Shown in pieces: positions 1-64,000 of a stretch of DNA of 64,000 bases (position 1 is the stretch's first letter; the number at the start of each line of letters is the position of its first letter). The stretch is taken from the NCBI GenBank assembly GCA_041744755.1, contig JBGTKC010000087.1:2600-66599 (forward strand). Reading direction: 5' to 3'. The position numbers and the translations under genes are program-made. The DNA comes from Saprospiraceae bacterium (GTDB lineage: Bacteria > Bacteroidota > Bacteroidia > Chitinophagales > Saprospiraceae). Under the pieces are notes generated by a model. That model made no database searches and had not been told where the DNA came from. It worked only from the letters and a program-made list of their open reading frames with translations.

Positions 1-83
1 AGCGCGACAAGCGGATCGTCGACGAGCTGCGCGACGAGCACATCGACGAGTACGGTAGCCACCTCCGGCAAGATCGCGCGTAG
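1..83 (+). CDS. 3' end of an unidentified CDS (partial, runs off the window)
   Basis: Frame 3 reads RDKRIVDELRDEHIDEYGSHLRQDRA then TAG at 81-83. GC3-rich and coding-like. Too short to assign a family. Confidence 0.3.
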   Translation, partial: RDKRIVDELRDEHIDEYGSHLRQDRA

Positions 84-103
84 ACCCGCGGGGGGCGCCG
101 GCG

Positions 104-1282
104 TCAGTGTCCCTGGCCGTCGAGCCCCGGTACGGCTCGGTAGACGCTGTCGCGAACGAGGCCGTCGGCTTCGACGAGTTCCAGGTTCATGTTGGGTTCG
201 CCGGCGTCGACCCAGGCCGTGTACCAGGCCGAGCCCACCGACCGGATCGCCGTGCGGAACCTCTCCTCCACCATGCCGTCCAGGCGGTCGCTGTACATGC
301 GCGCGAATCGCGCGCACGGGACGCGCACGATTGCCCCGAGGCGCTCCTCGTAGCACTCCTGCTGGTCCTCCGGGACGAGGCGTCGCAGATCGGCTTCGAT
401 GAGTAACACGCTGTCCACCAGGTCGTGGCTCTCCGCAATAAGGTCGCGGTACCAGGCTGTCGGGTCCTTGATGTAGCGCGCGCGGCCGACGAGTACATCG
501 TACTCTGCCTCGGCGAAGAGCTCCGGGAGGCGGCTCTCCCAAAAGGCATGAATCCCGCGCTGGCCCGTCAGCTGGCCGTTGTAGTTCTCCGTGGTGTGGA
601 GCGGGACGGTCGCATCGCCGATGTAGTGGCCGATCTCCGCGCTCAGCTGAATAGCCAGTCGGATGTCGTTTTGCCGGAAGGCGTTCGTGAGGCGGCGCTG
701 CATCTGCACGAGGTGGTAAGGCAGGACTCCGTGGCGTGTCATGGTATCTACCACGCGCAGGTAGTCGCAACGTGCTTCCGCAAGCGGGAGCGCCACGTGG
801 AGCGTGTCCTTCTCGTAGGGGTGCGCCCACTGCACGTAGCGCTGGTACCAGCGGGCGTAGTCGCCTTTCGGCAAAACGTAGGTCTCCTCACCGACGAACA
901 GCGCTTCGCTCGCTGCGCGGACCTCCGCACTGTCGCGACCACGGACGCACAGGAGCGTAGTGTACTCCTCGTGGAACTGCCAAAACTCCCACGGTAGTCC
1001 TTCTACCGTCCCATCCCCGTAGCGCTCGACGTCGATAAAGTGACGGGCGCCTTCGAGACGCGCCGCGTAGCGGCGTTTGTCGGGATCGACGGCGTGCGCG
1101 CTGATGAAGCTGCTGTACGTTTTGTAAAACTTCGCAAGGGGCGCAGGTACCGTGTACACGGCCAACCGGTTGATCTCGCGGTGAGCGTAGAATCCCCACG
1201 TTGCGCCGACGCTGATACACGCGGCGGCGAGCGCCATCGCACACAGCGCAAACGACCGCGTTGTGATTGACTTCGCGGTCAC
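104..1282 (-). CDS. S1/P1-type zinc nuclease family protein, secreted
   Basis: Signal peptide, then a mature N-terminus TWGFYAH (the W..H zinc ligands of the S1/P1 family). Also has HYIGDATVPLH and IHAFWES motifs. Likely GTG start at 1282, overlapping the upstream stop as GTGA; an alternative ATG lies at 1237. Confidence 0.72.
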   Translation of the reverse strand: MTAKSITTRSFALCAMALAAACISVGATWGFYAHREINRLAVYTVPAPLAKFYKTYSSFISAHAVDPDKRRYAARLEGARHFIDVERYGDGTVEGLPWEFWQFHEEYTTLLCVRGRDSAEVRAASEALFVGEETYVLPKGDYARWYQRYVQWAHPYEKDTLHVALPLAEARCDYLRVVDTMTRHGVLPYHLVQMQRRLTNAFRQNDIRLAIQLSAEIGHYIGDATVPLHTTENYNGQLTGQRGIHAFWESRLPELFAEAEYDVLVGRARYIKDPTAWYRDLIAESHDLVDSVLLIEADLRRLVPEDQQECYEERLGAIVRVPCARFARMYSDRLDGMVEERFRTAIRSVGSAWYTAWVDAGEPNMNLELVEADGLVRDSVYRAVPGLDGQGH

Positions 1283-2277
1283 TCGAAAAAACTTTGGTAG
1301 GTCCGGAGGGCCGGGGCGAGCTGGTGATCCTGGACGGTGACGAAATTGCGTCTCCCCCACTCCACCCAGTAGCTGGAGAACGGCAGGCTCGCGTCACGCG
1401 CGCCTTGCTCGTTCAGCATGAGCACGGGCTGCAACTCGAAGGTGTCTTTCCGGTCGTGGCCGACCTCTACCACGATTTGGATTGCTGGCACCATGGCCGA
1501 GATGCTGTCCCGCCAGCTTATTTCGTTCTCGAAGGTAGAAAGGGGAATGCGCTGATAAGCCTCGAGGTAGCTCTCGAGGCGCCGCTGCTGGGGTCGCTCG
1601 CGCCGCGCGCCCGTGAGTTCGTTGAGCGCATCGAGCCTCAGGGTATCGCCCGAGCGTATGATGCGAAACGATTCGCTCGGGCGGCGGGGGTAGCGCACCT
1701 CCACGCTGCGGATCTCTTCGGGGGGGTAGGCGATAAAGTCGCGCGAACGCCAGCTGCTCACGTCTCGCAGATCAAATAGCGGCCTCAGGATGCCCGTCAA
1801 CATTCCGCGACGCACGGCGAAGACATCGTTGTACCCCTCGACCATCATGTACGACCCGACCGACTTGGGCGTCCCACCACCCATGAGCAGGCTTCTGATC
1901 TTGGTGCCTTCCCGATCGTAGACCTCGATCTTCAGGGCGTTGGCCGACATCTCTCTGCGGACGGTGCGCGCGGCGGCGCTATTCGGGATGTGGTCGATCT
2001 TTAGCTCGGACAGCGTACGGGTAGCCTGTCGCATAATGGTCGGTGAGGCCGTCACCGAGTCGTTGATCAACCACGAGCCGTCGATCTGAAGCCGGAGATC
2101 CATCGAGCGCCCGGTCATGTCGGCGATAAAGAGTCGTCCGATGACCTGGGGGGAGGACACAGCAAATTCCCGCTCGGGGTAGGCGGCCTCCCGGTGCTGG
2201 TCTTCGTACCGTATGTACGCGAAAGCCAGCGCGGTTAGTGCTACGGCAGCCGACAGTAGTGCGGTAGTCCTCGTCAT
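1279..2277 (-). CDS. DUF4340-like protein downstream of gldG
   Basis: N-terminal TM anchor. Its position directly after gldG is the usual place for DUF4340 proteins in Bacteroidota. No catalytic motif recognised. Confidence 0.6.
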   Translation of the reverse strand: MTRTTALLSAAVALTALAFAYIRYEDQHREAAYPEREFAVSSPQVIGRLFIADMTGRSMDLRLQIDGSWLINDSVTASPTIMRQATRTLSELKIDHIPNSAAARTVRREMSANALKIEVYDREGTKIRSLLMGGGTPKSVGSYMMVEGYNDVFAVRRGMLTGILRPLFDLRDVSSWRSRDFIAYPPEEIRSVEVRYPRRPSESFRIIRSGDTLRLDALNELTGARRERPQQRRLESYLEAYQRIPLSTFENEISWRDSISAMVPAIQIVVEVGHDRKDTFELQPVLMLNEQGARDASLPFSSYWVEWGRRNFVTVQDHQLAPALRTYQSFFE

Positions 2278-2282
2278 ATCGC

Positions 2283-3977
2283 TTAATAAGCGTAACGTCT
2301 CCGGCGAAGGTAGCGGTACACCAGGCCAGCTCCGGCAAGCAGGACGAGGGGAAGGCCCAGGTTGAGGAGGCGCCAGAAGGTGGCCTCGGCCTTGGCGCGG
2401 GGGCCGTCTAGGAGTCGTAGCTTGACCTCGCGGTTGCGCGCGGTGATGACGCCGCTGTCATCCAGGAGGTACTCGATCGCGTTGACGAGGAAATCGCGGT
2501 TGTCGAAAACGTACTCCTCGAACTCGTTGTAGCCGAGGGGCCGGAACGCGTCCTGCTCGGGGTCGACGGCGTTCTTGGCGATATCCCCGTCGGCCACGAC
2601 GATGAGCTTGGCGCCCTCTCCGCTCGCCCTGAACTCCTGGCCGATGGCCGCGAGCCCAGCGGCGAAGTCGCTGCCCAAGCGATTCTCGTACAGGGAGGTG
2701 AACTTGCCTTCGAGCAGAACAGCGAGCGGGATCGGACCCTTATTGAAACGCTCCCGCTCGAGCGAGTAGCGGACGTCCTCGAGGCTCACCCGCGCCGGCG
2801 AGTAGCGCACCAGTGCGTTGCCGGTCGTCGACAGGAGTACCGACTTACGGACCGCCGTCTTCGTGCGGACGGTGGTGTCGATCTCGCTCGGGAAGTACAG
2901 CTGTACGGGCTGCAAGCTTTTAGTAATTGGGTGTTCAGGAGAGGGCGTCGCGAGGACGTGGTAAGGCCAGGCCCGAAGTTCGAACTGGGGCGCGTTACCG
3001 ACCTGGCCGGTCACCACGGGGATGCGGGTACTCTGTAGGTCTAGCACGAGGTTGGGCTCTATCCGGATGCCGTACTTGAAGAGTAGGTCGTCGAGGTTCT
3101 GCGGGTGATCCCCGGGAATGAACTCCAGTCGGCCGCGGAGGCTGTCGAGGTTGACGCGAAGCTTGTCTAGCATCATGAGGACCCTGCCCCCGCGCATGAT
3201 GTACTGGTCGAGAACAAATTTGGCTCGCTCGCTAAACGGCGCCCGGGGATCGGCGACAATGAGGGCCCCGATTTGTTCGGGGCCTACGGTGTAGAGCGTA
3301 TCGAGGTTGACGCGACCGACGCTGTAGTACGGACTCAGTGTATTGGTGAGGTCGCGGATTTGGAGGGGCGCGAGCTCGCCGTGCCCGACGACGAGCGCAA
3401 TGAGCGGTCGCCTGACCCGCAGCAATTTCTGGATGGCGTTGGCGAGTTTGTACTCCAGCAAGCTTACCGAGTTGTTCACCGCCACGTCGGGGCTTTGCCC
3501 GGGGATGTTGTTCTCGAGTAGGTTGACCGCCACGCGCTCGTTGGCGTAGGTCACGATGGCGTAGGGCCAGAGCAAGCGCTCCGAGCGGCCCTCAGCGGAC
3601 TGAACCTGGAAGTTGACCGGCTTTAGGCCACTCTCGGCGAGCTGTTTACGGACCGTGTTCGCCTCCTCGGGCGTGCCCGCGGATGGGTCCGTGAAGCCGT
3701 AGTCGACGTTGCCGTTGACGCTAGCGAAGTCCCGCAGCATCTCCTCGGTCGACGTTCGCAATCGAGCGAAGCCCGCTGGGAACTCCCCCTCCAGCAGGAC
3801 GTCCACGTAGATCGGCTCGTCGACGCTGCGGAGGATTCGCTCGGTGGCGGCGGTGAGGGTGAAGCGGCGTTCCTCAGTGAGGTCCAGGCGCCCAGGAAGA
3901 TAGGTAGCGAGCAGGTTGACGAAGACGAGGAGTGCGGTGGCGAGGGCAAACTGGAGGCCGCGGCTTACGTATTTCAT
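2283..3977 (-). CDS. gldG: Gliding-motility-associated ABC transporter substrate-binding protein GldG
   Basis: 564 aa with N- and C-terminal TM segments. GldG/ABC-type uncharacterised transport system architecture. ATGA overlap with the gldF stop. Confidence 0.85.
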   Translation of the reverse strand: MKYVSRGLQFALATALLVFVNLLATYLPGRLDLTEERRFTLTAATERILRSVDEPIYVDVLLEGEFPAGFARLRTSTEEMLRDFASVNGNVDYGFTDPSAGTPEEANTVRKQLAESGLKPVNFQVQSAEGRSERLLWPYAIVTYANERVAVNLLENNIPGQSPDVAVNNSVSLLEYKLANAIQKLLRVRRPLIALVVGHGELAPLQIRDLTNTLSPYYSVGRVNLDTLYTVGPEQIGALIVADPRAPFSERAKFVLDQYIMRGGRVLMMLDKLRVNLDSLRGRLEFIPGDHPQNLDDLLFKYGIRIEPNLVLDLQSTRIPVVTGQVGNAPQFELRAWPYHVLATPSPEHPITKSLQPVQLYFPSEIDTTVRTKTAVRKSVLLSTTGNALVRYSPARVSLEDVRYSLERERFNKGPIPLAVLLEGKFTSLYENRLGSDFAAGLAAIGQEFRASGEGAKLIVVADGDIAKNAVDPEQDAFRPLGYNEFEEYVFDNRDFLVNAIEYLLDDSGVITARNREVKLRLLDGPRAKAEATFWRLLNLGLPLVLLAGAGLVYRYLRRRRYAY

Positions 3978-4705
3978 CGCTGCGTCCGATTGATGACCAC
4001 GACGGAGGCGTAGAGGAACCAGCCCGCCACGGTCGCGAAGTAAACCACGTCACTAAGCACGACGAGCCCGCGTGAGATACTGCGGTAGTGGGCCTCGATG
4101 CCTAGGAGCTGCACGAAGTTGTCGTAGCGCCCCACGAAGACCGGCAGCCGACTTAGGTAGTCGAACCCCTGGTAGACCACGAAGCACAGCAATGCCGCGA
4201 GCACGAAGCCGACGATCTGGTTTTGCGAAAGCGTACTGGCGAAAACCCCGATCGCACAGAAGATGCCCGCCAGCGCTAGCAGCCCAAGGTACGAGCCCGC
4301 GATGGCACCGCTGTCGAGGTTGCCCTTTGGGCTCCCGAGCTCGTGAACCGTGTAGTAGTATATCAGCGTGGGGACGAGCGCGAGCGCCGCGAGCGCCCAG
4401 CACGCGAGGAATTTACCGACCACGATTTGCGGGGTGGTGACGGGTTGGGTTAGGAGCAGCTCGAGCGTGCGCTGCTGGCGCTCCTCGGCGAGGGTGCGCA
4501 TGGTGATGGCGGGGATCAGGAATAGAAACACCCAGGGGGCGATGTCGAAGAGCTGATCGAGGCTCGCAAAATTGAAGTTGATCAGGCTGGTATCCGGAAA
4601 CACGAACATGACAAGGCCCAGCAACACCAAGAAGACCCCGATGACGAGGTAGCCTATGAGCCCGCTGAGGAACGCACTAAATTCGCGCCAGAAGATACTC
4701 ACCAT
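3974..4705 (-). CDS. gldF: Gliding-motility-associated ABC transporter permease GldF
   Basis: 243-aa polytopic ABC-2 type permease lying between gldA and gldG. TGATG overlap with gldA. Confidence 0.85.
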   Translation of the reverse strand: MVSIFWREFSAFLSGLIGYLVIGVFLVLLGLVMFVFPDTSLINFNFASLDQLFDIAPWVFLFLIPAITMRTLAEERQQRTLELLLTQPVTTPQIVVGKFLACWALAALALVPTLIYYYTVHELGSPKGNLDSGAIAGSYLGLLALAGIFCAIGVFASTLSQNQIVGFVLAALLCFVVYQGFDYLSRLPVFVGRYDNFVQLLGIEAHYRSISRGLVVLSDVVYFATVAGWFLYASVVVINRTQR

Positions 4706-5619
4706 CAGACGGGCTTGTTTTGACGCGTGAGGTTCTGGAATACGTCCTCGAGGTTGTTGACCTCAAGTTTGAGCTCCAGCAAGCCCCAGCCTTCCCGTGC
4801 CGCAAGCTCGGCGATCCGAGGGCGGACCTCGGCCGCCCCCTGGACGCCGACCGTGAGGCGGTGTCCGTCCCGGCGCACCTCGCCGACGCCCTCGAGACCT
4901 TCCAGTAGAGCGAGGTTACCCACCCGTTCGACGAGGAGCGTGACGGTGGTCTGGCCGGCGATGCGTTCCTGTAGTCGCTCGATCGGATCGTCGGCTACGA
5001 GGCGACCGTTGTCGATGATGAGGACGCGCTGGCATAGCGCCTGCACTTCCTGCATGATGTGGGTGCTGAGCAGGACGACTTTGGTCTCTCCGAGGCGCTG
5101 AATGAGGCGGCGCACCTCCGCCAGTTGATTTGGGTCGAAGCCGTTGGTCGGTTCGTCGAGAATCACGACCGGTGGATCGTGAACGATAGCCTGCGCGAGA
5201 CCGACGCGCTGGCGGTAGCCTTTCGAGAGCTGCCCGATCCGCTTACGGACCTCCCGCGTGAGGCCGACCTGCTCGATGACCTCGTCGACACGCGCATTGA
5301 CGCGTGATACGCCCTGTAGTTTGGCGGTGTACCTGAGGTACTCCCGTACGTAGAGTTCAGTGTAGAGCGGGTTGTGCTCCGGTAGGTAGCCAACCAATCG
5401 CCGCACCTCCGGGGTACTGGGCCAGGCGGGTCTGCCGCCGACGGTTACGCTTCCCGCGGTCGGCTCGAGGTAGCCGGTGATCATCCGCATCGTGGTCGAC
5501 TTCCCGGCGCCATTCGGGCCGAGGAAGCCCGTGACTCCGACTCCGGCCCGGAACCCGACATCGGACACAGCGGCCTGCTCGCCAAAGTGCTTCGTCAAAT
5601 GCTCGAGGAGAATCTCCAT
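4705..5619 (-). CDS. gldA: Gliding-motility-associated ABC transporter ATP-binding protein GldA
   Basis: Walker A GPNGAGKST, ABC signature LSKGYRQR, Walker B ILDEPTNGFD. Confidence 0.9.
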   Translation of the reverse strand: MEILLEHLTKHFGEQAAVSDVGFRAGVGVTGFLGPNGAGKSTTMRMITGYLEPTAGSVTVGGRPAWPSTPEVRRLVGYLPEHNPLYTELYVREYLRYTAKLQGVSRVNARVDEVIEQVGLTREVRKRIGQLSKGYRQRVGLAQAIVHDPPVVILDEPTNGFDPNQLAEVRRLIQRLGETKVVLLSTHIMQEVQALCQRVLIIDNGRLVADDPIERLQERIAGQTTVTLLVERVGNLALLEGLEGVGEVRRDGHRLTVGVQGAAEVRPRIAELAAREGWGLLELKLEVNNLEDVFQNLTRQNKPV

Positions 5620-5707
5620 CCGGTGGCAAACTTACAAGCGATTGTCGCAAGCTTGCGCGCACCATGTCCCGGCTTGGGGCGCTAACCCAAGTACGCCCCT
5701 AGACGTT

Positions 5708-6754
5708 ATGGCGTCTATGAAGTTAGGATACCTCTCCGCCGCGACGGCGATGCTCATCGGGATCGGGGCTTGCGGCGATGCTGCGGTGGCCACAGCTGGC
5801 GAACAGACAGAGGTCGCCGAGGCCCCTGCGCCGCAGCCACCAGGTCTCCCAGACGTAGACTTAGCCGTGACCCCGGCCACGGATGTCACGACCGAACCAG
5901 CGACCGTCACTACGGCCAGTCCTCCGGCTGGTCCTCTGGCTCCGGCACCGACTCTTGCCAGAAGTTCGACAAGTAACAAACCCAAGGCGACCCCTCCATC
6001 AACTGACGCGACCGCCAGCGTACTATCCCCAACGGCTGTAACTAATCGGACGCCCGAGGTTGTCCCGACGAGAGCTGCCGCAGAGGAGGAACCCGCAGCG
6101 GAGTCAGGGGTGAAAGCTCCGTCACACGAGACGTTCGACGAGCTGCTGCAGAAATACGTGAGCAGCACCGGCGCAGTCAACTATGCGGGTTTGAAGGCCG
6201 AGCGAGCCAAGCTCGACGCTTACCTCACTACCCTCGGCCAGTCAACCCCTACGCAGGCCTGGTCGCGCGATGAGCGCCTGGCATACTGGATCAACGCCTA
6301 CAACGCGGCTACGATCCGCTTGATCCTCGATAACTATCCTTTGAAATCCATCCAGGATCTCGACGGCGGTAAGACGTGGGACGTCAAGCGCGTGAAGCTC
6401 GGCGCCGAGACCTACTCCCTCAACCAGATCGAAAACGACATCATCCGGCCGCGCTTCAAGGAGCCGCGGATTCACTTTGCGGTCAACTGTGCCGCGAAAG
6501 GGTGTCCGCCGCTGCGCAACGAGGCCTTCACCGCCGGTAAACTCGAACGGCAGTTGGCCGACCAGACCAAGAAGTTCGTCAACGACCCCCGCTACACCAA
6601 GGTCGACGACAACGCCGTCACGGTGTCCAAAATTTTCGACTGGTACGGCAGCGACTTTGCCGACGTAAAGGCTTTCATTGGTAAATACCGGAACGTTCCC
6701 GCGGGCGCAGCCCTCAAGTACAGCGACTACGATTGGTCCCTCAATAAAGCTTGA
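5708..6754 (+). CDS. DUF547 domain lipoprotein with a Pro/Thr/Ala-rich linker
   Basis: ATG at 5708 gives MASMKLGYLSAATAMLIGIGAC (lipobox). C-terminal WINAYNA...FAVNCAAKGCPPL is the DUF547 signature. The track ORF start at 5477 lies inside gldA on the other strand, so I reject it. Confidence 0.8.
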   Translation: MASMKLGYLSAATAMLIGIGACGDAAVATAGEQTEVAEAPAPQPPGLPDVDLAVTPATDVTTEPATVTTASPPAGPLAPAPTLARSSTSNKPKATPPSTDATASVLSPTAVTNRTPEVVPTRAAAEEEPAAESGVKAPSHETFDELLQKYVSSTGAVNYAGLKAERAKLDAYLTTLGQSTPTQAWSRDERLAYWINAYNAATIRLILDNYPLKSIQDLDGGKTWDVKRVKLGAETYSLNQIENDIIRPRFKEPRIHFAVNCAAKGCPPLRNEAFTAGKLERQLADQTKKFVNDPRYTKVDDNAVTVSKIFDWYGSDFADVKAFIGKYRNVPAGAALKYSDYDWSLNKA

Positions 6755-8004
6755 GCACCTTGGACGCCGACGTCATCGTCATCGGGGCCGGCGCGGCAGG
6801 ACTGGTCGCCGCACTGGCTCTGCGGAAAAAAGGGCTCACGCCGCTCGTGGTCGACTCCGCCGGTCACGTGGGTGGGCGCCTCGCCACCACCCACGAAGAC
6901 GGCTTCACGTTCGATCACGGCTTCCAGGTGCTACAGACCGCTTACCCCACCGTGCGGCGGTGGCTGGACCTCGACTCGTTGGAGGTAGAAGCCTTCGAGC
7001 CCGGGGCCGAAGTGTTCTTGCCAAAGGGCAGGCGAAGTCTGCTGTCCGATCCCCTCCGCCGGCCTCGACACCTGCTGTCTAGCCTTCTGTCCCCGGTGGC
7101 GACATTGGGGGACAAGTTGCTTACGCTAAAACTCGTCGCGTACCTGCGAACCCATAGCTCAGAGCGGATATTTGCGCTGCCTGAAGTGAGTACCTACGAG
7201 TTCCTCCGCGATTACGGATATAGTCAAAACTATATCGACAATTTCTTTCGACCGTTCTACGGCGGGATCTTTCTGGAACGAAATCTCGAGTCTTCGAGCC
7301 GGCTCTTCCTTTTTACGTTCAAGATGTTTGCCGAGGGGCAGGCGGTTTTGCCGAAAGGCGGAATCCAGGCCGTGGGCGAGCAGCTCGCGGATTCACTCGG
7401 GCGAGCGCACGTGAGCCTCGACAGCGAAGTGGTTGCTATCGATCAGAACGCCGTAACCCTTGCGGGAGGCCGCCGTCTGCTGGGCCGCGCAGTCATCGAC
7501 ACGCGACCTAGCAGGCGAGATTTGGCTACAGGATGGAAGTCGACAGTAGTGGTCTACCTCGAGGCCGGTATCCACTCACTGCGTCCGCGCACCTTGGGAC
7601 TCGTGCCGGGAGGGTGTCCCGTCGGGATCATCACCGACCTGAGTGAAGTTCAGGCGAGTTATGCGCCTTCCGGCAAAACACTCCTCTCGGCCTCGCTCCA
7701 AGCGCCGCTGGGGCGGTCATTTGAATTTTACGTTGAAGAGGTCCGCAAGTCGATGGCACCGTGGTTGCGCGAGGAGATGGCTACTTGGCGCCCACTGCGG
7801 CACGTCGAAGTCGCGATGGCCCTGCCCGGGGGCCAACACGTGAGGTGGGAGGTCGCGCCGGCAGCTTTAATTCGGGAGGGAACTGTAATGGCTGGGGATG
7901 CGACCCTTGCCCCCAGCCTTCACCACGCGATGCGCTCCGGCGAATTGGCCGCGGAAGCCGTTTGCGAGCTCTTAGCTCACCGGACCGCCCTTCATCAGGT
8001 TTAG
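6751..8004 (+). CDS. NAD(P)/FAD-dependent oxidoreductase (amine-oxidase/PPOX-like)
   Basis: N-terminal dinucleotide fold DVIVIGAGAAGLVAALALRKKG. TTG start overlaps the upstream TGA. Confidence 0.72.
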   Translation: MSTLDADVIVIGAGAAGLVAALALRKKGLTPLVVDSAGHVGGRLATTHEDGFTFDHGFQVLQTAYPTVRRWLDLDSLEVEAFEPGAEVFLPKGRRSLLSDPLRRPRHLLSSLLSPVATLGDKLLTLKLVAYLRTHSSERIFALPEVSTYEFLRDYGYSQNYIDNFFRPFYGGIFLERNLESSSRLFLFTFKMFAEGQAVLPKGGIQAVGEQLADSLGRAHVSLDSEVVAIDQNAVTLAGGRRLLGRAVIDTRPSRRDLATGWKSTVVVYLEAGIHSLRPRTLGLVPGGCPVGIITDLSEVQASYAPSGKTLLSASLQAPLGRSFEFYVEEVRKSMAPWLREEMATWRPLRHVEVAMALPGGQHVRWEVAPAALIREGTVMAGDATLAPSLHHAMRSGELAAEAVCELLAHRTALHQV

Positions 8005-8060
8005 CTTGACCGGTGCGTGGCTGATTGGAGACATGCGTCATTTACGTCGCCACAAACACG

Positions 8061-8095
8061 AAGGCCACCCCCGCTCCAAGAGCAGGGGTGGCCTT
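8061..8095. terminator. Bidirectional terminator hairpin between convergent genes
   Basis: AAGGCCACCCC-c-GCT / loop CCAAG / AGC-a-GGGGTGGCCTT gives 14 bp with one C/A mismatch. It lies between the oxidoreductase stop (8004) and the kbp stop (8118). Confidence 0.6.
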
Positions 8096-8117
8096 ACGAA
8101 GGCAATGCGCGGCTTGC

Positions 8118-8609
8118 TTACATCTTCGGGATCCGGAGCATCTGCCCGGGGTAGATCTTATCGGGATCCTTCAGCATAGGCTTATTGGCCTCGAAGATCT
8201 GGCTGTACTTCATCGGGTCACCGTAGAACTGCTTCGAGATTTTAGACAGGGAGTCCCCGCTCTTAACCTCGTAGAATTCCGCTTCGGGCGCGGGCGTCAC
8301 CACGGTGAGGCGGTCGTCCACCGAGGCGATCCCGGTTACGTTGCCGAGGGCAAGGATGAGCTTCTCGCGATGCTCCTGCTGCTGGACTTGGCCGTAGATC
8401 GTCACCTTATCGCCATCCACGTTCAGGTCCATATTTTGGATTGGGATCCCGGTGGAGTCGATGACGCTACGCATTGCGACCCCGCGCTGGCGCTCGAGGT
8501 TTTCCACTGAGGCTTTGTCATTGGCGGCGGCTGCAGTGATTGCGGCCTCGTCATTGTCTTTACCGAAGATCTTGGCTCCAGCGTTCTTGAGGAATGAAAA
8601 TACGCCCAT
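8118..8609 (-). CDS. kbp: BON + LysM domain protein, Kbp/YgaU homolog
   Basis: MGVFSFLKNAGAKIFG...GNVTGIASVDD...YEVKSGDSLSKISKQFYG...KIYPGQMLRIP is collinear with E. coli Kbp (YgaU) as I recall it. ATG at 8609; the 264-aa track ORF is an upstream extension. Confidence 0.85.
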   Translation of the reverse strand: MGVFSFLKNAGAKIFGKDNDEAAITAAAANDKASVENLERQRGVAMRSVIDSTGIPIQNMDLNVDGDKVTIYGQVQQQEHREKLILALGNVTGIASVDDRLTVVTPAPEAEFYEVKSGDSLSKISKQFYGDPMKYSQIFEANKPMLKDPDKIYPGQMLRIPKM

Positions 8610-8856
8610 GGTCGTAGGGAGGGTTTGGTGTTGAGGTAGGTGGGTGGGTCGTCGACTGCGGCCGCGTTCCGCCACGTGAAGAAGGTCTTCCGGCCCCGCG
8701 GTGTTCACCGACGGTCGCCGGCGTGACACACTGGGAGACCCCGGTGAACAAAACCCGATTCGGCATCCACCGGGGCCGTGTATCTTCGCGCCGCTTTTCG
8801 CGTAAGGCTCCATGGCGGACCCGTGGGCCGTATTTATTTCAGTAAAACGTTCGTCT

Positions 8857-11800
8857 ATGCAAGGGAAAGGGATCGTGAGGTTTTTCCTCATCCTACTTAC
8901 CGTCATCTGCATCTATCAGTTGTTCTTCTTTGTCCCGGCCAACCGGGTCGAGTCGGACGCCGCAGCTTACGCAGAAACCCAGGTGGGCGCAGACCTTGGC
9001 GAGGTTGCGGCGACGCGGCAGTACAACGACGCCTACCGTTTTTACCTCGACTCCATGTCTGGGGAGAATGTGTGGTCCCTGCTGGGGATCCGGGACTACA
9101 CCTACACCGACGTCAAAGAGCAGCAGATCAAGCTCGGGCTCGACCTGCGCGGAGGGATGTCGGCCGTGATGCAGGTTGACTTGCGCAGCTTCTTAGAGAA
9201 TTTAAGCGGCAGAAACGAGGATCCTGTCTTCGTCGCTGCGCTCGACAAGGCCGACGTCGGCCTCGAGAACGCACAAGAGGACTACATCACGCTCTTCACC
9301 GACGCATTCCTCGCCGGTGCGGGCGACCGCACGCTCGCTTCCATCTTCAGCGACGCCGAGCAAATGAAGGAGCGCGAAATCACCTTCCAGTCCAGCAATG
9401 GCGAGGTAGCCAGGGCCTTGCGCGACCTCGCGGACGAGACCGTGAATACGACATACACGATGCTGCGCCAGCGCATCGACCGCACCGGCGTTATCCAACC
9501 GAACATCACGCTCGACGAGAGCCGCGATTTGATCATCGTGGAGATGCCCGGGGTCGACAACCCGGAGCGGATGCGGGGCGTGCTCACCAAGGCAGCGGCC
9601 CTTGACTTCTACGATGTCTACACCAACGGCGAAAACAGCATTCTGCAAGGTCTACTCGCCGCCAATGAGAGCCTCAAAGGAGGGGACTCGACTGTGGTAA
9701 AAAGCGAAGCCTACACCCTGACCAACGTGTATGAGGTCGACGATCTCGGCAACGTCGACTCCACCAGGATCGCCAGGGTAGACACGACCCGCGAAAGCGA
9801 CATCGCCAGTGCCGGACCTCTCTTCAGCCTCATGCAGCCCGTTGACCCTTCCCAGGGCGTTAGCGCCACCGTGGGCTACGTGGCGAAGGCCAATAAGTCT
9901 GCCCTCAAGGCCATGATCGAGCGGGAGGCCTTCTACAAGTCCTTCGGGAGTGACGTCAAGTTTGCCGTCGGACAGAAGCCCCTACTCGACGCCAACGAAT
10001 CGTCTACCGGGGTTTTCCCAGTTTACGCACTGAGGCTCGAGCCCGACGGCGAGCCGGCGCTCAGCGGCACTGAGATCGCCGAGGCCGACCAGAGCATCGA
10101 TGTCAACAACGGAGGTCAGGTCGAGGTAAACATCACGATGAACCCGGAGGGCGCCCGTAAGTGGGCCGAAATCACGAGCCGCAACGTCGGTAAGCAATTC
10201 GCTATCGTGCTCGACAACGAAGTGATCAGCGCGCCAAATATCAACGAACCCATCACTGGGGGACGCTCCCGCATCTCGGGCGGCTTCACAGTGCAGGAGG
10301 CGCAGGACCTCGCTTCCAATCTCGAGGTTGGTCGCCTTCCCGCTGAAACGCGCATCATTCAGGAGAGCGTCGTCGGACCAACCCTCGGTAAGGAGAATAT
10401 CCGTAGCTCCATGATTGCGCTGGCCTCGGGCTTCGTGCTCGTCATGGTGTTCATGGCGTTGTACTACTCAGGCGCCGGGGTCGTGTCGGTAATCGCCCTG
10501 CTCGCTAACGTATTCTTTATCTTCGGTGCGCTGTCCAGCTTCGGCACCGTCCTCACGCTACCTGGCATAGCCGGCATCGTGCTTACGATAGGTATGGCAG
10601 TGGATGCCAACGTGATCATCTACGAGCGCATCCGTGAGGAGCTGCGGGCCGGCAAGCCGTCGATCGTCGCGATCAAGGACGGGTTCAATCAGTCGCTCTC
10701 CGCAATCATCGACGCCAACGTCACCACCTTGCTCACCGCGCTGGTGCTCAACTATTGGGGTCTCGGTCCGATTAAAGGCTTTGCGGTCGTGCTGATCATC
10801 GGCATTTTCACTTCGCTCTTTACTGCCGTGCTCGTCACCCGGCTCATTTTCGACTGGCGCACCGACTCCGGCAAGGGCATCGGCTTCTCGAACACTTGGT
10901 CCGAGTCGCTGCTGGACAACATCAATATTGACTGGATGGGGAAACGTAAAATCGCTTACGCTATCTCTACCGGGCTAATCGTGATCAGCCTCATCTCCAT
11001 CTTCACACGCGGATTTGACCTCGGCGTGGATTTCAAAGGTGGCCGGAGTTACAATGTGGAATTCGTCAATGCGGACGTCTCGCGTGATGCGTTAGCGGAC
11101 GCTCTCAGCGCCGCTTTCGAGGGCCAGAGCACGGTCGTGAAAAGTGTCGACGGAACCAAGACCTACAACGTCACGACGAGCTATAACATCGACAACAACT
11201 CCACCGAGGCCGATTCGCTCGTACAGCTCGCGCTGTACAATGGCGTCGCCAACGTGCAGCCCGGCATCGATCAAACTGCCTTCGGAACTGCCGATCAGGT
11301 TGGTTCGACCCGGATCGTGAGTTCGGCCAAGGTCGGTCCGACCATCGCCGATGACATTCGAGACTCTTCCTTCAAGGCCGGAATTGTCGCCCTGATCCTG
11401 ATTTTTTTCTACCTCTTCGTGCGCTTCAGTCGCTGGGAGTTTTCGTTGGGGGCAGTCGCGGCCCTCTTCCACGACGTCATCATCGTGCTCGGGATCTTCT
11501 CCCTATTCCAGGGGATTCTGCCTTTCTCGCTCGAGGTCGAACAGGCCTTTATTGCGGCCATCCTTACCGTGATCGGCTATTCGGTCAACGACACGGTGAT
11601 CGTGTTCGACCGGATTAGGGAGTTCATCAACACCTACACCGGTCGCTCGAAGGAAGAGGTGTTCAATATGGCCATCAATACCACGCTCAACCGCACGCTC
11701 ATTACCTCGGCCACGACGCTTATCGTGGTGCTAATCTTGTTCCTAGCCGGTGGCGGATCGATTCGCGGCTTCGCCTTTGCGATCCTCTGCGGCATCACCG

Positions 11801-11916
11801 TAGGTACCTATTCGTCGATCTTCATCGCCTCGGCGCTTGTCAACGACACGATGAAAGATATCAACACCAAGAAGTCAGTTGCCGTAACCACGGAAGAGCC
11901 ACTAGCCGTGGCATAA
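8857..11916 (+). CDS. secDF: Protein translocase subunit SecDF (fused)
   Basis: About 1020 aa with a large periplasmic domain and two 6-TM SecD/SecF-type blocks. The fused form is typical of Bacteroidota. Start taken at ATG 8857 (MQGKGIVRFFLILL). Confidence 0.95.
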   Translation: MQGKGIVRFFLILLTVICIYQLFFFVPANRVESDAAAYAETQVGADLGEVAATRQYNDAYRFYLDSMSGENVWSLLGIRDYTYTDVKEQQIKLGLDLRGGMSAVMQVDLRSFLENLSGRNEDPVFVAALDKADVGLENAQEDYITLFTDAFLAGAGDRTLASIFSDAEQMKEREITFQSSNGEVARALRDLADETVNTTYTMLRQRIDRTGVIQPNITLDESRDLIIVEMPGVDNPERMRGVLTKAAALDFYDVYTNGENSILQGLLAANESLKGGDSTVVKSEAYTLTNVYEVDDLGNVDSTRIARVDTTRESDIASAGPLFSLMQPVDPSQGVSATVGYVAKANKSALKAMIEREAFYKSFGSDVKFAVGQKPLLDANESSTGVFPVYALRLEPDGEPALSGTEIAEADQSIDVNNGGQVEVNITMNPEGARKWAEITSRNVGKQFAIVLDNEVISAPNINEPITGGRSRISGGFTVQEAQDLASNLEVGRLPAETRIIQESVVGPTLGKENIRSSMIALASGFVLVMVFMALYYSGAGVVSVIALLANVFFIFGALSSFGTVLTLPGIAGIVLTIGMAVDANVIIYERIREELRAGKPSIVAIKDGFNQSLSAIIDANVTTLLTALVLNYWGLGPIKGFAVVLIIGIFTSLFTAVLVTRLIFDWRTDSGKGIGFSNTWSESLLDNINIDWMGKRKIAYAISTGLIVISLISIFTRGFDLGVDFKGGRSYNVEFVNADVSRDALADALSAAFEGQSTVVKSVDGTKTYNVTTSYNIDNNSTEADSLVQLALYNGVANVQPGIDQTAFGTADQVGSTRIVSSAKVGPTIADDIRDSSFKAGIVALILIFFYLFVRFSRWEFSLGAVAALFHDVIIVLGIFSLFQGILPFSLEVEQAFIAAILTVIGYSVNDTVIVFDRIREFINTYTGRSKEEVFNMAINTTLNRTLITSATTLIVVLILFLAGGGSIRGFAFAILCGITVGTYSSIFIASALVNDTMKDINTKKSVAVTTEEPLAVA

Positions 11917-11952
11917 TCGCCAAGTGTAGTACCCCTGGGGCATTCGCCAAAA

Positions 11953-11989
11953 CGAAACGGCGGCGAGTCATCGACGCGCCGCCGTTTCG
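11953..11989. terminator. Terminator hairpin between convergent secDF and ggt
   Basis: Perfect 13-bp stem CGAAACGGCGGCG / CGCCGCCGTTTCG with an 11-nt loop, 37 nt after the secDF stop. Confidence 0.6.
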
Positions 11990-12068
11990 GTGTGTGGCTG
12001 TGCTAGACCCGGTAAGAAAAAGATCGTCATTCTTACATTCTACACAGGTGTCATCGGTATAGCACGCC

Positions 12069-13769
12069 TCAATATCCGCTAGCCGAATCATCCGGGCTGC
12101 GAATGTCGCCCACGCCCGTGAGCGTTGCTCCCTGAATCTCGACGGCCTTGATCCGCCCGATGCTCTGAGCCGTGCGGAAGACGTGTCCGCGCTGCTCGAG
12201 TTCGCTGCGGACGCGCGCGCTCAAGGTGTTTGGTTCTATCACTACCTCATCGGGCAACCACTGATGATGCAGCCGGGGCCTGTTCACGGCATCCTCGAGC
12301 GTCATCCCGAGCACTAGATCGTTTAGGATAACTTGAAGAACAGCGGTGATGATGGTCGAGCCTCCTGGACTCCCCAGCACCAGTACGGACTTTCCATCTT
12401 TTTTGACAATCGTTGGCGTCATGCTCGAGAGCATCCGTTTGGCCGGGGCGATCGCGTTGGCCTCACCGCCGACGAGCCCGAACTGATTGGGGACCCCCGG
12501 CTTTGCACTGAAGTCGTCCATCTCGTTGTTGAGGAAGAAGCCTCCGACGCGCGACCACGTTTTGCATCCGAAATTTCCGTTCAGCGTCGTGGTAATAGAG
12601 ACGGCGTTCCCCTGGGCGTCAACGATACTCGTGTGCGTGGTTTCGTACACCTCGCGCTTTTGCGCGGCCAGTGCCAGGCCGCTATCGGTCGCGGAGTCGA
12701 GTCGGAAGGTGGACCACTTCCCGGACAGGTAGCTCGGTGACGTCAGGGAGTCGGTGGGGACGCTCACGAAGTCGGGATCGCCGAGAAATTCGGCGCGGTC
12801 CTCGTAGGCGCGACGCATGGCCTCGATGACGAGGTGGTAGTAGGCCGCAGTATCGGCGGCTATCGTAGCCTTCAGGTCGTACTCTTCCAGGAGGCCGAAC
12901 ATCTGGGCCAGGGCGACCCCCCCGCTGCTCGGAGGGGGCATGCTGTACACCGTGTATCCTTTATAGTCAAACTCAATGGGCTTGCGGAACACCGTCTGGT
13001 AGGCTTCCAGGTCCGCGGTTGTCCACGTGCCACCCCGCTCCCGGACCTCTGCGCTTAGCCTTTCGGCAAAATCGCCACTGTAGAAATAGCTCGGCCCGGC
13101 GCTCGCGATCGAGTCGAGGGTATTGGCCAGCGTGGTTTGAACGAGTAAATCGCCGGGTCGCCAGGGGCTGGCACGGACGAACGGAAACTCGAAGCCGTTT
13201 TGCTCCACAAATTGCTCCCTGTAGGTGTTCAGCCTGGCTGCCTCTTCGGCGCTCACGGGGTAACCCTTGCGGGCCAGCCTGATTGCAGGCTGTAGGAGGC
13301 GAGACCAATCTTTCAGTCGCGAGGCGTAGGTGTAGGCGAGCCACATGCCGTCCACCGTGCCCGGGATCCCGGCGGCTAAGGGACCAGCCAGGCTTTTGCT
13401 CGGGTGCACACTTCCATCCTCGAGCAGATACATGTCCCGCGACGAACTGGCTGGGGCGCGCTCACGGTAGTCCAAAGTCCTCACGGCGTCCTCCGCCGGC
13501 GCATTCACCCAGAAGCCGCCGCCACCCAGATTGCCTGCGCGCGGACACACCACGGCGAGCGCGAATTGACTCGCGATGGCCGCGTCGGCCGCGCTGCCAC
13601 CGACCTTCAGGATATCCCGCCCCACCTGACTCGCGAGGGGATGCTCCGTGACCACCATCCCCTGCTCACCGCGAACGACCTTGGTAGAAGTGTAGGTGGT
13701 TTTGGCGCAAGCTGTAAATAGGAAAGACAGGCACAAAACCGTATAACGGGCTGTATTAATCAAAACCAT
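12069..13769 (-). CDS. ggt: Gamma-glutamyltransferase
   Basis: 566 aa. Autoprocessing/nucleophile region TTHTSIVDAQGNAVSITTTLNGNFG and a GGSTIITAVLQV C-terminal motif. Confidence 0.95.
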   Translation of the reverse strand: MVLINTARYTVLCLSFLFTACAKTTYTSTKVVRGEQGMVVTEHPLASQVGRDILKVGGSAADAAIASQFALAVVCPRAGNLGGGGFWVNAPAEDAVRTLDYRERAPASSSRDMYLLEDGSVHPSKSLAGPLAAGIPGTVDGMWLAYTYASRLKDWSRLLQPAIRLARKGYPVSAEEAARLNTYREQFVEQNGFEFPFVRASPWRPGDLLVQTTLANTLDSIASAGPSYFYSGDFAERLSAEVRERGGTWTTADLEAYQTVFRKPIEFDYKGYTVYSMPPPSSGGVALAQMFGLLEEYDLKATIAADTAAYYHLVIEAMRRAYEDRAEFLGDPDFVSVPTDSLTSPSYLSGKWSTFRLDSATDSGLALAAQKREVYETTHTSIVDAQGNAVSITTTLNGNFGCKTWSRVGGFFLNNEMDDFSAKPGVPNQFGLVGGEANAIAPAKRMLSSMTPTIVKKDGKSVLVLGSPGGSTIITAVLQVILNDLVLGMTLEDAVNRPRLHHQWLPDEVVIEPNTLSARVRSELEQRGHVFRTAQSIGRIKAVEIQGATLTGVGDIRSPDDSASGY

Positions 13770-13824
13770 GATATTACTTTTTCTTGGAGCGCGATTTGAT
13801 CAGATCGTCAGGAAAGGTAAAACT

Positions 13825-14365
13825 ATGCTTCGTCGGTTGCATACCTGCGCGGACGCCATCTCGGCAGTGCCTCTCTACGCGCAAGACCTGTTGCTCAATT
13901 TCGACAAACCCGTCGAGGTCGCCGGGTACGCAAGCGGTGTCGCCGTGGAGTGGAAGGTTAACGACCACTGCCAGGGGAATTATTTCGTAATGCTACGCCA
14001 CAATAATTGATGCGAGCAGGCTGTCGCGAGAATGCAGCCCCACCGTGATTCACCGGCTGGACCCCTACCTCGTAGCGCTACACCAATGCGACGCTGCTCC
14101 ACCCTAAGCTGGCGTTCCGAGCCCGCGTTGTGTTGGTGTATGGCCTCTACGCCGACGGAGACTGGCTGTCCGCCGATCGCGCGAATTGCACCCGGACGCG
14201 GGTCTTGCGAGCTCCGACCGAGAGCGTCTCGCGCGACTCCACATCTTGCTCGACAGCGACGATTCGCACGGCGCGACCATTCGGATCCGAACCCTCCGCG
14301 AAGTCCAGCTAGTTGTCTACGAGCGCGACATTGGTGAAGATGTTAACGTGCCAGAGAACGACTAA
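13825..14365 (+). pseudogene. Possible frameshifted remnant of a small unknown gene
   Basis: Three consecutive GC3-rich, coding-like segments sit in different frames. They are 13825-14010 (ends TGA), about 14076-14224 (RYTNATLLHPKLAFRARVVLVYGLYADGDWLSADRANC...) and 14222-14365 (ERLARLHILLDSDDSHGATIRIRTLREVQLVVYERDIGEDVNVPEND, then TAA). No intact ORF spans them. Confidence 0.35.
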
Positions 14366-14767
14366 TGAAGTCGGCCCACCACGTACACAGCGTCGAAACC
14401 TACGGCTCCAACGCCGTCCTAGAGTCGCATGTCCGCGCCGAGGCTGCTTTTCCAGACGTCGGTCGCGCGCCGCATATCCCACTTTGGTTTGACGGAGCAA
14501 GCGGGCGAATGAGCTGGATGTCGACTTTCAGGGCATATATTTTAAGGAAGTACTCATATAATACAGAATAAATTACCGTTGTGAGAATAGATGTTGTTTC
14601 GAATGTATGGATGTTAATGTGCATACATAGATTCAAACATGTACTAGGTTTGCGTCGCTATAAGAAATTAAGTCTTCGTTCGTCCGTTCGTTAAGATAGC
14701 GTGCGACGCATCTGGAGCGCCGGTGACCCAGCGCCGGCTCATATGTCAAGGGCTTACGCCAGAACCT

Positions 14768-15946
14768 ATGAAGAACGTGAAACTTTGGCTGACGCTGGCC
14801 GTCGCTACATTCGTCGCCTGTCACACGCCATCCCCCGGAGACGTCGGCGTGGACCAGGCGCCCGGCGGTCTCTTCGTAGCAATGACCGGTGATCACGTCC
14901 TGCCCGCGGCTCCAGTCCCTCACGCCGGCATGGAAGTCGCCTACGTGATCGGTGCGGACTCATCGACCGTCTCCGAAGGCCTCGCGGAGCTTGCCGGCAT
15001 CAAGCCCACCCGCGGAGAGCGACTCGTGGCACGCCTCCCGCAACTCTCGCCGAAGCTCCGCAAAGCCCTCGAGGGGCAGCGTCGCCTCCTCCGCCGACAG
15101 TCTGTCGATAAATCTTACACCTATGGTGGACGGCAACTTACCGTAAAAGACTTCGTGAGTGTCATCGACGGACTTCTGGAAGCGGGAGGGGAGGCTTACG
15201 TCCCGACCGCGATCAGCGTTGCAAAGCGGAACGCGGTAACGTTTACGGCTTACTACAGTCCCGATCTCGCGGCCAGTCGCACGAAGACCGAGATTTTCCG
15301 TTACCCAATACTCCGCCTGCCGAGCTCCGACTCGGCACGTGGTGCGACACGGGCGGAACTAAACGCAGGTAGGGTGGTCGATTTCGACGAATATACCCTG
15401 GCCTGGGTCGCCCACCCGCTGGACGTGTATATGCTACAACTCCAGGGCTCGGGATACGTCACCTTCCCCGACGGCGAGCGCGTGTACCTGGCTTTCGCGA
15501 GGAGCAATGGCCGGAAGTTCGAGAGTATCAAGTCAGCACTGGCTAGCTCACACCCAACGGTGGCGCGGAAGAGCGTAAAAGCGATTCGAGCCTGGATGTC
15601 GCAAGACCTCGAGGCGCGGGGAGGGCTAGTGGACCTGTGTGATAACTATGTGTTCTTCCGCGCTCGCGACAGTAGCCCCAAAGGCTCGGCCGGCGTGCCG
15701 CTTATACCAATGGTGAGCGTCGCGGCCGATCCGGATCACTATCCGCCTGGGGCTGTACTGCTCGCAGAAGTCCCCGTGCCGGGCAATCCACGCATCAAAG
15801 AGACGCGTATCTTACTCGTGCAGGATACCGGTGCCGCGATAAAGGGTGTTGCGCGGCTCGACCTCTACACCGGTATAGGGGCAAAAGCACTCGACATAGC
15901 TCGCCTGAGTTCCCACGTCGGCGAGGTCTATGTGTTAGCGCCTTGA
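14768..15946 (+). CDS. mltA: Membrane-bound lytic murein transglycosylase A (lipoprotein)
   Basis: MKNVKLWLTLAVATFVAC lipobox. MltA-specific region LQGSGYVTFPDGERVYL and a 3D-domain end LVQDTGAAIKGVARLDLYTGIG. Confidence 0.85.
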   Translation: MKNVKLWLTLAVATFVACHTPSPGDVGVDQAPGGLFVAMTGDHVLPAAPVPHAGMEVAYVIGADSSTVSEGLAELAGIKPTRGERLVARLPQLSPKLRKALEGQRRLLRRQSVDKSYTYGGRQLTVKDFVSVIDGLLEAGGEAYVPTAISVAKRNAVTFTAYYSPDLAASRTKTEIFRYPILRLPSSDSARGATRAELNAGRVVDFDEYTLAWVAHPLDVYMLQLQGSGYVTFPDGERVYLAFARSNGRKFESIKSALASSHPTVARKSVKAIRAWMSQDLEARGGLVDLCDNYVFFRARDSSPKGSAGVPLIPMVSVAADPDHYPPGAVLLAEVPVPGNPRIKETRILLVQDTGAAIKGVARLDLYTGIGAKALDIARLSSHVGEVYVLAP

Positions 15947-16171
15947 AAACTGTGTTTTTTTCAACGGCCAAGCTGGTACAAGAGAACGAATATACCCGAA
16001 TCAGGGTATAACGCCCACCGTGGTGTCTGGCACCGTGCAAAAGAGTGAAAAACTCACTTGTGATTATTTGACATATGTAGTAAGTTCGCTTTCACAGTAG
16101 ACGTCGTGAACGAGGCCGGGTGTCCAACCTAATGCTCCTCGTCCCCGCCCAGGCGTCCACCATAATACTTT

Positions 16172-16477
16172 ATGGCCCCAGCTTCTACTTCTAGTTCCTT
16201 ACCCTCCATACAGAGTCCAACCGGTGAGGCCAAGACCAGAGATCGCAAGCCCTTCTGGGGTGCCGAACGCTTACTGCTGGTTTGTCTCCTTGGTCTTGGG
16301 CTTATCGGACTCGTGATGACCTACAGCGACCGCGTTACGGACGATGAGCAGACAAGCCGCGTCGAGCAAGACAGCCTAAACCAGGAGGGCAAGCTTCGCG
16401 AGACCCACATGGTGCTCCCGTTGAATCAGCGCCAGTCCAATGAGCAGCATAGCCTCCGCGCGGCGAGTCAACTGTAG
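16172..16477 (+). CDS. Small hypothetical single-TM protein
   Basis: 101-aa ORF with one hydrophobic helix (LLLVCLLGLGLIGLVM). Moderate GC3. No family recognised. Confidence 0.35.
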   Translation: MAPASTSSSLPSIQSPTGEAKTRDRKPFWGAERLLLVCLLGLGLIGLVMTYSDRVTDDEQTSRVEQDSLNQEGKLRETHMVLPLNQRQSNEQHSLRAASQL

Positions 16478-16509
16478 GCCGGGGGACGTTGTTCTGTGCG
16501 GTGCCTCGG

Positions 16510-17166
16510 CTAACCGCCTTGCGTAAAAGCGTACTCCACGAGGTTGGCCCCCATCCTCAAGGCGGACTCTCTGGCCTCGGGCGTGTCATTGTGGACATCC
16601 GCATCCTCCCATCCGTCCCCGAGGTCGGTCTCGAAACTGTAGAAGCAGACGAGGCGACCTCTGTATATGAGCCCGAAGCCCTGTGCGGGCTTCTCATCGT
16701 GCTTGTGGATCTTCGGCAGGCCTCGCGCCATTTGGAAAGTCTGGCGATACACCGGGTGATCGAAGGGCAATTCGACGAAGGTCAGCTCCGGGAAAACCTG
16801 TTTCATCGCCGGCCGAATAAAGGGGTCGAGCCCATAGTTGTCGTCCACGTGTAGGAAGCCTCCGCCGGCTAAGTAATTTCGAAGATTTTCCGCCTCAGCC
16901 GCTGAAAATACGATGTTGCCGTGGCCCGTGAGGTGGGTAAATGCATGGGTGAATAAGGCGGGAGACCCAACATCCACGGTGGCGTATTCCTCGGCGAGGT
17001 CCAGACCTAGCGTGCGGTTGCAAAAGCGCGCGAGGTTCGGGAGAGCCGTTGGATTAGCGTACCAGTCGCCCCCGCCGTTGTATTTAAGGAGAGCGAGCTG
17101 CAGCCTTTGTGCGCTTGCGCTAAAACAAGCCAGAGACACTACCGCTAAAGCAAGGAATCTAGACAT
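16510..17166 (-). CDS. DUF4159 domain protein, secreted
   Basis: MSRFLALAVVSLACFSASAQ signal, then LLKYNGGGDWYANPTALPNL...GGGFLHVDDNYG, characteristic of DUF4159. ATG at 17166. Confidence 0.8.
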   Translation of the reverse strand: MSRFLALAVVSLACFSASAQRLQLALLKYNGGGDWYANPTALPNLARFCNRTLGLDLAEEYATVDVGSPALFTHAFTHLTGHGNIVFSAAEAENLRNYLAGGGFLHVDDNYGLDPFIRPAMKQVFPELTFVELPFDHPVYRQTFQMARGLPKIHKHDEKPAQGFGLIYRGRLVCFYSFETDLGDGWEDADVHNDTPEARESALRMGANLVEYAFTQGG

Positions 17167-17225
17167 AGGGAGACGGTGGCAGTAGTGGAGGGCTGCCCGC
17201 ATATACGTAGCCGCGGACCGCGGAG

Positions 17226-17999
17226 TTAACGTAGTCCCCACGCCGCTAGTGCCGCGACGGCGGCGGTTTCGCTGCGCAATCGTCGTGCGCCGAGGGAGAC
17301 GCCCGCGAAGCCGACCCTCTCGGCCGCCTCGACCTCCTGCACGGTAAAGTCTCCCTCGGGACCGATGAGGAGATGGAGGTGAGGCACGGTGTGCAGGCCG
17401 CTGCCTAAAGGTGCGGGCGCTGCAAGCGGTCCGAAAGCCATGCGCCTTGGCTCCGTGTAGCAGTGTGCTATGACGCGTAACTCCTCGGGGGCTAGCAGTG
17501 GATTCGTCTGTTTTGGCGAAGGTCCCGCGGTCAATTCGCGAATGAGGTCGGCGAACGACACTTCCGCAATCAGTGGCAGGTAGGCACCCCCCGACTGCTT
17601 CATGGCGGCAACGGCCTTAGCCTCCAGGCGTCCGATTTTGTAGCGACTCGGCTGTACGCGGTCCGTGAGGACCAAGTCGATGCGGGTGGCGCCGAGTTCG
17701 ACCGCCTTCTCGACGAGCCACTCGAGCCGCGAACTGTCGTGCAGGAGCCCCACCGAGAGTCTCGTCGTCGCCGGTCTTTCCTCCTGCGCGCGTTCGAGGA
17801 CCTGCGTGACCATACCGGAGCGTTTGAGCCCGATAATCTGCCCCGCGTATCGCCCGCCGCTCCCGTCGACCCACTGGATCCCGTCTCCCTCGCGGAGCCG
17901 CAACACTTTTGTGGCGTGGTTGGTCTCCTCGGGCGAGAACGTGAAGCGCGCGTTATCGCGGTCGGCACTTCCGTAAAACCAGTGATCGGGGAGCTTCAT
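17226..17999 (-). CDS. rsmE: 16S rRNA (uracil1498-N3)-methyltransferase
   Basis: MKLPDHWFY...ETNHATKVLRLREGD (PUA-like N-terminus) and a C-terminal SPOUT knot IGPEGDFT...LGARRLRSETA. ATG at 17999. Confidence 0.9.
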   Translation of the reverse strand: MKLPDHWFYGSADRDNARFTFSPEETNHATKVLRLREGDGIQWVDGSGGRYAGQIIGLKRSGMVTQVLERAQEERPATTRLSVGLLHDSSRLEWLVEKAVELGATRIDLVLTDRVQPSRYKIGRLEAKAVAAMKQSGGAYLPLIAEVSFADLIRELTAGPSPKQTNPLLAPEELRVIAHCYTEPRRMAFGPLAAPAPLGSGLHTVPHLHLLIGPEGDFTVQEVEAAERVGFAGVSLGARRLRSETAAVAALAAWGLR

Positions 18000-18062
18000 G
18001 CGCGGCGAGCGTAGTTGAGGACCAGTAAACCCCGGGCGAAGGTGCAGTAAAACCGTAGTTTC

Positions 18063-18082
18063 GCCGTTTCGTACGAAACGGC
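18063..18082. promoter_or_regulatory. Perfect 20-bp palindrome in the rsmE/rseP divergent region
   Basis: GCCGTTTCGTACGAAACGGC equals its own reverse complement. It lies 18 nt upstream of the rseP ATG and 64 nt upstream of the rsmE ATG. Confidence 0.4.
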
Positions 18083-18099
18083 CCGTCAAGGCCCTCTGC

Positions 18100-19428
18100 A
18101 TGCAGGTATTGGTAATGATCGCGCAGCTGACGCTGAGCCTATCGATTTTAGTCGTCCTCCATGAGCTCGGCCACTTCTTCCCGGCCAAATGGTTCGGGTG
18201 TCGCGTCGAGAAATTCTACCTCTTTTTCGACCCCTATTTTTCGCTGTTCAAGAAAAAGATCGGCGAGACGGAATGGGGCGTGGGCTGGCTCCCGCTCGGG
18301 GGTTACGTCAAGATCAGCGGCATGATCGACGAGTCCATGGACATGGAACAGATGGCCGGCCCACCGCAGCCCCACGAGTTCCGCTCCAAGCCGGCTTGGC
18401 AGCGCCTCATCATCATGCTCGGCGGGGTGACGGTCAACTTCATTCTCGGCTTCTTGATCTTCGCCGGCATGCTCTTCTACTGGGGCACGGACGTCATCCG
18501 CACCGAGGACGCCGTCCAAGGGATTTACGCCGAGGAACTCGGCGAACTCTACGGACTCCAGACCGGCGACCGAGTCCTCGCGATCGACGATGTCGAGCTC
18601 ACGGAATTCGGTGACCAGACCGTTCGCGCGGAGGTGCTCTTCAATGCGGCTCGAAATCTCAAGGTCCGCCGCGGCAGCGAGGATTTGGCCATTGTACTTC
18701 CGGACTCCCTCCAGCGCAACCTAGGTAAGGAGAGCTACAAGAACAGGCGGCTGTACTCGCTACCGCTTGTCCCGCTCATCGACTCCCTCATCCCGGAGTC
18801 CCCCGCCGATAGCGCTGGTCTGCGCAAGGGCGACCTAATCCTTGCGTTGAACAACGTCCCGGTGGCGTACCACCAGGACGTGGTGAAGTACGTGGCGGCT
18901 CTCGAGCCCCGCGGACTACTCAACGTGACAGCGCTACGTGGTAGTGACACCGTGCAGGTACCGCTCCTGCTCTCGAATCAAAAGACGATCGGTTACGGGC
19001 CTTCTCTCGATGGGCAATACACGATTACTCACCAGGATTACAGCGTCGCCGAGGCCATTCCGGCGGGGATCGCGTCCGGTTTGGACAAGCTCGCCAAACA
19101 AGGCCAGGCTGTGACACAGATGTTCCGCCGCAACATCGACGCCGGAGATTCAGTAGGGAGCTTCATCAGCATGGGTAAAGCCTTTGGGGGCGTGTGGAAC
19201 TGGCAGAGTTTCTGGGGGCTCACGGGTCTGCTCTCGCTCATCCTCGCGGTGATGAACATCCTCCCGATCCCCGCGCTCGACGGTGGGCACGTCATGTTCT
19301 TGCTCTACGAGGTCGTCACCGGCCGCAAGCCCAGCGACAAGTTCATGCAGTACGCGACGACCTTCGGTTTCGGGATCGTCCTGATGCTCATGGCCTTTGC
19401 GCTGTACAATGACATTCGCAAGCTTTAG
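18100..19428 (+). CDS. rseP: RIP metalloprotease RseP (site-2 protease)
   Basis: HELGHF zinc motif in TM1, PDZ region, C-terminal NILPIPALDGGH motif. Confidence 0.9.
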   Translation: MQVLVMIAQLTLSLSILVVLHELGHFFPAKWFGCRVEKFYLFFDPYFSLFKKKIGETEWGVGWLPLGGYVKISGMIDESMDMEQMAGPPQPHEFRSKPAWQRLIIMLGGVTVNFILGFLIFAGMLFYWGTDVIRTEDAVQGIYAEELGELYGLQTGDRVLAIDDVELTEFGDQTVRAEVLFNAARNLKVRRGSEDLAIVLPDSLQRNLGKESYKNRRLYSLPLVPLIDSLIPESPADSAGLRKGDLILALNNVPVAYHQDVVKYVAALEPRGLLNVTALRGSDTVQVPLLLSNQKTIGYGPSLDGQYTITHQDYSVAEAIPAGIASGLDKLAKQGQAVTQMFRRNIDAGDSVGSFISMGKAFGGVWNWQSFWGLTGLLSLILAVMNILPIPALDGGHVMFLLYEVVTGRKPSDKFMQYATTFGFGIVLMLMAFALYNDIRKL

Positions 19429-19644
19429 GCCGGCGAATGGGTACAGGAGGGCTTTCTAGCCATGAGCCCGACGCCCCGAAAGCGCTTCCAACGCGTGGTA
19501 GCAAGTCTTGACGACTGGCTCAAGTAGCCCATTCTCGCTACGGGACTCGGCGCCGCGGCAGAGTTGACTTTCGCCGCCTGTGTCGCCCTTGGCACAACTC
19601 CCCACCCCACTACGGCGTAATTTCGCGAACGAACTGAAGTTAGG

Positions 19645-20745
19645 ATGAGCAAGCGAGGTAAAGTTTTGGTCGCGATGAGCGGTGGTATCGACTCTACGGT
19701 TACGGCCATGATGCTGCACGATCAGGGCTACGAGATCATCGGGATCACGATGAAGACCTGGGACTACGCCAATTCAGGGGGCTCGCGTAAGGAGACGGGG
19801 TGCTGTAGCCTCGACTCCATCAACGACGCACGTAGCGTGGCCGTCGACATGGGCTTCCCCCATTACATCGTCGACATCCGGGAGGAGTTCGGCGACCACG
19901 TCATCGATGATTTCGTATCGGAGTATATGGCTGGTCGCACCCCGAACCCGTGCGTGATGTGCAATACGCACATCAAGTGGAGTGCGCTGCTGAAGCGTGC
20001 CGACGCGATGGACTGCGAGTTCATCGCCACCGGTCACTACGCGACGGTACACGAGCACCGCGACCGCCGCTACGTCCGCCGCTCTGCGGACCGCAATAAG
20101 GACCAGAGCTACGTGTTGTGGGGGCTCTCGCAAGAGTGTCTCGCGCGGACGCAGTTCCCGCTCGGACACCTCACCAAGCCAGAGGTCAGGCAACTGGCAG
20201 CCGACTACGGCTACCTGGAATTGTCGCAGAAGGCTGAGAGCTTTGAGATCTGCTTCGTGCCCGACAACGACTATCGCGGTTTCCTCAAGCGCCGCGTCGA
20301 CGGTCTCGAGGCGCGTGTGGCGGGCGGGCTTTTCGTCGATCAGGAGGGCAACGTAATAGGTAGACACGAAGGCTATCCCTTCTATACGATCGGACAACGC
20401 AAGGGATTAGGGGTAGGCTTCGGCGAGCCGATGTACGTAACGGACATCCTGCCAGGTGTCAACGAGGTGCGCCTAGGTCGCCAGGAGGACCTCATCCGCA
20501 ACGGGATGACCGTCGGCCAGGTCAATCTCCAGAAGTACGCCAACCTGCCGCAGGGCTACGAAGCCAGCGTCAAGGTTCGCTACCGTGACCCGGGCACCCT
20601 TGGCGAAATCGTCCAGCGCAACGAGCACCAGATTGACGTCAGCTTCCTCGCTAACGTGGGTGGCATAGCGCCGGGCCAATCCGCGGTCATCTACGAGGGC
20701 GATGATGTGGTGGGCGGCGGGATCATCCAAGCCTCCAGGAAATGA
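19645..20745 (+). CDS. mnmA: tRNA 2-thiouridine(34) synthase
   Basis: PP-loop VLVAMSGGIDSTV, catalytic NPCVMCN, DQSYVLW motif. Confidence 0.95.
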   Translation: MSKRGKVLVAMSGGIDSTVTAMMLHDQGYEIIGITMKTWDYANSGGSRKETGCCSLDSINDARSVAVDMGFPHYIVDIREEFGDHVIDDFVSEYMAGRTPNPCVMCNTHIKWSALLKRADAMDCEFIATGHYATVHEHRDRRYVRRSADRNKDQSYVLWGLSQECLARTQFPLGHLTKPEVRQLAADYGYLELSQKAESFEICFVPDNDYRGFLKRRVDGLEARVAGGLFVDQEGNVIGRHEGYPFYTIGQRKGLGVGFGEPMYVTDILPGVNEVRLGRQEDLIRNGMTVGQVNLQKYANLPQGYEASVKVRYRDPGTLGEIVQRNEHQIDVSFLANVGGIAPGQSAVIYEGDDVVGGGIIQASRK

Positions 20746-21470
20746 CGACGCTCAAACGGCTCGCCTGGGGACTCGTTTTGGCGACAGCCCTCTGGTCGTG
20801 TGAGAAAGAGCCAACCGTACTTGCGCCCGGCCCTGAGCTAAGCGACTACTTGCTCTCGGACGAAAGCGGGTCCGAGGGAATCCGATTTCAGGTGGACAGC
20901 ACGCTGTACGACCCTGTGGCCGGCGGGACCTCCGTACGGGTGAACTCTCAGGTCTGGACCCTCGACCCCGTTGACGCCGAGGAGGCAGGCGAGCGACTAT
21001 TCCTCGTCTCCAAGCGAGACAGCTTAGGCGCGAGGGGGCAACAGTTTTGGCGCTGGAGTGAGCTCGCCGACGGCGCCGGCATTACCCACACGCTCGGCGG
21101 AGTCACGTATCTGAGCCTCACCCGCCCCTTCACCGTGGGTTCGCAGTGGAACGCCCTGGCGTTCGCGAGTCCTTCCCTCGTAGTCTCGGTCGAGGGGGAG
21201 CCCGTGGCCATTCACAAAGACTGGGGCGCGAGCATAGATAGTACCGGCACATATCCACTGTCGAATGGCAAGGCCGTTGACGCGGTCTGGGTCTCGCACG
21301 CTAGCTCCGAAAACCGCATCGAGCTGAGACGCGTGCGCGAGGTCTACGGCAAGGGGTACGGCCTCCTCGAACGTCGGATGGACATTCTCGACTCCCAAGA
21401 TCTACGGGACCTCCCCTGGGAACAGAAGGCGCAACGTGGATTCAGTCTCACGATGAAGCGACTACTTTGA
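20742..21470 (+). CDS. Hypothetical lipoprotein
   Basis: ATGA overlap with mnmA. LATALWSCEKEP lipobox. No family recognised. Confidence 0.6.
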   Translation: MTTLKRLAWGLVLATALWSCEKEPTVLAPGPELSDYLLSDESGSEGIRFQVDSTLYDPVAGGTSVRVNSQVWTLDPVDAEEAGERLFLVSKRDSLGARGQQFWRWSELADGAGITHTLGGVTYLSLTRPFTVGSQWNALAFASPSLVVSVEGEPVAIHKDWGASIDSTGTYPLSNGKAVDAVWVSHASSENRIELRRVREVYGKGYGLLERRMDILDSQDLRDLPWEQKAQRGFSLTMKRLL

Positions 21471-21991
21471 TGGACGAGCTCGTAGAGATCGGCAACGTCC
21501 GTAAGGCGCACGGCTACGCCGGTGAGCTTAAACTGACGGTGTTCGAGGGCCACGAGGACGATGTCGAGGCCGTAGACTTCCTTTTTATCGGCAGGAGCCC
21601 AGCCACGGCACTACCCTACGAAATAATAGGATTGCGTGGCGCGGACTGGATCTGCAGACTCGAGGGCATCGGGTCCAAAGAGGCGGCCGCCGAGATTCGC
21701 GGGATGCCGATTTTCCTTAAGCGCTCGCAAGTGAGTGACACTCCCATTCTCCAGGCGCAGGCCGCATCCGCTGAATTTCAGCGCTTCGTCGGTTTCGCGT
21801 TGATCGATACGGAACGGGGGGAGATCGGTCAGATCAGGCAAATTGACGACTACTCGCTGCAGACCTTAGCCAAAGTGCACGGAGACGGGCGCGAATTCTT
21901 GATTCCCATGACCCAAGATTTCATTCGTGGGGTGGACTTCGTGAAGAAGATCGTCTTCATGGAGCTGCCCGACGGGCTACTCGAACTCTAG
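21470..21991 (+). CDS. rimM: Ribosome maturation factor RimM
   Basis: IGNVRKAHGYAGELKL N-terminus (RimM beta-barrel) and a PRC-barrel C-terminus. ATG at 21470 overlaps the upstream TGA by one base. Confidence 0.85.
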   Translation: MDELVEIGNVRKAHGYAGELKLTVFEGHEDDVEAVDFLFIGRSPATALPYEIIGLRGADWICRLEGIGSKEAAAEIRGMPIFLKRSQVSDTPILQAQAASAEFQRFVGFALIDTERGEIGQIRQIDDYSLQTLAKVHGDGREFLIPMTQDFIRGVDFVKKIVFMELPDGLLEL

Positions 21992-22010
21992 GTCGGCTTA
22001 CGGAGGCCAC

Positions 22011-22025
22011 ATTTTGGCGAAAGCC
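22011..22025 (+). repeat. Copy of over-represented word GTTTTGGCGAAAGCC (14/15: ATTTTGGCGAAAGCC)
   Basis: Intergenic, between the convergent rimM and ybbR-like stops. Confidence 0.9.
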
Positions 22026-22052
22026 GCACTTCAGCTGAACCGCCGTCCGTGG

Positions 22053-23039
22053 TCACTGCGGGCCCTCGGCGCTGAGCTCGTTGCGTGCGGTTACAGCTTT
22101 AATGGTGAAGAGCTCCACGGAACGTGGCACCACCGTGGTCGTGACAGCGTAACTCGGGACCTTCCTCACGATCACCGGCAGTTCCCGAACGAATTGCTTA
22201 TTACTAGCGTCAAATTCGACCACGAGCTCAAACTCTTCAGCGTTGAGTCGCTCGTAGTCCTCGAGCCCGATCGCGCACGTGACAAGAACCTGCGAAGGGA
22301 AAATGCTCAGCGAGTCCTTACCTGCGTACCCGGTCACTTTGACGGGGACGTAGATGCTCCGCTCAGTGTATTGCTGGACGCGGAGCAGTACGCTGGTCAA
22401 CGAGGGTTCGACCTGGATGGCCCCGATGGGATCGGCGGCGATGCCGACCTTCGTGCTCAGGGAGTCCCGCAGGCCTTCGACACTCAGGGTGTCGGTGTAC
22501 CAGACCTCCAGCTCATTGATGCGGGAGCGGGGACCGGTGAGGAGCACGGAGTCGACCGAGAGACTTGCCTGCCCCGCGCCGGAGAAGCCAGGGTGATAGC
22601 CGACGACACTGCGGAGCTCAAGCGGGACGTACTTGCTGGCCAGTCGCTCAGTGCGTACTACGACTCGGGGGTTCGTGATTGCGTCTACTTGGAGGTTTTG
22701 CCCCAGGAAAGCCTCGGCGATCTCGCGCCGTAGGGAGATGATACCGTCGGGGTTTTGACGCAAGTCTATACTGTCGATCATAATACGGCGGTTGCCGCGC
22801 AGGAAATGCTCGCGCAGGAGATCCCAGCCCGTAGCCGTAACCGTGGCCTCGATACTTTTAGGTGGGTCCTGCGCGAAGGTCGAGCCAACCGGTAGTGCGT
22901 AGTCGAGTTCGATCGTCTCGGTGGTGCTGTAGCGCTCCGAGAGGCGAATAGAGCACCAGAAGATGAGGGCCGCGACGATGCAACCCACGATGGCCTTGCG
23001 GTTGACAACCTGCGGCCTACTCGTTGCTAGCCTCTCCAA
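22053..23039 (-). CDS. YbbR-like domain protein
   Basis: N-terminal TM followed by repeated beta-rich modules. Its position downstream of yajC matches the usual Bacteroidota order. The family call is from composition and context only. Confidence 0.6.
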   Translation of the reverse strand: MERLATSRPQVVNRKAIVGCIVAALIFWCSIRLSERYSTTETIELDYALPVGSTFAQDPPKSIEATVTATGWDLLREHFLRGNRRIMIDSIDLRQNPDGIISLRREIAEAFLGQNLQVDAITNPRVVVRTERLASKYVPLELRSVVGYHPGFSGAGQASLSVDSVLLTGPRSRINELEVWYTDTLSVEGLRDSLSTKVGIAADPIGAIQVEPSLTSVLLRVQQYTERSIYVPVKVTGYAGKDSLSIFPSQVLVTCAIGLEDYERLNAEEFELVVEFDASNKQFVRELPVIVRKVPSYAVTTTVVPRSVELFTIKAVTARNELSAEGPQ

Positions 23040-23343
23040 ATTTGGCGACGGTTAAGTCCCGGCTCACAGAGCCGAGGGTGAAGTCGAGGTATACGTTTTT
23101 GCCGGTCTCGACGGTGACAATGCCGTCGGCGGCGTCGATCTTCGAGACCCGTCCCACGATCCCAGAGCTGGTCACGATCCGGTCGCCGCGCTTGATGCTG
23201 GTCTGGAAGAGGTCCTGCTTCTTCTGGCGCTGGGTCTGGGGTCGGAGGATGAAGAGGTAGAATACGCCAAACATCATCACGAGCATGATGGGCGTGACGA
23301 GGTTGGGCGGGATGATGCTCTGGAGGAAGAGGGCTGCGGACAT
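23017..23343 (-). CDS. yajC: Preprotein translocase subunit YajC
   Basis: 108 aa. TM, then LRPQTQRQKKQ...GDRIVTSSGIVGRV, the YajC signature. Confidence 0.9.
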   Translation of the reverse strand: MSAALFLQSIIPPNLVTPIMLVMMFGVFYLFILRPQTQRQKKQDLFQTSIKRGDRIVTSSGIVGRVSKIDAADGIVTVETGKNVYLDFTLGSVSRDLTVAKFGEASNE

Positions 23344-23361
23344 AATCGAAGGGGCTTGGAC

Positions 23362-23880
23362 TTACTCGGCGGCGTCGACGGTGCCGACGAGCTGCAGTTG
23401 TGTAGTGTTTGGGTAGGTGTTGGCCGTCAGCGTGATCACTTTGAGCTGGGGGCCGGTCTTGCCTCGGGTGTCGAATCTCACGCCGACACTAGCGGTGTCG
23501 CCCGGGGGAATCGGCTCGCGGGGCCACGCAGGCACTGTGCAGCCGCAGGTACTGGAGGCGTGAGTGATGATGAGGGGTCGCTTGCCGGCGTTGCGGAACG
23601 TAAATCGGCGAGTCACTACCATACCTTCGTCGACGGCCCCGAACTCGTAACGGCTTTCGCCAAAACTGATTCTCGGGATCCCGACAGTGTCCAGGCTGCC
23701 GTCGCCACTGATGGGTACGCGCACGATACCAGTAGTAGCGACGGCCGCACTCCCGGACGGAACCCCGGGCTCGTCCACCCCACCCCGGCACGAGCTGCCG
23801 ATCACGCCCGCGAGCATTGCCGCGAACACTAGAGAAAGCTTGGTCCTTTCTTTGCGAAGCATTTTAAGCGTCTCGATCAC
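23362..23880 (-). CDS. DUF1573 domain protein
   Basis: FGAVDEG...FTFRNAGKRPLIITHASSTCGCTVPAWP is the DUF1573 core. The start may be the internal Met at 23862. Confidence 0.8.
   Translation of the reverse strand: MIETLKMLRKERTKLSLVFAAMLAGVIGSSCRGGVDEPGVPSGSAAVATTGIVRVPISGDGSLDTVGIPRISFGESRYEFGAVDEGMVVTRRFTFRNAGKRPLIITHASSTCGCTVPAWPREPIPPGDTASVGVRFDTRGKTGPQLKVITLTANTYPNTTQLQLVGTVDAAE
23652..23666 (-). repeat. Exact copy of GTTTTGGCGAAAGCC
   Basis: Plus strand reads GGCTTTCGCCAAAAC. Inside the DUF1573 CDS, on the mRNA-sense strand. Encodes FGES. Confidence 0.9.
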
Positions 23881-23895
23881 GGCGCGAAACTACGT

Positions 23896-24408
23896 ATGGA
23901 AAGTCCGCACATCTTCCTCGTCGGTATGATGGGCTCGGGTAAATCCACACTGGGTCGTGGGCTTGCCGCGGCTCTCGGGCTCCCGTTCCAGGACCTCGAC
24001 GAAGCCATCGAGGAGCGGACCCAGCGAACCATCGCGAGCCTCTTTGAGCGACCGGGAGAGTTTGGCTTCCGCGCCTGCGAGGCGCAAATGCTCCGCGAGC
24101 TGCCGACGCGCTTCGCGAGATCGGTCATCGCCACAGGTGGCGGGGCCCCTATGCATTTCGACAGCATGTCGTACATGATGGCCACGGGCACCACGGCGTA
24201 CCTCCGGCTGGAGATGGACGCTCTCGCCGGGCGACTCGAATCGGCTAGGGCAGAAAGGCCGCTACTGGCCAAGCCAGACTGGCGAGCATCTACCGAAGCG
24301 CTGCTCTCGCTGCGACGGAGCGTGTACGAGCGCTCGGACGTGATCGTTGATACGGGCGGCCAAACGCCGGCGGATTCGTTGAAGCTTTTGGTGACGAAAC
24401 TGAGATAG
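23896..24408 (+). CDS. aroK: Shikimate kinase
   Basis: IFLVGMMGSGKSTLGRGLA P-loop, 170 aa. Confidence 0.9.
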   Translation: MESPHIFLVGMMGSGKSTLGRGLAAALGLPFQDLDEAIEERTQRTIASLFERPGEFGFRACEAQMLRELPTRFARSVIATGGGAPMHFDSMSYMMATGTTAYLRLEMDALAGRLESARAERPLLAKPDWRASTEALLSLRRSVYERSDVIVDTGGQTPADSLKLLVTKLR

Positions 24409-24451
24409 TGCGCAGGCTAGTAGGCTGTCGCCAAAACGAGTCTCAAAAGGG

Positions 24452-25066
24452 TTAGCTGGCCTTGGCGTAAACCTTTTCCACCAGATGGGACACCTTATAG
24501 TAGTTGTATAGCCCGCTTACAACCACACCCCCGCTCGTTCCCCAATCGGTAGTGCTCCCGAACCCATGTTCTCGGCCTATGCGAAGCTCCTCTACCGACC
24601 CAACAACTAAGACGCAATCATTCGCGGCGATGTGGTGCTCCTCGACAAAACGAAGCTGCATGCTTACGAGCGCCTCGGCCACGTAAGGCGCGCCCGTCGC
24701 GGAGGCTACTACGGTGAGGCCAACGGCTGTGAATTCGCTGCTGGCCGCATCGTATTTGGCACTGGTCTGATGGAGGGCGTCGACGTATTGCTCCGAGAGG
24801 TGATTAATCGTGTACACTCTCGAGGCTTTGATGTTATCGTAGGTATGGCGATCCACGGTCAATGGGCGGAAGATGAGTCCGAGTAATGGTGGACGCGCGC
24901 CAATGTGCGTCATCGAATTGAAGACCGCGAGATTGGCAATCCCGGAAGCGCTAGTCGTCCCGACGGCTACGGGACTACGCATGCCCTCAAGCCGACTGAA
25001 CCAGTCGGCGTATTCGCGGCTCGGGTAAGCGCGCCATTGCTCGGCGCGCACCAACACGTGTTCCAT
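24452..25066 (-). CDS. Flavin reductase-like (FMN-binding split-barrel) protein
   Basis: About 204 aa. The SGIANLAVFNSMTHIGARPPLLGLIFRP region resembles the flavin reductase domain. ATG at 25066. Confidence 0.65.
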   Translation of the reverse strand: MEHVLVRAEQWRAYPSREYADWFSRLEGMRSPVAVGTTSASGIANLAVFNSMTHIGARPPLLGLIFRPLTVDRHTYDNIKASRVYTINHLSEQYVDALHQTSAKYDAASSEFTAVGLTVVASATGAPYVAEALVSMQLRFVEEHHIAANDCVLVVGSVEELRIGREHGFGSTTDWGTSGGVVVSGLYNYYKVSHLVEKVYAKAS

Positions 25067-25224
25067 AGGCCGAAGGTACCGGTGGCGGGCGTGAGTAACC
25101 CCGTGGAGCAAAGCCGGACGTACTCATGGTCGAAAGCGCATCCTGGAGGGTGCTGAGGTGTTGGTAGCTTGACACTCGGCTGCATGGCCCTTGTCTAATT
25201 TTGCGCAACAAGTAACTTAGTCCC

Positions 25225-26229
25225 ATGGCTCAGACCGCGACCGCCGCTCACGCACAGACGGCTCCACCTGATAACAACGTCGGTAACCTCGGCCACGATA
25301 AGCCACTCGAATGCGTCATCATCGGTAGTGGGCCCGCTGGATATACCGCGGCGATCTACGCCGCGCGTGCGGGTCTGAAGCCAGTGCTTTATACAGGGCA
25401 AGAGCCCGGAGGCCAACTCATGATCACCACCGACGTCGAGAACTACCCCGGCTACCCCGAGGGCATTATGGGCCCGGAGATGATGATGAACTTTCAAAAG
25501 CAGGCCGAGCGCTTCGGGACGGACGTGCGGTATGACCTCATCGACCGCGTCGATTTCAGCGGGCCGGTTCACAGGATCTTCGCATCCGGCGGGGACGAAA
25601 TCCACGCGCACACGGTAATCGTATCGACCGGCGCCAGCGCCAAATGGCTTGGGCTCCCGAGTGAACAACGACTTACGAATCACGGCGTGAGCGCCTGCGC
25701 GGTCTGCGACGGCTTTTTCTTCAAAGGTCAACACGTGGCCGTCGTCGGCGGCGGCGATACAGCCGCCGAGGAGGCTAGCTACCTCGCGAAACTCTGTCCG
25801 CAGGTCCACCTCATCGTGCGCCGCGACGAGATGCGCGCTTCGAAGATTATGCAGAAGCGCATTATGGACCTCCCCAACGTCACCGTTCACTGGAACACCG
25901 AAACGGACGAGATCCTCGGCGAGGACCAGGTGACGGGCGTGCGACTCAAGAACAGACTCACGGGGGAGCTTACCGAGTTGCCGATCGCAGGTTTCTTCGT
26001 GGCCATCGGGCATAAGCCCAACACCGAGATCTTCACAGACTGGTTGAACATGTTCGACAACGGCTACCTCAAGGTGGTGCCGGGTACGGCCAAGACCAAC
26101 GTCGAAGGTGTGTTCGTCTGCGGGGATGCGGCCGATCAGCACTACCGACAGGCCGTGACGGCCGCGGGGACGGGTTGCATGGCGGCGCTCGATGCCGAGC
26201 GGTACCTGGTAGCCAAGGAGTTGGCTTAA
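25225..26229 (+). CDS. trxB: Thioredoxin-disulfide reductase
   Basis: GSGPAGYTAAIYAAR FAD fold, redox CAVCDG, NADPH fold VVGGGDTAAEEA. Confidence 0.95.
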   Translation: MAQTATAAHAQTAPPDNNVGNLGHDKPLECVIIGSGPAGYTAAIYAARAGLKPVLYTGQEPGGQLMITTDVENYPGYPEGIMGPEMMMNFQKQAERFGTDVRYDLIDRVDFSGPVHRIFASGGDEIHAHTVIVSTGASAKWLGLPSEQRLTNHGVSACAVCDGFFFKGQHVAVVGGGDTAAEEASYLAKLCPQVHLIVRRDEMRASKIMQKRIMDLPNVTVHWNTETDEILGEDQVTGVRLKNRLTGELTELPIAGFFVAIGHKPNTEIFTDWLNMFDNGYLKVVPGTAKTNVEGVFVCGDAADQHYRQAVTAAGTGCMAALDAERYLVAKELA

Positions 26230-26353
26230 CGCTCGACGCGCGGTCGGACTGTCGGCTGTGCAATTACATTCGCGGCACTGTCGTGCGGCCGTCGGAATGC
26301 GACATGAGCGCGCGGCCGGCGATCCACATTAACCTTTGTTCGACTAGACCCTT

Positions 26354-27439
26354 ATGGCCACCCGCACCCGCACCCGCTTCCGCCCCGGCGTCCTCTCCGG
26401 AGATGACGTCACAGAGCTCCTCAACTACGCCAACGAGAACCAGTTCGCCATGCCGGCGGTCAACGTGGTCGGGACCAATAGTATTAATGCCGTACTCGAG
26501 ACCGCGGCGGCCGTCAAGAGCCCGGTCATTATCCAACTCTCCAACGGGGGGGCCAACTTTTACGCCGGCAAGTCACTCGACAACGGTCAGCAGCAGGCCG
26601 CTGTCGTCGGCGCCATCAGCGCCGCCATCCACGTGCACACGGTCGCCAAGCTCTACGGCGTGACCGTCTTACTCCACACCGACCACTGCGCCAAGAACCT
26701 CCTCCCCTGGATGGACGGCCTCGTAGATGCTAACCAGATGTTCCACGAGCAGCGCGGATACCCGCTGTTCAGTTCCCACATGCTCGACCTGAGCGAGGAG
26801 CCGCTCGAAGAGAACATCGAAACCTGCGTTAAGTACTTCGAGAAAATGTCTCCGCTCGGGATAACCCTCGAGATCGAACTCGGCGTGACCGGTGGCGAGG
26901 AGGACGGCGTCGACAACACCGACGTCGACTCGAGCCGCCTTTACACCCAGCCCGAGGAAGTAGCAGCTTTCTACGAGGCGCTTTCCAAGGTGAGCGACCG
27001 CTTTACGATTGCCGCGGCCTTCGGTAACGTTCACGGCGTCTACAAGCCCGGCAACGTGTCGCTGAGGCCCGAGATCCTCAAAAACTCACAAGAGTTCGTC
27101 CGCGAGAAATTCGGTACCGAGAAGGCCAACCCAGTCAATTTCGTCTTCCACGGCGGGTCTGGCTCCTCGCAGGAGGAGATCCGCGAGGCCATTAGCTACG
27201 GCGCGGTCAAGATGAACATCGACACCGATATGCAGTGGGCGATGTGGGACGGCGTGCGCGCTTACGAGCACAAGCACCGCGACTACCTCCAGGGCCAGAT
27301 CGGCAACCCCGACGGCGAGGAGAAGCCAAATAAAAAACAGTACGACCCCCGCGCCTGGCTACGCGCCGGCGAGCAGACGAGTGTCACGCGTCTGAAGCAA
27401 GCATTCGAGGACTTGAATTGTATCCAGAAGAACGTATAG
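26354..27439 (+). CDS. fbaA: Class II fructose-bisphosphate aldolase
   Basis: 361 aa. FAMPAVNVVGTNS, HTDHC, LEIELGVTGGEEDGV, FHGGSGS motifs. Confidence 0.95.
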   Translation: MATRTRTRFRPGVLSGDDVTELLNYANENQFAMPAVNVVGTNSINAVLETAAAVKSPVIIQLSNGGANFYAGKSLDNGQQQAAVVGAISAAIHVHTVAKLYGVTVLLHTDHCAKNLLPWMDGLVDANQMFHEQRGYPLFSSHMLDLSEEPLEENIETCVKYFEKMSPLGITLEIELGVTGGEEDGVDNTDVDSSRLYTQPEEVAAFYEALSKVSDRFTIAAAFGNVHGVYKPGNVSLRPEILKNSQEFVREKFGTEKANPVNFVFHGGSGSSQEEIREAISYGAVKMNIDTDMQWAMWDGVRAYEHKHRDYLQGQIGNPDGEEKPNKKQYDPRAWLRAGEQTSVTRLKQAFEDLNCIQKNV

Positions 27440-27467
27440 AATGGAGTTTTTTAATTGTCGAAGGGTT

Positions 27468-27521
27468 GAATTGTTGAGTGCACTGTACCGCGAATTCATC
27501 AGTTCAAACCCTCAACAATTC
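27468..27521. terminator. Weak hairpin between convergent fbaA and leuS
   Basis: 11-bp stem GAATTGTTGAG / CTCAACAATTC with a long 32-nt loop in an AT-richer spacer. Confidence 0.3.
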
Positions 27522-27532
27522 CACAATCGACC

Positions 27533-30355
27533 TCACCCTACCACGAAATTGATCATCCGCCCAGGCACGACGATGACGCGCTTGATCTCCCCTTCTGCTA
27601 GGTAGCTCGCGAGCTCGGGCAGCATTTTGGCGGAAGCCTCCAACTCCTCCTTGCTCGCAGCCGACGGCATTCTTGCGGTGGTACGCTTCTTACCATTGAC
27701 GCTGATCGGGTACTCTATCTCGGATTCGACGAGGTACTGTTCCTCCAGCTGCGGGAACTGCGCCAAGTGGATAGAATCGGTATGACCGAGCCTTTCCCAA
27801 AGCTCTTCGGTGAAGAAAGGCGCGAAGGGGGCCATCAGTCGGGCGAGTGGCTCGAGAACCTGGCCGCTCCGGCACCCCTGACCGCGTAGGTCGTTGACGC
27901 AGATCATAAACGTGCTTACGCAAGTATTCATACTGAAGCGCTCGATGTCCTCGCGGACTTTCTTGATTGCCGTATGGAGGGACTTCATTGCCTCCTCGGT
28001 CGGGGCTACGTCGCTCACGGTCCACTGGTCCTGCTCGTCGTAGTAGAGGCTGTACAGCTTACGCAAAAACTTGGCGACGCCCTCGATGCCATTAACGCTC
28101 CACGGTTTGTGCTGCTCGATCGGCCCGAGGAACATCTCGTACATCCGGAAGCAGTCCGCGCCGTAGCGCCCGATGATGTCGTCGGGGTTGACGACGTTGT
28201 AACGGGACTTAGACATCTTACCGACCTCGGAGTGGGTCAAGAATTTGTTCGGGTCGGCGCCAAAACGAAATTCGGTGTCGGCATACTCCGGTCGCCATGC
28301 GCGGAAGCGCTCGATCTGATCGACGTCGAGGTAGCTCGCGCGATCGTCGAAGCCATAGTCGCTCACGTAGTCGACGAGCACGTAGTTGGGCGCGAAGGCA
28401 TCCCGATTGGCTTCCTCGACGAGGTCTGCGCTCGCGAAATACTTGTCCCCCTTGTGGAAGAAGATGGTCTCGATCACGCCTTGGATCATGCCCTGGTTGA
28501 TGAGCTTGGCGAAGGGTTCTTTCGTGGGCACGACGGCCAGGTCGTACAGGAACTTCTGCCAGAACCTCGCGTAGAGCAGGTGACTGACCGCGTGCTCCGT
28601 GCCGCCGACGTAGAGGTCAACGTTTTGCCAGTAGGCCATCGCTTCCGCGCTGGCCAGCGCCTCCGCGTTGCCGGGGTCCATGTATCGCAAAAAATACCAA
28701 CTACTACCTGCGACGGCGGGCATGGTGTCGGTCTCGCGGGTGTAGCCCGGGAGCTCGTTGACCCAATCCGTGGCGCGCGCCAGGGGGCCAGCCCCGCCTG
28801 AGGTGGGCTTGTAGTCGTCAAGTTTAGGCAGGACTACAGGCAGATCCGCATCCGGGGCACGCTCGGGGATGCCCTCGGCGTCGTACACGATCGGAAAGGG
28901 CTCACCCCAGTAGCGCTGGCGTGAGAAGTTCGCGTCGCGCAGCTTGAAGTTGGTCTTGCCCTCCCCTACTCCGAGTTCTTCGAGTCGCGCGGCGGCGGCG
29001 GCGATTGCTGTTTTGACAGGCATGCCGTCGAGGAAAGCGCTGTTGATCAGTGTTCCGACCTTATCGCTCGCCTTCGCGCCCGCTGGCCGGTCGACCACCG
29101 GGATGATTTCGATCCCGTAGTGCCTCGCGAAACGCTCATCGCGCTCATCGTCGCTCGGTACCGCCATGATCGCGCCCGTGCCGTAGTCCATCAGGACGTA
29201 CTCCGCCACATACACCGGCAGACGTTTGCCGGAGAGCGGGTTGAGTGCATAAGCCCCAGTAAACTCTCCGCTCACTTCCTTGACGTCGGACTGGCGGTCG
29301 ATGTCGCTTCGACCCGCGGCTCGAGCTTTGTAAGCGGACACGGCTTCACGGCGATCAGCGATGGTCAATCGGTCGACCAGGGGGTGCTCCGGGGCCAGCA
29401 CCATGAAGGTGGTTCCGTAGATGGTATCGGGGCGAGTGGTGTAGACCTCGATCGACGCGTCCGATCCCTCGACCGCGAAGCGAACCTGTGCCCCGGTCGA
29501 GCGTCCGATCCAGTTGCGCTGCTGGGTCTTGAGGCTGTCGGTCCAGTCGAGCGCTTCCAGGTCATCGAGGAGCCGTTGCGCGTAGGCGCTCGTGCGCAGG
29601 CACCACTGCAGCATCGGGCGTTTCTCGACCGGGTGCCCGCCCCGCTCGGATACACCGTCCTTAATCTCGTCATTCGCGAGCACTGTGCCGAGTGCCTCAC
29701 ACCAGTTGACATAGGCCTGTTTGCGGTACGCGATTCGGTAGTCCATGAGGATCTCGGACTGCCGCTTACGCGAAAACTCGCGCCACTCCTCCGCGCCGAA
29801 CTGTAAGTTCGAATCGCTGGCCGCATGGACGCCGGTGACACCCGTTTTGGCGAAAGCCGCCACGAGGTCGCTGATCGGCATAGCCTTCCCCTCGGCGAGG
29901 TCGTAGTAGCTATCGAACATTCGCGCGAAGGCCCACTGCGTCCACTTGTAGTAGACCGGCTCCGAGGTCACCACCTTGCGGTCCCAGTCGAACGAGAAGC
30001 CGATGAGGTCGAACTGCTCCCGGTAGCGGTGCATATTGGTCGCCGTCGACTCGGACGGGTGGATCCCCGTCTGGATGGCGTACTGCTCTGCCGGTAGTCC
30101 GAAGCTGTCGTAACCCATCGGGTGCAACACGTTGAACCCCTCCATCCGCTTGTAGCGTGAGTAGATGTCTGAGGCGATGTAGCCCAGGGGGTGCCCTACG
30201 TGCAGTCCCGCGCCACTCGGGTAGGGGAACATGTCGAGGACGTAGAATTTAGGTTTCCGCTCGTCGCCGGCGGAGGGTGTGTCGACGCGGTAGGTCCCGC
30301 GCTCTCGCCACGCCGTTCGCCATTTCGCTTCAAAATGCTGAGGAGAGAAAGGCAT
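27533..30355 (-). CDS. leuS: Leucine--tRNA ligase
   Basis: 940 aa. HVGHPLGY (HIGH) and KMSKS motifs, CP1 editing domain. Confidence 0.97.
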   Translation of the reverse strand: MPFSPQHFEAKWRTAWRERGTYRVDTPSAGDERKPKFYVLDMFPYPSGAGLHVGHPLGYIASDIYSRYKRMEGFNVLHPMGYDSFGLPAEQYAIQTGIHPSESTATNMHRYREQFDLIGFSFDWDRKVVTSEPVYYKWTQWAFARMFDSYYDLAEGKAMPISDLVAAFAKTGVTGVHAASDSNLQFGAEEWREFSRKRQSEILMDYRIAYRKQAYVNWCEALGTVLANDEIKDGVSERGGHPVEKRPMLQWCLRTSAYAQRLLDDLEALDWTDSLKTQQRNWIGRSTGAQVRFAVEGSDASIEVYTTRPDTIYGTTFMVLAPEHPLVDRLTIADRREAVSAYKARAAGRSDIDRQSDVKEVSGEFTGAYALNPLSGKRLPVYVAEYVLMDYGTGAIMAVPSDDERDERFARHYGIEIIPVVDRPAGAKASDKVGTLINSAFLDGMPVKTAIAAAAARLEELGVGEGKTNFKLRDANFSRQRYWGEPFPIVYDAEGIPERAPDADLPVVLPKLDDYKPTSGGAGPLARATDWVNELPGYTRETDTMPAVAGSSWYFLRYMDPGNAEALASAEAMAYWQNVDLYVGGTEHAVSHLLYARFWQKFLYDLAVVPTKEPFAKLINQGMIQGVIETIFFHKGDKYFASADLVEEANRDAFAPNYVLVDYVSDYGFDDRASYLDVDQIERFRAWRPEYADTEFRFGADPNKFLTHSEVGKMSKSRYNVVNPDDIIGRYGADCFRMYEMFLGPIEQHKPWSVNGIEGVAKFLRKLYSLYYDEQDQWTVSDVAPTEEAMKSLHTAIKKVREDIERFSMNTCVSTFMICVNDLRGQGCRSGQVLEPLARLMAPFAPFFTEELWERLGHTDSIHLAQFPQLEEQYLVESEIEYPISVNGKKRTTARMPSAASKEELEASAKMLPELASYLAEGEIKRVIVVPGRMINFVVG
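29844..29858 (+). repeat. Exact copy of GTTTTGGCGAAAGCC
   Basis: Inside leuS, antisense to the gene. The gene reads AFAKT. Confidence 0.9.
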
Positions 30356-30500
30356 ACTTGGAGGTTTTGAGGCGCGAGCAGTGTGGCGCAGGGATTGAAG
30401 AGGTACGGTTCGCGATCCACGGTGACAGAGCCGCGGTCGAGTTGTCGGAAACGAAAACGCCCCGCCAGTCCGAGACCAACGAGGCGTTTAAGTTATCGAG

Positions 30501-30575
30501 GGTGGATGACGGGTCTCGAACCCGCGACCTCCGGCACCACAAACCAGCGCTCTAACCAACTGAGCTACAACCACC
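30501..30575 (-). tRNA. tRNA-His (anticodon GTG)
   Basis: Reverse complement reads G(-1)GTGGTTG TA GCTCAGTTGGTTAGAGC G CTGGT TTGTGGT GCCGG AGGTC GCGGG TTCGAGA CCCGT CATCCAC C. It has the encoded G-1 pairing with discriminator C73 that marks tRNA-His. There is one U5/U68 mismatch. CCA is not encoded. Confidence 0.9.
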
Positions 30576-30671
30576 GTGTCAATCGCGCTACCGTCGCGGC
30601 GCGTTTAGCGAGCGCAAATATAGGAACGCGCGCTCCATAGTGTGCCGCCCACAGACCTGTAATTCGAAATC

Positions 30672-31448
30672 TTACTGGGCCGGCATAGGGTCCGCGACGA
30701 GCGTGAACGTGCGCGAGACCGGATTGAGCGGCGCGTCCACCGTCCTGCCCTCGCCGTCGACGAGCGTCAGGGTAACGGTGTTCTCACCCATCGGCAGACC
30801 TTTGATCAGGTATGGTTGCCATTTATCGAGGGTCTCCGAGAACGACCCCACGTCGACCTTCACTTTGTACTGCGCACCGAGGGGGGCGTTGACGGGGTAG
30901 AAGTCCAGCAGGATGGACTCGGTGTCCTTGCCGACGTACTCGCCTTTCGGTCGTGAGTAAAAGAGCATCGGTTGCTCGATGGGCGTCATCTGCGCGATGC
31001 CGCCGTTTGCTACGGTGGCCACCGTGGCGCGGTGGGCGGCGGGCGTCTTGATGCTCTCGTGGTAGCTGCGCGACAGGAAGCTCAACAGGTAGTGCTCCCC
31101 GTCGGGGATGGCCTGCTCAAAGGTCGGCTCGTACTTGGCGATGTAGGGCTCGTTGTCGATGATAAGGTGGATGTGCTGGCCCTTGTCTGAGTTGGCGCAC
31201 ATCGTCGAGCCCGCGTCGGGGGTCTGCTCACCGAGCCTGTACGTCGCGGCGTCGTAGGCGTAGGTAAAGGTCCCATTTGAGTAAGCGACGTCCGTGATGG
31301 AGGCATCGGGGAAGTCGGTGCCCGGCGTCTTCGGCTCGATCGTAATCGCGGTCACCGCGGGCTCGTCGGCGGTGGCCTCGGGAACATCTGCGTTGTTGCA
31401 CGCGATGGCTCCGACAAGGAGGACTGGCAATAGTTTGGCGTAAGTCAT
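30672..31448 (-). CDS. Hypothetical lipoprotein
   Basis: [17 protein letters not shown] lipobox at ATG 31448. Beta-rich. No family recognised. Confidence 0.6.
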
Positions 31449-31510
31449 GGCGGTAATTTGGCCTGCAAAGTAGCCAAAACCATTCGGCTGCATACCTTCG
31501 GCCTCCGTTC

Positions 31511-31598
31511 GGAGAGATGGCAGAGCGGTTTAATGCGGCGGTCTTGAAAACCGTTGTGCCGAAAGGTACCGGGGGTTCGAATCCCTCTCTCTCCGCCA
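31511..31598 (+). tRNA. tRNA-Ser (anticodon TGA)
   Basis: GGAGAGA acceptor, anticodon loop CTTGAAA, long variable arm, TTCGAAT T-loop. CCA is encoded. Confidence 0.9.
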
Positions 31599-31617
31599 GG
31601 TCCAACGAGACTCAACC

Positions 31618-32253
31618 CTACGCTATCCCCACGACCTTGTGCATCTGTACGCTGAGCCTCCACTGCGGGTGCGCCAGGCAGTACGCCACACAGGCTTCCG
31701 TATTCGCCGCCGCCGCCGGCCCGTCCATGGGCTGCAGCATGAAGTGATCGAAGCGTAGTTGCTCGTGCGCCGACGGGTGGGCCTGTGGCTCGGCCTGCGG
31801 ATAGACGAGCTTAAGCTCGTCCCCACGCTCCACCACCAAGCGCGTTCCCGCCTTTGGGCTCACGCAGACCCAGTCGATGCCCTCGGGCAAGGCAAGCGTC
31901 CCGTTGGTCTCGATGGCGATCTCGAAGCCGCGCGCGTGCAGGGCGGTTACGAGTGCGGCGTCGAGCTGCAGTGCCGGTTCTCCGCCGGTACACACGACGT
32001 ACGGTACGCCACCCCCCGGCCAAAAGCCGGAGACCTGGTTGGCGAGGAGCTCCGCCGTCGCGAAGCGCCCGCCCCCCGCGCCATCCGTCCCGATGAAATC
32101 GGTGTCGCAAAATTTGCAGATCGAATGGGCCCGATCGCGCTCGCGGCCCGACCACAAATTACATCCCGCGAATCGCAAGAACACCGCCGCGCGCCCGGCC
32201 TGCGCGCCCTCGCCCTGCAGCGTGAGGAATACTTCTTTGACGTGATAGGCCAT
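31618..32253 (-). CDS. queE: 7-carboxy-7-deazaguanine synthase
   Basis: [28 protein letters not shown] radical-SAM/QueE N-terminus, 211 aa. Confidence 0.9.
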
Positions 32254-32285
32254 GGGCTCGGCGGCGAAGGTCGCCCTGCAGTCGG

Positions 32286-32990
32286 CTACCGCGAGGTCAA
32301 ATCATGTTTTAGCGTAAGCACCCAGTAATCGAAGATCAGTTCTCTTTTGTACAACAGCCGAGAGGTGCACCTGAGGCCTGCGTGGGTACAAGCCGACAAG
32401 TATTCACCGAGGGCGAGCTGGTGGGGGTGGAGCACGTCACCGGGGACGGACCTAAACAGCGGCTTTAGCCACTCGCGCCGGTGAGCGTCGACGCTGAGTA
32501 CGAGCGTGCCCGCCGGGGACAGGGCTTTCGCCAAAACCCGCAACACAGTCTCTAGGTCCCGGACGTGGTTGAGGACGTTTAGGCAGTACACGAGATCGAA
32601 TACGGTTTCGGGTCGATACTCCTCCAACGCACACGGCACCCACAACACGTTAGGATGATGCACGCGCGAGAAGTGCGGTAGCGCCTCGTAGTAATTAAGT
32701 AGTGGATCTACGGCCGTGACGCTGGCCCGTGGGTACACCAGAAATACCCCCGCCGGCCCACAGCCCGCGTCCAATATGCGGAGGTCGTACTGGCGATCGG
32801 CTTCCAGAGTGCGACGCAGACCGACGGCCGCGACGAGCGTGCGCCAGTAGGTCTCCTTCCACTCGCGGTACGCCCGCACGTCTCTTCCGGCGAGGTAGCG
32901 CCGCCACCAGCGGCTCTCGGCGAACTGCGCGATGCGCCACCGCAGGCGGCCGACGGAGTGGCGATCGATTTCGATGCGGCGAACATACAC
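32286..32990 (-). CDS. Class I SAM-dependent methyltransferase
   Basis: ILDAGCGPAG motif I and DLVYCLNVLNHV. Only the C-terminal 234 codons of the 569-aa track ORF look coding. The best start is GTG at 32990; there is no Met codon anywhere in this gene. Confidence 0.7.
   Translation of the reverse strand: MYVRRIEIDRHSVGRLRWRIAQFAESRWWRRYLAGRDVRAYREWKETYWRTLVAAVGLRRTLEADRQYDLRILDAGCGPAGVFLVYPRASVTAVDPLLNYYEALPHFSRVHHPNVLWVPCALEEYRPETVFDLVYCLNVLNHVRDLETVLRVLAKALSPAGTLVLSVDAHRREWLKPLFRSVPGDVLHPHQLALGEYLSACTHAGLRCTSRLLYKRELIFDYWVLTLKHDLTSR
32523..32537 (-). repeat. Exact copy of GTTTTGGCGAAAGCC
   Basis: Inside the methyltransferase CDS, sense strand. Encodes VLAKA. Confidence 0.9.
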
Positions 32991-33020
32991 GCCTCCTGCC
33001 GTGCCTACCTTCGCGCGCTT

Positions 33021-34037
33021 ATGAAAATCGCGCCCGGCCAGACTGTCCTCCTCAAAAACACCCGCGAACGCGCTACCGTCATCCAGGCGCTCGACGGTGG
33101 CCAGTACCTCGTCGAGGCGGCCATGGACAAAGAGCGCTTCACGGTTGACGCGGAGCAGGTGGACCCGATCACCGCTACGGCCACTTCCAGCACCTCGCCC
33201 CAACCCCAGGAGCAGGCCGGCGATATCCGCCTGTACGCCGGCACCACCGGCGCCGCCGTCCAACTCGCCTTCCTGCCCGCCGGCGAACTCGATTACAACG
33301 TCACAATCCTTAACCACAGCGACGAGATCATCGTTTTTGCCGCAAGGCTCCTCAGTCACCTGGGACAGCAGTGGAGCCGCCACGGGGTGCTCGGTCCGAC
33401 GCGCGGCCTGCAGCTCGGGCACCTCTACCGCGACCTCATGAACGAGGGCGCCCACATCGAGGTCCAAGTAAGCCGCAAGGACACCGCCGGCACCGACTCG
33501 ATGCAGGAGCGCGACGTCAACCTCAAGCCTAAGAGTTTCTACAAGAACGTCCGCGCGGTGGATTGGTACCCAGACGAGCTCACGGTGATAGACGTCTTTC
33601 AGAAAGTTAAGCTCGTTCGTGCCGCACCTTCTCCCGCCCCGAAGCCAGTTGCGCCCGTGGCTACCATTGGCGCTCCCGATCCGCAGGCGGCGGCAGTCGC
33701 CATATTGGCCACGCGCAAAAGAGTGCTGCCTTACACCATCATGGCCGCCGCCGAGTTCCCGCGCGACCTCGATCTCCACATCGAGCACCTCGTGGACGAC
33801 AAAACGGGGATGACCAACGAGGAAATCGTCCAGATCCAGCTTGAGCACGTGCGGCAGTACCTCGACCGCGCGATTCGCCTCGGGATTGACAAGGTTTATA
33901 TTATCCACGGCAAGGGAAGCGGCGCGCTCCGCAACCGCGTGCACCAACAACTCACGCTGATGGGGGACCTCGAAGGCTTCAAGAACGAGTACCACCCGAG
34001 GTACGACTATGGGGCCACGGAAGTGATGCTGCGCTAG
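33021..34037 (+). CDS. Smr/MutS2-C domain protein
   Basis: C-terminal LDLHIEHL...KVYIIHGKGSGALRNRVHQQL Smr domain. The N-terminus MKIAPGQTVLLKNTRERATV fits the family. ATG at 33021. Confidence 0.8.
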   Translation: MKIAPGQTVLLKNTRERATVIQALDGGQYLVEAAMDKERFTVDAEQVDPITATATSSTSPQPQEQAGDIRLYAGTTGAAVQLAFLPAGELDYNVTILNHSDEIIVFAARLLSHLGQQWSRHGVLGPTRGLQLGHLYRDLMNEGAHIEVQVSRKDTAGTDSMQERDVNLKPKSFYKNVRAVDWYPDELTVIDVFQKVKLVRAAPSPAPKPVAPVATIGAPDPQAAAVAILATRKRVLPYTIMAAAEFPRDLDLHIEHLVDDKTGMTNEEIVQIQLEHVRQYLDRAIRLGIDKVYIIHGKGSGALRNRVHQQLTLMGDLEGFKNEYHPRYDYGATEVMLR

Positions 34038-34056
34038 CCGTCGCTACGGTCCTAGG

Positions 34057-34605
34057 CTAGCTAGCTTTCGGGAACCACCCCATTGCGAAGTCTAACAGTG
34101 AGTCGTGGTGCTCACGGGCGTCAATATTCGAATAGCTGGTCGTTATCCCGATGGTATACATGTGCAGGCTTTCGCCAAAACCAATATCCGAAGGACTGTC
34201 TCCCACCATGACCGAACGCTCGAAGGCGATCTCTGGGAAGAGCTCCCGCGCACGCAAAGCCATGCCCGGTGAGGGCTTACGACACGGATCACGGTCCGCG
34301 GCGAGGGCAGGGCAGTGCAGTATAGCATCCAAGTGAACCCCGGCAGCAGCGGCCCCCGCCGAGAGTGCGGCGTGGACGCGATTGACGTCCTCCTCGGTCA
34401 TTAGGCCTTTGCCGATACCCTGCTGGTTGGTTACCACTACGATCCGTCCGAACTCGCGGCGTAGCAGCACCAAGGCCGACAAGACTCCGGGCAACCACTC
34501 AAAATCCTTCACCGACCTCACGTAGTCGCCAATTACGCGTCGATTCAGTACCCCGTCGCGATCCAGAAACAGCGTCCAGCCGCGATCCACCGTCGGCCGC
34601 ATCAT
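34057..34605 (-). CDS. gmhB: D,D-heptose 1,7-bisphosphate phosphatase / HAD-IIIA hydrolase
   Basis: FLDRDGVLN motif I, VVVTNQQGI, HCP...CRKPSPGM zinc/loop motif, VGDSPSD. Confidence 0.8.
   Translation of the reverse strand: MMRPTVDRGWTLFLDRDGVLNRRVIGDYVRSVKDFEWLPGVLSALVLLRREFGRIVVVTNQQGIGKGLMTEEDVNRVHAALSAGAAAAGVHLDAILHCPALAADRDPCRKPSPGMALRARELFPEIAFERSVMVGDSPSDIGFGESLHMYTIGITTSYSNIDAREHHDSLLDFAMGWFPKAS
34167..34181 (-). repeat. Exact copy of GTTTTGGCGAAAGCC
   Basis: Inside gmhB, sense strand. Encodes FGES. Confidence 0.9.
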
Positions 34606-35624
34606 TCGGCGTACCTACTTGGGGGTGTAGCCACGTTAGCCAGGGCGGCCTCGGCAATGGGACCCGCAGCGCGGACCCGGGTGTCTTCCGACACTGGGAA
34701 AGTGTGTTTCTCAGGTCGGCTCCGGATGATCAGCTCCGCGAGGAAGCCCGTTACGAACAGCTGCGTCCCCACGATCAGTAACACGATCCCGAAGTAGAAT
34801 AGCGGTCGGTCGGCGATCCCGTAGACCGACCAAAAGAGCTTCCCGAGGGTAAGGTATAGCAGGATTAGTAGACCGAGCGTGAACGCCAAGCTCCCCCAAG
34901 TGCCAAAGAAGTGCATCGGCCGCTTACCGAACTTCCCGACGAAAGTGATGGTGAGCAGGTCCAGAAACCCATTCAGGAATCGCTCGAAGCCGAACTTCGT
35001 CACGCCGTACTTGCGGGCGCGGTGCTCGACGACTCTCTCCCCTATTTTGTTGTAGCCAGCCCACTTAGCTAGCAGCGGGATGTAACGGTGCATCTCCCCA
35101 TAGACATCAATGTTCTTGACCACCTCGTTGCGGTAGGCCTTGAGGCCGCAGTTGAAGTCATTGAGTTCGATGCGACTGATGCGCCGCGTCACGCGGTTAA
35201 AGAATCGGCTCGGGATGGTTTTCGACAGTGGATCGTGGCGGGTTTTCTTCCAGCCGCTCACGAGGTCGTACCCCTGCTGCCGGACCATATCTACGAGGCC
35301 CGGGATCTCGTCCGGGCTGTCTTGTAGGTCGGCGTCCATCGTGATGACCACCGCACCCCGGGCACGCTCGAAACCGGCATTGAGCGCCGCGGATTTGCCT
35401 TGATTGCGTCGGAATCGCAGTCCGCGAACGGCTTCATTACGCCTCCCGAGTTCCGAGATCACTTGCCAGCTCGCGTCTGTACTACCGTCGTCGACCAGTA
35501 GCAGTTCGTAGCTCAGACCCTCGTGGTCGCACACTCGCGCCACCCAGGCCGCCAGCTCCGGGAGGCTCTCGTCCTCGTTATATACGGGGACCACGATGGT
35601 GAGGTCGAGCGGAGTCGTGGTCAT
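34602..35624 (-). CDS. Family 2 glycosyltransferase (polyprenyl-phosphate sugar transferase type)
   Basis: IVVPVYNEDESL, VDDGSTD, MDADLQDSPDEIP, two C-terminal TM helices (GtrB/ArnC-like layout). Confidence 0.85.
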   Translation of the reverse strand: MTTTPLDLTIVVPVYNEDESLPELAAWVARVCDHEGLSYELLLVDDGSTDASWQVISELGRRNEAVRGLRFRRNQGKSAALNAGFERARGAVVITMDADLQDSPDEIPGLVDMVRQQGYDLVSGWKKTRHDPLSKTIPSRFFNRVTRRISRIELNDFNCGLKAYRNEVVKNIDVYGEMHRYIPLLAKWAGYNKIGERVVEHRARKYGVTKFGFERFLNGFLDLLTITFVGKFGKRPMHFFGTWGSLAFTLGLLILLYLTLGKLFWSVYGIADRPLFYFGIVLLIVGTQLFVTGFLAELIIRSRPEKHTFPVSEDTRVRAAGPIAEAALANVATPPSRYAE

Positions 35625-36112
35625 ACGTCGGTGGTCTCGGAGACTTCGCCGCGTCCGAGGACGTAGCCCAGCAAGAACGAAAAAGCGGCTCCGTAGATCA
35701 TGCCCTGCGCGAAGTTGAGGAAAGCACCCCCGGGGGTCTGCCGCAATCTATCAGGGGCGAACGTGAGGGCCGGATCGTCCGCCGCGATCCCGGGAGCGTT
35801 CGTGAGGTACAGGCGCGCGTTTTCGATCATGAGTTCGCTCTGGAGGTCGACCAGGCTAGGGTCGAAGACCTCGAAGATCAAAAAGTAATAGGTGCTGTAG
35901 CAGGCGCTCACGAGTATGTACGCAACGAAGGCGTTGCGCGTTGCGATCGCACGCCCCAGCCGCGGCTGGCGGTAGGCCGCCAGCCCCATCGCGATGACGT
36001 AGACGATGAGCAACGACCACTGAAAAAGTGGACTCAGGAAGACTGATCTATCGGTGGCGTACACGGCCGCCATCGCGGACACCACTACCCCACCCCCGGC
36101 GAGACCGATCAA
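35621..36112 (-). CDS. DUF4199-like membrane protein (second tandem copy, start uncertain)
   Basis: Polytopic and similar in layout to the upstream DUF4199 gene. The first canonical in-frame start after the upstream stop is TTG at 36112. The family-like N-terminus (NPLQSAVLIGLAGGG) lies upstream of it. Confidence 0.5.
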   Translation of the reverse strand: MIGLAGGGVVVSAMAAVYATDRSVFLSPLFQWSLLIVYVIAMGLAAYRQPRLGRAIATRNAFVAYILVSACYSTYYFLIFEVFDPSLVDLQSELMIENARLYLTNAPGIAADDPALTFAPDRLRQTPGGAFLNFAQGMIYGAAFSFLLGYVLGRGEVSETTDV

Positions 36113-36159
36113 TACCGCGGACTGCAGAGGATTTCCGATGGTTTGGCGATTGACGCTGG

Positions 36160-36741
36160 TTAGTAGCGTGGCGGTGTCTTCAAAAAGGCGCCGACTCCCA
36201 GCCCGATCAGGACAGGAATCACCACCGCCCCAACCATCGAACTCAACGTCATGACCCAGGGATTCATCGTCATCTCGAGGAGGGACTCGGCGGCCTCGAC
36301 CTGCTCCTCGCTCATACCTTGCTCCTCCATCATCGCCATCTGGGCCTCTACCATCTTCGGCAGGAAGTCCGGCGCGAGCACGTAGTAAAACAGCAGCGTG
36401 AAGAGGCCCGTCACCAGCGCCAGGGCCAACCCGTATCCCAGAGCCCACAATATTGCCCGCCGGAAGGTGAGGTAGCCGCCGTTGCCCTGGTCGCGGTAGG
36501 CCATCATGCCGAGGTAAACGAACACCACGTAAAGGACCAGCGAAATCACGGTGATGATCCAGGAACTCGGCGGCCGACCGTCGTCTCCAAAGTCCATCAT
36601 GCCGGTGTTATAAGCCACCAGCGTAATGACTGACCCGACTACGCCGGTGATCACGCCCCACTTCAGGGCTGTAGGCCAGATGGAGGCGGGCGCCGTCAAG
36701 GTTGGCGGGCGATCGTAGTTCGGTGTATCAATGATCATCAC
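36160..36741 (-). CDS. DUF4199 domain membrane protein
   Basis: 193 aa, four TM segments. ALKWGVITGVVGSVITLVAY start and a central amphipathic loop, as in the DUF4199 family. Confidence 0.75.
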   Translation of the reverse strand: MMIIDTPNYDRPPTLTAPASIWPTALKWGVITGVVGSVITLVAYNTGMMDFGDDGRPPSSWIITVISLVLYVVFVYLGMMAYRDQGNGGYLTFRRAILWALGYGLALALVTGLFTLLFYYVLAPDFLPKMVEAQMAMMEEQGMSEEQVEAAESLLEMTMNPWVMTLSSMVGAVVIPVLIGLGVGAFLKTPPRY

Positions 36742-36748
36742 TGTGGGT

Positions 36749-38032
36749 TTAGTCTACGTTGAGTCCGAGGTACTGCGTCCAGCGGCTCTCGCGCCAGACG
36801 CCCCCGGTGAAGGTACCGACCGGGACACCTACCAGTGGCACGCCGGCGGCACAGAGGTTTACCCCCATGCCCGCGAGCGAGCGCTTGGGCATAGTGAACG
36901 GTTGATCGGGCAGGAAAAAAGTGAGTTCGGCATTTGCACCGTCTCGGATCGAGATGGGCGTAAACCCGGCGAGCCGTCGATTAGCCACCGCTAAATAGTA
37001 CAAGACATCCTCTGCCTCGCCCATCGCCGTCCGCGCGATCGCAAAGGTTTGCTCGATTGTCGCCGCGCCAAAGGCGGCGTACGGGAACTCCACGCGCTTT
37101 GACTCCATGTCCTGCGGGCGGTGATTGCTCACTAGCGCATCTGCCGAACGTGAGGCCACTGCGTCCCTGAGGGCATTACGGTCCGCGGAAGACCGCAAGG
37201 GGGGCCAGAGTTTCGCGTCGGGATCGTAGTCCCGCAGGGCGGTATCGTCCAACAAAAGGTGCGCAACCGCCAAGCCGTAGCTGAGTCCGGGGTGGAGGGT
37301 TTTGGCGAAAGCCGCCTGTCGGACCGTCTCCGCCAGGGTCAAAACCGGCACGTGGAGTCTGCCGCCGCGGTAGTCCAGCAGCGCGAGATCCCGCTGCAAC
37401 CCAATCACCTCCGCCATTGCGGGCAGTCCGACGACCCCGAGCATCGTACTCACGAGCCCCTCGTGCATCTGTCCTTGGCCCTCGAGGCGGCGCTCGCCCG
37501 GCTGCGCCACCACGGTTGCGTCGAACGCTTGGGTATACGCGAGGGCGAGCTGGAGGAGCTTCGCATCTTGAACGGCCCTGAGACCATCGCCAAAGAACGT
37601 ACACCCTGCCTCGACCAGCTCTCCGATCTCGGACAGCTGGTGGCCCTCGCCCCCGCGGCTCAATGCGCCGATGAGGTGGAGGCTTACGCCAAAACGCTGA
37701 TCGGCCAGCGCGAGCACGCCTCTTGCCGCAGTGCCGGTGTCGAGCGTCGGCACGGTGTCGGCGTAGGCGAGGACGCGGGTAAAGCCCCCGGTGGATGCCG
37801 CGGCGAGGAAGGCGTTCAGCGTCTCCCTCTGCTCGTGCCCGGGTTCGTGCACGGCGGCCCCCACGTCTACCCAGCCCGCCGAAACATGGAGTCCGGGGAA
37901 AGCAAGAGTACGGACGCCTGCGGGACGCGACTCAGGATTTAGGGTCACGCGACCGCCGTCGACCAGCAAATCCACCGTCTTTCCGTGGTGCTCGCCGTCG
38001 GGATCGTAGACCGTGACTGAGGTAAAGAGCAT
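36749..38032 (-). CDS. Dihydroorotase-like cyclic amidohydrolase (paralog of pyrC)
   Basis: 427 aa from ATG 38032. GWVDVGAAVHEPGHEQRETL...GGFT aligns with the pyrC N-terminal metal region. Amidohydrolase fold throughout. Confidence 0.75.
   Translation of the reverse strand: MLFTSVTVYDPDGEHHGKTVDLLVDGGRVTLNPESRPAGVRTLAFPGLHVSAGWVDVGAAVHEPGHEQRETLNAFLAAASTGGFTRVLAYADTVPTLDTGTAARGVLALADQRFGVSLHLIGALSRGGEGHQLSEIGELVEAGCTFFGDGLRAVQDAKLLQLALAYTQAFDATVVAQPGERRLEGQGQMHEGLVSTMLGVVGLPAMAEVIGLQRDLALLDYRGGRLHVPVLTLAETVRQAAFAKTLHPGLSYGLAVAHLLLDDTALRDYDPDAKLWPPLRSSADRNALRDAVASRSADALVSNHRPQDMESKRVEFPYAAFGAATIEQTFAIARTAMGEAEDVLYYLAVANRRLAGFTPISIRDGANAELTFFLPDQPFTMPKRSLAGMGVNLCAAGVPLVGVPVGTFTGGVWRESRWTQYLGLNVD
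37299..37313 (+). repeat. Exact copy of GTTTTGGCGAAAGCC
   Basis: Inside the DHOase-like CDS, antisense. The gene reads AFAKT. Confidence 0.9.
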
Positions 38033-38085
38033 TGCCGTCGACACGGCGGCGAAGTTATTCGCGGACGTTAAAGCCGACCGCACGT

Positions 38086-40137
38086 TTATACACCGCGGGG
38101 TGGGATCGCGGTCGCGGTGGCGTTCGGGCGCCAGAAGCGGAGAACGAGCGCCTCGGCGATAAGCGCGAGCAGCGCGAGCGCGACGAGGGTCGGCCACCAC
38201 GGCTTCCCGAGGGCGCCCGCCCCAAGTCCAGCCTGTAGGCCCGCAGCCGAATCTCCGTCGTAAACGCTCAACCCAGCCTCAGCGAGCGCGGCGGCAGAGT
38301 GGAAGCTCATCGGACTCTCGGCCCGACTGTAGTTGAATCCCAGTACGGCCAACGTGGAATCGGCGGGGTCGATCAGGGCGAAGTGCCCTGCGCGCGTCGG
38401 GGTCTGCCCGAAGGATACGGTGGCGACGCTGCCGAGGGTCCGCTGGGGGGGGACGAAACTCTCCTGTCCGGAACGTAGCGTGAGGGCGCCCTCGCCCACG
38501 CTCGCAACCGGAACTTCGAAGGCGCCGACCTGCCCTATCGTATAGGCGATCGCCCGCGCGGCGCCCCCAGAGTAAGCCATGCGGTAAAGCATCGGCACGA
38601 ATATCTCCGCGGACCTCGCGAAGTCACTTACGTCGGCATCTAGTGGCGCAGCACTCAGGTACGCGATCCCTCGACCAGCGGCGCTCCCGACGACGAAGGG
38701 CGAACCGTCGCGAAACGAGAGCAGCGTCTCATCCCCTGCGCCCCCGATGTTGAAGCGGAGTTTGCTCTGCGGGAGGCGCATATTGTCCGGTAGGCGGTCG
38801 AACACCTCAGCGAAGACGAAAGACCGAGTGTTGACGCGTCCCCCCACGAACTCACCGGTTTCAGGGCTGCGCAATGGAGGTAGCCCGAGCGCTGCGAGGA
38901 GCGGGCCGTACCCAGTCCCAGGTGCCGCGGCCGCGGCAGACGGGAAGATCATGACTTTCCCCCCCAGCTCCACGGCCTCCCCGAGGGCTTGCACCAGGCC
39001 GCTGGGTAGTTGCGCGACGCCGTCGAGGATCACCAGGTCGTAGCTACGCAACTGGCTATAGTTCACGTTGGAGCTCCGCTCCGTCGAAAGCGCCACAGTG
39101 CCATCGGGCGGGAAGGCGGCACGCAACTGCGCGCGCGCCTCAGCGTCGGAGATCACGAGGGCGCGGAGGCGGTCGCGGACCTCGAACGCGATGTAGTAGC
39201 GGTCGTCGAACTCAATCGGGAAGTCGGTGATGGCGATCTCTGCGCGGACCCAGCCCGCGCGTGCGACCGAGAGGATCAGCGTGTCGCTGACCGTCGCACC
39301 GGCCGGGACCCTTCTGAGGCCAAAGGGCTGCGCGCTGCCGTCGATCACGGCGCTGAGCTTGACGGCCTCAGCGTCCTCGGTCCCGTGATTCGTCATCTCG
39401 ACCACGATGGCAACGGGCTCGCCGAGCAGCTGGAGCGGACTCAAGAGATAAGCCGAGTCAATACTCAAGTTGCGCAGCTCTAAGGCCGCGATCGGTAGCG
39501 CGGCCACGGATCGCATGGTGTCGGAGGTGAATATCGAGAGATCGAACTGCGTGCGCTGGAAATCCGAAATTAGGTAGGTGGGCGTGTATTCGTCGATAGT
39601 TCCGTCGCGAGGCATGGTTCGAGACAGGAGCTGGGCGCCGGTCTGGGGGCTTACGCCAAAACCTATCCCCTCCACTGCGGCCAGGGCGTCCTCGCGCCCG
39701 TACCACCTGGTAGAAGCGCCGTCGAGGTCGTTGGTGACGAGCCGAAACTCCGTTGCCTCGCCGTAGGCCCGGATAATGTCGCGCGCTCGCTGTTTTGCCT
39801 TATCGAGTAAGGTGACCTCGGAGGTGCGAGCCGACATACTCTGGCTATTGTCGACGACGATGTTGATGCGCGGCGGGGCCACGGCCTCCGAGCCATTAGC
39901 GGCCACGAATGGCTGCGCGAAGGCGACGACGAGGGCGGCGAACGCCAGTAGTCGCAGTGAGAGCACCAATAGGTTCCTGATCCGTGAGCGCCGCTGGGTC
40001 TCGTCACGGACCTCGGTCAAGAAGCGTACGTTGCTGAACTCCACGCGTTTGAACCTCCGGAAGTAGAACAGGTGGACCAAGATCGGGACCGCCAGGGCGG
40101 CGAGCGCCCAGAGGATGGCCGGTGACAACAGTTGCAT
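38086..40137 (-). CDS. BatA-N domain (double-TM N-terminus) protein
   Basis: MQLLSPAILWALAALAVPILVHLFYFRRFKRVEFSNVRFL is the aerotolerance-regulator N-terminal signature. C-terminal TM. 683 aa. Confidence 0.8.
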   Translation of the reverse strand: MQLLSPAILWALAALAVPILVHLFYFRRFKRVEFSNVRFLTEVRDETQRRSRIRNLLVLSLRLLAFAALVVAFAQPFVAANGSEAVAPPRINIVVDNSQSMSARTSEVTLLDKAKQRARDIIRAYGEATEFRLVTNDLDGASTRWYGREDALAAVEGIGFGVSPQTGAQLLSRTMPRDGTIDEYTPTYLISDFQRTQFDLSIFTSDTMRSVAALPIAALELRNLSIDSAYLLSPLQLLGEPVAIVVEMTNHGTEDAEAVKLSAVIDGSAQPFGLRRVPAGATVSDTLILSVARAGWVRAEIAITDFPIEFDDRYYIAFEVRDRLRALVISDAEARAQLRAAFPPDGTVALSTERSSNVNYSQLRSYDLVILDGVAQLPSGLVQALGEAVELGGKVMIFPSAAAAAPGTGYGPLLAALGLPPLRSPETGEFVGGRVNTRSFVFAEVFDRLPDNMRLPQSKLRFNIGGAGDETLLSFRDGSPFVVGSAAGRGIAYLSAAPLDADVSDFARSAEIFVPMLYRMAYSGGAARAIAYTIGQVGAFEVPVASVGEGALTLRSGQESFVPPQRTLGSVATVSFGQTPTRAGHFALIDPADSTLAVLGFNYSRAESPMSFHSAAALAEAGLSVYDGDSAAGLQAGLGAGALGKPWWPTLVALALLALIAEALVLRFWRPNATATAIPPRGV

Positions 40138-40400
40138 GCGGTAGAGCTGGACCCACGCCCGGAGCCGGAGCCGGACGGGGCGGGATGTAGGCGACCCGAC
40201 GGGGAGCGGGTACCGATTATACGACGCATCCTACGGCTGGGTTGTTGCGAGTCACAACCGCGCTAATTTCATTGACCTTGCGTTACAATCTACCGGGATC
40301 GGGTACGGCGCGAAGCTGCGATAACCCAATAGCTTTGCAACACCAAGCGAGACCTCGGCGTCCTAGGCGCCAGCTTCGCGAGCACACACACCTCTCTGAA

Positions 40401-42596
40401 ATGGACATCGAATTTTTCCTTAATACGCTCCTGCGTCGCAAGTGGCTTATCATCGGCGCGTCCCTGCTCGCCGCGGTCGTCACGGTGGCGGTCATGTTGC
40501 AGTTGCCACCGGAGTACCGCGCCAACGCGCAGGTGCAGACCGGAATTATCGACTACCGTGGCGTGCGCCTCACGCGCTCGAGTGACTTCGTGCAAAAGTT
40601 CCAGGTCGACAATGCGTTCGCGAACTTGATCACCGAGATGACCGGTCGCGCCACGCTCAGCAAGCTCACGGCACGCGTCCTGATGCACGACCTCCAGGCC
40701 GATGTCCCCTTCCGCACGGCCGACACTGAGGTTCTCTCGAAGCTGGGACTCGACCGCGAACAGGCGGCCAAGGTAGTGCTCGTCAACAAAGAAGCGGCCT
40801 CCGCAGCGTCAGACCCCATCGACGCCGCCGCCAAGGAAGCCGAGACCAACCGCCTCGCCACGGCTTACAACTACGATTTCAACAAACTCCGCGGCCTGAT
40901 GCAGGTGCAGCGCCTCGGGGAGACCGACTACCTCGACATCAGCTTCAAAACCGAAAGCCCCGAGCTGAGCTACTTTCTCGTCACCGAGTATATCAAGATG
41001 TTCATCACGGACTTTAAGCTCGACCAAAGTTCTGAGGAGCTGCGCGACTTGACTTTCTACTCCGGACGAGTAGACAAGAAAAAAAGGGAAATCGACAGTC
41101 TCCAGCAGGTCGTCGACAACTACCGCCGCGGCAACTCCGTGGTCGACCTCACTGAGCAGCAGGCTTCCGTCGTGTCGCAGATCTCCCAAATCGAGATGGC
41201 CATCGAACAACGCCGAAAGGAGATCCGTGGGTATGAAAATGCCGTGAGCCAAGTCGGGGAAGGTGCCGACAAGGGCTCCAGCGAGATCTCTCGCCGCAGG
41301 GGGTCGGTCGCTGCGGCGAACTCGGAGCTGGACCGGACCAAGCGAGAGCTCCTCGCCCTCACCGAGCAGTTGAGCGATCCCGGGGTGGACGTGGGAAGTT
41401 TGGAGCGCCGCATTGAGGACAAAAAGGCCGAACTCGACACTCGAGTCCAGCGGGTCTCAGCGCTCAAGCGCCTCGAGGATTCCCGAATCACCGACCGCGT
41501 TGAGAGCCTCCGGGACCGCGAACTCGATGCCAGCATCGAGCTGCGCGCAGCCCGGGCGGCCGTTGCCTCTATGCAGGCCGAAGCCAGTCGCCTGCGGGGG
41601 CGGGCCTCCTCGCTCGTCAACAACGAGGCCTTTCTCTCGCAGCTCAGTATCGAGCTCGAAACGCTGCGCGCAGAGTACAACAACCTCATAGGGGAGCGGG
41701 ACAAATCCGAGGTCATCTACACTCGTAGCGAGCACCCGCTGGCCGTAGTGGAGCCGCCGCAGGTACCCGAGGACCACGAGAGCCGCCAGATCCCCCTCGT
41801 GGCCGCCTTCAGCTCGGTAGCCATGGCCACGTTGATGTCGATCGGACTCTTTCTGATGGCCTTGCTCGACCGACGCCTGCGTAGCCCCGACCAGATGCGC
41901 TCGATCCTCAATCGCGATCCGGTGGTCTCGCTCGCCGCGATCGACACTAAGAAGTTTAGCCTCTCGCGTCTCTTCGGGCGCGATGCCCTACCCGAGGAGG
42001 AGCGCCGGTGGCTTGAGGGGATCCGCTCCCTGCGCTACGAGGTCGAGCAATCCGGCAGACACGTCGTGCAGGTCACGAGCCTCGTTCCAGGCGCCGGCAA
42101 GTCGATGGTGCTGGCCGGACTTGCCACCGCCCTCGGCAAGGCCAACAACCGCGTGCTGATCATCGACGCCAATTTCAAGAGCAACACCCTCAGCGCGCAC
42201 AACAACGTTACCCCGATCGCGCACCCGTTCGAGATGGGTTTCGATCCGAAACTCCTACCCCGGGCCACAGCATGGTTCGACATCACCGACATTGACGTCA
42301 TCGGCAACCTCGGGGGGAGTCGATCTCTCATGGAGGTGGTGGCGGGGACAGACCTCGCCGATAAACTGGTCTCCTTGCGCCAGCGCTACGATTACATCCT
42401 TTTAGAAAGCGCGTCCATGGACTTGTACGCCGACAGCCGCGAACTCGCCGAATACACGGAAGGCATAGTTTGTGTACTGGACGCCCGACAGAAGATCAAT
42501 GCGACCGATCGCGACTCCCTCGCCTGGCTCGACGCCCAGGGGGACAAGATGCTCGGCGTGGTCCTCAACCACGTCGATCTCAAGTTGCTCAAATAA
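40401..42596 (+). CDS. Polysaccharide chain-length determinant / tyrosine autokinase-like protein (Wzc/GumC family)
   Basis: Wzz-like N-terminus with TM, long coiled-coil, second TM, and a C-terminal P-loop domain (SLVPGAGKSMV, VLIIDANF). ATG at 40401. There is no Tyr-rich tail. Confidence 0.8.
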   Translation: MDIEFFLNTLLRRKWLIIGASLLAAVVTVAVMLQLPPEYRANAQVQTGIIDYRGVRLTRSSDFVQKFQVDNAFANLITEMTGRATLSKLTARVLMHDLQADVPFRTADTEVLSKLGLDREQAAKVVLVNKEAASAASDPIDAAAKEAETNRLATAYNYDFNKLRGLMQVQRLGETDYLDISFKTESPELSYFLVTEYIKMFITDFKLDQSSEELRDLTFYSGRVDKKKREIDSLQQVVDNYRRGNSVVDLTEQQASVVSQISQIEMAIEQRRKEIRGYENAVSQVGEGADKGSSEISRRRGSVAAANSELDRTKRELLALTEQLSDPGVDVGSLERRIEDKKAELDTRVQRVSALKRLEDSRITDRVESLRDRELDASIELRAARAAVASMQAEASRLRGRASSLVNNEAFLSQLSIELETLRAEYNNLIGERDKSEVIYTRSEHPLAVVEPPQVPEDHESRQIPLVAAFSSVAMATLMSIGLFLMALLDRRLRSPDQMRSILNRDPVVSLAAIDTKKFSLSRLFGRDALPEEERRWLEGIRSLRYEVEQSGRHVVQVTSLVPGAGKSMVLAGLATALGKANNRVLIIDANFKSNTLSAHNNVTPIAHPFEMGFDPKLLPRATAWFDITDIDVIGNLGGSRSLMEVVAGTDLADKLVSLRQRYDYILLESASMDLYADSRELAEYTEGIVCVLDARQKINATDRDSLAWLDAQGDKMLGVVLNHVDLKLLK

Positions 42597-44030
42597 TTGC
42601 ACTCCTTCGCATCCGAAGTCATTGATGCCCCGGGCGTCTTCGCCCCCGAGGGAGGTCCGGCAGCGCCGAGGCGCAGTCGAGGTGAGCTCATCCGCAGTGG
42701 CCTCTACGCCATGGGCGACCGCGTAGCCGCGCTCGTCTTCGGGTTTGGCTCAATGTGGATGCTTACGCGGATGACGTCCGTGCCCCTGTTCGGGGTGTGG
42801 GTCTTCTTCCAGGGTTTCGTCGCCACGGTGGAGGTGGCGAGGAGTGGACTTATCCAGAATGCGCTAATTCGGTACCTGACGACGACAGTAGGTTCGGAGC
42901 ACGGTCGGATCTACGGAGGGGCATGGTTGCTCAATGGCGTGATTGCGCTAATTGGTGCGGCCGTCCTTTGGTTCGCAGGTGACGGGCTGGAGGTTTGGCT
43001 GCACTACGATGGCCTAGGGCTGCTTACGAAAATCTATGCGGTTACCTTCCTCGCCACCACGCCTATGTGGCAATACAACTACCTCCAGCAGTCCCACCTA
43101 GAGTTCCGGGGGCCTTTCTGGACTACTGTCCTACGGTACAGCACGATGTTCGTTTTGACGGCGGCTATGTATTTCGGCTACTACGAAGTCGATCTCGACG
43201 CGTTGGCCGTCCTCACTACCCTCGCCTACGGACAGCTCGTGGCCGCGACCCTCGGCGCCGCAATTTCGTACGCCTACGCGCGGGAGTTTTTGCCGGAAGG
43301 CGTAACCCTCGACTGGACTTGGGCGCGCAAGCTCATTGACTACGGCAAATACGTGTTCGGGACCAACCTGAGCTCCATGCTCTACAAGCAGGTCGACACC
43401 GCCATGCTGGGGGCCTTGCTCGCGAGTGCTAGCCCCGCAGCCATCTACGGGCTCGCCATCCGGATCACGAGCTTCGTCGACGTCCCGACGCTCGCGGTCG
43501 CCTCGATCGTGTTCCCCGAATCTTCGCGCGCCAGTGCCGACGGGGGGCCGAATGCGCAGGCGCGGATGTACGAACGCGCGGTGGCCGGCATCCTATCGCT
43601 GACATTACCGGCGCTGGTGCTGGTGGGGTTGCTGCCGGGTCTGCTCGTGTCGATAGCCGGCGGCGACAAATATGCCGCATCGATCCCCGTGCTTCAGGTC
43701 ACGGTGTTATTTAGCTTATTTATCCCTTTCGCCAATCAATTCGGTACGCTGTTGGATGCCTCCGGGGCGCCGGAGCTCAATTTTCGCTACACATTGGCGG
43801 GAATGTTGCTGAATGTCGTGTTTAACTACCTGTTCATCTCCAATATGGGCGTTATCGGCGCGCCGCTCGGGACTTTGGCCACGTACGTGGTGATGTTCGC
43901 GTTCATGCAACGGCTCCTAAATAAGCGTTTTGGCGTAAGCCTCACCAACGTCGCCCGTGCGCTGCCGGCGACGTACGCCAGCCTCTTCGCGTTCGCGCGC
44001 CAAAAGCTCAAACTCCAACCCCAGCCATGA
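42597..44030 (+). CDS. Oligosaccharide flippase (MOP/Wzx family)
   Basis: 477 aa, about 12 TM. TTG start immediately after the wzc-like stop. Confidence 0.72.
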   Translation: MHSFASEVIDAPGVFAPEGGPAAPRRSRGELIRSGLYAMGDRVAALVFGFGSMWMLTRMTSVPLFGVWVFFQGFVATVEVARSGLIQNALIRYLTTTVGSEHGRIYGGAWLLNGVIALIGAAVLWFAGDGLEVWLHYDGLGLLTKIYAVTFLATTPMWQYNYLQQSHLEFRGPFWTTVLRYSTMFVLTAAMYFGYYEVDLDALAVLTTLAYGQLVAATLGAAISYAYAREFLPEGVTLDWTWARKLIDYGKYVFGTNLSSMLYKQVDTAMLGALLASASPAAIYGLAIRITSFVDVPTLAVASIVFPESSRASADGGPNAQARMYERAVAGILSLTLPALVLVGLLPGLLVSIAGGDKYAASIPVLQVTVLFSLFIPFANQFGTLLDASGAPELNFRYTLAGMLLNVVFNYLFISNMGVIGAPLGTLATYVVMFAFMQRLLNKRFGVSLTNVARALPATYASLFAFARQKLKLQPQP

Positions 44031-45271
44031 ATACGTCAACTCTCCCGGACATCGTCTTCTACGCCATGCAGCCCTGGGAAAACGAGTACCCGAGCCCGAG
44101 CCTCGGCCTCGCGCGGGCGCTCGCCGTCCATACCCGCGTATGGTACGTGTCGCAGCCGCCGACCTGGCGTGACGTACTGACGGGTTCGAGTAAACGCTCG
44201 CGACCAGCCGGGGTCTACGCCGAACGAGGGGAGCAGGACTCGACGGTGCAAGTGGTCGAACTTCCGGCGATTCTCCCGGTCAATGCCCTGCCGCCCTCAT
44301 CAAAGATCTACGACATCCTGCGGGCGAGGGTCGACGTGGCCCTCAACAGATCACTGCGCCAGGTGATGCTCGAGCACGGCGTTGGCGACTTCCTCTGGAT
44401 CAATATGTTTGCCCCGACGCAGTTTGTCACCGTCGACCTCCACCGCCCAGCGCTGTCGCGGACCTACTACACGATCGACGCCCTCGAGACCAACTGGTAC
44501 ACCGGACGCCACGGGCCCCGGTACGAGGCCATCCAGTGCGCCCACTCCGACATGGCCCTGGGCACCGGTAGTCAGCTAGGCAAACTCCTCGTGAGCTACA
44601 CCACGGACGACGGCACCGTCAGCATCGCCCCCGATCGCGTCCACGTCCTTCCGAACGCGATGGCGGCCGATATCTACCTCGAGAACACGGACGATCCCGA
44701 ACCGGCGGACCTGCGAGGCATCCCGCACCCGAGGGTAGGCTTCGTCGGCAACCTCGACGACGGCCGCATCGACTACGCCGGTCTGCTGGCTTTCGCCAAA
44801 ACCCGCCCCGACGTACAGTTGGTGTTCGTCGGACCGTGGAACCACGACGCCGCCACGAAGCAGGCTTTCGACGCCACGCCGAACATACACCTGCTCGGTC
44901 GCCGCGACCAGCGCGAGTGCCCGGCCTACCTGCGGAACTACGACATCTGCATGATCCCGTTCGCGATCAATGACCAGACGGCGGCTATATACCCCCTGAA
45001 GATCAATGAGTACCTCGCGATTGGCAAGCCGGTGCTCGCGACGCCCTTCAGCGAGGACATTCAAGACTTCCGGCGGAACATCACGCTCGCCCCGATCGAA
45101 GACTGGGGCAAGTTGGTGGAAGTGACCATCGACGGCCACACGGACGCACAGCGGGATGCGAACGTCAAGCGCGCCTCCGAGAACACCTGGGCCGACAGAG
45201 CCGTGCAATTTTTGGACCTTGCGGGCTACGCGACGGCGCGGTCGCTACAGCCCTCCCCACAAACGATATGA
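44027..45271 (+). CDS. Glycosyltransferase (GT-B fold, GT1/GT4-like)
   Basis: C-terminal KINEYLAIGKPVLAT motif typical of GT4-type enzymes. ATGA overlap with the flippase. Confidence 0.7.
   Translation: MNTSTLPDIVFYAMQPWENEYPSPSLGLARALAVHTRVWYVSQPPTWRDVLTGSSKRSRPAGVYAERGEQDSTVQVVELPAILPVNALPPSSKIYDILRARVDVALNRSLRQVMLEHGVGDFLWINMFAPTQFVTVDLHRPALSRTYYTIDALETNWYTGRHGPRYEAIQCAHSDMALGTGSQLGKLLVSYTTDDGTVSIAPDRVHVLPNAMAADIYLENTDDPEPADLRGIPHPRVGFVGNLDDGRIDYAGLLAFAKTRPDVQLVFVGPWNHDAATKQAFDATPNIHLLGRRDQRECPAYLRNYDICMIPFAINDQTAAIYPLKINEYLAIGKPVLATPFSEDIQDFRRNITLAPIEDWGKLVEVTIDGHTDAQRDANVKRASENTWADRAVQFLDLAGYATARSLQPSPQTI
44788..44802 (-). repeat. Exact copy of GTTTTGGCGAAAGCC
   Basis: Inside the glycosyltransferase CDS (plus strand), antisense. 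The gene reads AFAKT. Confidence 0.9.
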
Positions 45272-45379
45272 AAGAGCGCGACCTCAGTCGGATGCAGGCC
45301 CTACAGCAGATCGTCGCGATCGCACTCGTGGTAACCCTGCTCGTGGGCTACTTCCTGAAGTGCGTTTTTATCTAACCCT

Positions 45380-46897
45380 ATGAATTTACCGACGACTGGA
45401 CGGACCGAGGGCGCACTCTCGGCTAGCCTCACGGACAAGCTGCCCTGGCTGTTTGCCGCCGTGCTACTGGTGGCATTCGGCCTCATGGTCGGCGTTCTGG
45501 AATGGCGATTTGCCATTATGGGGATGGCTGCCCTGACGGTGGCGCCGCTGTTCCTCTTCGGGTTCCTACGGCTCGACATTGGCGTACTCTTCACGCTGTT
45601 GATTGGCTTTTCCGTGGAGTTCGTCCGCAAATACTCTGATGCGCCTATCGGGGTGGCCCTAGATGGACTTACGCTCGTGTTTGCCCTCAGTATGCTCGCG
45701 GGAATCGCCAAGTCTAGGGAGTTTGCCGCCGCCAGGCACCCGATCAGCGTAATGGTTTTAATCTGGTTATACTACTGCGCCGTGCAGGCCATAAACCCCG
45801 AACCTACGGCCCACCGGATGGCCTGGTTGTATACCGTTCGTTCGCTCGGCGGTCTCATGTTTCTCTATTTCGTAGCGGTCTATGGTTTAGATACACTCCC
45901 TAAAGTGAAGCGTGCCATAAAAGCGATATTGGCCCTGGGCACACTTGCAGCGTTTTATGGTCTGAAGCAAGAGTTCCTGGGCTTTAGCCCCCAAGAGCTC
46001 GCCTGGCTGTACTCAGATGAGTTGCGTCTCGAGCTCATCCAACAGTGGGGTCGCCTCAGGATCTTTAGCTTTTTCAGCGACCCTACCACCCTCGGCATCG
46101 TGATGGCCTACCTGACGTGCATGTGTGTCGCCTTGCTGTTCGGCCCTTACAAGGTATGGCAGAAAGCGATTCTGGCGATCGGGGCGGTCGCGATGGTCGC
46201 CGCGATGGCGTACGCTGGATCCCGCACTCCGATCGTCGTTTTGCCGGCAGGCCTCTTCTTCTTCGTCATCCTGATGCCGAAGCGAAACGTCTTGCTCATC
46301 ACCGCGGTACTATTTACGTTCGGGACTCTGGCCATGCTTAAGTCGTCGAGCAATCCAGTAATGTTCCGCATTCAGTCGGCCTTCAAGCCCGGCGAGGATG
46401 CGTCCGTTCAGGTACGGATGGACAACCAGCGCTTCGTGCAGCCCTTCATCCAATCGCACCCCGTGGGATCGGGCTTGGGGACGACCGGCGAATGGGGTCG
46501 GCGTTTCGCGCCGAACTTTTGGCTTGCGCACTTCGCGCACGATAGCGGGTTGGTGCGTATCGCCGTGGAGGCTGGTTACGTGGGTCTCTTGATCTACGAG
46601 GTCTTCCTCGGCGTGGTTCTAATTAGTGGGATACGGCAAGTCTTCAGGGTCCGCGATCCCGTGATCAAGAATTTGAGCGTCGCAATAGTATTAGTCATGT
46701 TTTGCCTGACGCTAGCGAGCTACCCGCAGGAGGCGATCCCGATGCTGCCGAGTTCAATTATTTTCTACATTCTGCTGGCTTGCCTGGTCCGTCTCGACTA
46801 CTTCGACAAGCAGGAGCGTATCCTAGCCGGCAGGGGTGTGGAGAACGCCCGAGCTGCCGTCCCTACGCGGCACACGCCCGCCGCGCTGACGGTCTAA
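45380..46897 (+). CDS. O-antigen ligase/polymerase family membrane protein (Wzy_C)
   Basis: 505 aa, polytopic. AMAYAGSRTP loop motif. Visibly lower GC than neighbouring genes. Confidence 0.8.
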   Translation: MNLPTTGRTEGALSASLTDKLPWLFAAVLLVAFGLMVGVLEWRFAIMGMAALTVAPLFLFGFLRLDIGVLFTLLIGFSVEFVRKYSDAPIGVALDGLTLVFALSMLAGIAKSREFAAARHPISVMVLIWLYYCAVQAINPEPTAHRMAWLYTVRSLGGLMFLYFVAVYGLDTLPKVKRAIKAILALGTLAAFYGLKQEFLGFSPQELAWLYSDELRLELIQQWGRLRIFSFFSDPTTLGIVMAYLTCMCVALLFGPYKVWQKAILAIGAVAMVAAMAYAGSRTPIVVLPAGLFFFVILMPKRNVLLITAVLFTFGTLAMLKSSSNPVMFRIQSAFKPGEDASVQVRMDNQRFVQPFIQSHPVGSGLGTTGEWGRRFAPNFWLAHFAHDSGLVRIAVEAGYVGLLIYEVFLGVVLISGIRQVFRVRDPVIKNLSVAIVLVMFCLTLASYPQEAIPMLPSSIIFYILLACLVRLDYFDKQERILAGRGVENARAAVPTRHTPAALTV

Positions 46898-46958
46898 TAT
46901 TTGCACGCCTCTCTCCCGGGTGGCAATTCCGACCTCATGCCATAATTATGCAGCACCC

Positions 46959-47696
46959 ATGAAGTACTTAATCCTTATTCAAATCGGCCTCGCAGGCGGT
47001 CTACTGCTCGGGAGTACAAGTTCGTGGGCGCAGCAGATGGACCTCGACCGAGTCGTCCCCCCACTGGAGAGTAATCCGCGGACGCTTGAGGACTATTTGG
47101 TCCAGCAGGCGTGGTCCAACAACGGGCAGCGTCGAGAACTCGAGGGTGAGGTAGTCGTCCTCGAGGCGGAGGCCGACCTGGTCGACCGCTCGTGGCTGGA
47201 TCAGATCGGTACAAATCTCAACTTCTCAAGCCAAAGCCAAGAGTTCGCTTTCGTTGGTAACAGCTATACGGGACCTGGCTTCAATGTTGGCCTGTCGCTG
47301 AACCTCGGAGGCTTCGTTAATCAGAAAGGCAGGAGTCGTGTGGCTGACGCCAAAACTGAAGTGGCGCGCACACGCATCGACCAGGAGAAGCCCTCCATCC
47401 GCGGTGAGGTGGAACTCACGCTCGAGGCCGTCGAGACGACTCGTGAGTTGCTCAGGATTCGCCGCCGCGCCGAGGTCGACGCGGAGACCAACTACACCCT
47501 CGTACAAAGCCTCTACGAACAGGGGAAGGCCCAATTCGAAGACTTGGCCCAGGCCAGCGAAGTATTTTTCCAGGCCGTCAGCGCTACGGCCTTGGCGAAA
47601 TCGAATCAGACTCGCGCCACGATCGAGCTCCAAACCATCACGGGGCTCACCGCACAGCAGATCGAGGACGCGCGGCGCAAGTACGCCGTGAAGTAG
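46959..47696 (+). CDS. Short TolC-like outer-membrane protein (single repeat)
   Basis: Signal peptide MKYLILIQIGLAGGLLLGSTSSWAQ. Helix / beta-hairpin / helix pattern resembling one TolC repeat. Only 245 aa. Confidence 0.5.
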   Translation: MKYLILIQIGLAGGLLLGSTSSWAQQMDLDRVVPPLESNPRTLEDYLVQQAWSNNGQRRELEGEVVVLEAEADLVDRSWLDQIGTNLNFSSQSQEFAFVGNSYTGPGFNVGLSLNLGGFVNQKGRSRVADAKTEVARTRIDQEKPSIRGEVELTLEAVETTRELLRIRRRAEVDAETNYTLVQSLYEQGKAQFEDLAQASEVFFQAVSATALAKSNQTRATIELQTITGLTAQQIEDARRKYAVK

Positions 47697-47708
47697 ACGG
47701 GTGGTAAG

Positions 47709-49922
47709 CTAGTCCGCGGTCATCAGCTCAAAGCCCGGCGCGCCGATCCGGCAGAACATTAGGAACGAGCGCGCCGGTAGCTTGACTTTTGCGTCCGCCC
47801 TGTATATCTGGCCACTGTCGACGTGCCCGCCGAAGGTGTCGACCACGAGCGACCAGCTCGTCTTGACCGGGTCGCCGGGTAGGTGGAACACCAGCGGCTC
47901 CCAGTGGCTATTGACGATCTGGAGGAAGACATCGTCGCGGATGCGGACACCCTTAACGTCGTACTCGTCCATCGCCTCACCGTTAAGGAGTATCCCGAGA
48001 CACTTGTTGCGCGGGTTTTGCCACTCCGCATCGCTCATCTCCCGCCCGTCGGGCCGGATCCAGAGGATGTCGCTCACGTCGCTCTCTGGCATGGGGCGAC
48101 CGGTGAAGAAGCCGCGCCGCCGCAGCACTGGGTTCTCCTGCCGCAGCTTAATGAGGGCTTTCACGAAAAGGTGAAGTCGGGTCTGCTCCTCCGACCAGTC
48201 CCAGTCGAGATAGCTCACCGCACTGTCCTGGCAGTAGGCATTGTTGTTGCCGAGCTGCGTACGTCCGCACTCGTCCCCCATCGCTAGCATTGGCACGCCC
48301 TGGCTGAGGAACAGCGTCGAGAGGAAATTTCGCTGCTGACGCGCGCGCAGCTTTCGGATCGTCGAGTTGTCGGTGGGACCCTCGACGCCGCAGTTCCAGC
48401 TTTCGTTGTGGTTGTCGCCGTCGCGGTTGTCCTCGCCGTTCGCGAGATTATGCTTGTCGTTGTATGCCACCAGGTCGGCGAGCGTAAATCCATCGTGCGA
48501 GGTCACGAAGTTGATGGAGGCCATGGGCGTACGACCGTTCGCCTTGTACAAGTCACTCGAGCCCGTGAAGCGGTACGCAAGTTCGGGGACCTTGCCCTCC
48601 GCTCCTCGCCAGAAGCCGCGGACGCAGTCGCGGAACTTGCCGTTCCACTCCGCCCAGCCGATGGGGAAGTTTCCGACCTGGTAGCCGCCGGGGCCTACGT
48701 CCCACGGTTCGGCGATGAGTTTGACGCGCGAGATGATCGGGTCCTGGTGGATGGTGTCCAAGAAGACTGACAGTTTGCCGACGTCAAATAGGCCGCGCGC
48801 TAAGGCCGCGGCAAGGTCGAAGCGGAAGCCGTCGACGTGCATCTCAGTCACCCAGTAACGTAGGCTGTCCATGACGAGCTGCAGTACGCGCGGCTCAACC
48901 ATGTTGAGGGTATTGCCCGTGCCTGTGTAGTCGGTGTAGACGGTCCTGTCTTCAGGGTCGAGTCGATAGTAGCCGCGGTTATCGACGCCCTTGAGGTTGA
49001 GGAAAGGACCGAGGTAGTTGCCCTCCCCGGTATGATTGTAGACGACGTCGAGGATCACCTCCAGACCAGCGGCATGCAAGGTCTTCACCATGGCCTTGAA
49101 CTCCCGGACCTGGTCGTTGCCGCCGGGCTTACTGGAATACTCGTTGTGCGGGGCGAAATAACTAAGCGTATTGTAGCCCCAGTAGTTGCGCAGCTTGAGG
49201 TCGTGCAGGCGGTGGTCCTGCACGAAGTGGTGTACCGGCAGCAGTTCCACGCTCGTCACGCCGAGGTCCAGCAGGTACTCCAACACCACTGGGTGCGCCA
49301 AGCCGGCATAAGTCCCGCGGATGGCTGGCGGGACGCGATCGTTGAGGGCCGTGAAGCCCTTCACGTGGAGCTCGTAAATGATCGTATCTTGCATTGGGAC
49401 GCGCGGTCGCGTGTCCTCCCCCCAGTCGAAGTCGTCATCGATCACGACCGACTTACAGATATGCGCATCGTTGCGGCTCAGGTCCTGCAGCAGTCGCGCG
49501 GCTGCCCCCTTGCCGCCTCGCTGGTAAGAGTACATCTCCGGGCCCCAGACGATGTCCCCCTCGATGGCCTTGGCGTATGGGTCCACGAGGAGCTTGTACG
49601 GATTGAACTGCCGCCCCTTTTCGGGTGCCCACTCGCCGTACACCCGGAACCCGTAGAGCGTCCCTGCCGATACTCCGGGTACGAAGATGTGCCACACGTG
49701 TTCGGTCTGGTCACGCATCGAGAAGCGCATCTTCTCGACGTCGGGCTCCTCTGGAGAGAAGAGACACAAGTCGACCCCGGTGGCGCGGAGGCTGTAGACC
49801 GCGAAATTCGTACCGCCGTCGCGGTGCGTCGCCCCGAGCGGGTAGGGCTCGCCGGGCCAGGGGTGGGTGGTGCGCCAGGCGCTAACTTGGGCGTCGAAGT
49901 CGGGGTGAAGTAGGGTGTGCAT
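47709..49922 (-). CDS. glgX: Glycogen debranching enzyme GlgX (copy 1)
   Basis: 737 aa GH13. VILDVVYNHT, DGFRFDLA, EPWD, FVTSHDGFTL motifs. Confidence 0.95.
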   Translation of the reverse strand: MHTLLHPDFDAQVSAWRTTHPWPGEPYPLGATHRDGGTNFAVYSLRATGVDLCLFSPEEPDVEKMRFSMRDQTEHVWHIFVPGVSAGTLYGFRVYGEWAPEKGRQFNPYKLLVDPYAKAIEGDIVWGPEMYSYQRGGKGAAARLLQDLSRNDAHICKSVVIDDDFDWGEDTRPRVPMQDTIIYELHVKGFTALNDRVPPAIRGTYAGLAHPVVLEYLLDLGVTSVELLPVHHFVQDHRLHDLKLRNYWGYNTLSYFAPHNEYSSKPGGNDQVREFKAMVKTLHAAGLEVILDVVYNHTGEGNYLGPFLNLKGVDNRGYYRLDPEDRTVYTDYTGTGNTLNMVEPRVLQLVMDSLRYWVTEMHVDGFRFDLAAALARGLFDVGKLSVFLDTIHQDPIISRVKLIAEPWDVGPGGYQVGNFPIGWAEWNGKFRDCVRGFWRGAEGKVPELAYRFTGSSDLYKANGRTPMASINFVTSHDGFTLADLVAYNDKHNLANGEDNRDGDNHNESWNCGVEGPTDNSTIRKLRARQQRNFLSTLFLSQGVPMLAMGDECGRTQLGNNNAYCQDSAVSYLDWDWSEEQTRLHLFVKALIKLRQENPVLRRRGFFTGRPMPESDVSDILWIRPDGREMSDAEWQNPRNKCLGILLNGEAMDEYDVKGVRIRDDVFLQIVNSHWEPLVFHLPGDPVKTSWSLVVDTFGGHVDSGQIYRADAKVKLPARSFLMFCRIGAPGFELMTAD

Positions 49923-49967
49923 CGCGTGACCCTGCCGCCGGGCCTAGGGCTTATTTGGCGGCCCAAG

Positions 49968-52466
49968 CTACTCTTTGGCCACGAAGACCGCCGCCGGGCT
50001 CACGGCAAGCATCTCGCTCACGGCCGAGACGGTCGCAAAGTCGACCGTCCGCGCGGAGAGTGCGTCGACGCGCTCGCCCAGGATCGGTAAGGAGATTTCG
50101 GCACCCACAAAGTCGTCACCCTGTGGCCACCTCTTCGAGGCATCCGAGCGGATCGACACGATCACCAGGGCCTGGTCGTCACCGAACACCCGGCGGAACG
50201 CCACCACGCGCCCGTCGCCACCGGTAACGTCCACCGGCACGTAACTGCCCAGCAACCAGAGCGCAGGGTCGTCACGGCGTAAGTTAAGTAATGCGTGCAG
50301 CAGCCCTTGCTTCGCCCGGTCGAACTCGAACGAGCCCGCCGCCTCGTCCACCGCCGAGAAAGCCCGCCAAGGGTCCGTGCGCGCGAGGCTCACCAGACTC
50401 AGTTGCCGCGCGGGGTAGTCGACCGGACGGCGGTTGTCGGGGTCCACTAGTGAGTAGTCGCCGTACTCAGCGCCCTGGTAAACATCCGGTGAGCCCGGGG
50501 CGGTGCAACGGAGGACGAGGCCCCGGATCGCGTTCAGGCTCGCCTGCGCGCTGATGCCCTCGTCGTAGCGCTGGAGCGCCGCCACGAATGTTGCGTCGGC
50601 GAGCCATCCTCGCACGACTCTGTCGCACCGCTGTTCGAGCGATGTATTCGGGTCCTCCCAACTGCTGTGTCGTTTGCCTTCCCTGAGGGCCTTTTCGGCA
50701 AAACTCGCCATGCGCGTCGCAAAGCCGCTGTCACCGTTGCCTGCGTCTGCCATGCGGCTCGGCCACGCGCCGAGTAGTGACTGCAGTAGCAGCAGGAAGG
50801 TATCCCCCGGGAGGGGCTCCCCTGCGGGCAGGCGGTCGTAGGCCGTTTTGGCGAAAGCCGTCCAGGACGCCGGATCTGCGCTCAGGGCGTGCAATCTCGC
50901 GCGCGCATCCTCCCCGCGCTTGGTGTCGTGGGTCGACCCCGCGTTAAGTTCGGTCGGCGCCCGCTCGACCATGCGGTCGTGCCAACCCTCTACCGAGAGG
51001 GCGTATGCGATGTCGGGGTTGTCGCCGACCTCGTTGCTCGCAAGGTAGTCGACGTGCTGGTAAAAGGTCGTGTCCTCGATCCCCTTGGCCATCAGCGGGC
51101 CACTAAGCTGCATCGCGCGCTGGAGAAACGTCGCGGTCCGGTCGTCGAGACGCGTGATGCTCCGCAGCCAAGAGCGAAGCCGCTGGAGGCCATCGGTCTG
51201 CACCGCACCAAGCGCTACCGCGCGATCTATCGCGTGGACGAGCAGCGACCTGTCGCTTTCGCTAAAACTTCCGAACCGCACGTAGGCCCGGTATACCGGA
51301 AATCCGGCGAGCCACTCGGCGACGGTCTCGCGGAGGAGTGGCTGGTCCATGCCGAGCGGCAGGCCCGCGAGAGCGCCCTGGGCATGGTGCACTAGATTTT
51401 CGAGCTCCCCCGCCATACTGGCGCGGAGGAACCGTAGCTTGTTGCCGAACACCTGTAGGTCGACCGGTAGCTCGCTGCCGCCGATGTGCTCGGTGAAGTG
51501 GCGGGCGGTGGCGGTCACGGCAGCGTGGCCCGCGGGGTGGCGGAGCAATTGATTGACGTGAGCCATGAAATCGTAGCCGCTGCTACCTTCAATCGGCCAC
51601 TCTTGCGGGAGAGTCTCGCCGTGTTCCAGGATTTTTTCGACGACGATGTACGGCTCCGGACCGACGGCCTCGCGGAGGCGCTTTAGGTATCCTGTTGGGT
51701 CGAGCAGGCCGTCGATGTGGTCGATGCGGACCCCGTCGATATCGCCTCTCCCCAGCCACTCGATAATGAGCTCGTGGGTCGCCGCGAAAGTTTCCGGACG
51801 CTCGGCGCGTAGGCAGATGAGTCCGTTAACGGTGAAGAAGCGGCGGTAGTTGATTGTGCTATTCGTCGTCTTCCAAAAGGTAAGGGCGTAGTGTTGTGCG
51901 TCGAGGACGTCAGCAAGCTTAGCCGATTGCAGATCTGGAAATTTCCCTAAACTGCGTGAGCTCAAGGGCAAAACCTGGTCGTACACCTGGATGCCATCCG
52001 CCTGTGGCGTGAGTGCCACTTGTCCGGCAGCGATTACCTCGGTGAGCTCATCCCCGAGGATCGGCAACATAACGCGACCGCGGAAGTCGGGATGCCGCCA
52101 GTCTATGTCGAAGTGCTTGGCCGCCGTGGAGGCCTCGCCGTGGGTCAGGATCTCCCGCACCCACGGATTCTCTAGGCTATAGGCCATGTGGTTGGGCACA
52201 ATATCCTGGAGCCAGCCCATCCCGAGGGCCCGGCGATGCTCGTGCAGCGCCCGCCACTCGGCCTCGGTGCCGAGCTCGGGGTTGAGGCGCGAGGGGTCGA
52301 TCTGGTCGTAGCCGTGCGTGCTGCCGGCGGTGGCAGCCAGTACGGGACTCGCGTATATCCAGTCGATGCCGAGGGCATGCAGGTACTCGAGCTGCTGGTG
52401 GAGTTGTTGGATCTTGAAGCCCACGTGTAACTGGACGCGGTAAGTGCTTAAGGGCTGTTTGGTCAT
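49968..52466 (-). CDS. treY: Malto-oligosyltrehalose synthase
   Basis: 832 aa. STYRVQLHVGF...YASPVL start and DGVRIDHIDGL motif. Confidence 0.95.
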   Translation of the reverse strand: MTKQPLSTYRVQLHVGFKIQQLHQQLEYLHALGIDWIYASPVLAATAGSTHGYDQIDPSRLNPELGTEAEWRALHEHRRALGMGWLQDIVPNHMAYSLENPWVREILTHGEASTAAKHFDIDWRHPDFRGRVMLPILGDELTEVIAAGQVALTPQADGIQVYDQVLPLSSRSLGKFPDLQSAKLADVLDAQHYALTFWKTTNSTINYRRFFTVNGLICLRAERPETFAATHELIIEWLGRGDIDGVRIDHIDGLLDPTGYLKRLREAVGPEPYIVVEKILEHGETLPQEWPIEGSSGYDFMAHVNQLLRHPAGHAAVTATARHFTEHIGGSELPVDLQVFGNKLRFLRASMAGELENLVHHAQGALAGLPLGMDQPLLRETVAEWLAGFPVYRAYVRFGSFSESDRSLLVHAIDRAVALGAVQTDGLQRLRSWLRSITRLDDRTATFLQRAMQLSGPLMAKGIEDTTFYQHVDYLASNEVGDNPDIAYALSVEGWHDRMVERAPTELNAGSTHDTKRGEDARARLHALSADPASWTAFAKTAYDRLPAGEPLPGDTFLLLLQSLLGAWPSRMADAGNGDSGFATRMASFAEKALREGKRHSSWEDPNTSLEQRCDRVVRGWLADATFVAALQRYDEGISAQASLNAIRGLVLRCTAPGSPDVYQGAEYGDYSLVDPDNRRPVDYPARQLSLVSLARTDPWRAFSAVDEAAGSFEFDRAKQGLLHALLNLRRDDPALWLLGSYVPVDVTGGDGRVVAFRRVFGDDQALVIVSIRSDASKRWPQGDDFVGAEISLPILGERVDALSARTVDFATVSAVSEMLAVSPAAVFVAKE
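50845..50859 (+). repeat. Exact copy of GTTTTGGCGAAAGCC
   Basis: Inside treY, antisense. The gene reads AFAKT. Confidence 0.9.
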
Positions 52467-52489
52467 TGATGTAGCGTAAGCTGGAGCAG

Positions 52490-54289
52490 CTAGTAAGAGA
52501 CGAGCCAGAGGGCGATGCCGCGAGCCGGCACCCGACTGCCGTCTATTGGTTGACTACTGCATGTCGGCGCTCTGGCTGTCAGGTCCCGTGATGGCTCGGC
52601 ATCGCGCAAATCGAAGGGCCCGGTGCCCAGGTTGGCCACCACCACGATTTCTGCGCCGTCCGTACGGGGCATTCGCCAAGACAAAACTTCCGGAGCCAAT
52701 AAAGCCACGGAATGATCGTCGATCCCGCGCAGGCGCATCGGGAAGAGCTCGTTACGGACCCGGATAGCTTCGCGGTAGAAGTTGTACACTTCGCCGCGAC
52801 GGCGGTGGCTGAGCTTCGCGGAGAGAAAGGTGGTTTCAGCCCCGGGATCGGGCACGCGTTCGCCATCGCCTAAAAATGCTGCAAACTCTCGTGCCCGCCC
52901 CTCGCGGGTGGCTTTTAGGATGCCCTGGTCGCCGTGAGAAACGAAATACGGGAAAGGGGCGGGTTCAGCGTACTCCTCACCCATCCAAAGCATCGGCGTG
53001 AACGGGCTCCACAAGTACATGCCCGCCACGAGCAGATACTCCGCGTGCGTAAGGTGTTCGTGGAGTCGCTCACCGAGCGCCCGATTGCCGATCTGGTCGT
53101 GATTCTGCCCGAAGACGACGAACTGCTGTACCTGCGCTTTGGTGGGGCGGCGTCCGAACGTGCGTCCGCGGTGCTCGCTGTACTGGCCCGTGTAAACGTA
53201 TGCGTCCCTCAAAGCTCTATAGATGTGATCGATGTCCCCGAAGTCGGAGTAGTACCCGGTACGGTCTTCGGTGAGGAACGTACGTATGCCGTGGTGGAAC
53301 TCGTCGACCCACTGGCCCGACATGCCCAGACCATTCTCGCTAGTGGGGCGAGTGTAACGCGGGTCGTTAAGGTCGCACTCGGCGATGAGCAAGTAGGTGC
53401 GACCGCGCTGCCGTCCCCACTCCGCAACGGTATCGCTGATCTCGGCTAGGAGGTGCGTGGCGGAAGAGTCCAGCAGCGCGTGAACGGCGTCCAGGCGCAG
53501 GCCATCGGCACCGACGTCGACGAGCCAGGTGCGCACCACCGATAGCACTAAATCGCGGACGCCGTCGCTGCCAGGTCCGTCGGTATTGAGTGCCGGGCCC
53601 CATGGCGTGCGCTTCTGCTCGGAGAGATAGTTCGCGAAGGTCCCGAGGTAGTTACCCTCCGGGCCGAGGTGGTTGAACACTGCGTCGATGATGACGGCGA
53701 GCCCGCGTCCGTGGGCGGCTGCGACGAGTTTGCGGAGGCCGACGATCCCACCGTACGACCATTGCGCCGCCTGCCAGTACACCCCGTCATAGCCCCAATT
53801 GCGCTGCCCGGGGAAGGCATTCACGGGCATCAGTTCGATGGCGGAGACGCCGAGGGCCACGAGATCGTTCAGGTGCTCGATCGCGCCTTCGAAGGTACCC
53901 GCCCCGGAGAAGGTGCCGACGTGGAGTTCGTAAATGATGAGGTCGTCGAGGGGGCGACCGGCCCAGCCCTCGACGTCCGGCGGGAGCTCGCGGAGGTCGA
54001 CGACCGCCGAAGCGCCGTGCACGCCATCCGGTTGCGCGAGGCTCGCCGGGTCGGGCCTCGGTGCATCCTGGAGATTGGTTCGCAACAGGTATTGCTCCCC
54101 TTGCGCGATCTGGAGGCCGTCGGCGACGTGGTACCCGGCCGGAGTCTTAGACAACTCGTAGACAGTGCCGCTAGCTAGCAGCTGCAGACTTGCCAACGTG
54201 GCCGCCGGAGCAAGGAGACTTACGTCAAAACCTGAGGCGCCGCGCCAGACGCCTGGTCTGCGTCGGGGATGATTCGGGTCGGTGCTCAT
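52490..54289 (-). CDS. treZ: Malto-oligosyltrehalose trehalohydrolase
   Basis: GH13 motifs VIIDAVFNHLGPEGNY, DGLRLDAVH, LIAECD, QNHDQIGNR. ATG at 54289 overlaps the upstream TGA as ATGA. Confidence 0.95.
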   Translation of the reverse strand: MSTDPNHPRRRPGVWRGASGFDVSLLAPAATLASLQLLASGTVYELSKTPAGYHVADGLQIAQGEQYLLRTNLQDAPRPDPASLAQPDGVHGASAVVDLRELPPDVEGWAGRPLDDLIIYELHVGTFSGAGTFEGAIEHLNDLVALGVSAIELMPVNAFPGQRNWGYDGVYWQAAQWSYGGIVGLRKLVAAAHGRGLAVIIDAVFNHLGPEGNYLGTFANYLSEQKRTPWGPALNTDGPGSDGVRDLVLSVVRTWLVDVGADGLRLDAVHALLDSSATHLLAEISDTVAEWGRQRGRTYLLIAECDLNDPRYTRPTSENGLGMSGQWVDEFHHGIRTFLTEDRTGYYSDFGDIDHIYRALRDAYVYTGQYSEHRGRTFGRRPTKAQVQQFVVFGQNHDQIGNRALGERLHEHLTHAEYLLVAGMYLWSPFTPMLWMGEEYAEPAPFPYFVSHGDQGILKATREGRAREFAAFLGDGERVPDPGAETTFLSAKLSHRRRGEVYNFYREAIRVRNELFPMRLRGIDDHSVALLAPEVLSWRMPRTDGAEIVVVANLGTGPFDLRDAEPSRDLTARAPTCSSQPIDGSRVPARGIALWLVSY

Positions 54290-56553
54290 GGTTTCGTCGA
54301 CTTTACCTGCTCGAGCCAGGGCCGACCCTCTGTCCTGGAGCTGGGGACCCGCTCGCGGAGAAAGGCCACCACGGAGCGCGAACTGAGCGTGAAGGTCTCC
54401 TGCGCGGGGACGGGTACCTCCTGGGGGAAGAGGCCTCGACTCGTGTCCACGACGCATCGCCAGGCGGTGACCTCGGGGTTGCCCGGGAGCGTGAACTCAG
54501 CGTCTTCCCAGTGGGAGTTGAAACCCAGGAACCAGATGTCGTCCTTGATCGGCATCCCGCGTTCGTTCATCTCGGCGAGGGCTTCGCCGTTGAGGACGAT
54601 ACCGAGGACGCGGGAGTCGGGGTCGGTCCAAAAGTTGTCGCCTACCTCGCGTCCGTCCGCGCCGATCCAGTAAATATCCGAGCGTTTGTCGCTGGACACC
54701 GTACGACCGCTGAAGAAGCGCCGTCGGTGAAGTACGAGATTGTTGCGGCGCACTTCGATCAGGGTTTTGACGAAAGTCCGCAGTCCGACCTGCTCGGGCG
54801 TCCAATTCCACTTGAAGTAAGCTAATTCATTGTCCTGACAGTAGACATTGTTGTTGCCGAGCTGCGTGCGGCCGACCTCGTCGCCGTACGTAATCATCGG
54901 CACGCCCTGGCTGAGCAGCAAGGTCGCGAAGAAGTTGCGTTGCTGCTGGAGACGCAGCGCGTTGACCTCCGCATTCTCCGTCGGACCCTCGATGCCGCAG
55001 TTCCAACTCTCGTTATGGGATTCACCGTCATTGTTGTTCTCGCCGTTCGCCCCGTTGCGTTTGGCGTTATAGCTCACGAGGTCCCGCATTGTGAAACCAT
55101 CGTGCGCGGTGACGAAGTTGATACTCGACCAGGGCTGTCGCCCGCCGGCCTCGTAGAGGTCGCTCGAACCCGTAAGCCGGTACGCCAGTTCGGGTAGCTT
55201 GCCGTCGTCGCCCCTCCAGTACTGCCGGACGTTGTCGCGGTACTTACCGTTCCACTCGGACCAAAGCACCGGGAAATTACCAACTTGGTAGCCCCCCGGA
55301 CCGACATCCCAGGGTTCGGCGATAAGCTTTACCTGCGAGATAATCGGGTCCTGGTGAATAGTATCGAGGAAGGTGGATAGCTTACCGACCTCGAAGAGTC
55401 CGCGCGCCAGGGCCGAAGCGAGGTCGAAGCGGAACCCGTCGACGTGCATCTCCGTGACCCAGTACCGCAACGAGTCCATCACGAGTTGCAGCACGCGAGG
55501 GTGGAGCATATTCAGGGTGTTACCCGTGCCGGTGTAGTCCATGTAGAACTGCTCATTGCCTTCGACGAGCCGGTAATACGCTTGGTTGTCTATTCCCTTG
55601 AACGACAGCGTCGGGCCGTAGTGGTTGCCTTCGGCCGTGTGGTTGTACACCACGTCGAGGATCACCTCGAGGCCCGCTGCGTGGTAGGCCTTCACCATCT
55701 GCTTGAACTCCTTGACCTGGTGACCAGGCTCTTTGTCGGCGGCGTACTCGCTGTGGGGTGCGAAGAAGCCGAGGGAATTGTAGCCCCAGAAATTGCGCAG
55801 CCCTCTATCGACCAAGATCTGGTCGTGCACGAAGTGGTGCACCGGCATTAGCTCGATGGCCGTCACCCCGAGGTCGACGAAGTACGCGATCACCTCCGGG
55901 CACGCCAGCCCGGCGTAGGTGCCGCGTAGCGCCTCCGGTATCCTGTCGCAGAGCGCGGTCATACCCTTGACGTGCAGTTCGTAGATGATCGTCTCGTGCA
56001 TCGGGGTCTCGGGCAAGAGGTCACCGTCCCAGTTGAAGCCCGGGTCGACGATCACGCTCTTGTTTGCGAACGGGGCCGAGTCCGACTCCTCCATCGACAG
56101 GTAGCGCGTCTTGCTCAGATCCGATAGCGGATAGCCGAACATGGCCGGCGACCAGTCGATCGGCCCGTCGATGGCCTTGGCGTATGGATCCAACAGTAGC
56201 ATGTTCGGATTGAACAGCTGTCCGTGCACGGGGTCCCACTCGCCGTATACCCTGTAGCCGTAAAGCATTCCGGGCCGGATCCCGGGCAAGAAAATGTGGT
56301 AGACCTGATCGGTCCGCTCGATCATCGTGAAGCGGATCGCCTCCTCTCGTGGGCTGTCCGGATAGAAGAGGCACAGCTCGATGACGGTCGCATTCTCCGA
56401 GAAGATCGAGAAGTTAGTGCCTTTCTGTGAGTAGCTGGCCCCGAGCGGATAAGGGCGCCCCGGCCAGGGGATCAGTGAGTTGAGGAGTTGCGGGGAGAGG
56501 TGTTCGGGGGGCGTCACCGTTGCCCCTCCCGGCGGAGCTTGCGTATTAATCAT
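54286..56553 (-). CDS. glgX: Glycogen debranching enzyme GlgX/TreX (copy 2)
   Basis: 755 aa from ATG 56553, with the same GH13 motifs as copy 1. The track ORF extension to 56802 runs antisense through tRNA-Leu, so I reject it. Confidence 0.95.
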   Translation of the reverse strand: MINTQAPPGGATVTPPEHLSPQLLNSLIPWPGRPYPLGASYSQKGTNFSIFSENATVIELCLFYPDSPREEAIRFTMIERTDQVYHIFLPGIRPGMLYGYRVYGEWDPVHGQLFNPNMLLLDPYAKAIDGPIDWSPAMFGYPLSDLSKTRYLSMEESDSAPFANKSVIVDPGFNWDGDLLPETPMHETIIYELHVKGMTALCDRIPEALRGTYAGLACPEVIAYFVDLGVTAIELMPVHHFVHDQILVDRGLRNFWGYNSLGFFAPHSEYAADKEPGHQVKEFKQMVKAYHAAGLEVILDVVYNHTAEGNHYGPTLSFKGIDNQAYYRLVEGNEQFYMDYTGTGNTLNMLHPRVLQLVMDSLRYWVTEMHVDGFRFDLASALARGLFEVGKLSTFLDTIHQDPIISQVKLIAEPWDVGPGGYQVGNFPVLWSEWNGKYRDNVRQYWRGDDGKLPELAYRLTGSSDLYEAGGRQPWSSINFVTAHDGFTMRDLVSYNAKRNGANGENNNDGESHNESWNCGIEGPTENAEVNALRLQQQRNFFATLLLSQGVPMITYGDEVGRTQLGNNNVYCQDNELAYFKWNWTPEQVGLRTFVKTLIEVRRNNLVLHRRRFFSGRTVSSDKRSDIYWIGADGREVGDNFWTDPDSRVLGIVLNGEALAEMNERGMPIKDDIWFLGFNSHWEDAEFTLPGNPEVTAWRCVVDTSRGLFPQEVPVPAQETFTLSSRSVVAFLRERVPSSRTEGRPWLEQVKSTKP

Positions 56554-56706
56554 ACGCCCATGCAACACGCAGCCCCGCATGTGGGTGCGCGGGGATAAGT
56601 TGGCCGCGTGGGGAAGCCGAGAATTTGCCCTGGCGATTTGCGATGCCGCGGCTACATTTGCGGCCGCTTTCGACGGAAGGCGAGCGCGGGCCTCGCGGTC
56701 CGGCGC

Positions 56707-56789
56707 GCCGAAGTGGCGGAATGGTAGACGCGCTGGATTCAAAATCCTGTATGGGCAACTATGTGTGGGTTCGAGTCCCACCTTCGGTA
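56707..56789 (+). tRNA. tRNA-Leu (anticodon CAA)
   Basis: GCCGAAG TG GCGGAATGGTAGACGC ... loop TTCAAAA ... long variable arm ... GTGGG TTCGAGT CCCAC CTTCGGT A. Irregularities are a G1/U72 wobble and a U28/U42 mismatch. Confidence 0.8.
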
Positions 56790-56809
56790 CCGTAGCAATC
56801 ACACACCTG

Positions 56810-56893
56810 GCCCAGGTGGCGGAATTGGTAGACGCGCTGGTCTCAGAAGCCAGTGTCCGTTAGGACGTGCTGGTTCGACTCCAGTCTTGGGCA
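56810..56893 (+). tRNA. tRNA-Leu (anticodon CAG)
   Basis: GCCCAGG acceptor, anticodon loop CTCAGAA, long variable arm, TTCGACT T-loop, discriminator A. Confidence 0.9.
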
Positions 56894-56905
56894 CCCCGGA
56901 GAGGT

Positions 56906-56928
56906 CGCCGCGGCATTGCCCCGCGGCG
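56906..56928. terminator. GC-rich hairpin after the tRNA-Leu pair / GNAT gene
   Basis: CGCCGCGG / loop CATTGCC / CCGCGGCG, an 8-bp perfect stem between tRNA-Leu(CAG) and the convergent GNAT stop. Confidence 0.5.
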
Positions 56929-56947
56929 GCCGTCCCGTGTCTTTGGA

Positions 56948-57463
56948 TTAGCGTGGCGACCGCACGCCCATCCCGACTAGGTCGAGCACTTTGCCGTCCT
57001 TGACGATGACCGCCGGGAGGCGGTACTCCTCGGCGAAGCCGCACTTGGCGAGCACACTGAGGCTCGCTGCATTGCTGCCGAATACTTCGGCGTAGACCCG
57101 CTTAACCTCCAGCACCCGCCACGCGTAGTCGAGGGTCCACCGCACGGCCGCCGTCCCGATGCCCCGGCCCCACCAACGCCTCCCGAGCCAGTAGCCGATC
57201 TCTGCGTTGGTGCGCATGACGTCCTCACCGACGAACAGCCCCATAACTCCCGCGAACTCTCCGTCGGCCTCGATGACAAAGTTGCTCAGCAGACCATCCT
57301 GCTCGAAGGTTTTGTCGATGAAGGCGAGCGCGTCGTCGACGCTATACGGATGCGGGAAGTAGTCGCGGAGCCGCTCGGCCACCAGTCGGTCGTTGGCCTC
57401 TCGCGCCAGCGCCGGCGCATCCGTGATCCGCGGGCGGCGGAGTCGAATCTTCGGGGAGCTCAC
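56948..57463 (-). CDS. GNAT family N-acetyltransferase (RimJ/RimL-like)
   Basis: 171 aa. RRWWGRGIGTAA acetyl-CoA loop. Confidence 0.85.
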   Translation of the reverse strand: MSSPKIRLRRPRITDAPALAREANDRLVAERLRDYFPHPYSVDDALAFIDKTFEQDGLLSNFVIEADGEFAGVMGLFVGEDVMRTNAEIGYWLGRRWWGRGIGTAAVRWTLDYAWRVLEVKRVYAEVFGSNAASLSVLAKCGFAEEYRLPAVIVKDGKVLDLVGMGVRSPR

Positions 57464-57475
57464 GGGCGCGGTGGT

Positions 57476-58294
57476 TTACCGCAAATCTATGCGGCGCCAG
57501 CGCGCCGGGAAGACGAGCGTACGTTCGCTGGCGAGAAATAGCGATCTCCGGTCTGGCGCTACCGCTACCGATTCGTATTGCGTAAGCGTAAACGGCGCCC
57601 TGAGTTTACGGACGCGGTAGTCGTTTTGGCGAAAGCCCGCCATCGAGGCACGATAAATCGTGGTCTTGGTGAACGGCAGCGGGCCGATTAGCTGAAAATT
57701 GTAGGCCAGGACCGCGATGTCCGTATCGTCCAGCCAGACGGCATCGGTTACACTGCGCCGCCGCAACACAAAACTATCGCGCAGTTGGAGTCCGACGGCG
57801 GGGCCGCCCGTGAGTGCGGCCTGGTAGACGTATGCCATGCGACACTTACCTCCGCCTAAGGTCTTCGCTTTCGTGATCAGCGTGAGTGTGTCGTCCCGCA
57901 CGAGGCACGCCTCGCAGTCTAGGGCCCCGCGCGGGTACACGAGCGTGTATGCGCCGCGGAGCTGCCCGAGCCGGTCTACTCGGTAAGCGACGACATCGGA
58001 CCTCACGCGACCGTTGTCTCCGATATCGCAAACGATAAACTCCGCCGCGCTCGAATCATACGCTACGGCTTCCCAATCTCTGTTAGGAAGGCTTTCGCCA
58101 AACCGCTCCGCACTGCCATCTCGGAGGTCGACCGACCAGAGGTATCCGGCATTGCCGCTGTCGTTGACGGCGACGGCAGTCGAGTCACTGGTCATCACCC
58201 AGCCGCTAATTTCGTCGAGACTATCGGGCAGCCGCCGTTCGGCCGGCACACAGGCCCCGAGCGAGATTACGAAAATCTGTGCCACGATCGCCAA
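57476..58294 (-). CDS. Hypothetical lipoprotein, beta-rich
   Basis: TTG at 58294 gives (M)AIVAQIFVISLGAC, a lipobox. The remainder is GC3-rich and beta-strand-like. The upstream 131 codons of the track ORF look non-coding. Confidence 0.55.
   Translation of the reverse strand: MAIVAQIFVISLGACVPAERRLPDSLDEISGWVMTSDSTAVAVNDSGNAGYLWSVDLRDGSAERFGESLPNRDWEAVAYDSSAAEFIVCDIGDNGRVRSDVVAYRVDRLGQLRGAYTLVYPRGALDCEACLVRDDTLTLITKAKTLGGGKCRMAYVYQAALTGGPAVGLQLRDSFVLRRRSVTDAVWLDDTDIAVLAYNFQLIGPLPFTKTTIYRASMAGFRQNDYRVRKLRAPFTLTQYESVAVAPDRRSLFLASERTLVFPARWRRIDLR
57623..57637 (+). repeat. Exact copy of GTTTTGGCGAAAGCC
   Basis: Inside the hypothetical lipoprotein CDS, antisense. The gene reads GFRQN, a different frame. 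Confidence 0.9.
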
Positions 58295-58325
58295 CTGTTG
58301 CGCGCTCGCTACGTTGGGATTAGCG

Positions 58326-58748
58326 ATGTCGGACGAGCACACGGAACTTCCAGCAGATCTACAACGACAGCTCGCAGCTATCGAACGCGCGGCTAATGAA
58401 ATGTCCGCCGGCGCGCTCGTGAAAGAGGCGTTCGACTTGCCCGCTGTACCGCGTAGACCGTTGCCGAATACCCCCGCCCTGCACGCCTTCCGCACCCAAC
58501 TCAGGGGCGCGAGCCGCGAGGCCGTTCGCGTGAGGGACGTTTCGCTCTGGGTTATCGTCATCGGTTTGGGGCTCGCCGGGATCGGGATTGCCGTGTTGCG
58601 ACTTGAATTCGTCTGGGTCGGCTTGTTGGCGTTAATCGCCAGCGGATTCGTGATCGGTTTTTCGGCGATCGCGCTATACAAAGCCAACGAACGAGTACAG
58701 GATGCCGCGCGACAGCTCGAGCGACACAGTTTGCGCGAGCGAAATTAG
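58326..58748 (+). CDS. Hypothetical two-TM membrane protein
   Basis: MSDEHTELPADLQRQL... with two adjacent hydrophobic helices (LWVIVIGLGLAGIGIAVL, VGLLALIASGFVIGFSAIAL). Confidence 0.5.
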   Translation: MSDEHTELPADLQRQLAAIERAANEMSAGALVKEAFDLPAVPRRPLPNTPALHAFRTQLRGASREAVRVRDVSLWVIVIGLGLAGIGIAVLRLEFVWVGLLALIASGFVIGFSAIALYKANERVQDAARQLERHSLRERN

Positions 58749-58803
58749 GCTCGCTGTACTTCGGGTATGAACCTTTTTCGATGGTCCGGCAATACTTTCG
58801 GTA

Positions 58804-59088
58804 ATGTCAAGCAATCCCGAAGCCGACCCGCAGCCCGAATCCCACAAGTATAACGACGTGGAGATTACCGAAGAACTCCTTTGGCGCTTCATCGACGGCG
58901 ACTTACCCGACGAAGAGGAAGACCTCGTGGCCGAAGCTATCGCCGACGACGAGGTGATCGGTAATCTTTACCTAGAGCTGCTCGAAACCCACGACCAATT
59001 CGCAGGCTTCTTCAAGGACCGTCAGAAGGAGCAGGGGGCTACTTCCTTCAGTACCATGCTCGGTACGATGAACGACACCGCCAATTAG
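58804..59088 (+). CDS. Small acidic hypothetical protein
   Basis: 94 aa with good codon bias. LLWRFIDGDLPDEEEDLVAEAIADD loosely resembles anti-sigma factor N-termini. No TM. Confidence 0.5.
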   Translation: MSSNPEADPQPESHKYNDVEITEELLWRFIDGDLPDEEEDLVAEAIADDEVIGNLYLELLETHDQFAGFFKDRQKEQGATSFSTMLGTMNDTAN

Positions 59089-59207
59089 CGTGACGGCATT
59101 GCACTCGAGCGACCTGTAACGACCCGGCCCGAGGCTCGATCACTACTTCGGCCTCTCATGTGCCCGCGCTTAGGACCTTTAGTGTACAGAACGTTTACGG
59201 CTCGACC

Positions 59208-60542
59208 TCAACTACGAAACCCGAGACGAGCGGCCACACCTGCGCTGAAACGCGAGGTGCTTCCATCGTACACTAGACTTCCGTTTACATACGTAGCGGT
59301 CACGCTACCCGGAAAGCTGTGACCAGCGAAAGGGCTCCAGCCACATTTGCTATAGAGATTACGCTCGTCGACGACGGTCGGACTGATCGGATCAAAAACG
59401 ACCAAGTCTGCAGCGTAACCCTCCCTCAAGTACCCTCGGTCGACGATGTCAAAGCAGTCCGCCACGGCGTGACACATTTTCTCGACCAGCTTCGGCCAGT
59501 CAAATCGACCAGCGCGACGGGCTTCGTCCATCATGAGTAGACTGTGCTGTACCAGTGGCACCCCACCTGGGGCTTCCCAGTAGTGGGCAGCCTTCTCGGC
59601 CACGGTGTGCGGAGCGTGGTCGGTAGCGATCACGTCGATGCGGTCGGCGAGCAGCCCAGCCCAAATGGCGTCGCGGTCGCTGGCCTCCTTTACGGCGGGA
59701 TTGCACTTGAGTCCGTTGCCCAGCGCCGCGTAGTCCTCCCGCGCGAAGCGCAAGTGGTGGACGCACGCCTCGGCGGTGATTCGTTTGCCCCGCACTGGCC
59801 CCGCTGCGAACAGGTCAACCTCGCCGGCCGTAGTGATGTGTAGTACGTGAAGTCGGGTGTCGTGGGTCTTGGCGAGGGCCACCGCATAGCTACTTGACTT
59901 ATAGCAGCCCTCACGGGGCCGTACGACGGGGTGGTCGTAGGCGGTGGCATTCTGGCCTTTCGCGGCTAGGACCCGTAAGGTGGCCTCGCGCACGGTGGCC
60001 TCGTCCTCGCAGTGCGTGGCGACCAACGTGGGGGCCTCGGCAAATAGCGATTCGAGGGTCCGCGGGTCGTCGACGAGCATATTGCCAGTCGAAGAGCCCA
60101 TAAACGCTTTAATGCCGCAGACGGTACGCGGGTCGGTGGAGAGGACCTCGGCTAGGTTGTCGTTACTCACCCCCATGTAGAAGCTGTAGTTGACCGCAGA
60201 TTTCGCTGCCGCCAAAACGTAACGCTCCCCGAGCAGCGCCTGCGTGAGGGAGGCGGGCTTTACGTTAGGCATATCCATAAAACTGGTCGTCCCTCCGGCG
60301 GCGGCCGCGAGCGACTCGGTGGCGAGGTCGGCCTTGTGCGTGAGGCCGGGTTCGCGGAAGTGGACCTGGTCGTCGATGACGCCGGGCATGAGGATCTTGC
60401 CCTTGAGATCGATGGTGGTGGCACCGGCGGCCGAAACCCGCGGCCCCACCTCCGCGATCAGTCGCCCGTCCATCGAGAGCTCACCCTCGTACAGCCGGCC
60501 TTCGTTGACGATTAGTGCGTTCGTGAAGCGTGTTTTGCCCAT
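59208..60542 (-). CDS. pyrC: Dihydroorotase
   Basis: 444 aa from ATG 60542. LMPGVIDDQVHFREPGLTHK, the Bacteroidota-type metal motif as I recall it. TSFMDMPN, ATDHAPH. Confidence 0.88.
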   Translation of the reverse strand: MGKTRFTNALIVNEGRLYEGELSMDGRLIAEVGPRVSAAGATTIDLKGKILMPGVIDDQVHFREPGLTHKADLATESLAAAAGGTTSFMDMPNVKPASLTQALLGERYVLAAAKSAVNYSFYMGVSNDNLAEVLSTDPRTVCGIKAFMGSSTGNMLVDDPRTLESLFAEAPTLVATHCEDEATVREATLRVLAAKGQNATAYDHPVVRPREGCYKSSSYAVALAKTHDTRLHVLHITTAGEVDLFAAGPVRGKRITAEACVHHLRFAREDYAALGNGLKCNPAVKEASDRDAIWAGLLADRIDVIATDHAPHTVAEKAAHYWEAPGGVPLVQHSLLMMDEARRAGRFDWPKLVEKMCHAVADCFDIVDRGYLREGYAADLVVFDPISPTVVDERNLYSKCGWSPFAGHSFPGSVTATYVNGSLVYDGSTSRFSAGVAARLGFRS

Positions 60543-60727
60543 AAGGGCGAAAATACCCGACCTAGGATACAGACACGCCCCCCAATCGCCAGGAGCTTTG
60601 CCCAACGCAAGTAGCTCATGGCAATTGCGGATTTTACTGTGTGTCCTTTCCGACGACTGCCCCTACCTGTAGGGGCAGTCGTTTGCTTGTGTGGGAATGT
60701 GGCAGCGGTCGCGCATCTTGCGCACCG

Positions 60728-61891
60728 ATGCAGCAGGCCCCCCACAAGCTTACCATTGCCGTCCTCGGGGGCGGACAGCTCGGCAGCATGATGGCGGAGG
60801 CTGCGCAACCGTTGCGCCTGCGGGTCCATTGCCTGGATTCCGACGCGGCCGCCCCGGCGAGCTATAATGCCGCTGCCTTTGCCGAGGGCGACATCCGCGA
60901 CGCCCGCACCGTGGAGGCCTTCGGGCGCCACGCCGACGTGGTGACGATTGAGATCGAAAATGTCAGCACGGAGGGGATGCGCCGCCTGCGTGAGGACCAC
61001 GGTCGGCGGGTGTGCCCGAGTCCGGAAGCCTTAGCCATCATTCAGGATAAGGGACTACAAAAAGAGCACTTCCGACAACACCAGGTGCCGACCGCGCCAT
61101 TCGAATTATACACCGACGAGGCGAACCTCCGTGCCCGGGTTGGGACGGGTGACCTCCCCTACCCCTTTGTCCAGAAGACGCGCACCGGCGGTTACGACGG
61201 CAGGGGAGTGGCGATCGTCCGCGACGAACGCGATCTACATCAACTCCTTCCGGGTCCTAGCCTCACGGAGCCGCTCGTAGCGTACACTAAGGAGTTGGCT
61301 GTAGTCGTGGCGCGCCGTGCTGCGGGTGAAGTCCGCAGCTTTCCGGTTGTTGAAATGGACTTTGATCCGCAGCAAAATTTGGTCGTGCAACTGCTGTCAC
61401 CGGCGCGCGTCGACGCTGCGGTCGCCCGCAACGCACAGACGATCGCCGAAGAGCTTGCCGCCTCCCTCGGTATCTGCGGCCTACTCGCAGTAGAGTTTTT
61501 CCTCCTCGCCGATGGCTCGCTGCTTGTCAATGAGGTGGCGCCGCGTCCGCACAACTCCGGACACATCACTATGGACGGCTTCGCCACCTCGCAATTCGAG
61601 CAGCACCTGCGGGCGATCCTCGACTGGCCGCTCGGATCCACCGAGCAGTACCGGCCAGCGGTCATGGTGAATTTGCTGGGCGAGGAGGGCGCCACGGGAC
61701 CCGCCGTGTACGAGGGCCTCGAAGCAGCGTTGGCGATGCCGGGTGTCCACGTCCACCTTTACGGTAAGCACACCTCGAAGCCCCACCGCAAGATGGGCCA
61801 CGTCAATATCGTAGCCGAGACCTTCGACGTCGCCATGCGGCGGGCGGAGAAAGTGCGGGCGATTCTGCGGGCTTTCGCCAAAACCAACTGA
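60728..61891 (+). CDS. purK: 5-(carboxyamino)imidazole ribonucleotide synthase
   Basis: IAVLGGGQLGSMM N-terminus, ATP-grasp core, NEVAPRPHNSGH motif. ATG at 60728. Confidence 0.95.
   Translation: MQQAPHKLTIAVLGGGQLGSMMAEAAQPLRLRVHCLDSDAAAPASYNAAAFAEGDIRDARTVEAFGRHADVVTIEIENVSTEGMRRLREDHGRRVCPSPEALAIIQDKGLQKEHFRQHQVPTAPFELYTDEANLRARVGTGDLPYPFVQKTRTGGYDGRGVAIVRDERDLHQLLPGPSLTEPLVAYTKELAVVVARRAAGEVRSFPVVEMDFDPQQNLVVQLLSPARVDAAVARNAQTIAEELAASLGICGLLAVEFFLLADGSLLVNEVAPRPHNSGHITMDGFATSQFEQHLRAILDWPLGSTEQYRPAVMVNLLGEEGATGPAVYEGLEAALAMPGVHVHLYGKHTSKPHRKMGHVNIVAETFDVAMRRAEKVRAILRAFAKTN
61869..61883 (-). repeat. Exact copy of GTTTTGGCGAAAGCC
   Basis: Last codons of purK (RAFAKTN then stop), antisense to the gene. 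Confidence 0.9.
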
Positions 61892-61895
61892 GCTC

Positions 61896-62393
61896 ATGGT
61901 ATCGATCGTAATGGGGAGTGACTCGGACTTGCGCGTGATGCAAGCCGCGGTGGACGTGATGGAATCCTTCGGGATCACCTACGAGGTGGATGTCGTCAGC
62001 GCGCACCGCACGCCGCGCAAGCTCTACGACTTCGCCACCGGAGCGGCCGAGCGCGGGGTGCAGGTCATCATCGCCGGCGCCGGAGGCGCGGCGCACTTGC
62101 CGGGCATGGTGGCGAGCCTGACGCCCTTACCGGTGATTGGCGTGCCGATCAAAAGCTCGAATAGTATCGACGGCTGGGATTCCGTACTGTCGATTCTGCA
62201 GATGCCGGGCGGGGTACCGGTGGCGACCGTGGCGTTAGACGGAGCGAAAAATGCAGGATTACTGGCGGTACAAGTCTTGGGCGCCTCCGATCATGCCGTG
62301 CGAGCGAAGATTGCGGCTTACAAGCATGGCCTGGCCGAGGAGGTTTTGGCGAAAGCACAAAAAGTCCGTAAGCAGTTTAATGCGAAGGAGTAA
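61896..62393 (+). CDS. purE: 5-(carboxyamino)imidazole ribonucleotide mutase
   Basis: VSIVMGSDSDL, SAHRTP, IAGAGGAAHLPGM motifs. Confidence 0.97.
   Translation: MVSIVMGSDSDLRVMQAAVDVMESFGITYEVDVVSAHRTPRKLYDFATGAAERGVQVIIAGAGGAAHLPGMVASLTPLPVIGVPIKSSNSIDGWDSVLSILQMPGGVPVATVALDGAKNAGLLAVQVLGASDHAVRAKIAAYKHGLAEEVLAKAQKVRKQFNAKE
62343..62357 (+). repeat. Copy of GTTTTGGCGAAAGCC (14/15: GTTTTGGCGAAAGCA)
   Basis: Inside purE, sense strand. Encodes VLAKA. Confidence 0.9.
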
Positions 62394-62458
62394 GTACGGC
62401 GTTACTGCCCGCGCGTACAGCCGGTTCCGACGTATTTTCAGGTTGCGCGACGTCCTAC

Positions 62459-63007
62459 CTAGGCCGATCGCATGGAGGCTAAATCTGCGGAGATCTCGCG
62501 GCGGAAGGCCTCGTAGGCGGACTGCAGGCGTTCTCCTTGCGACTCTACGCGCGTTTTGACCTGCCCTAGCTCGCTCGTTAGCCGCCGCTCTTCACCCTCG
62601 GCGGCGCTGAGACTGCGCTGGAGCTCATCTATTTGCTCTCGTATTTGCCGCTGCTGCCCGCGGACCTCTTCGATGGCGCGGCGCTCGGCGGCCAGGCCCT
62701 CGGTAAGGCGCGTCGCCATCGCGGCGAGAATCTTGTCGTGTTCGGTCTCGAGGGCGGCGAGGTGGCCCTCGGTGCTTTTGAGGAGGCTGTGGCGATCACG
62801 CCCCAGGGTTTCGGCGGTCACGAACACCGACATCAGGGCGTCCCGCTCGCTGAGGCCCTTTTCGACTAAGGAGCGGACGGCAGTTCGGAGCTCGATGTAG
62901 GTAAATGTCGCGTCATCCACCTGCGCGAGGGCACGTGCGTATACCTGGCTAGCCTCGGCATCGACGGAGTCGTCGAGGCGGAATGCTGCAGAGACGTTCT
63001 TGGACAT
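62459..63007 (-). CDS. Hypothetical coiled-coil protein
   Basis: About 182 aa from ATG 63007. The C-terminal half is heptad-like and rich in E/R/Q/L. No family recognised. Confidence 0.5.
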   Translation of the reverse strand: MSKNVSAAFRLDDSVDAEASQVYARALAQVDDATFTYIELRTAVRSLVEKGLSERDALMSVFVTAETLGRDRHSLLKSTEGHLAALETEHDKILAAMATRLTEGLAAERRAIEEVRGQQRQIREQIDELQRSLSAAEGEERRLTSELGQVKTRVESQGERLQSAYEAFRREISADLASMRSA

Positions 63008-63141
63008 AGGAAAGCGACTCGATGGGTGAGGCAAGGCTTAGGATAGCCCGTTCAGCGTGTGGGCGGCAAACTAGGGCCGCGCCTCGTGCAGTCCCGGCGA
63101 AGTTCTACCAAACTAAGTTCAGCATCGATAGTCACGACCCG

Positions 63142-63945
63142 TTACCAGGCAATCTGAGCCATCTTTTCCACGAGCACCCGCGCCTCGTGCCGAGCTGCTG
63201 CTTCGAAGTCGCTCCCGCCGGAGGCGTACAAGATCCCGCGGCTTGAGTTGATCAGCAGGCCGCCGCCGGCGATTCTGCCGTGGCGTAAAACACCCTCCAG
63301 GTCTCCGCCTTGCGCGCCGATGCCCGGAACGAGGAGGAAGTGTTCGGGCACCAGTTCGCGGATCCGGGAGAAGTCGTCGGGTTTGGTCGCGCCCGTCACG
63401 AACATCATATTATCGGGGGTCCCGAATTCGGCGCAGGTCACGAGGACGTGCTCCCACAGTGGCCGACCGGAGGCCATGAGACTCTGCTCGAAGTCGGCAC
63501 TACCGGAATTGCTGGTCAACCCGAGCACCACAGCCCAGTGTCCGTCGATCAGGAAGGGCTCGATCGAATCGCGCCCCATGTACGGCGCAACGGTCACCGC
63601 GTGGCAGCCGTAGGTCATGAAGAAGGTTTGTGCGTAGCGTTCGGCGGTATTGCCGATGTCGCCTCGCTTCGCATCGGCGATGAGGAAGTGGGTAGGCGGG
63701 ACGTGCGCGCACGTTTTGGCGAAAGCCTCCATCCCTGGCACGCCGAGGCACTCAAAAAAGGCGAGGTTGGGTTTGTAAGCCACGGCCAGATCCAGGGTCG
63801 CGTCGATGATCCGGCGACAGAAGTCCGCGACGCCGCCCGCGTCGCGTTTGATGCCAGCGGGCAGCTGATCGAGTACGGGGTCGAGGCCGACGCACAGCAT
63901 CGATCCGGTGCGCGCGATGGCGGCTTCTAGGGTTCGGCGGTCCAC
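63142..63945 (-). CDS. pyrF: Orotidine 5'-phosphate decarboxylase (type 2)
   Basis: LCVGLDP, ADAKRGDIGNT, VPGIGAQGG motifs, 267 aa. Confidence 0.93.
   Translation of the reverse strand: MDRRTLEAAIARTGSMLCVGLDPVLDQLPAGIKRDAGGVADFCRRIIDATLDLAVAYKPNLAFFECLGVPGMEAFAKTCAHVPPTHFLIADAKRGDIGNTAERYAQTFFMTYGCHAVTVAPYMGRDSIEPFLIDGHWAVVLGLTSNSGSADFEQSLMASGRPLWEHVLVTCAEFGTPDNMMFVTGATKPDDFSRIRELVPEHFLLVPGIGAQGGDLEGVLRHGRIAGGGLLINSSRGILYASGGSDFEAAARHEARVLVEKMAQIAW
63713..63727 (+). repeat. Exact copy of GTTTTGGCGAAAGCC
   Basis: Inside pyrF, antisense. The gene reads AFAKT. Confidence 0.9.
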
Positions 63946-64000
63946 GGGGCTACCGTTCCGGGGCGGGAGCGATGTACGCGGCGCTCGGGGCCATGCCGTT

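Follow-up and report, generated by a model that had tools for sequence, protein, structure and literature searches.

A pairing-constrained 15-base word within the genes of an uncultured Saprospiraceae clade, possibly read on single-stranded DNA

About once in every 2 kb, the window (the whole 64,000-nt stretch of DNA analysed) carries a DNA word of 15 bases, made up of a GTTTT tail and a minute, highly stable hairpin. The word constitutes a genomic signal at the DNA level that is specific to its clade, constrained in structure and located inside genes, and in it the invariant 5'-GTTTT tail leads into a mini-hairpin of the G-rich strand with a GNNA loop; the outer pair is usually G:C, the middle pair is any Watson-Crick pair and the closing C:G is nearly invariant. 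The variation of the stem in matched pairs suggests that an uncultured Saprospiraceae clade uses a previously undescribed signal, read from DNA in single-stranded form; a description of the element was not found in the literature searched. Our preferred explanation, held tentatively (probability of about 0.4), is a structured tag, read on single-stranded DNA, that would work as sequences for DNA uptake or self-recognition do.

Copies of the word in the window

The exact word GTTTTGGCGAAAGCC occurs 10 times in the window, five times per strand, where dinucleotide shuffles give an expectation of 0.00; this confirms the repeat described by the sequence-only reading, whose listed coordinates were all re-checked. 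The pattern GTTTTGNCNNNNGNC gave 27 matches (0.48 expected), with G..C at positions 7/14 in 17, C..G in six, A..T in three and G..T in one; no other mismatch at 7/14 was present among these 27. The strict form of the element (GTTTT-N-N-C-GNNA-G-N'-N) is present 33 times in the window, and its edges are sharp at 15 nt. Extrapolation from the density gives an estimate of several thousand copies per chromosome. The sites are the following (position-6 base missing in the variant at 4220):

668..682 (+): element GTTTTGCCGGAAGGC, middle pair C:G, loop GGAA; C:G orthologue in L268, L269, L270, L272
863..877 (-): element GTTTTGCCGAAAGGC, C:G; kept in L269; in L268 GCT-GAAA-AGC, closing pair switched to T:A
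4220..4232 (+): shorter variant GTTTT-GCGAAAGC, 2-bp stem; conserved in 6/6 aligned genomes
7118..7132 (-): element GTTTTAGCGTAAGCA, middle pair G:C, outer A/A unpaired; pattern match
7345..7359 (+): element GTTTTGCCGAAAGGC, C:G; orthologues in L268, L269, L270
7665..7679 (-): element GTTTTGCCGGAAGGC, C:G; orthologues in L268, L269
11939..11953 (-): decayed element GTTTTGGCGAATGCC, loop GAAT; exact word in L268 and L269
13058..13072 (-): tail-mismatch element ATTTTGCCGAAAGGC, C:G; orthologues with GTTTT in L268, L269, L270
13699..13713 (+): element GTTTTGGCGCAAGCT, outer G:T (G6:T15), loop GCAA; orthologues in L268-L270
17112..17126 (-): element GTTTTAGCGCAAGCG; pattern match
17510..17524 (+): decayed element GTTTTGGCGAAGGTC, G7:T14, loop GAAG; exact in L268 and L269
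20775..20789 (+): element GTTTTGGCGACAGCC, loop GACA; pattern match
22011..22025 (+): tail-mismatch element ATTTTGGCGAAAGCC; pattern match
22752..22766 (+): element GTTTTGACGCAAGTC, A:T; pattern match
23652..23666 (-): exact word GTTTTGGCGAAAGCC; exact match
24423..24437 (-): element GTTTTGGCGACAGCC, loop GACA; pattern match
27624..27638 (+): tail-mismatch element ATTTTGGCGGAAGCC, loop GGAA, ATTTT tail, in leuS; GTTTTGGCGGAAGCC in L024
28056..28070 (-): element GTTTTTGCGTAAGCT, in leuS; identical in L024
29763..29777 (-): element GTTTTCGCGTAAGCG, in leuS; CGC-GAAA-GCA in L024, CCC-GAAA-GGA in L112; also in L272
29844..29858 (+): exact word, in leuS; exact in L024, L112, L272 despite diverged flanks
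32306..32320 (+): element GTTTTAGCGTAAGCA; identical in L024
32523..32537 (-): exact word; loop GGAA in L024
34167..34181 (-): exact word; exact in L024
37299..37313 (+): exact word; exact match
37681..37695 (-): element GTTTTGGCGTAAGCC, loop GTAA; pattern match
39648..39662 (-): element GTTTTGGCGTAAGCC, loop GTAA; pattern match
43287..43301 (+): tail-mismatch element TTTTTGCCGGAAGGC, C:G, specific to the source lineage; pattern match and alignment
43927..43941 (+): element GTTTTGGCGTAAGCC, loop GTAA; identical in L192, L193, L195
44788..44802 (-): exact word; kept in L192, L193
46238..46252 (+): element GTTTTGCCGGCAGGC, C:G, loop GGCA; identical in L192, L193
47342..47356 (-): element GTTTTGGCGTCAGCC, specific to the source lineage; pattern match and alignment
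50689..50704 (-): five-base-loop variant GTTTTGCC-GAAAA-GGC; orthology judged from similar flanks, no alignment
50845..50859 (+): exact word, in treY; exact in 5/5 aligned genomes
51254..51268 (-): element GTTTTAGCGAAAGCG; kept in L192, L193
54217..54231 (-): element GTTTTGACGTAAGTC, A:T; GTTTTGGCGTAAGCC in L195, an in-place A:T / G:C switch
54764..54778 (+): element GTTTTGACGAAAGTC, A:T; identical in L192, L193
57623..57637 (+): exact word; exact match
58090..58104 (-): tail-mismatch element GGTTTGGCGAAAGCC; GTTTTGGCGACAGCC in L192 and L193
60204..60218 (-): element GTTTTGGCGGCAGCG; kept in L193
61870..61884 (-): exact word; exact in L193
62343..62357 (+): element GTTTTGGCGAAAGCA; pattern match
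63713..63727 (+): exact word; exact match

The stem and loop variants picked out by eye were mostly borne out. Among the swaps of the middle pair to C:G, those at 7345(+), 863(-) and 668(+) stand, 13058(-) ATTTTGCCGAAAGGC and 43287(+) TTTTTGCCGGAAGGC are C:G with one tail mismatch each, and 7665(-) and 46238(+) had been overlooked; the A:T swaps at 54764(+) and 22752(+) are real, with 54217(-) missing from the list. The G:T wobbles are G6:T15 at 13699 and G7:T14 at 17510 (a decayed site with exact orthologues). The loop changes GTAA (37681, 39648, 43927), GCAA (13699) and GACA (20775, 24423) were all verified; the GGAA site placed at 27634 starts at 27624, with the tail ATTTT.

Pairing in the stem and class of the loop

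An unbiased enumeration fixing just GTTTT, C8, the loop G..A and G13, with 7/14 left free, found 7:14 paired in 33/33 matches in the window, in 125/126 in unseeded clade DNA (266 kb) and, as Watson-Crick pairs, in 359/365 in all clade DNA (659 kb; ranking G:C > C:G > A:T > T:A); the control (1.12 Mb from other Bacteroidota) gave six matches, none of them paired at 7:14. Non-complementary combinations, which the sequence-only reading had named as the outcome that would count against it, are thus clearly not as common as complementary ones. Over 147 loosely anchored sites the pair was GC in 83, CG in 39, AU in 8 and UA in 2, with a covariation score of 0.472 versus 0.139 for shuffles (0/500 as high). 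In-place compensatory double switches are present at orthologous sites, including one from G:C to C:G at 29763..29777(-) (L024 versus L112). The proposal that double substitutions restoring pairing reveal a constrained fold therefore holds: the data support a folded single strand as the constrained form, with the G-rich strand as the relevant one.

With the stem left free, the loop-closing pair was C:G in 126/147 anchored matches, the exceptions including paired G:C (three) and T:A (one). Clean covariation is limited to the middle pair 7:14, and the outer pair (6:15) is relaxed, with 132 G:C, 21 G:T and many mismatches besides. This outer pair accepts G:T far more readily than A:C; outer G:C accompanies a weaker middle pair (85% versus 65%, Fisher p = 1.6e-4), the relaxation occurring mainly where the core is the optimal GCGNNAGC (same test). 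Both features indicate that pairing energetics matter. The variant with a five-base loop at 50689 also retains its stem, and sites with similar flanks in L192, L193, L194 or L195 read GCC-GAGAA-GGC at two loci and GCC-GATAA-GGC at one.

These observations bear on a site read on duplex DNA by a protein that organises the nucleoid or chromosome, in which a matched 7:14 would be two identical half-sites GNC...GN'C. GGC....GCC, GCC....GGC and GAC....GTC are indeed interrupted palindromes, and HIP1, an intragenic, conserved, hyper-abundant word, has been linked to nucleoid structure (PMC5861425). However, the element is strongly asymmetric (one-sided GTTTT tail, GNNA spacer), a dimer tolerating any middle base need not demand the same base in both half-sites, and the energetics and the stem of the five-base-loop variant argue for a fold, making a duplex site unlikely.

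The loops were GAAA in 144 cases, GGAA in 27, GCAA in 20, GACA in 13 and GTAA in 11, giving the consensus G-N-(A/C)-A (GNCA n=18, GNGA n=1); they are GNNA rather than the narrower GNRA. The sequence-only reading was right in naming the mini-hairpin d(GCGAAAGC) of Hirao and co-workers, and published rules for its stability require a closing C:G pair and accept GC-GC or CC-GG stems and GBAA and GABA loops (PMC13037366), matching the variant spectrum of the element in its near-invariant closing pair and GNNA loops. The DNA form of d(GCGAAAGC) melts at 76.5 °C versus 39 °C for the RNA form, and the 12-mer CGGCGAAAGCCG, which contains GGCGAAAGCC, at 89 °C (PMC13037366). The loop bias (GAAA far above the others, GNCA above GNGA) is unexplained by the published melting temperatures alone. 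Since the constraint falls on pairing and mini-hairpin stability, the tail alone being base-specific, the probable reader is a protein that recognises the junction of tail and hairpin on the G-rich strand in its single-stranded state.

Clade range, conservation and gene context

In an incomplete genome scan, the exact word was multi-copy only in Saprospiraceae and Lewinellaceae MAGs. Lineages whose SecDF is 62-100% identical carry 0.35-0.6 elements per kb, and a Saprospiraceae genome at 52% SecDF identity carries none; no paired elements were found in 1.1 Mb of other Bacteroidota. The same word is maintained across genomes of 47-68% G+C, position 15 often being T in low-G+C lineages (a minor 'dialect' shift). 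Close relatives retain 5/8 to 8/9 (63-89%) of the window's sites, with identities at orthologous sites of 0.86-0.94 for the element versus 0.66-0.73 for the flanks; distant relatives retain 0-37% and carry their own elements at similar density. Gains occurred mostly without indels, by substitution, in variable regions. The element is a clade-specific signal, stable at orthologous sites and turning over by point substitution.

Hairpin template switching can yield matched double substitutions without selection, and hyper-abundant words were formerly attributed to biased repair. A functionless by-product of mutation or repair bias (for example, template-switch quasi-palindrome correction plus biased repair) would nevertheless leave unexplained why the tail is invariant, why the loop is GNNA and the boundaries are sharp at 15 nt, why element identity exceeds flank identity and why a single word persists across such different G+C contents, and we consider it improbable.

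About 92% of the elements lie within ORFs, and the genes concerned are ordinary or housekeeping ones; the orientation is that of the gene in 99 cases and opposite in 95; all six reading frames are used, the choice of frame following codon tolerance. On the complete OZ244050 chromosome, 47 elements are on the plus and 52 on the minus strand, mixed in every block. With all six frames in use and no transcribed-strand or chromosomal bias, the element is not an RNA motif, a protein motif or a polar word of the Chi kind; it acts at the DNA level, so that of the 'ssDNA or RNA' originally proposed only the single strand of DNA stands. Clade-wide range, intragenic location and orthologous-site conservation are additions to the sequence-only reading.

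An RNA hairpin with a GNRA tetraloop in transcripts, or a recurrent peptide motif, might have been suggested by the GAAA, GCAA, GGAA and GTAA loops and by the recurring AFAKT and VLAKA peptides; the orientation and frame counts in effect rule out both. The GNCA to GNGA ratio, the lack of any matching Rfam family and the far lower stability of r(GCGAAAGC) than of the DNA form (PMC13037366) also count against them.

A miniature REP-like mobile element, spread by RAYT or another HUH-type enzyme reading a 5' tag and hairpin, would share a tag-then-hairpin ssDNA design with the GTAG-tagged REPs bound by TnpA-REP (PMC3479197, PMC8266576, PMC3733652). It is very improbable for an element of merely 15 nt with a 3-bp stem, 92% intragenic in all frames, with no REPIN-like inverted pairs, no transposase gene in the 64-kb window and lineage-specific copies that mostly replace sequence without an indel.

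An intracellular ssDNA signal for chromosome maintenance, Chi-like or ssi-like and selected for density, could keep SSB off the strand, block an exonuclease or serve as the loading site of a recombination or restart factor. Mini-hairpins are nuclease-resistant and bind SSB poorly, the priming origin of phage G4 contains CGGCGAAAGCCG, and the RepB' primase reads the 5' tail and first pair of a mini-hairpin-capped hairpin (PMC13037366); strong conservation at orthologous sites would fit per-site selection. Lagging-strand priming, Chi and KOPS-type functions predict a polarity, however, and none was found with replication (47 vs 52) or transcription (99 vs 95), which leaves this possibility rather doubtful.

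A possible uptake tag and its relation to known systems

According to the uptake-tag explanation, which is speculative in its mechanism, tagged DNA would be preferentially taken up, protected or recombined in natural transformation or an equivalent homologous exchange, in which either strand could be the single-stranded intermediate, and the balance between mutation, drive and selection would let the tag build up across the genome wherever proteins tolerate it. An intracellular function under selection could account equally well for the conservation at orthologous sites. To our knowledge, natural transformation has not been documented for this uncultured clade, and we know of no DUS or USS that requires a hairpin; ComP binds DUS in duplex form, so an uptake signal read as a hairpin would have no precedent. 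Duplex DNA is unlikely to extrude a cruciform of 3 bp, and recognition would therefore have to follow strand separation, a stage at which known uptake specificity does not act.

Like the element, DUS (Neisseriaceae) and USS (Pasteurellaceae) are short words present about once per 1-2 kb, in both orientations without replication polarity, limited to a single clade of family rank in which minor 'dialect' shifts occur, intragenic in codon-tolerated frames, and comparable in dynamics, with some positions conserved between relatives and turnover elsewhere (PMC2817400, PMC3630211). The proportion within ORFs (about 92%, versus 34-65% for known uptake sequences; PMC2817400) counts against the uptake reading. 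The element has no sequence similarity to known uptake sequences (the CTG core and AAGTGCGGT are absent from it), lacks terminator-like inverted pairs, and has a covarying internal pair and a structured loop, of which we are aware in neither DUS nor USS.

HIP1 (GCGATCGC, cyanobacteria) is likewise hyper-abundant, conserved in ORFs beyond coding need, and neither a peptide nor an RNA motif (PMC5861425); its function, long unknown, is now being linked to transformation, according to a preprint (bioRxiv 10.1101/2024.09.10.611283). HIP1 forms a perfect palindrome of 8 bp that methyltransferases recognise, whereas the element is 15 nt, asymmetric and constrained in pairing rather than in fixed bases. 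With the mini-hairpin d(GCGNNAGC) the element core shares the C:G closing pair, the GC/CC second pair and GNNA loops with GAAA best (PMC13037366), but the known natural mini-hairpins are single phage or plasmid priming or promoter sites, not genome-wide, intragenic and GTTTT-coupled. REP elements (RAYT/TnpA-REP) are also dispersed, ssDNA-read hairpins with a short conserved 5' tag and stem covariation; they are mobile, measure 20-40 nt, lie outside genes and often form inverted pairs, unlike the intragenic, 15-nt, single, substitution-born element. Chi/KOPS-type words are similarly over-represented on the chromosome, some being read on ssDNA, but are strongly skewed with replication direction, whereas the element is unskewed. 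In the genome the element behaves as DNA uptake sequences or HIP1 do, with a structural constraint that those lack.

Abundance and distribution of the word

The exact word GTTTTGGCGAAAGCC, 15 nt long with a GTTTT tail (positions 1-5), three stem pairs (outer 6:15, middle 7:14, closing 8:13) and a loop (positions 9-12), occurs in 10 copies in the 64-kb window, five on the plus and five on the minus strand, where dinucleotide-preserving shuffles expect 0.00. The degenerate pattern GTTTTGNCNNNNGNC has 27 matches versus 0.48 expected, and the combinations at positions 7 and 14 among them are G..C (17), C..G (6), A..T (3) and G..T (1), with no other mismatch. The recurrence of a word of this type, proposed in the sequence-only reading, is confirmed by these counts. 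Nearly all the coordinates of that reading also held; the exceptions were 13058 and 43287, whose tails differ by one base, and the GGAA site, which starts at 27624. Variant sites at 7665, 46238 and 54217 were absent from its list.

The window is a chromosome segment of 62% G+C with ordinary housekeeping genes (including secDF, leuS, gldG, treXYZ, glgX, purK, purE, pyrF, mnmA and rimM), together with genes for capsule and O-antigen and with four tRNAs. In its annotation, no genes for mobile elements, phages or competence were found, and genes of the housekeeping kind only were present in the window and in the loci fetched from relatives. Its SecDF is 84% identical to the SecDF of the Lewinellaceae MAG CAWIMC01 and of the Saprospiraceae MAG OZ244050.1. 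In a scan with one genome per species, MAGs of Saprospiraceae and Lewinellaceae alone had more than one copy of the exact word among the matches listed, and other taxa among those matches had single copies, in line with chance. The clade is sampled only through MAGs. Element density was 0.35-0.6 per kb in six lineages. The median spacing between neighbours is 1.5 kb. The consensus was unchanged across lineages of 47% to 68% G+C, indicating that the element is not a compositional effect.

A viral or mobile origin was rejected: 72 contigs of the IMG/VR collection carry the word, 71 of them as single copies at chance level, and only one has three elements (GTTTTGCCGAAAGGT, GTTTTGGCGAAAGCC and GTTTTGGCGTAAGCT). 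This contig (IMGVR_UViG_3300009415_000016, 7.5 kb, 46% G+C) may be a prophage or a host fragment from a low-G+C Saprospiraceae lineage. Another outlying case is L194, a fairly close relative (ENA ERZ23499052 scaffold_1165; TreY 72% identical), where 16 kb contain just two elements (0.12 per kb) and seven of eight window sites have decayed. This lineage may have lost whatever maintains the word; if so, it would be a natural knock-out for comparative genomics. The genome GCA_016715985 is free of elements.

Pairing, loop and tail

The enumeration of sites fixed only GTTTT, C8, the loop G...A and G13. The middle pair was Watson-Crick in 359 of 365 sites (98.4%) in 659 kb of clade DNA, in 125 of 126 sites from 266 kb of clade DNA not fetched via the word, and in all 33 window sites; the pooled clade counts include orthologous copies of one site, and single-genome counts such as that of the window are free of this effect. 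The pair types, by frequency, were G:C > C:G > A:T > T:A, and the unrelated flanks rule out that the sites are copies of each other. In a set of 147 sites anchored by the tail and the loop G..A only (GC 83, CG 39, AU 8, UA 2), the 7:14 covariation score was 0.472 versus 0.139 for shuffles, none of 500 shuffles scoring as high; in the control of 1.12 Mb from other Bacteroidota there were six pattern matches, none of them paired at 7:14. The unbiased enumeration and the covariation analysis, both suggested by the sequence-only reading, bear out its claim that a folded single strand is selected: the pairing is conserved, not the bases. Chance and composition were rejected as the source of the word, given shuffles with 0-0.5 copies, an absolute expectation of ~1e-9 per site under a codon-usage model and a control (1.1 Mb) without a paired match.

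The other two pairs behave differently. The closing pair is C:G in 126 of the 147 loosely anchored sites, and the exceptions include paired G:C (3) and T:A (1). The outer pair is loose (G:C 132, G:T 21, assorted mismatches), and its G:C form is found in 85% of the elements with a non-G:C middle pair versus 65% of the G:C class (Fisher p = 1.6e-4), a trade-off expected if a stability threshold must be met. A third covarying pair at 6:15 was not supported, since sites with a non-G position 6 are Watson-Crick no more commonly than expected. Position 15 is C in four of 44 sites where position 6 is not G and in 132 of 163 where it is; the non-G sites are mostly not Watson-Crick (A..G 9, T..T 7, A..A 4).

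When the loop was left free at paired sites, six types (GAAA 144, GGAA 27, GCAA 20, GACA 13, GTAA 11, GGCA 4) made up 219 of about 236. The loops had been described as GNRA or GNNA; the wider GNNA rule stands and the GNRA rule does not, GNCA occurring 18 times versus once for GNGA. A 3-bp stem closed by C:G over a GNNA loop occurs 510 times in 369 kb. GTTTT directly precedes 197 of these hairpins, a count inflated by the ~60% of that DNA that comes from blocks retrieved through the exact word; every other 5-mer stands before four of them at most. Information content falls sharply beyond positions 1-15. Directly 3' of the element, at position 16, A is depleted (5 of 88, versus 44 for G); an A there would pair with T5 and lengthen the stem into the tail, and its depletion may be a constraint keeping the tail single-stranded or a codon effect.

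The word is a clade-wide 15-nt DNA signal composed of a base-specific tail and a hairpin, in which the determinants of pairing and stability are conserved and not the bases themselves. Its pairing and loop rules match, as far as sequence comparison goes, those derived by experiment for the DNA mini-hairpin GCGNNAGC, which requires C:G as its loop-closing pair (Kimoto and Hirao 2026, PMC13037366). In that system, stems may be GC-GC (Tm 76.5 C) or CC-GG (Tm 65 C) but not CG-CG or GG-CC; a GBAA or GABA loop costs just 4-5 degrees; the RNA version has a Tm of 39 C; and CGGCGAAAGCCG has a Tm of 89 C and binds SSB poorly (PMC13037366). The nearest-neighbour fold of the element is -2.3 kcal/mol, identical for both strands, and is uninformative, as the special stability of GNNA mini-hairpins is not part of the model, a shortcoming also stated in the review (PMC13037366). 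The element would be the first known evidence of cellular genome-scale use of mini-hairpins. To our knowledge, mini-hairpins have natural roles at only a few sites, in phages and plasmids.

Genes, strands and evolution of the sites

The 210 paired sites of the window and two relatives occupy all six reading frames, 194 of them inside confident ORFs, with the G-rich strand sense in 99 and antisense in 95. The encoded peptides change with the frame (VLAKA, AFAKT, FGES, GFRQN, LSPK); frame use tracks the simple codon-usage model, and the Trp/CGA frame is avoided. The word shows how far such a signal can reshape protein sequences, and we know of no earlier case of a covarying hairpin running through all six frames of coding sequence. 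In 15 blocks sampled around the complete OZ244050.1 chromosome, there were 47 plus and 52 minus copies, intermixed in every block, and no Rfam family matched at any element. The six frames, equal orientations, mixed strands and lack of an Rfam match indicate that this is not a peptide, transcript or replication-polar element. A protein motif was rejected on the frames and differing peptides, an RNA element on the transcript orientations, the Rfam result and loops that are not GNRA, and a replication-polar word (Chi, KOPS) on the mixing of strands round the chromosome; an RNA or peptide motif is, in consequence, scarcely credible. The fold had been ascribed to ssDNA or RNA, and only the DNA half of that proposal survives. 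A terminator or inverted-pair layout was also rejected, given the spacing, the single pair of neighbours less than 120 nt apart and the T-run on the wrong side of the hairpin.

Other features were observed in and near these genes:
Window 31553-31567: GTTGTGCCGAAAGGT, within tRNA-Ser (31511-31598), in the putative variable arm; it resembles the hairpin, has no tail and is not an element.
Window 32286-34037: two long, overlapping opposite-strand ORFs, both Pfam-supported (methyltransferase on the minus strand, Smr on the plus strand).
Contig CAWIMC010000013.1 of a Lewinellaceae MAG, 1495-2760 and 4971-6450: dense arrays of a palindromic GGCGCGTTCGACTCGCTCTGCGAGTGCGCC-like unit at ~36-54 nt spacing, whose 15-mer core occurs 21 times, in both orientations; the arrays look like extragenic clusters of REP or BIME-type repeats, with no relation to the 15-nt word.

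Syntenic alignments were made for leuS (with L024 and L112), treY (L192-L195) and secDF (L268-L272), all of them clade relatives, and elements occupy orthologous positions in the three regions. In close relatives, element identity is 0.86-0.94 versus 0.66-0.73 for the flanks, and 5/8 to 8/9 of the window sites (63-89%) are retained; distant members retain 0-37% and have their own elements at a similar density (0.35-0.6 per kb). A strong directional force maintains the word. In variable regions, copies specific to one lineage are mostly aligned, gap-free, with sequence that looks unrelated, indicating that elements arise by substitution and not by insertion. A REP-like mini-element, by which the copies would have spread as small repeats, is very improbable in view of these gap-free alignments and of the location of most sites in ORFs; a by-product of mutation, which would put the origin of the word in the mutational process itself, is only slightly less so.

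The pairing switches in place: the window site 29763 is G:C and its L112 orthologue C:G; 54217 is A:T in the window and G:C in L195; one treY-region site is G:C in L192 and A:T in L193; and in L268 the closing pair changed from C:G to T:A at one site. Stem class is also inherited, the four C:G elements of the first 8 kb of the window being C:G in relatives too. This stretch (668-7679) has no exact consensus copy. Clustering of the classes in 8-kb blocks was marginal (p = 0.053), and the proposal that the C:G and A:T classes are foreign dialects acquired by transfer was rejected on this value and on their inheritance; their presence at orthologous sites shows them to be old resident variants. 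A five-base-loop variant, GCC-GANAA-GGC, lies at window 50690 and, with similar flanks, in three relatives, flanks by which these sites would be orthologous. At window 4220-4232, inside an ABC-2 permease gene, GTTTT-GCGAAAGC is one base shorter, with a 2-bp stem right after the tail, and is kept in six of six aligned genomes; it is either a minimal functional form or a protein-constrained look-alike.

Proposed role and comparison with known systems

We infer that the element is read as single-stranded DNA at the tail-hairpin junction. The sites of the RepB' primase and of the N4 virion RNA polymerase are read in this way (PMC13037366), as are those of HUH enzymes (PMC3479197). The lack of polarity with respect to replication and transcription argues against lagging-strand, Chi-like and transcription-coupled roles, and points either to duplex binding or to a process in which each of the two strands can serve as the single-stranded intermediate. 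The genomic behaviour, like that of DUS/USS and HIP1, favours a self-DNA tag, and at a probability of about 0.38 the element would mark self-DNA, act in transformation or homologous exchange and be recognised after strand separation. The main rival, a non-polar ssDNA maintenance signal inside the cell, is rather unlikely; a duplex-binding nucleoid site is improbable.

Hyper-abundant words, among them USS, DUS, Chi, KOPS and HIP1, are uncommon, and each has brought a basic DNA transaction to light. Beyond these, the present word has near-perfect DNA-level covariation inside protein-coding genes, obeying mini-hairpin biophysics. It has a little under an even chance of being a new class of signal, an ssDNA structural code with a tail and a freely changing paired stem, in thousands of coding-sequence copies clade-wide, read by a putative ssDNA-binding machine; the principle of recognition itself has a substantial chance of being categorically new. 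If this were true and the reader acted in uptake or recombination, the word would be the first sequence for uptake or self-recognition to be recognised through its fold and not as duplex sequence. No description of the word, or of an uptake-like sequence in this group, was found in the searchable literature, and a literature search on k-mer discovery of new uptake sequences gave nothing relevant. The word suggests that a Bacteroidota clade common in the environment possesses a system for recognising self-DNA or for handling ssDNA, one absent from the papers found. The word offers testable handles (defined 15-mers, compensatory mutants, natural low-density lineages) and a practical marker for binning and foreign-DNA detection in these genomes.

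Table. The element compared with known systems.
DUS/USS, shared: hyper-abundant, clade-restricted, both orientations (element 0.35-0.6 per kb; 47 plus/52 minus); intragenic in codon-tolerated frames (frame use tracks the codon model); turnover of positions at steady density (63-89% kept in close, 0-37% in distant relatives); small dialect drift (PMC2817400, PMC3630211).
DUS/USS, different: DUS dialects have a CTG core (PMC3630211); by direct reading, neither this nor the USS core is in GTTTTGGCGAAAGCC.
HIP1: similar genomic behaviour; HIP1-like words are perfect palindromes and methyltransferase targets, whereas the tail on one side and the GNNA loop make the element asymmetric.
REP/RAYT: extragenic, insertions and inverted REPIN pairs; element 194/210 in confident ORFs, mostly gap-free, one pair <120 nt.
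Chi/KOPS: strand skew with replication; element mixed in 15 blocks (OZ244050.1), window exact copies 5/5.
Structured GNRA RNA: transcription-aligned, GNRA rule, known family; element 99 versus 95, GNCA 18/GNGA 1, no Rfam match.
Mini-hairpin GCGNNAGC, shared: C:G closing and second G:C or C:G pair (element 8:13 C:G 126/147; 7:14 G:C 83, C:G 39); GNNA loop with G...A sheared pair (219 of about 236 loops in six such types).

HIP1 has lately been tied to transformation efficiency (PMC5861425; bioRxiv 10.1101/2024.09.10.611283). By their defining features, the element is outside the DUS, USS, REP, Chi and HIP1 families; it resembles the uptake-sequence and HIP kind in its genomic behaviour, and the Hirao mini-hairpin in its physics.

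Follow-up and report, generated by a model that had tools for sequence, protein, structure and literature searches.

The 64-kb stretch of Saprospiraceae DNA that we analyzed (the window) carries a 15-nt word, GTTTTGGCGAAAGCC, belonging to a clade-specific, genome-wide mini-hairpin element that recurs about every 2 kb on both strands. Selection on the motif acts at the level of DNA: copies are created by point substitutions within ordinary genes, and existing copies stay almost unchanged while their flanks diverge. Chromosomal copies probably number in the thousands. By analogy with known systems, we tentatively favor the reading that the element tags self DNA much as an uptake sequence does and is recognized on single-stranded DNA, at somewhat short of an even chance.

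A first-pass annotation of the window had counted ten exact 15-mers and twelve copies of the 13-mer core TTTTGGCGAAAGC, and our recount agrees: the 15-mers fall five per strand and the 13-mers split 7 plus to 5 minus, with 4 sense, 7 antisense and 1 intergenic, as described there. The 15-mer never appeared in 100 dinucleotide shuffles of the window, and the 13-mer averaged 0.04 in such shuffles, where the window has 12 exact matches and 22 with at most one mismatch. The codon-preserving control proposed in the annotation, in which we shuffled synonymous codons across 49 CDS (94% of the window), gave means of 1.1 for the 13-mer, 0.03 for the 15-mer and 2.2 for the generalized hairpin motif defined below, against 12, 10 and 29 observed. 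The intergenic copy at about 22011 was left unshuffled, and we read the 13-mer mean of 1.1 as reflecting the one match that this copy contributes. Enrichment is far above chance and above what protein coding demands. Given that it also holds independently of frame, strand and gene, the earlier proposal of selection on the DNA word itself is upheld.

The repeated unit consists of G-TTTT, a 3-bp stem (usually GGC), a GNNA tetraloop and the complementary stem; the closing C-G pair, the loop G and the loop A are invariant across copies. Stem variants in the window covary as GGC/GCC, GCC/GGC, GAC/GTC and CGC/GCG. This generalized motif occurs 30 times, about once per 2.1 kb. The first 22 kb, described earlier as holding only variants, indeed lack the exact word, but the supposed variants belong fully to the family, their stems swapped in compensatory fashion: six generalized-motif copies lie there, five of them stem-swapped GTTTTGCC-GNAA-GGC. 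Most of the positions first assigned to copies hold, except that a minus copy placed at 61869 starts at 61870 and a variant placed at 27634 spans 27624-27638; the nine one-mismatch copies are present, and a further one at about 51255 had been overlooked. The copies and near copies are as follows, where L190 is a relative with 76% DNA identity to the window.

668-682, plus: GTTTTGCCGGAAGGC; stem-swapped GCC/GGC, loop GGAA
863-877, minus: GTTTTGCCGAAAGGC; GCC/GGC
7345-7359, plus: GTTTTGCCGAAAGGC; GCC/GGC; amine-oxidase gene
7665-7679, minus: GTTTTGCCGGAAGGC; GCC/GGC
13058-13072, minus: ATTTTGCCGAAAGGC; GCC/GGC; gamma-glutamyltranspeptidase gene
20775-20789, plus: GTTTTGGCGACAGCC; loop GACA; orthologous L190 site identical
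22011-22025, plus: ATTTTGGCGAAAGCC; intergenic, about 20 nt past the RimM stop codon; 13-mer only, first base A
22752-22766, plus: GTTTTGACGCAAGTC; stem GAC/GTC; L190 identical
23652-23666, minus: canonical 15-mer; DUF1573 gene, sense; L190 identical
24423-24437, minus: GTTTTGGCGACAGCC; convergent intergenic spacer
27624-27638, plus: ATTTTGGCGGAAGCC; LeuRS, antisense; retained in L190, L184 and L024
29763-29777, minus: GTTTTCGCGTAAGCG; stem CGC/GCG; LeuRS, sense; site in 7 species, loop position 2 variable
29844-29858, plus: canonical 15-mer; LeuRS, antisense, peptide AFAKT; 7 species including synonymous positions, not in outgroups
32523-32537, minus: canonical 15-mer; methyltransferase gene; L190 identical, L024 loop GGAA
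33334-33348, plus: TTTTTGCCGCAAGGC; GCC/GGC; Smr-domain gene; L190 identical, lost in L024
34167-34181, minus: canonical 15-mer; HAD-hydrolase gene; L190 and L024 identical
37299-37313, plus: canonical 15-mer; one-base difference in L190
37681-37695, minus: GTTTTGGCGTAAGCC; L190 identical
39648-39662, minus: GTTTTGGCGTAAGCC; BatA-domain gene
43287-43301, plus: TTTTTGCCGGAAGGC; GCC/GGC; polysaccharide flippase gene
43927-43941, plus: GTTTTGGCGTAAGCC
44788-44802, minus: canonical 15-mer; glycosyltransferase gene, antisense
46238-46252, plus: GTTTTGCCGGCAGGC; GCC/GGC, loop GGCA
47342-47356, minus: GTTTTGGCGTCAGCC; loop GTCA
50845-50859, plus: canonical 15-mer; alpha-amylase-family gene, antisense
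54217-54231, minus: GTTTTGACGTAAGTC; GAC/GTC
54764-54778, plus: GTTTTGACGAAAGTC; GAC/GTC
57623-57637, plus: canonical 15-mer; antisense, peptide GFRQN
61870-61884, minus: canonical 15-mer; antisense, final codons of purK
63713-63727, plus: canonical 15-mer; pyrF, antisense
62343-62357, plus: near copy GTTTTGGCGAAAGCA; outer pair broken; purE, sense; 13-mer only, last base A
58090-58104, minus: near copy GGTTTGGCGAAAGCC; T-tract shortened
11939-11953, minus: near copy GTTTTGGCGAATGCC; loop A changed to T
13699-13713, plus: near copy GTTTTGGCGCAAGCT; T at end, as in the lower-GC variant
51254-51268, minus: near copy GTTTTAGCGAAAGCG; outer pair broken

Stems are fully complementary at 31 of the 105 TTT-N3-GNNA-N3 sites in the window, where we estimate about 1.6 for random arms (1 in 64); these are GGC/GCC (19), GCC/GGC (8), GAC/GTC (3) and CGC/GCG (1). 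A wider sample of 286 GTTTT-N3-GNNA-N3 sites from Saprospiraceae loci has 186 fully paired, compared to 67 in arm shuffles, and the middle stem pair is GC in 176, CG in 55, AT in 14 and TA in 6, with about 25 non-pairs. Control loci from other taxa show no motif signal except a single ascertained copy each. Loops following GTTTT and a stem comprise 53 tetraloops (50 of them G..A loops), 2 pentaloops, 3 hexaloops and no triloops. Because the stem covaries, the preserved trait is the capacity of a single strand to fold into a GCGNNAGC-type mini-hairpin with a 5' T-tract, and the covariation points to recognition of single-stranded DNA. We know of no uptake sequence that shows stem covariation.

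The motif core is an extraordinarily stable DNA mini-hairpin, GCGNNAGC, that is already known. Its GGCGAAAGCC core lies within the phage G4 hairpin CGGCGAAAGCCG, whose Tm is 89 C and which is poorly bound by SSB and withstands exonucleases; in the G4 complementary-strand origin, the GGCGAAAGCC mini-hairpin excludes SSB and resists 3'-5' exonuclease (PMC13037366). The motif follows the rules of the Hirao mini-hairpins (GCGNNAGC or GCGNAGC): C-G closes the stem, G..A form a sheared pair and the bases in the middle of the loop are free. CCGAAGG-type stems are known among these mini-hairpins (PMC13037366). These known hairpins, found at the phage G4/St-1 origin, ssiA of RSF1010 and the N4 virion-RNA-polymerase promoters (PMC13037366), are single phage or plasmid origin or promoter sites, often in longer stems. 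In contrast, our motif probably has thousands of chromosomal copies and a fixed G-TTTT 5' extension, and it lacks both the GNA triloop and a conserved 3' start site.

The word could alternatively be a duplex-DNA binding site of an abundant clade-specific protein (nucleoid-associated, or acting in silencing or in chromosome structure), with a dimer accounting for the inverted 3-bp arms. The dyad-symmetric arms agree with this, as do a clade-specific word, high copy number, irrelevance of orientation and occurrence in coding and non-coding DNA alike. A dimer that tolerated G, C or A in the middle of the arm should, however, accept mixed arms, and these are nearly absent (CG 55 versus CC 4 and GG 8). 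The motif is also strongly asymmetric, with a one-sided G-TTTT and fixed loop G..A, and a double-strand site does not predict the alternating orientation described below. What is conserved is exactly what stabilizes a single-strand mini-hairpin; we consider a duplex site unlikely.

The element might instead act in RNA, as a U4 plus GNRA-tetraloop hairpin through which transcripts are processed, stabilized or bound by a protein. Stem covariation together with GNRA-like loops is typical of RNA elements, but the 188 copies divide into 83 sense, 76 antisense and 29 intergenic, the last in proportion. Loops with C at position 3 (GACA, GGCA, GTCA) break the GNRA rule while obeying the DNA rule GNNA, and no Rfam family matches, only 4 tRNAs in the window reaching threshold. 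We regard action in RNA as extremely improbable.

Copies use all six reading frames and occupy coding and intergenic DNA in proportion, with about 85% within CDS. The annotation had suggested mapping orientation against the replication arms; at 14 places sampled round a 5.25-Mb chromosome we found no bias, with 38 plus versus 40 minus copies and both orientations in every locus. Such independence of orientation would follow if either strand could serve as the substrate. Chi and KOPS/AIMS-type words are likewise over-represented in chromosomes, and Chi is read on single-stranded DNA, but such words are skewed to one strand per replichore; we rejected a polar word of this type on the basis of the even, locally mixed orientations. 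Adjacent copies tend to alternate orientation (101 opposite versus 62 same, P=0.0014), and pairs less than 100 bp apart are inverted in 15 cases and direct in 4. The alternation is significant overall but not in every genome (33 versus 27 in OZ244050), and fits a strand-specific signal required on both strands. Our position table bears out the earlier observation that flanks past the 15 nt are not conserved, including everything 3' of the hairpin.

A signal of this kind might also serve intracellular single-stranded-DNA transactions as a housekeeping element, with selection acting on each copy separately and DNA import playing no part. On exposed single strands the hairpin could offer a landing site free of SSB, or a signal to stop; candidate roles are the loading of primase or of the replication-restart machinery, the recruitment of a RecA loader or a helicase, and the blocking of exonucleases in gap or break repair. 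Okazaki-fragment and Chi spacings are of the order of one per 2 kb, as is the density of the motif, and a signal needed on both strands would agree with the surplus of inverted pairs. The strong positional conservation of copies also argues for such a role, as does the GGCGAAAGCC core shared with the SSB-excluding, 3'-5' exonuclease-resistant mini-hairpin of the G4 origin (PMC13037366). Against it, the region 3' of the hairpin, the starting point of G4-type priming, shows no conservation, and a basic signal is unlikely to arise suddenly in one subclade and be entirely missing from sister lineages. Lagging-strand priming signals and Chi/KOPS-type signals are moreover strand-skewed, whereas the motif has no replichore bias (38 versus 40) and both orientations per locus. 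We therefore view a housekeeping role as possible but doubtful.

Between the window and L190, 8 of 12 aligned copies are identical (baseline 6%) and 11 of 12 match in at least 14 of 15 bases (baseline 19%), placing conservation above baseline at P about 1e-7. Two LeuRS sites are retained in 7 species of 48-68% GC, synonymous positions included. Both lack the motif in outgroups, to which the LeuRS segment carrying the pair aligns gap-free. Gain and loss occur by substitution; we saw no indels at sites with the motif in one species and without it in another. As the annotation had advised, we looked in relatives and found the motif limited to one clade: relatives with a LeuRS identity of 72% or more carry it, and those at 62% or below lack it even when 2 mismatches are allowed. 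The carriers are one uncultured clade of Saprospiraceae/Lewinellaceae, whose lower-GC members favor GTTTTGGCGAAAGCT, a variant with T as its last base. The motif shows no enrichment in viral contigs.

These comparisons bear on whether copies are mobile or templated relics (minimal REP/RAYT-like elements, MITEs, Rickettsia-type in-frame palindromic insertions or conversions from a master copy), assembly artefacts or products of neutral mutational bias. REP/REPIN elements, associated with RAYT transposases, resemble the motif in placing a short conserved tetranucleotide 5' of a hairpin, which is read as single-stranded DNA, and our inverted pairs 42-84 bp apart recall REPIN doublets. REPs, however, are extragenic, about 20-40 nt long and spread by insertion, whereas the motif is mostly intragenic (about 85% within CDS), 15 nt long and of indel-free substitution origin, with unrelated flanks and the gap-free LeuRS alignment to motif-less outgroups. 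The absence of indels at gain and loss sites and of flank conservation likewise supports the earlier judgment that the copies are not MITE, REP, IS or CRISPR sequences. Independent assemblies, produced by different projects with different technologies, carry the motif at orthologous sites, which rules out an artefact; neutrality is excluded by conservation far in excess of the local baseline. We judge this group of explanations very unlikely. The cyanobacterial HIP1 word (GCGATCGC) is also a hyper-abundant, short, intragenic and clade-specific word, but it is a perfect duplex-DNA palindrome linked to methyltransferases, its function unproven, while our motif is asymmetric and looped with a covarying stem.

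The closest formal resemblance is to the DUS of Neisseriaceae and the USS of Pasteurellaceae, as the annotation had recognized, although the fixed word that it envisaged gives way to a covarying hairpin with a GNNA loop. DUS/USS reach thousands of copies, many in ORFs, favor poorly conserved residues and form dialects (PMC2817400; PMC3630211). The motif is likewise a short asymmetric word (10-15 nt) at the order of 1 per 1-2 kb on both strands, lies within genes in several frames with a tendency to poorly conserved protein positions, originates by substitution, is conserved between related species, and is restricted to a single clade with dialect-like variants. The differences are that the Saprospiraceae motif comes from another phylum, that terminator-like intergenic inverted pairs were not seen for it, and that it combines a covarying stem with a GNNA loop, so a folded single strand is probably recognized. 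DUS/USS are read as sequence in duplex DNA, and known uptake receptors, such as ComP for DUS, read double-stranded DNA; given that known uptake sequences lack stem covariation as well, the analogy breaks at the recognition step. Also against an uptake role, the 64-kb window contains no competence or pilus genes, and strong positional conservation would be expected too from a per-site function in replication, repair or chromosome organization.

Under the self-DNA tag that we favor, a protein of the clade would read the folded hairpin and T-tract on single-stranded DNA, during a process in which the two strands are equally likely to be exposed. The likeliest such process would be import and recombination of relatives' DNA, through natural transformation or an equivalent exchange route, in which tagged fragments would be preferentially taken up, protected or recombined. 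We propose that mutations creating a tag would thereby spread and those destroying one be replaced, a combination of molecular drive and selection as proposed for DUS/USS. Our literature search found no description of such an element, in line with the annotation's statement for Bacteroidota. The outcome would be a self-DNA tag that works as uptake sequences do but owes its identity to both structure and sequence, in a phylum from which no comparable element is known.

Within the window, the 15-mer GTTTTGGCGAAAGCC occurs 10 times, five times on each strand, and not once in 100 dinucleotide shuffles of this 61.5% G+C sequence. Its 13-mer core has 12 exact copies and 22 with at most one mismatch, compared to a shuffle expectation of 0.04. 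We also permuted synonymous codons across the 49 CDS that make up 94% of the window, leaving proteins and codon usage unchanged; this codon-preserving shuffle gave means of 1.1 for the 13-mer, 0.03 for the 15-mer, and 2.2 for a generalised motif (G-TTTT, a 3-bp stem, a GNNA tetraloop, and the complementary stem), against 12, 10, and 29 observed. Because the observed counts far exceed those in the shuffle, the word is not explained by the encoded proteins. The first-pass annotation had taken it to be a product of selection on the DNA itself, and this reading holds: the excess survives the codon shuffle, and the copies lie on both strands and in all six reading frames.

Recounting the 13-mer gave the same strand split of 7:5 that had been reported and the same 4 sense and 7 antisense placements, with one further copy intergenic. 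The flanks are indeed unconserved; position-wise comparison revealed no conservation beyond the 15 nt. Most of the coordinates agree, with two corrections (61869 should read 61870, and 27634 should read 27624), and the one-mismatch copy at 51255 had been missed. The description of the first 22 kb as having no exact copy, only variants, needs amending, as six copies of the generalised motif lie there, five of them with a swapped stem (GCC/GGC for the canonical GGC/GCC). The window as a whole contains several near copies and 30 full copies of the generalised motif, the latter at a density of one per 2.1 kb.

The true unit is a hairpin rather than a fixed word. Near copies in the window vary at a single base, GGCG-N-AAGCC, and there is a second repeated word, GTTTTGCC-GNAA-GGC. 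When we searched the window for TTT-N3-GNNA-N3, leaving the pairing of the arms free, 31 of the 105 sites had perfectly complementary arms, compared to about 1.6 expected by our own estimate for random arms (1 in 64). The paired arms are GGC/GCC (19), GCC/GGC (8), GAC/GTC (3), and CGC/GCG (1); mixed arms are almost absent. The same covariation is seen in a wider sample of 286 GTTTT-N3-GNNA-N3 sites from 52 Saprospiraceae loci among the matches listed: 186 are fully paired, compared to 67 after the arms are shuffled, and the middle pair is G-C in 176, C-G in 55, A-T in 14, and T-A in 6, and about 25 sites have no pair there. A C-G pair closes the loop in 239 of the 286. In the 59 loci of other taxa among the matches listed, the only paired site is the single ascertained copy in each locus.

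The loop is just as constrained. In 110 kb of DNA chosen independently of the motif, GTTTT plus a stem is followed by 53 tetraloops (50 of the form G..A), no triloops, 2 pentaloops, and 3 hexaloops. Over this DNA and the 286 sites together, the loops are GAAA, GGAA, GCAA, GTAA, GACA, GGCA, and GTCA. Upstream of GNC-GNNA-GN'C hairpins in these genomes, T occupies each of the four preceding positions in about three quarters of cases, and the fifth is G in 64-81%. Alternative pairing between the T-tract and the loop can be discarded, as the T-tract does not covary with the loop. The distribution of the two stem types is uneven at one end of the window: all five motif copies between 668 and 13072 are stem-swapped, and the canonical GGC/GCC form begins only at 20775. 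A post hoc Fisher test of this run in the first 13 kb gives P=0.001, and we found no spatial clustering of stem type in 28 other loci (55/104 vs 58 expected); we regard the run as a local oddity.

These features recall a known DNA structure. In the extraordinarily stable mini-hairpin class GCGNNAGC, the closing pair is C-G, the loop begins with G and ends with A, and the middle loop bases are free (PMC13037366). As judged from the bases conserved, the Saprospiraceae word follows exactly these rules, and the two share a G-C second pair as well. A member of this class from the phage G4 origin, CGGCGAAAGCCG, has a Tm of 89 C, poor SSB binding, and resistance to exonucleases (PMC13037366); its hairpin core is identical to that of the word. 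In contrast to a G4-type primase site, nothing is conserved 3' of the Saprospiraceae hairpin and there is no strand bias, so that, with no conserved 3' start site, a G4-type single-strand initiation signal can be set aside. Both strands have the same nearest-neighbor folding energy, only -2.3 kcal/mol, and cannot be told apart by it; such models fail for or underestimate the mini-hairpin motif, according to a 2026 review by its discoverers, whose list of sites is confined to a handful of origins and promoters in phages and plasmids (PMC13037366).

To see who carries the word, we scanned one genome per species for exact matches and found at least 111 stretches. Among the matches listed, about half come from Saprospiraceae, Lewinellaceae, or Saprospirales MAGs spanning 33% to 67% G+C, many with several copies per 8 kb, whereas the other taxa have single copies only. 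For the generalised motif, the matches listed contain 167 copies in 52 Saprospiraceae loci and 60 in 59 others. Viral contigs are not enriched, because each of 72 loci has exactly one copy (72 in all). We removed the ascertainment bias by picking loci through their LeuRS homologues instead of the motif; two of the 22.8-kb loci chosen in this way contain 14 and 12 copies.

Motif copies in loci chosen by LeuRS homology, ordered by LeuRS identity to the window.
L190 (relative OZ244050.1): identity 84%; 22.8 kb; 12 copies
L184: identity 76%; G+C 68%; 22.8 kb; 14 copies
L191: identity 73%; G+C 61%; 22.8 kb; 7 copies
L185: identity 73%; G+C 53%; 22.8 kb; 3 full copies, plus 7 at 1-2 mismatches
L186: identity 72%; G+C 48%; 22.8 kb; 4 full copies; 10 at 1-2 mismatches (overlapping tallies: loop and stem variants among the full copies enter both counts)
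L192: identity 62%; G+C 56%; 20.7 kb; 0 copies
L187: identity 58%; G+C 56%; 22.8 kb; 1 odd copy (CTTTT prefix, TGT/ACA stem)
L188: identity 58%; G+C 55%; 22.8 kb; 0 copies
L189: identity 57%; G+C 56%; 22.8 kb; 0 copies

The boundary is sharp. Among the loci compared, the motif is present at LeuRS identities of at least 72%, and at 62% or below (L192, L187, L188, and L189) the 15-mer has no counterpart even with 2 mismatches allowed. Nor do these outgroup loci contain another hyper-abundant word; only local tandem or nearby repeats were found. Within the clade, relatives of lower G+C (47-53%) prefer GTTTTGGCGAAAGCT, in which the last base is T and the outer pair is G.T, as seen in L185, L186, the loci L019/L046/L067/L094/L095, and the loci L031/L057/L075/L099/L109. 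This variant behaves like a dialect of the word. One of these loci, L185, also has a 12-mer, CCCAGCACCCAG, that recurs with its shifts 7-8 times, probably as a tandem repeat within the coding sequence of a single gene.

Copies are conserved in position. The window is syntenic with L024, a locus of another genome (74% DNA identity), and with L190 (75.6%). In the comparison with L190, 8 of 12 alignable copies show no difference and 11 differ by at most one base in 15, compared to baselines of 6.0% and 18.6% of 15-nt windows (P about 1e-7); the 60 bases flanking the aligned copies are 57-92% identical. We also aligned LeuRS codons from ten genomes, seven clade members and three outgroups. Two sites, one antisense (peptide AFAKT) and one sense (peptide FSRK), are kept in all seven members across 48-68% G+C, synonymous positions included; the members differ only at loop position 2 and the outer pair. 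At both sites, the three outgroups have unrelated sequence without a gap. Likewise, in orthologous comparisons, copies found in some species only differ by substitutions, never by indels. Compared with Thermus LeuRS, the segments carrying the LeuRS copies are variable, poorly conserved, or cannot be aligned. An L190 copy of opposite orientation, seemingly in the same intergenic spacer as one in the window, is in fact in a different, expanded spacer and is uninformative. An expanded intergenic spacer at L190 15900-16300, which the window lacks, combines long runs of poly-G and poly-C with a 20-nt inverted repeat, TTTTGGTTTCCTCCGCGGAG ... CGGAGGAAACCAAAA, and may be a small mobile palindromic element; elsewhere in L190, at 12880-12950, a tandem heptamer array, (CTAGACC)n, lies directly 3' of LeuRS.

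The first-pass annotation had named two other explanations, confinement to this region and an assembly artefact. The first does not apply, as copies occur in related loci and at 14 places in the 5.25-Mb OZ244050.1 chromosome; the second is ruled out because independent assemblies from different projects have copies at identical positions.

The window is ordinary chromosome, encoding LeuRS, SecDF, RimM, MnmA, purE/purK, pyrF, an aldolase, and a polysaccharide cluster; no competence, pilus, RAYT (TnpA-REP), transposase, or phage genes were found within its 64 kb. Rfam 15 at gathering thresholds detects four tRNAs and nothing else in it, and synteny revises one gene call: the 569-aa ORF called at 32286-33995(-) is chimeric, being made up of frames that overlap, and is replaced by the two genes listed last.

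30501-30574, minus strand, tRNA gene
31511-31595, plus strand, tRNA gene
56707-56789, plus strand, tRNA gene
56810-56893, plus strand, tRNA gene
about 32286-32950, minus strand, methyltransferase gene
32958-34037, plus strand, Smr-domain gene

Because the tRNAs at 56707-56789(+) and 56810-56893(+) overlap the 5' end of the long ORF at 54286-56802(-), its true start must be further downstream. On the minus strand, 47709-56802 contains four consecutive alpha-amylase-family genes, two with CBM48, which look like a glycogen-debranching or trehalose-synthesis cluster.

We asked how the copies are arranged relative to genes, calling genes as long ORFs with high GC3 (a heuristic in the relatives) in the window and 28 loci of two related genomes. 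The 188 copies divide into 83 in sense orientation, 76 in antisense, and 29 that fall outside called genes, in DNA that is about 17% non-coding. Mobile repeats of the REP/REPIN, MITE, or IS kind are therefore unlikely: REP/REPIN elements are extragenic and spread by insertion, whereas 159/188 copies here lie in CDS, without indels or conserved flanks, and arose by substitutions only. An RNA element is also unlikely, given that sense and antisense copies are equal and that no Rfam family matches; the RNA reading is further disfavored because GACA and similar loops obey GNNA, the rule for DNA, and not GNRA. Two further readings are rejected: an intrinsic terminator would need its U-run on the other side of the hairpin, and the upstream TA of the Bacteroidota promoter motif (TAnnTTTG) is not conserved.

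Orientation is balanced as well, with 16 versus 14 full copies in the window and, in 14 sampled 8-kb segments of the complete OZ244050.1 chromosome, 38 plus and 40 minus copies, each segment having both orientations. The lack of skew in OZ244050.1 rules out a polar word of the Chi or KOPS type; within the window, GC skew is not pronounced enough for a replichore or direction of replication to be assigned. In a search for regular spacing, the distances were indistinguishable from random (CV 0.88 against 0.95), and copies that are dispersed in this way and mixed in orientation are not a CRISPR array or tandem repeat. Neighboring copies tend to alternate (101 opposite vs 62 same, P=0.0014, in the window and 40 related loci), a result of moderate strength: the window and one genome show the effect strongly, another genome not at all. 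Of the pairs separated by less than 100 bp, 15 are inverted and 4 direct, with the inverted excess at 42-84 bp; one such pair, 29763(-)/29844(+) in LeuRS, is kept in 7 species.

These data show that selection or drive acts on the DNA word and that the property preserved is the ability of one strand to form a hairpin with a 5' T-tract. The word is blind to the orientation of transcription and replication, conserved in position, gained by substitution, and confined to one clade. It belongs among genome-wide selected DNA words. Like the DNA uptake sequences of Neisseriaceae (DUS) and Pasteurellaceae (USS), which number hundreds to thousands of copies at about one per 1-2 kb, it is dense in the sampled loci, and there are probably thousands of copies per chromosome. 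The two also share near-equal orientations without replichore polarity, gain by substitution inside genes, where the copies use several frames and fall where the protein tolerates change, and clade specificity with dialects (here, the LeuRS boundary and the T-ending variant). We do not assign it to the DUS/USS family because one family property fails: DUS and USS are read as plain duplex sequence without structural covariation, whereas the Saprospiraceae motif has compensatory stems and a strict GNNA tetraloop.

The compensatory stem changes argue that the cell reads a folded single strand. A clade-specific protein would do the reading, and the process would be one in which both strands become exposed to the same extent. 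The best fit would be the import of DNA from relatives and its recombination, because this is the only well-understood route to thousands of asymmetric words in any frame and on either strand (PMC2817400, PMC3630211). It would also account for the clade boundary, the dialect-like variant, the lack of enrichment in viral contigs, and the placement of copies on both strands. By analogy with DUS and USS, the word could thus be an uptake-like tag for self-DNA, a serious possibility that still falls short of probable. A fuller version, which we offer tentatively, is that these organisms mark their own chromosome with thousands of structure-defined tags, each a 10-nt mini-hairpin plus T-tract, for a dedicated protein that reads single-stranded DNA in import, recombination, or self/non-self discrimination. 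The main rival is a housekeeping single-strand signal, such as a landing pad free of SSB or a stop for exonucleases, used in repair or restart. The known properties of mini-hairpins favor it, but the word is unbiased between strands and appears suddenly in the phylogeny, which makes this rival rather unlikely in our judgment. A binding site for a duplex-binding nucleoid protein would leave the strict covariation unexplained, and we consider it improbable.

Genome-wide selected words (DUS, USS, Chi, KOPS, HIP1) are, to our knowledge, rare, and each one exposed DNA-handling machinery; we know of no uptake specificity in Bacteroidota. Literature searches agree with the earlier claim that no such element has been described in this phylum: by sequence string, they returned unrelated primer matches only, and by topic, no account of the word or of any uptake-type sequence in Bacteroidota, the 20 top-ranked of thousands of results from a broader query being unrelated. 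The host belongs to an uncultured environmental clade represented by metagenome-assembled genomes only. If our preferred reading of import and recombination is true, the word would extend uptake- or recombination-type signals beyond Proteobacteria for the first time, and no earlier genome-wide DNA word would owe its specificity to a folded single strand instead of duplex sequence. The mini-hairpin, so far limited to a small number of origins and promoters in phages and plasmids, would gain a role in chromosomes, probably in thousands of copies. The sharp boundary in LeuRS identity should allow the reader protein to be found from the genes that differ between its two sides. In practice, the word would mark the clade cleanly in binning and in the detection of gene flow, and its spread is a natural experiment on molecular drive reshaping proteins.
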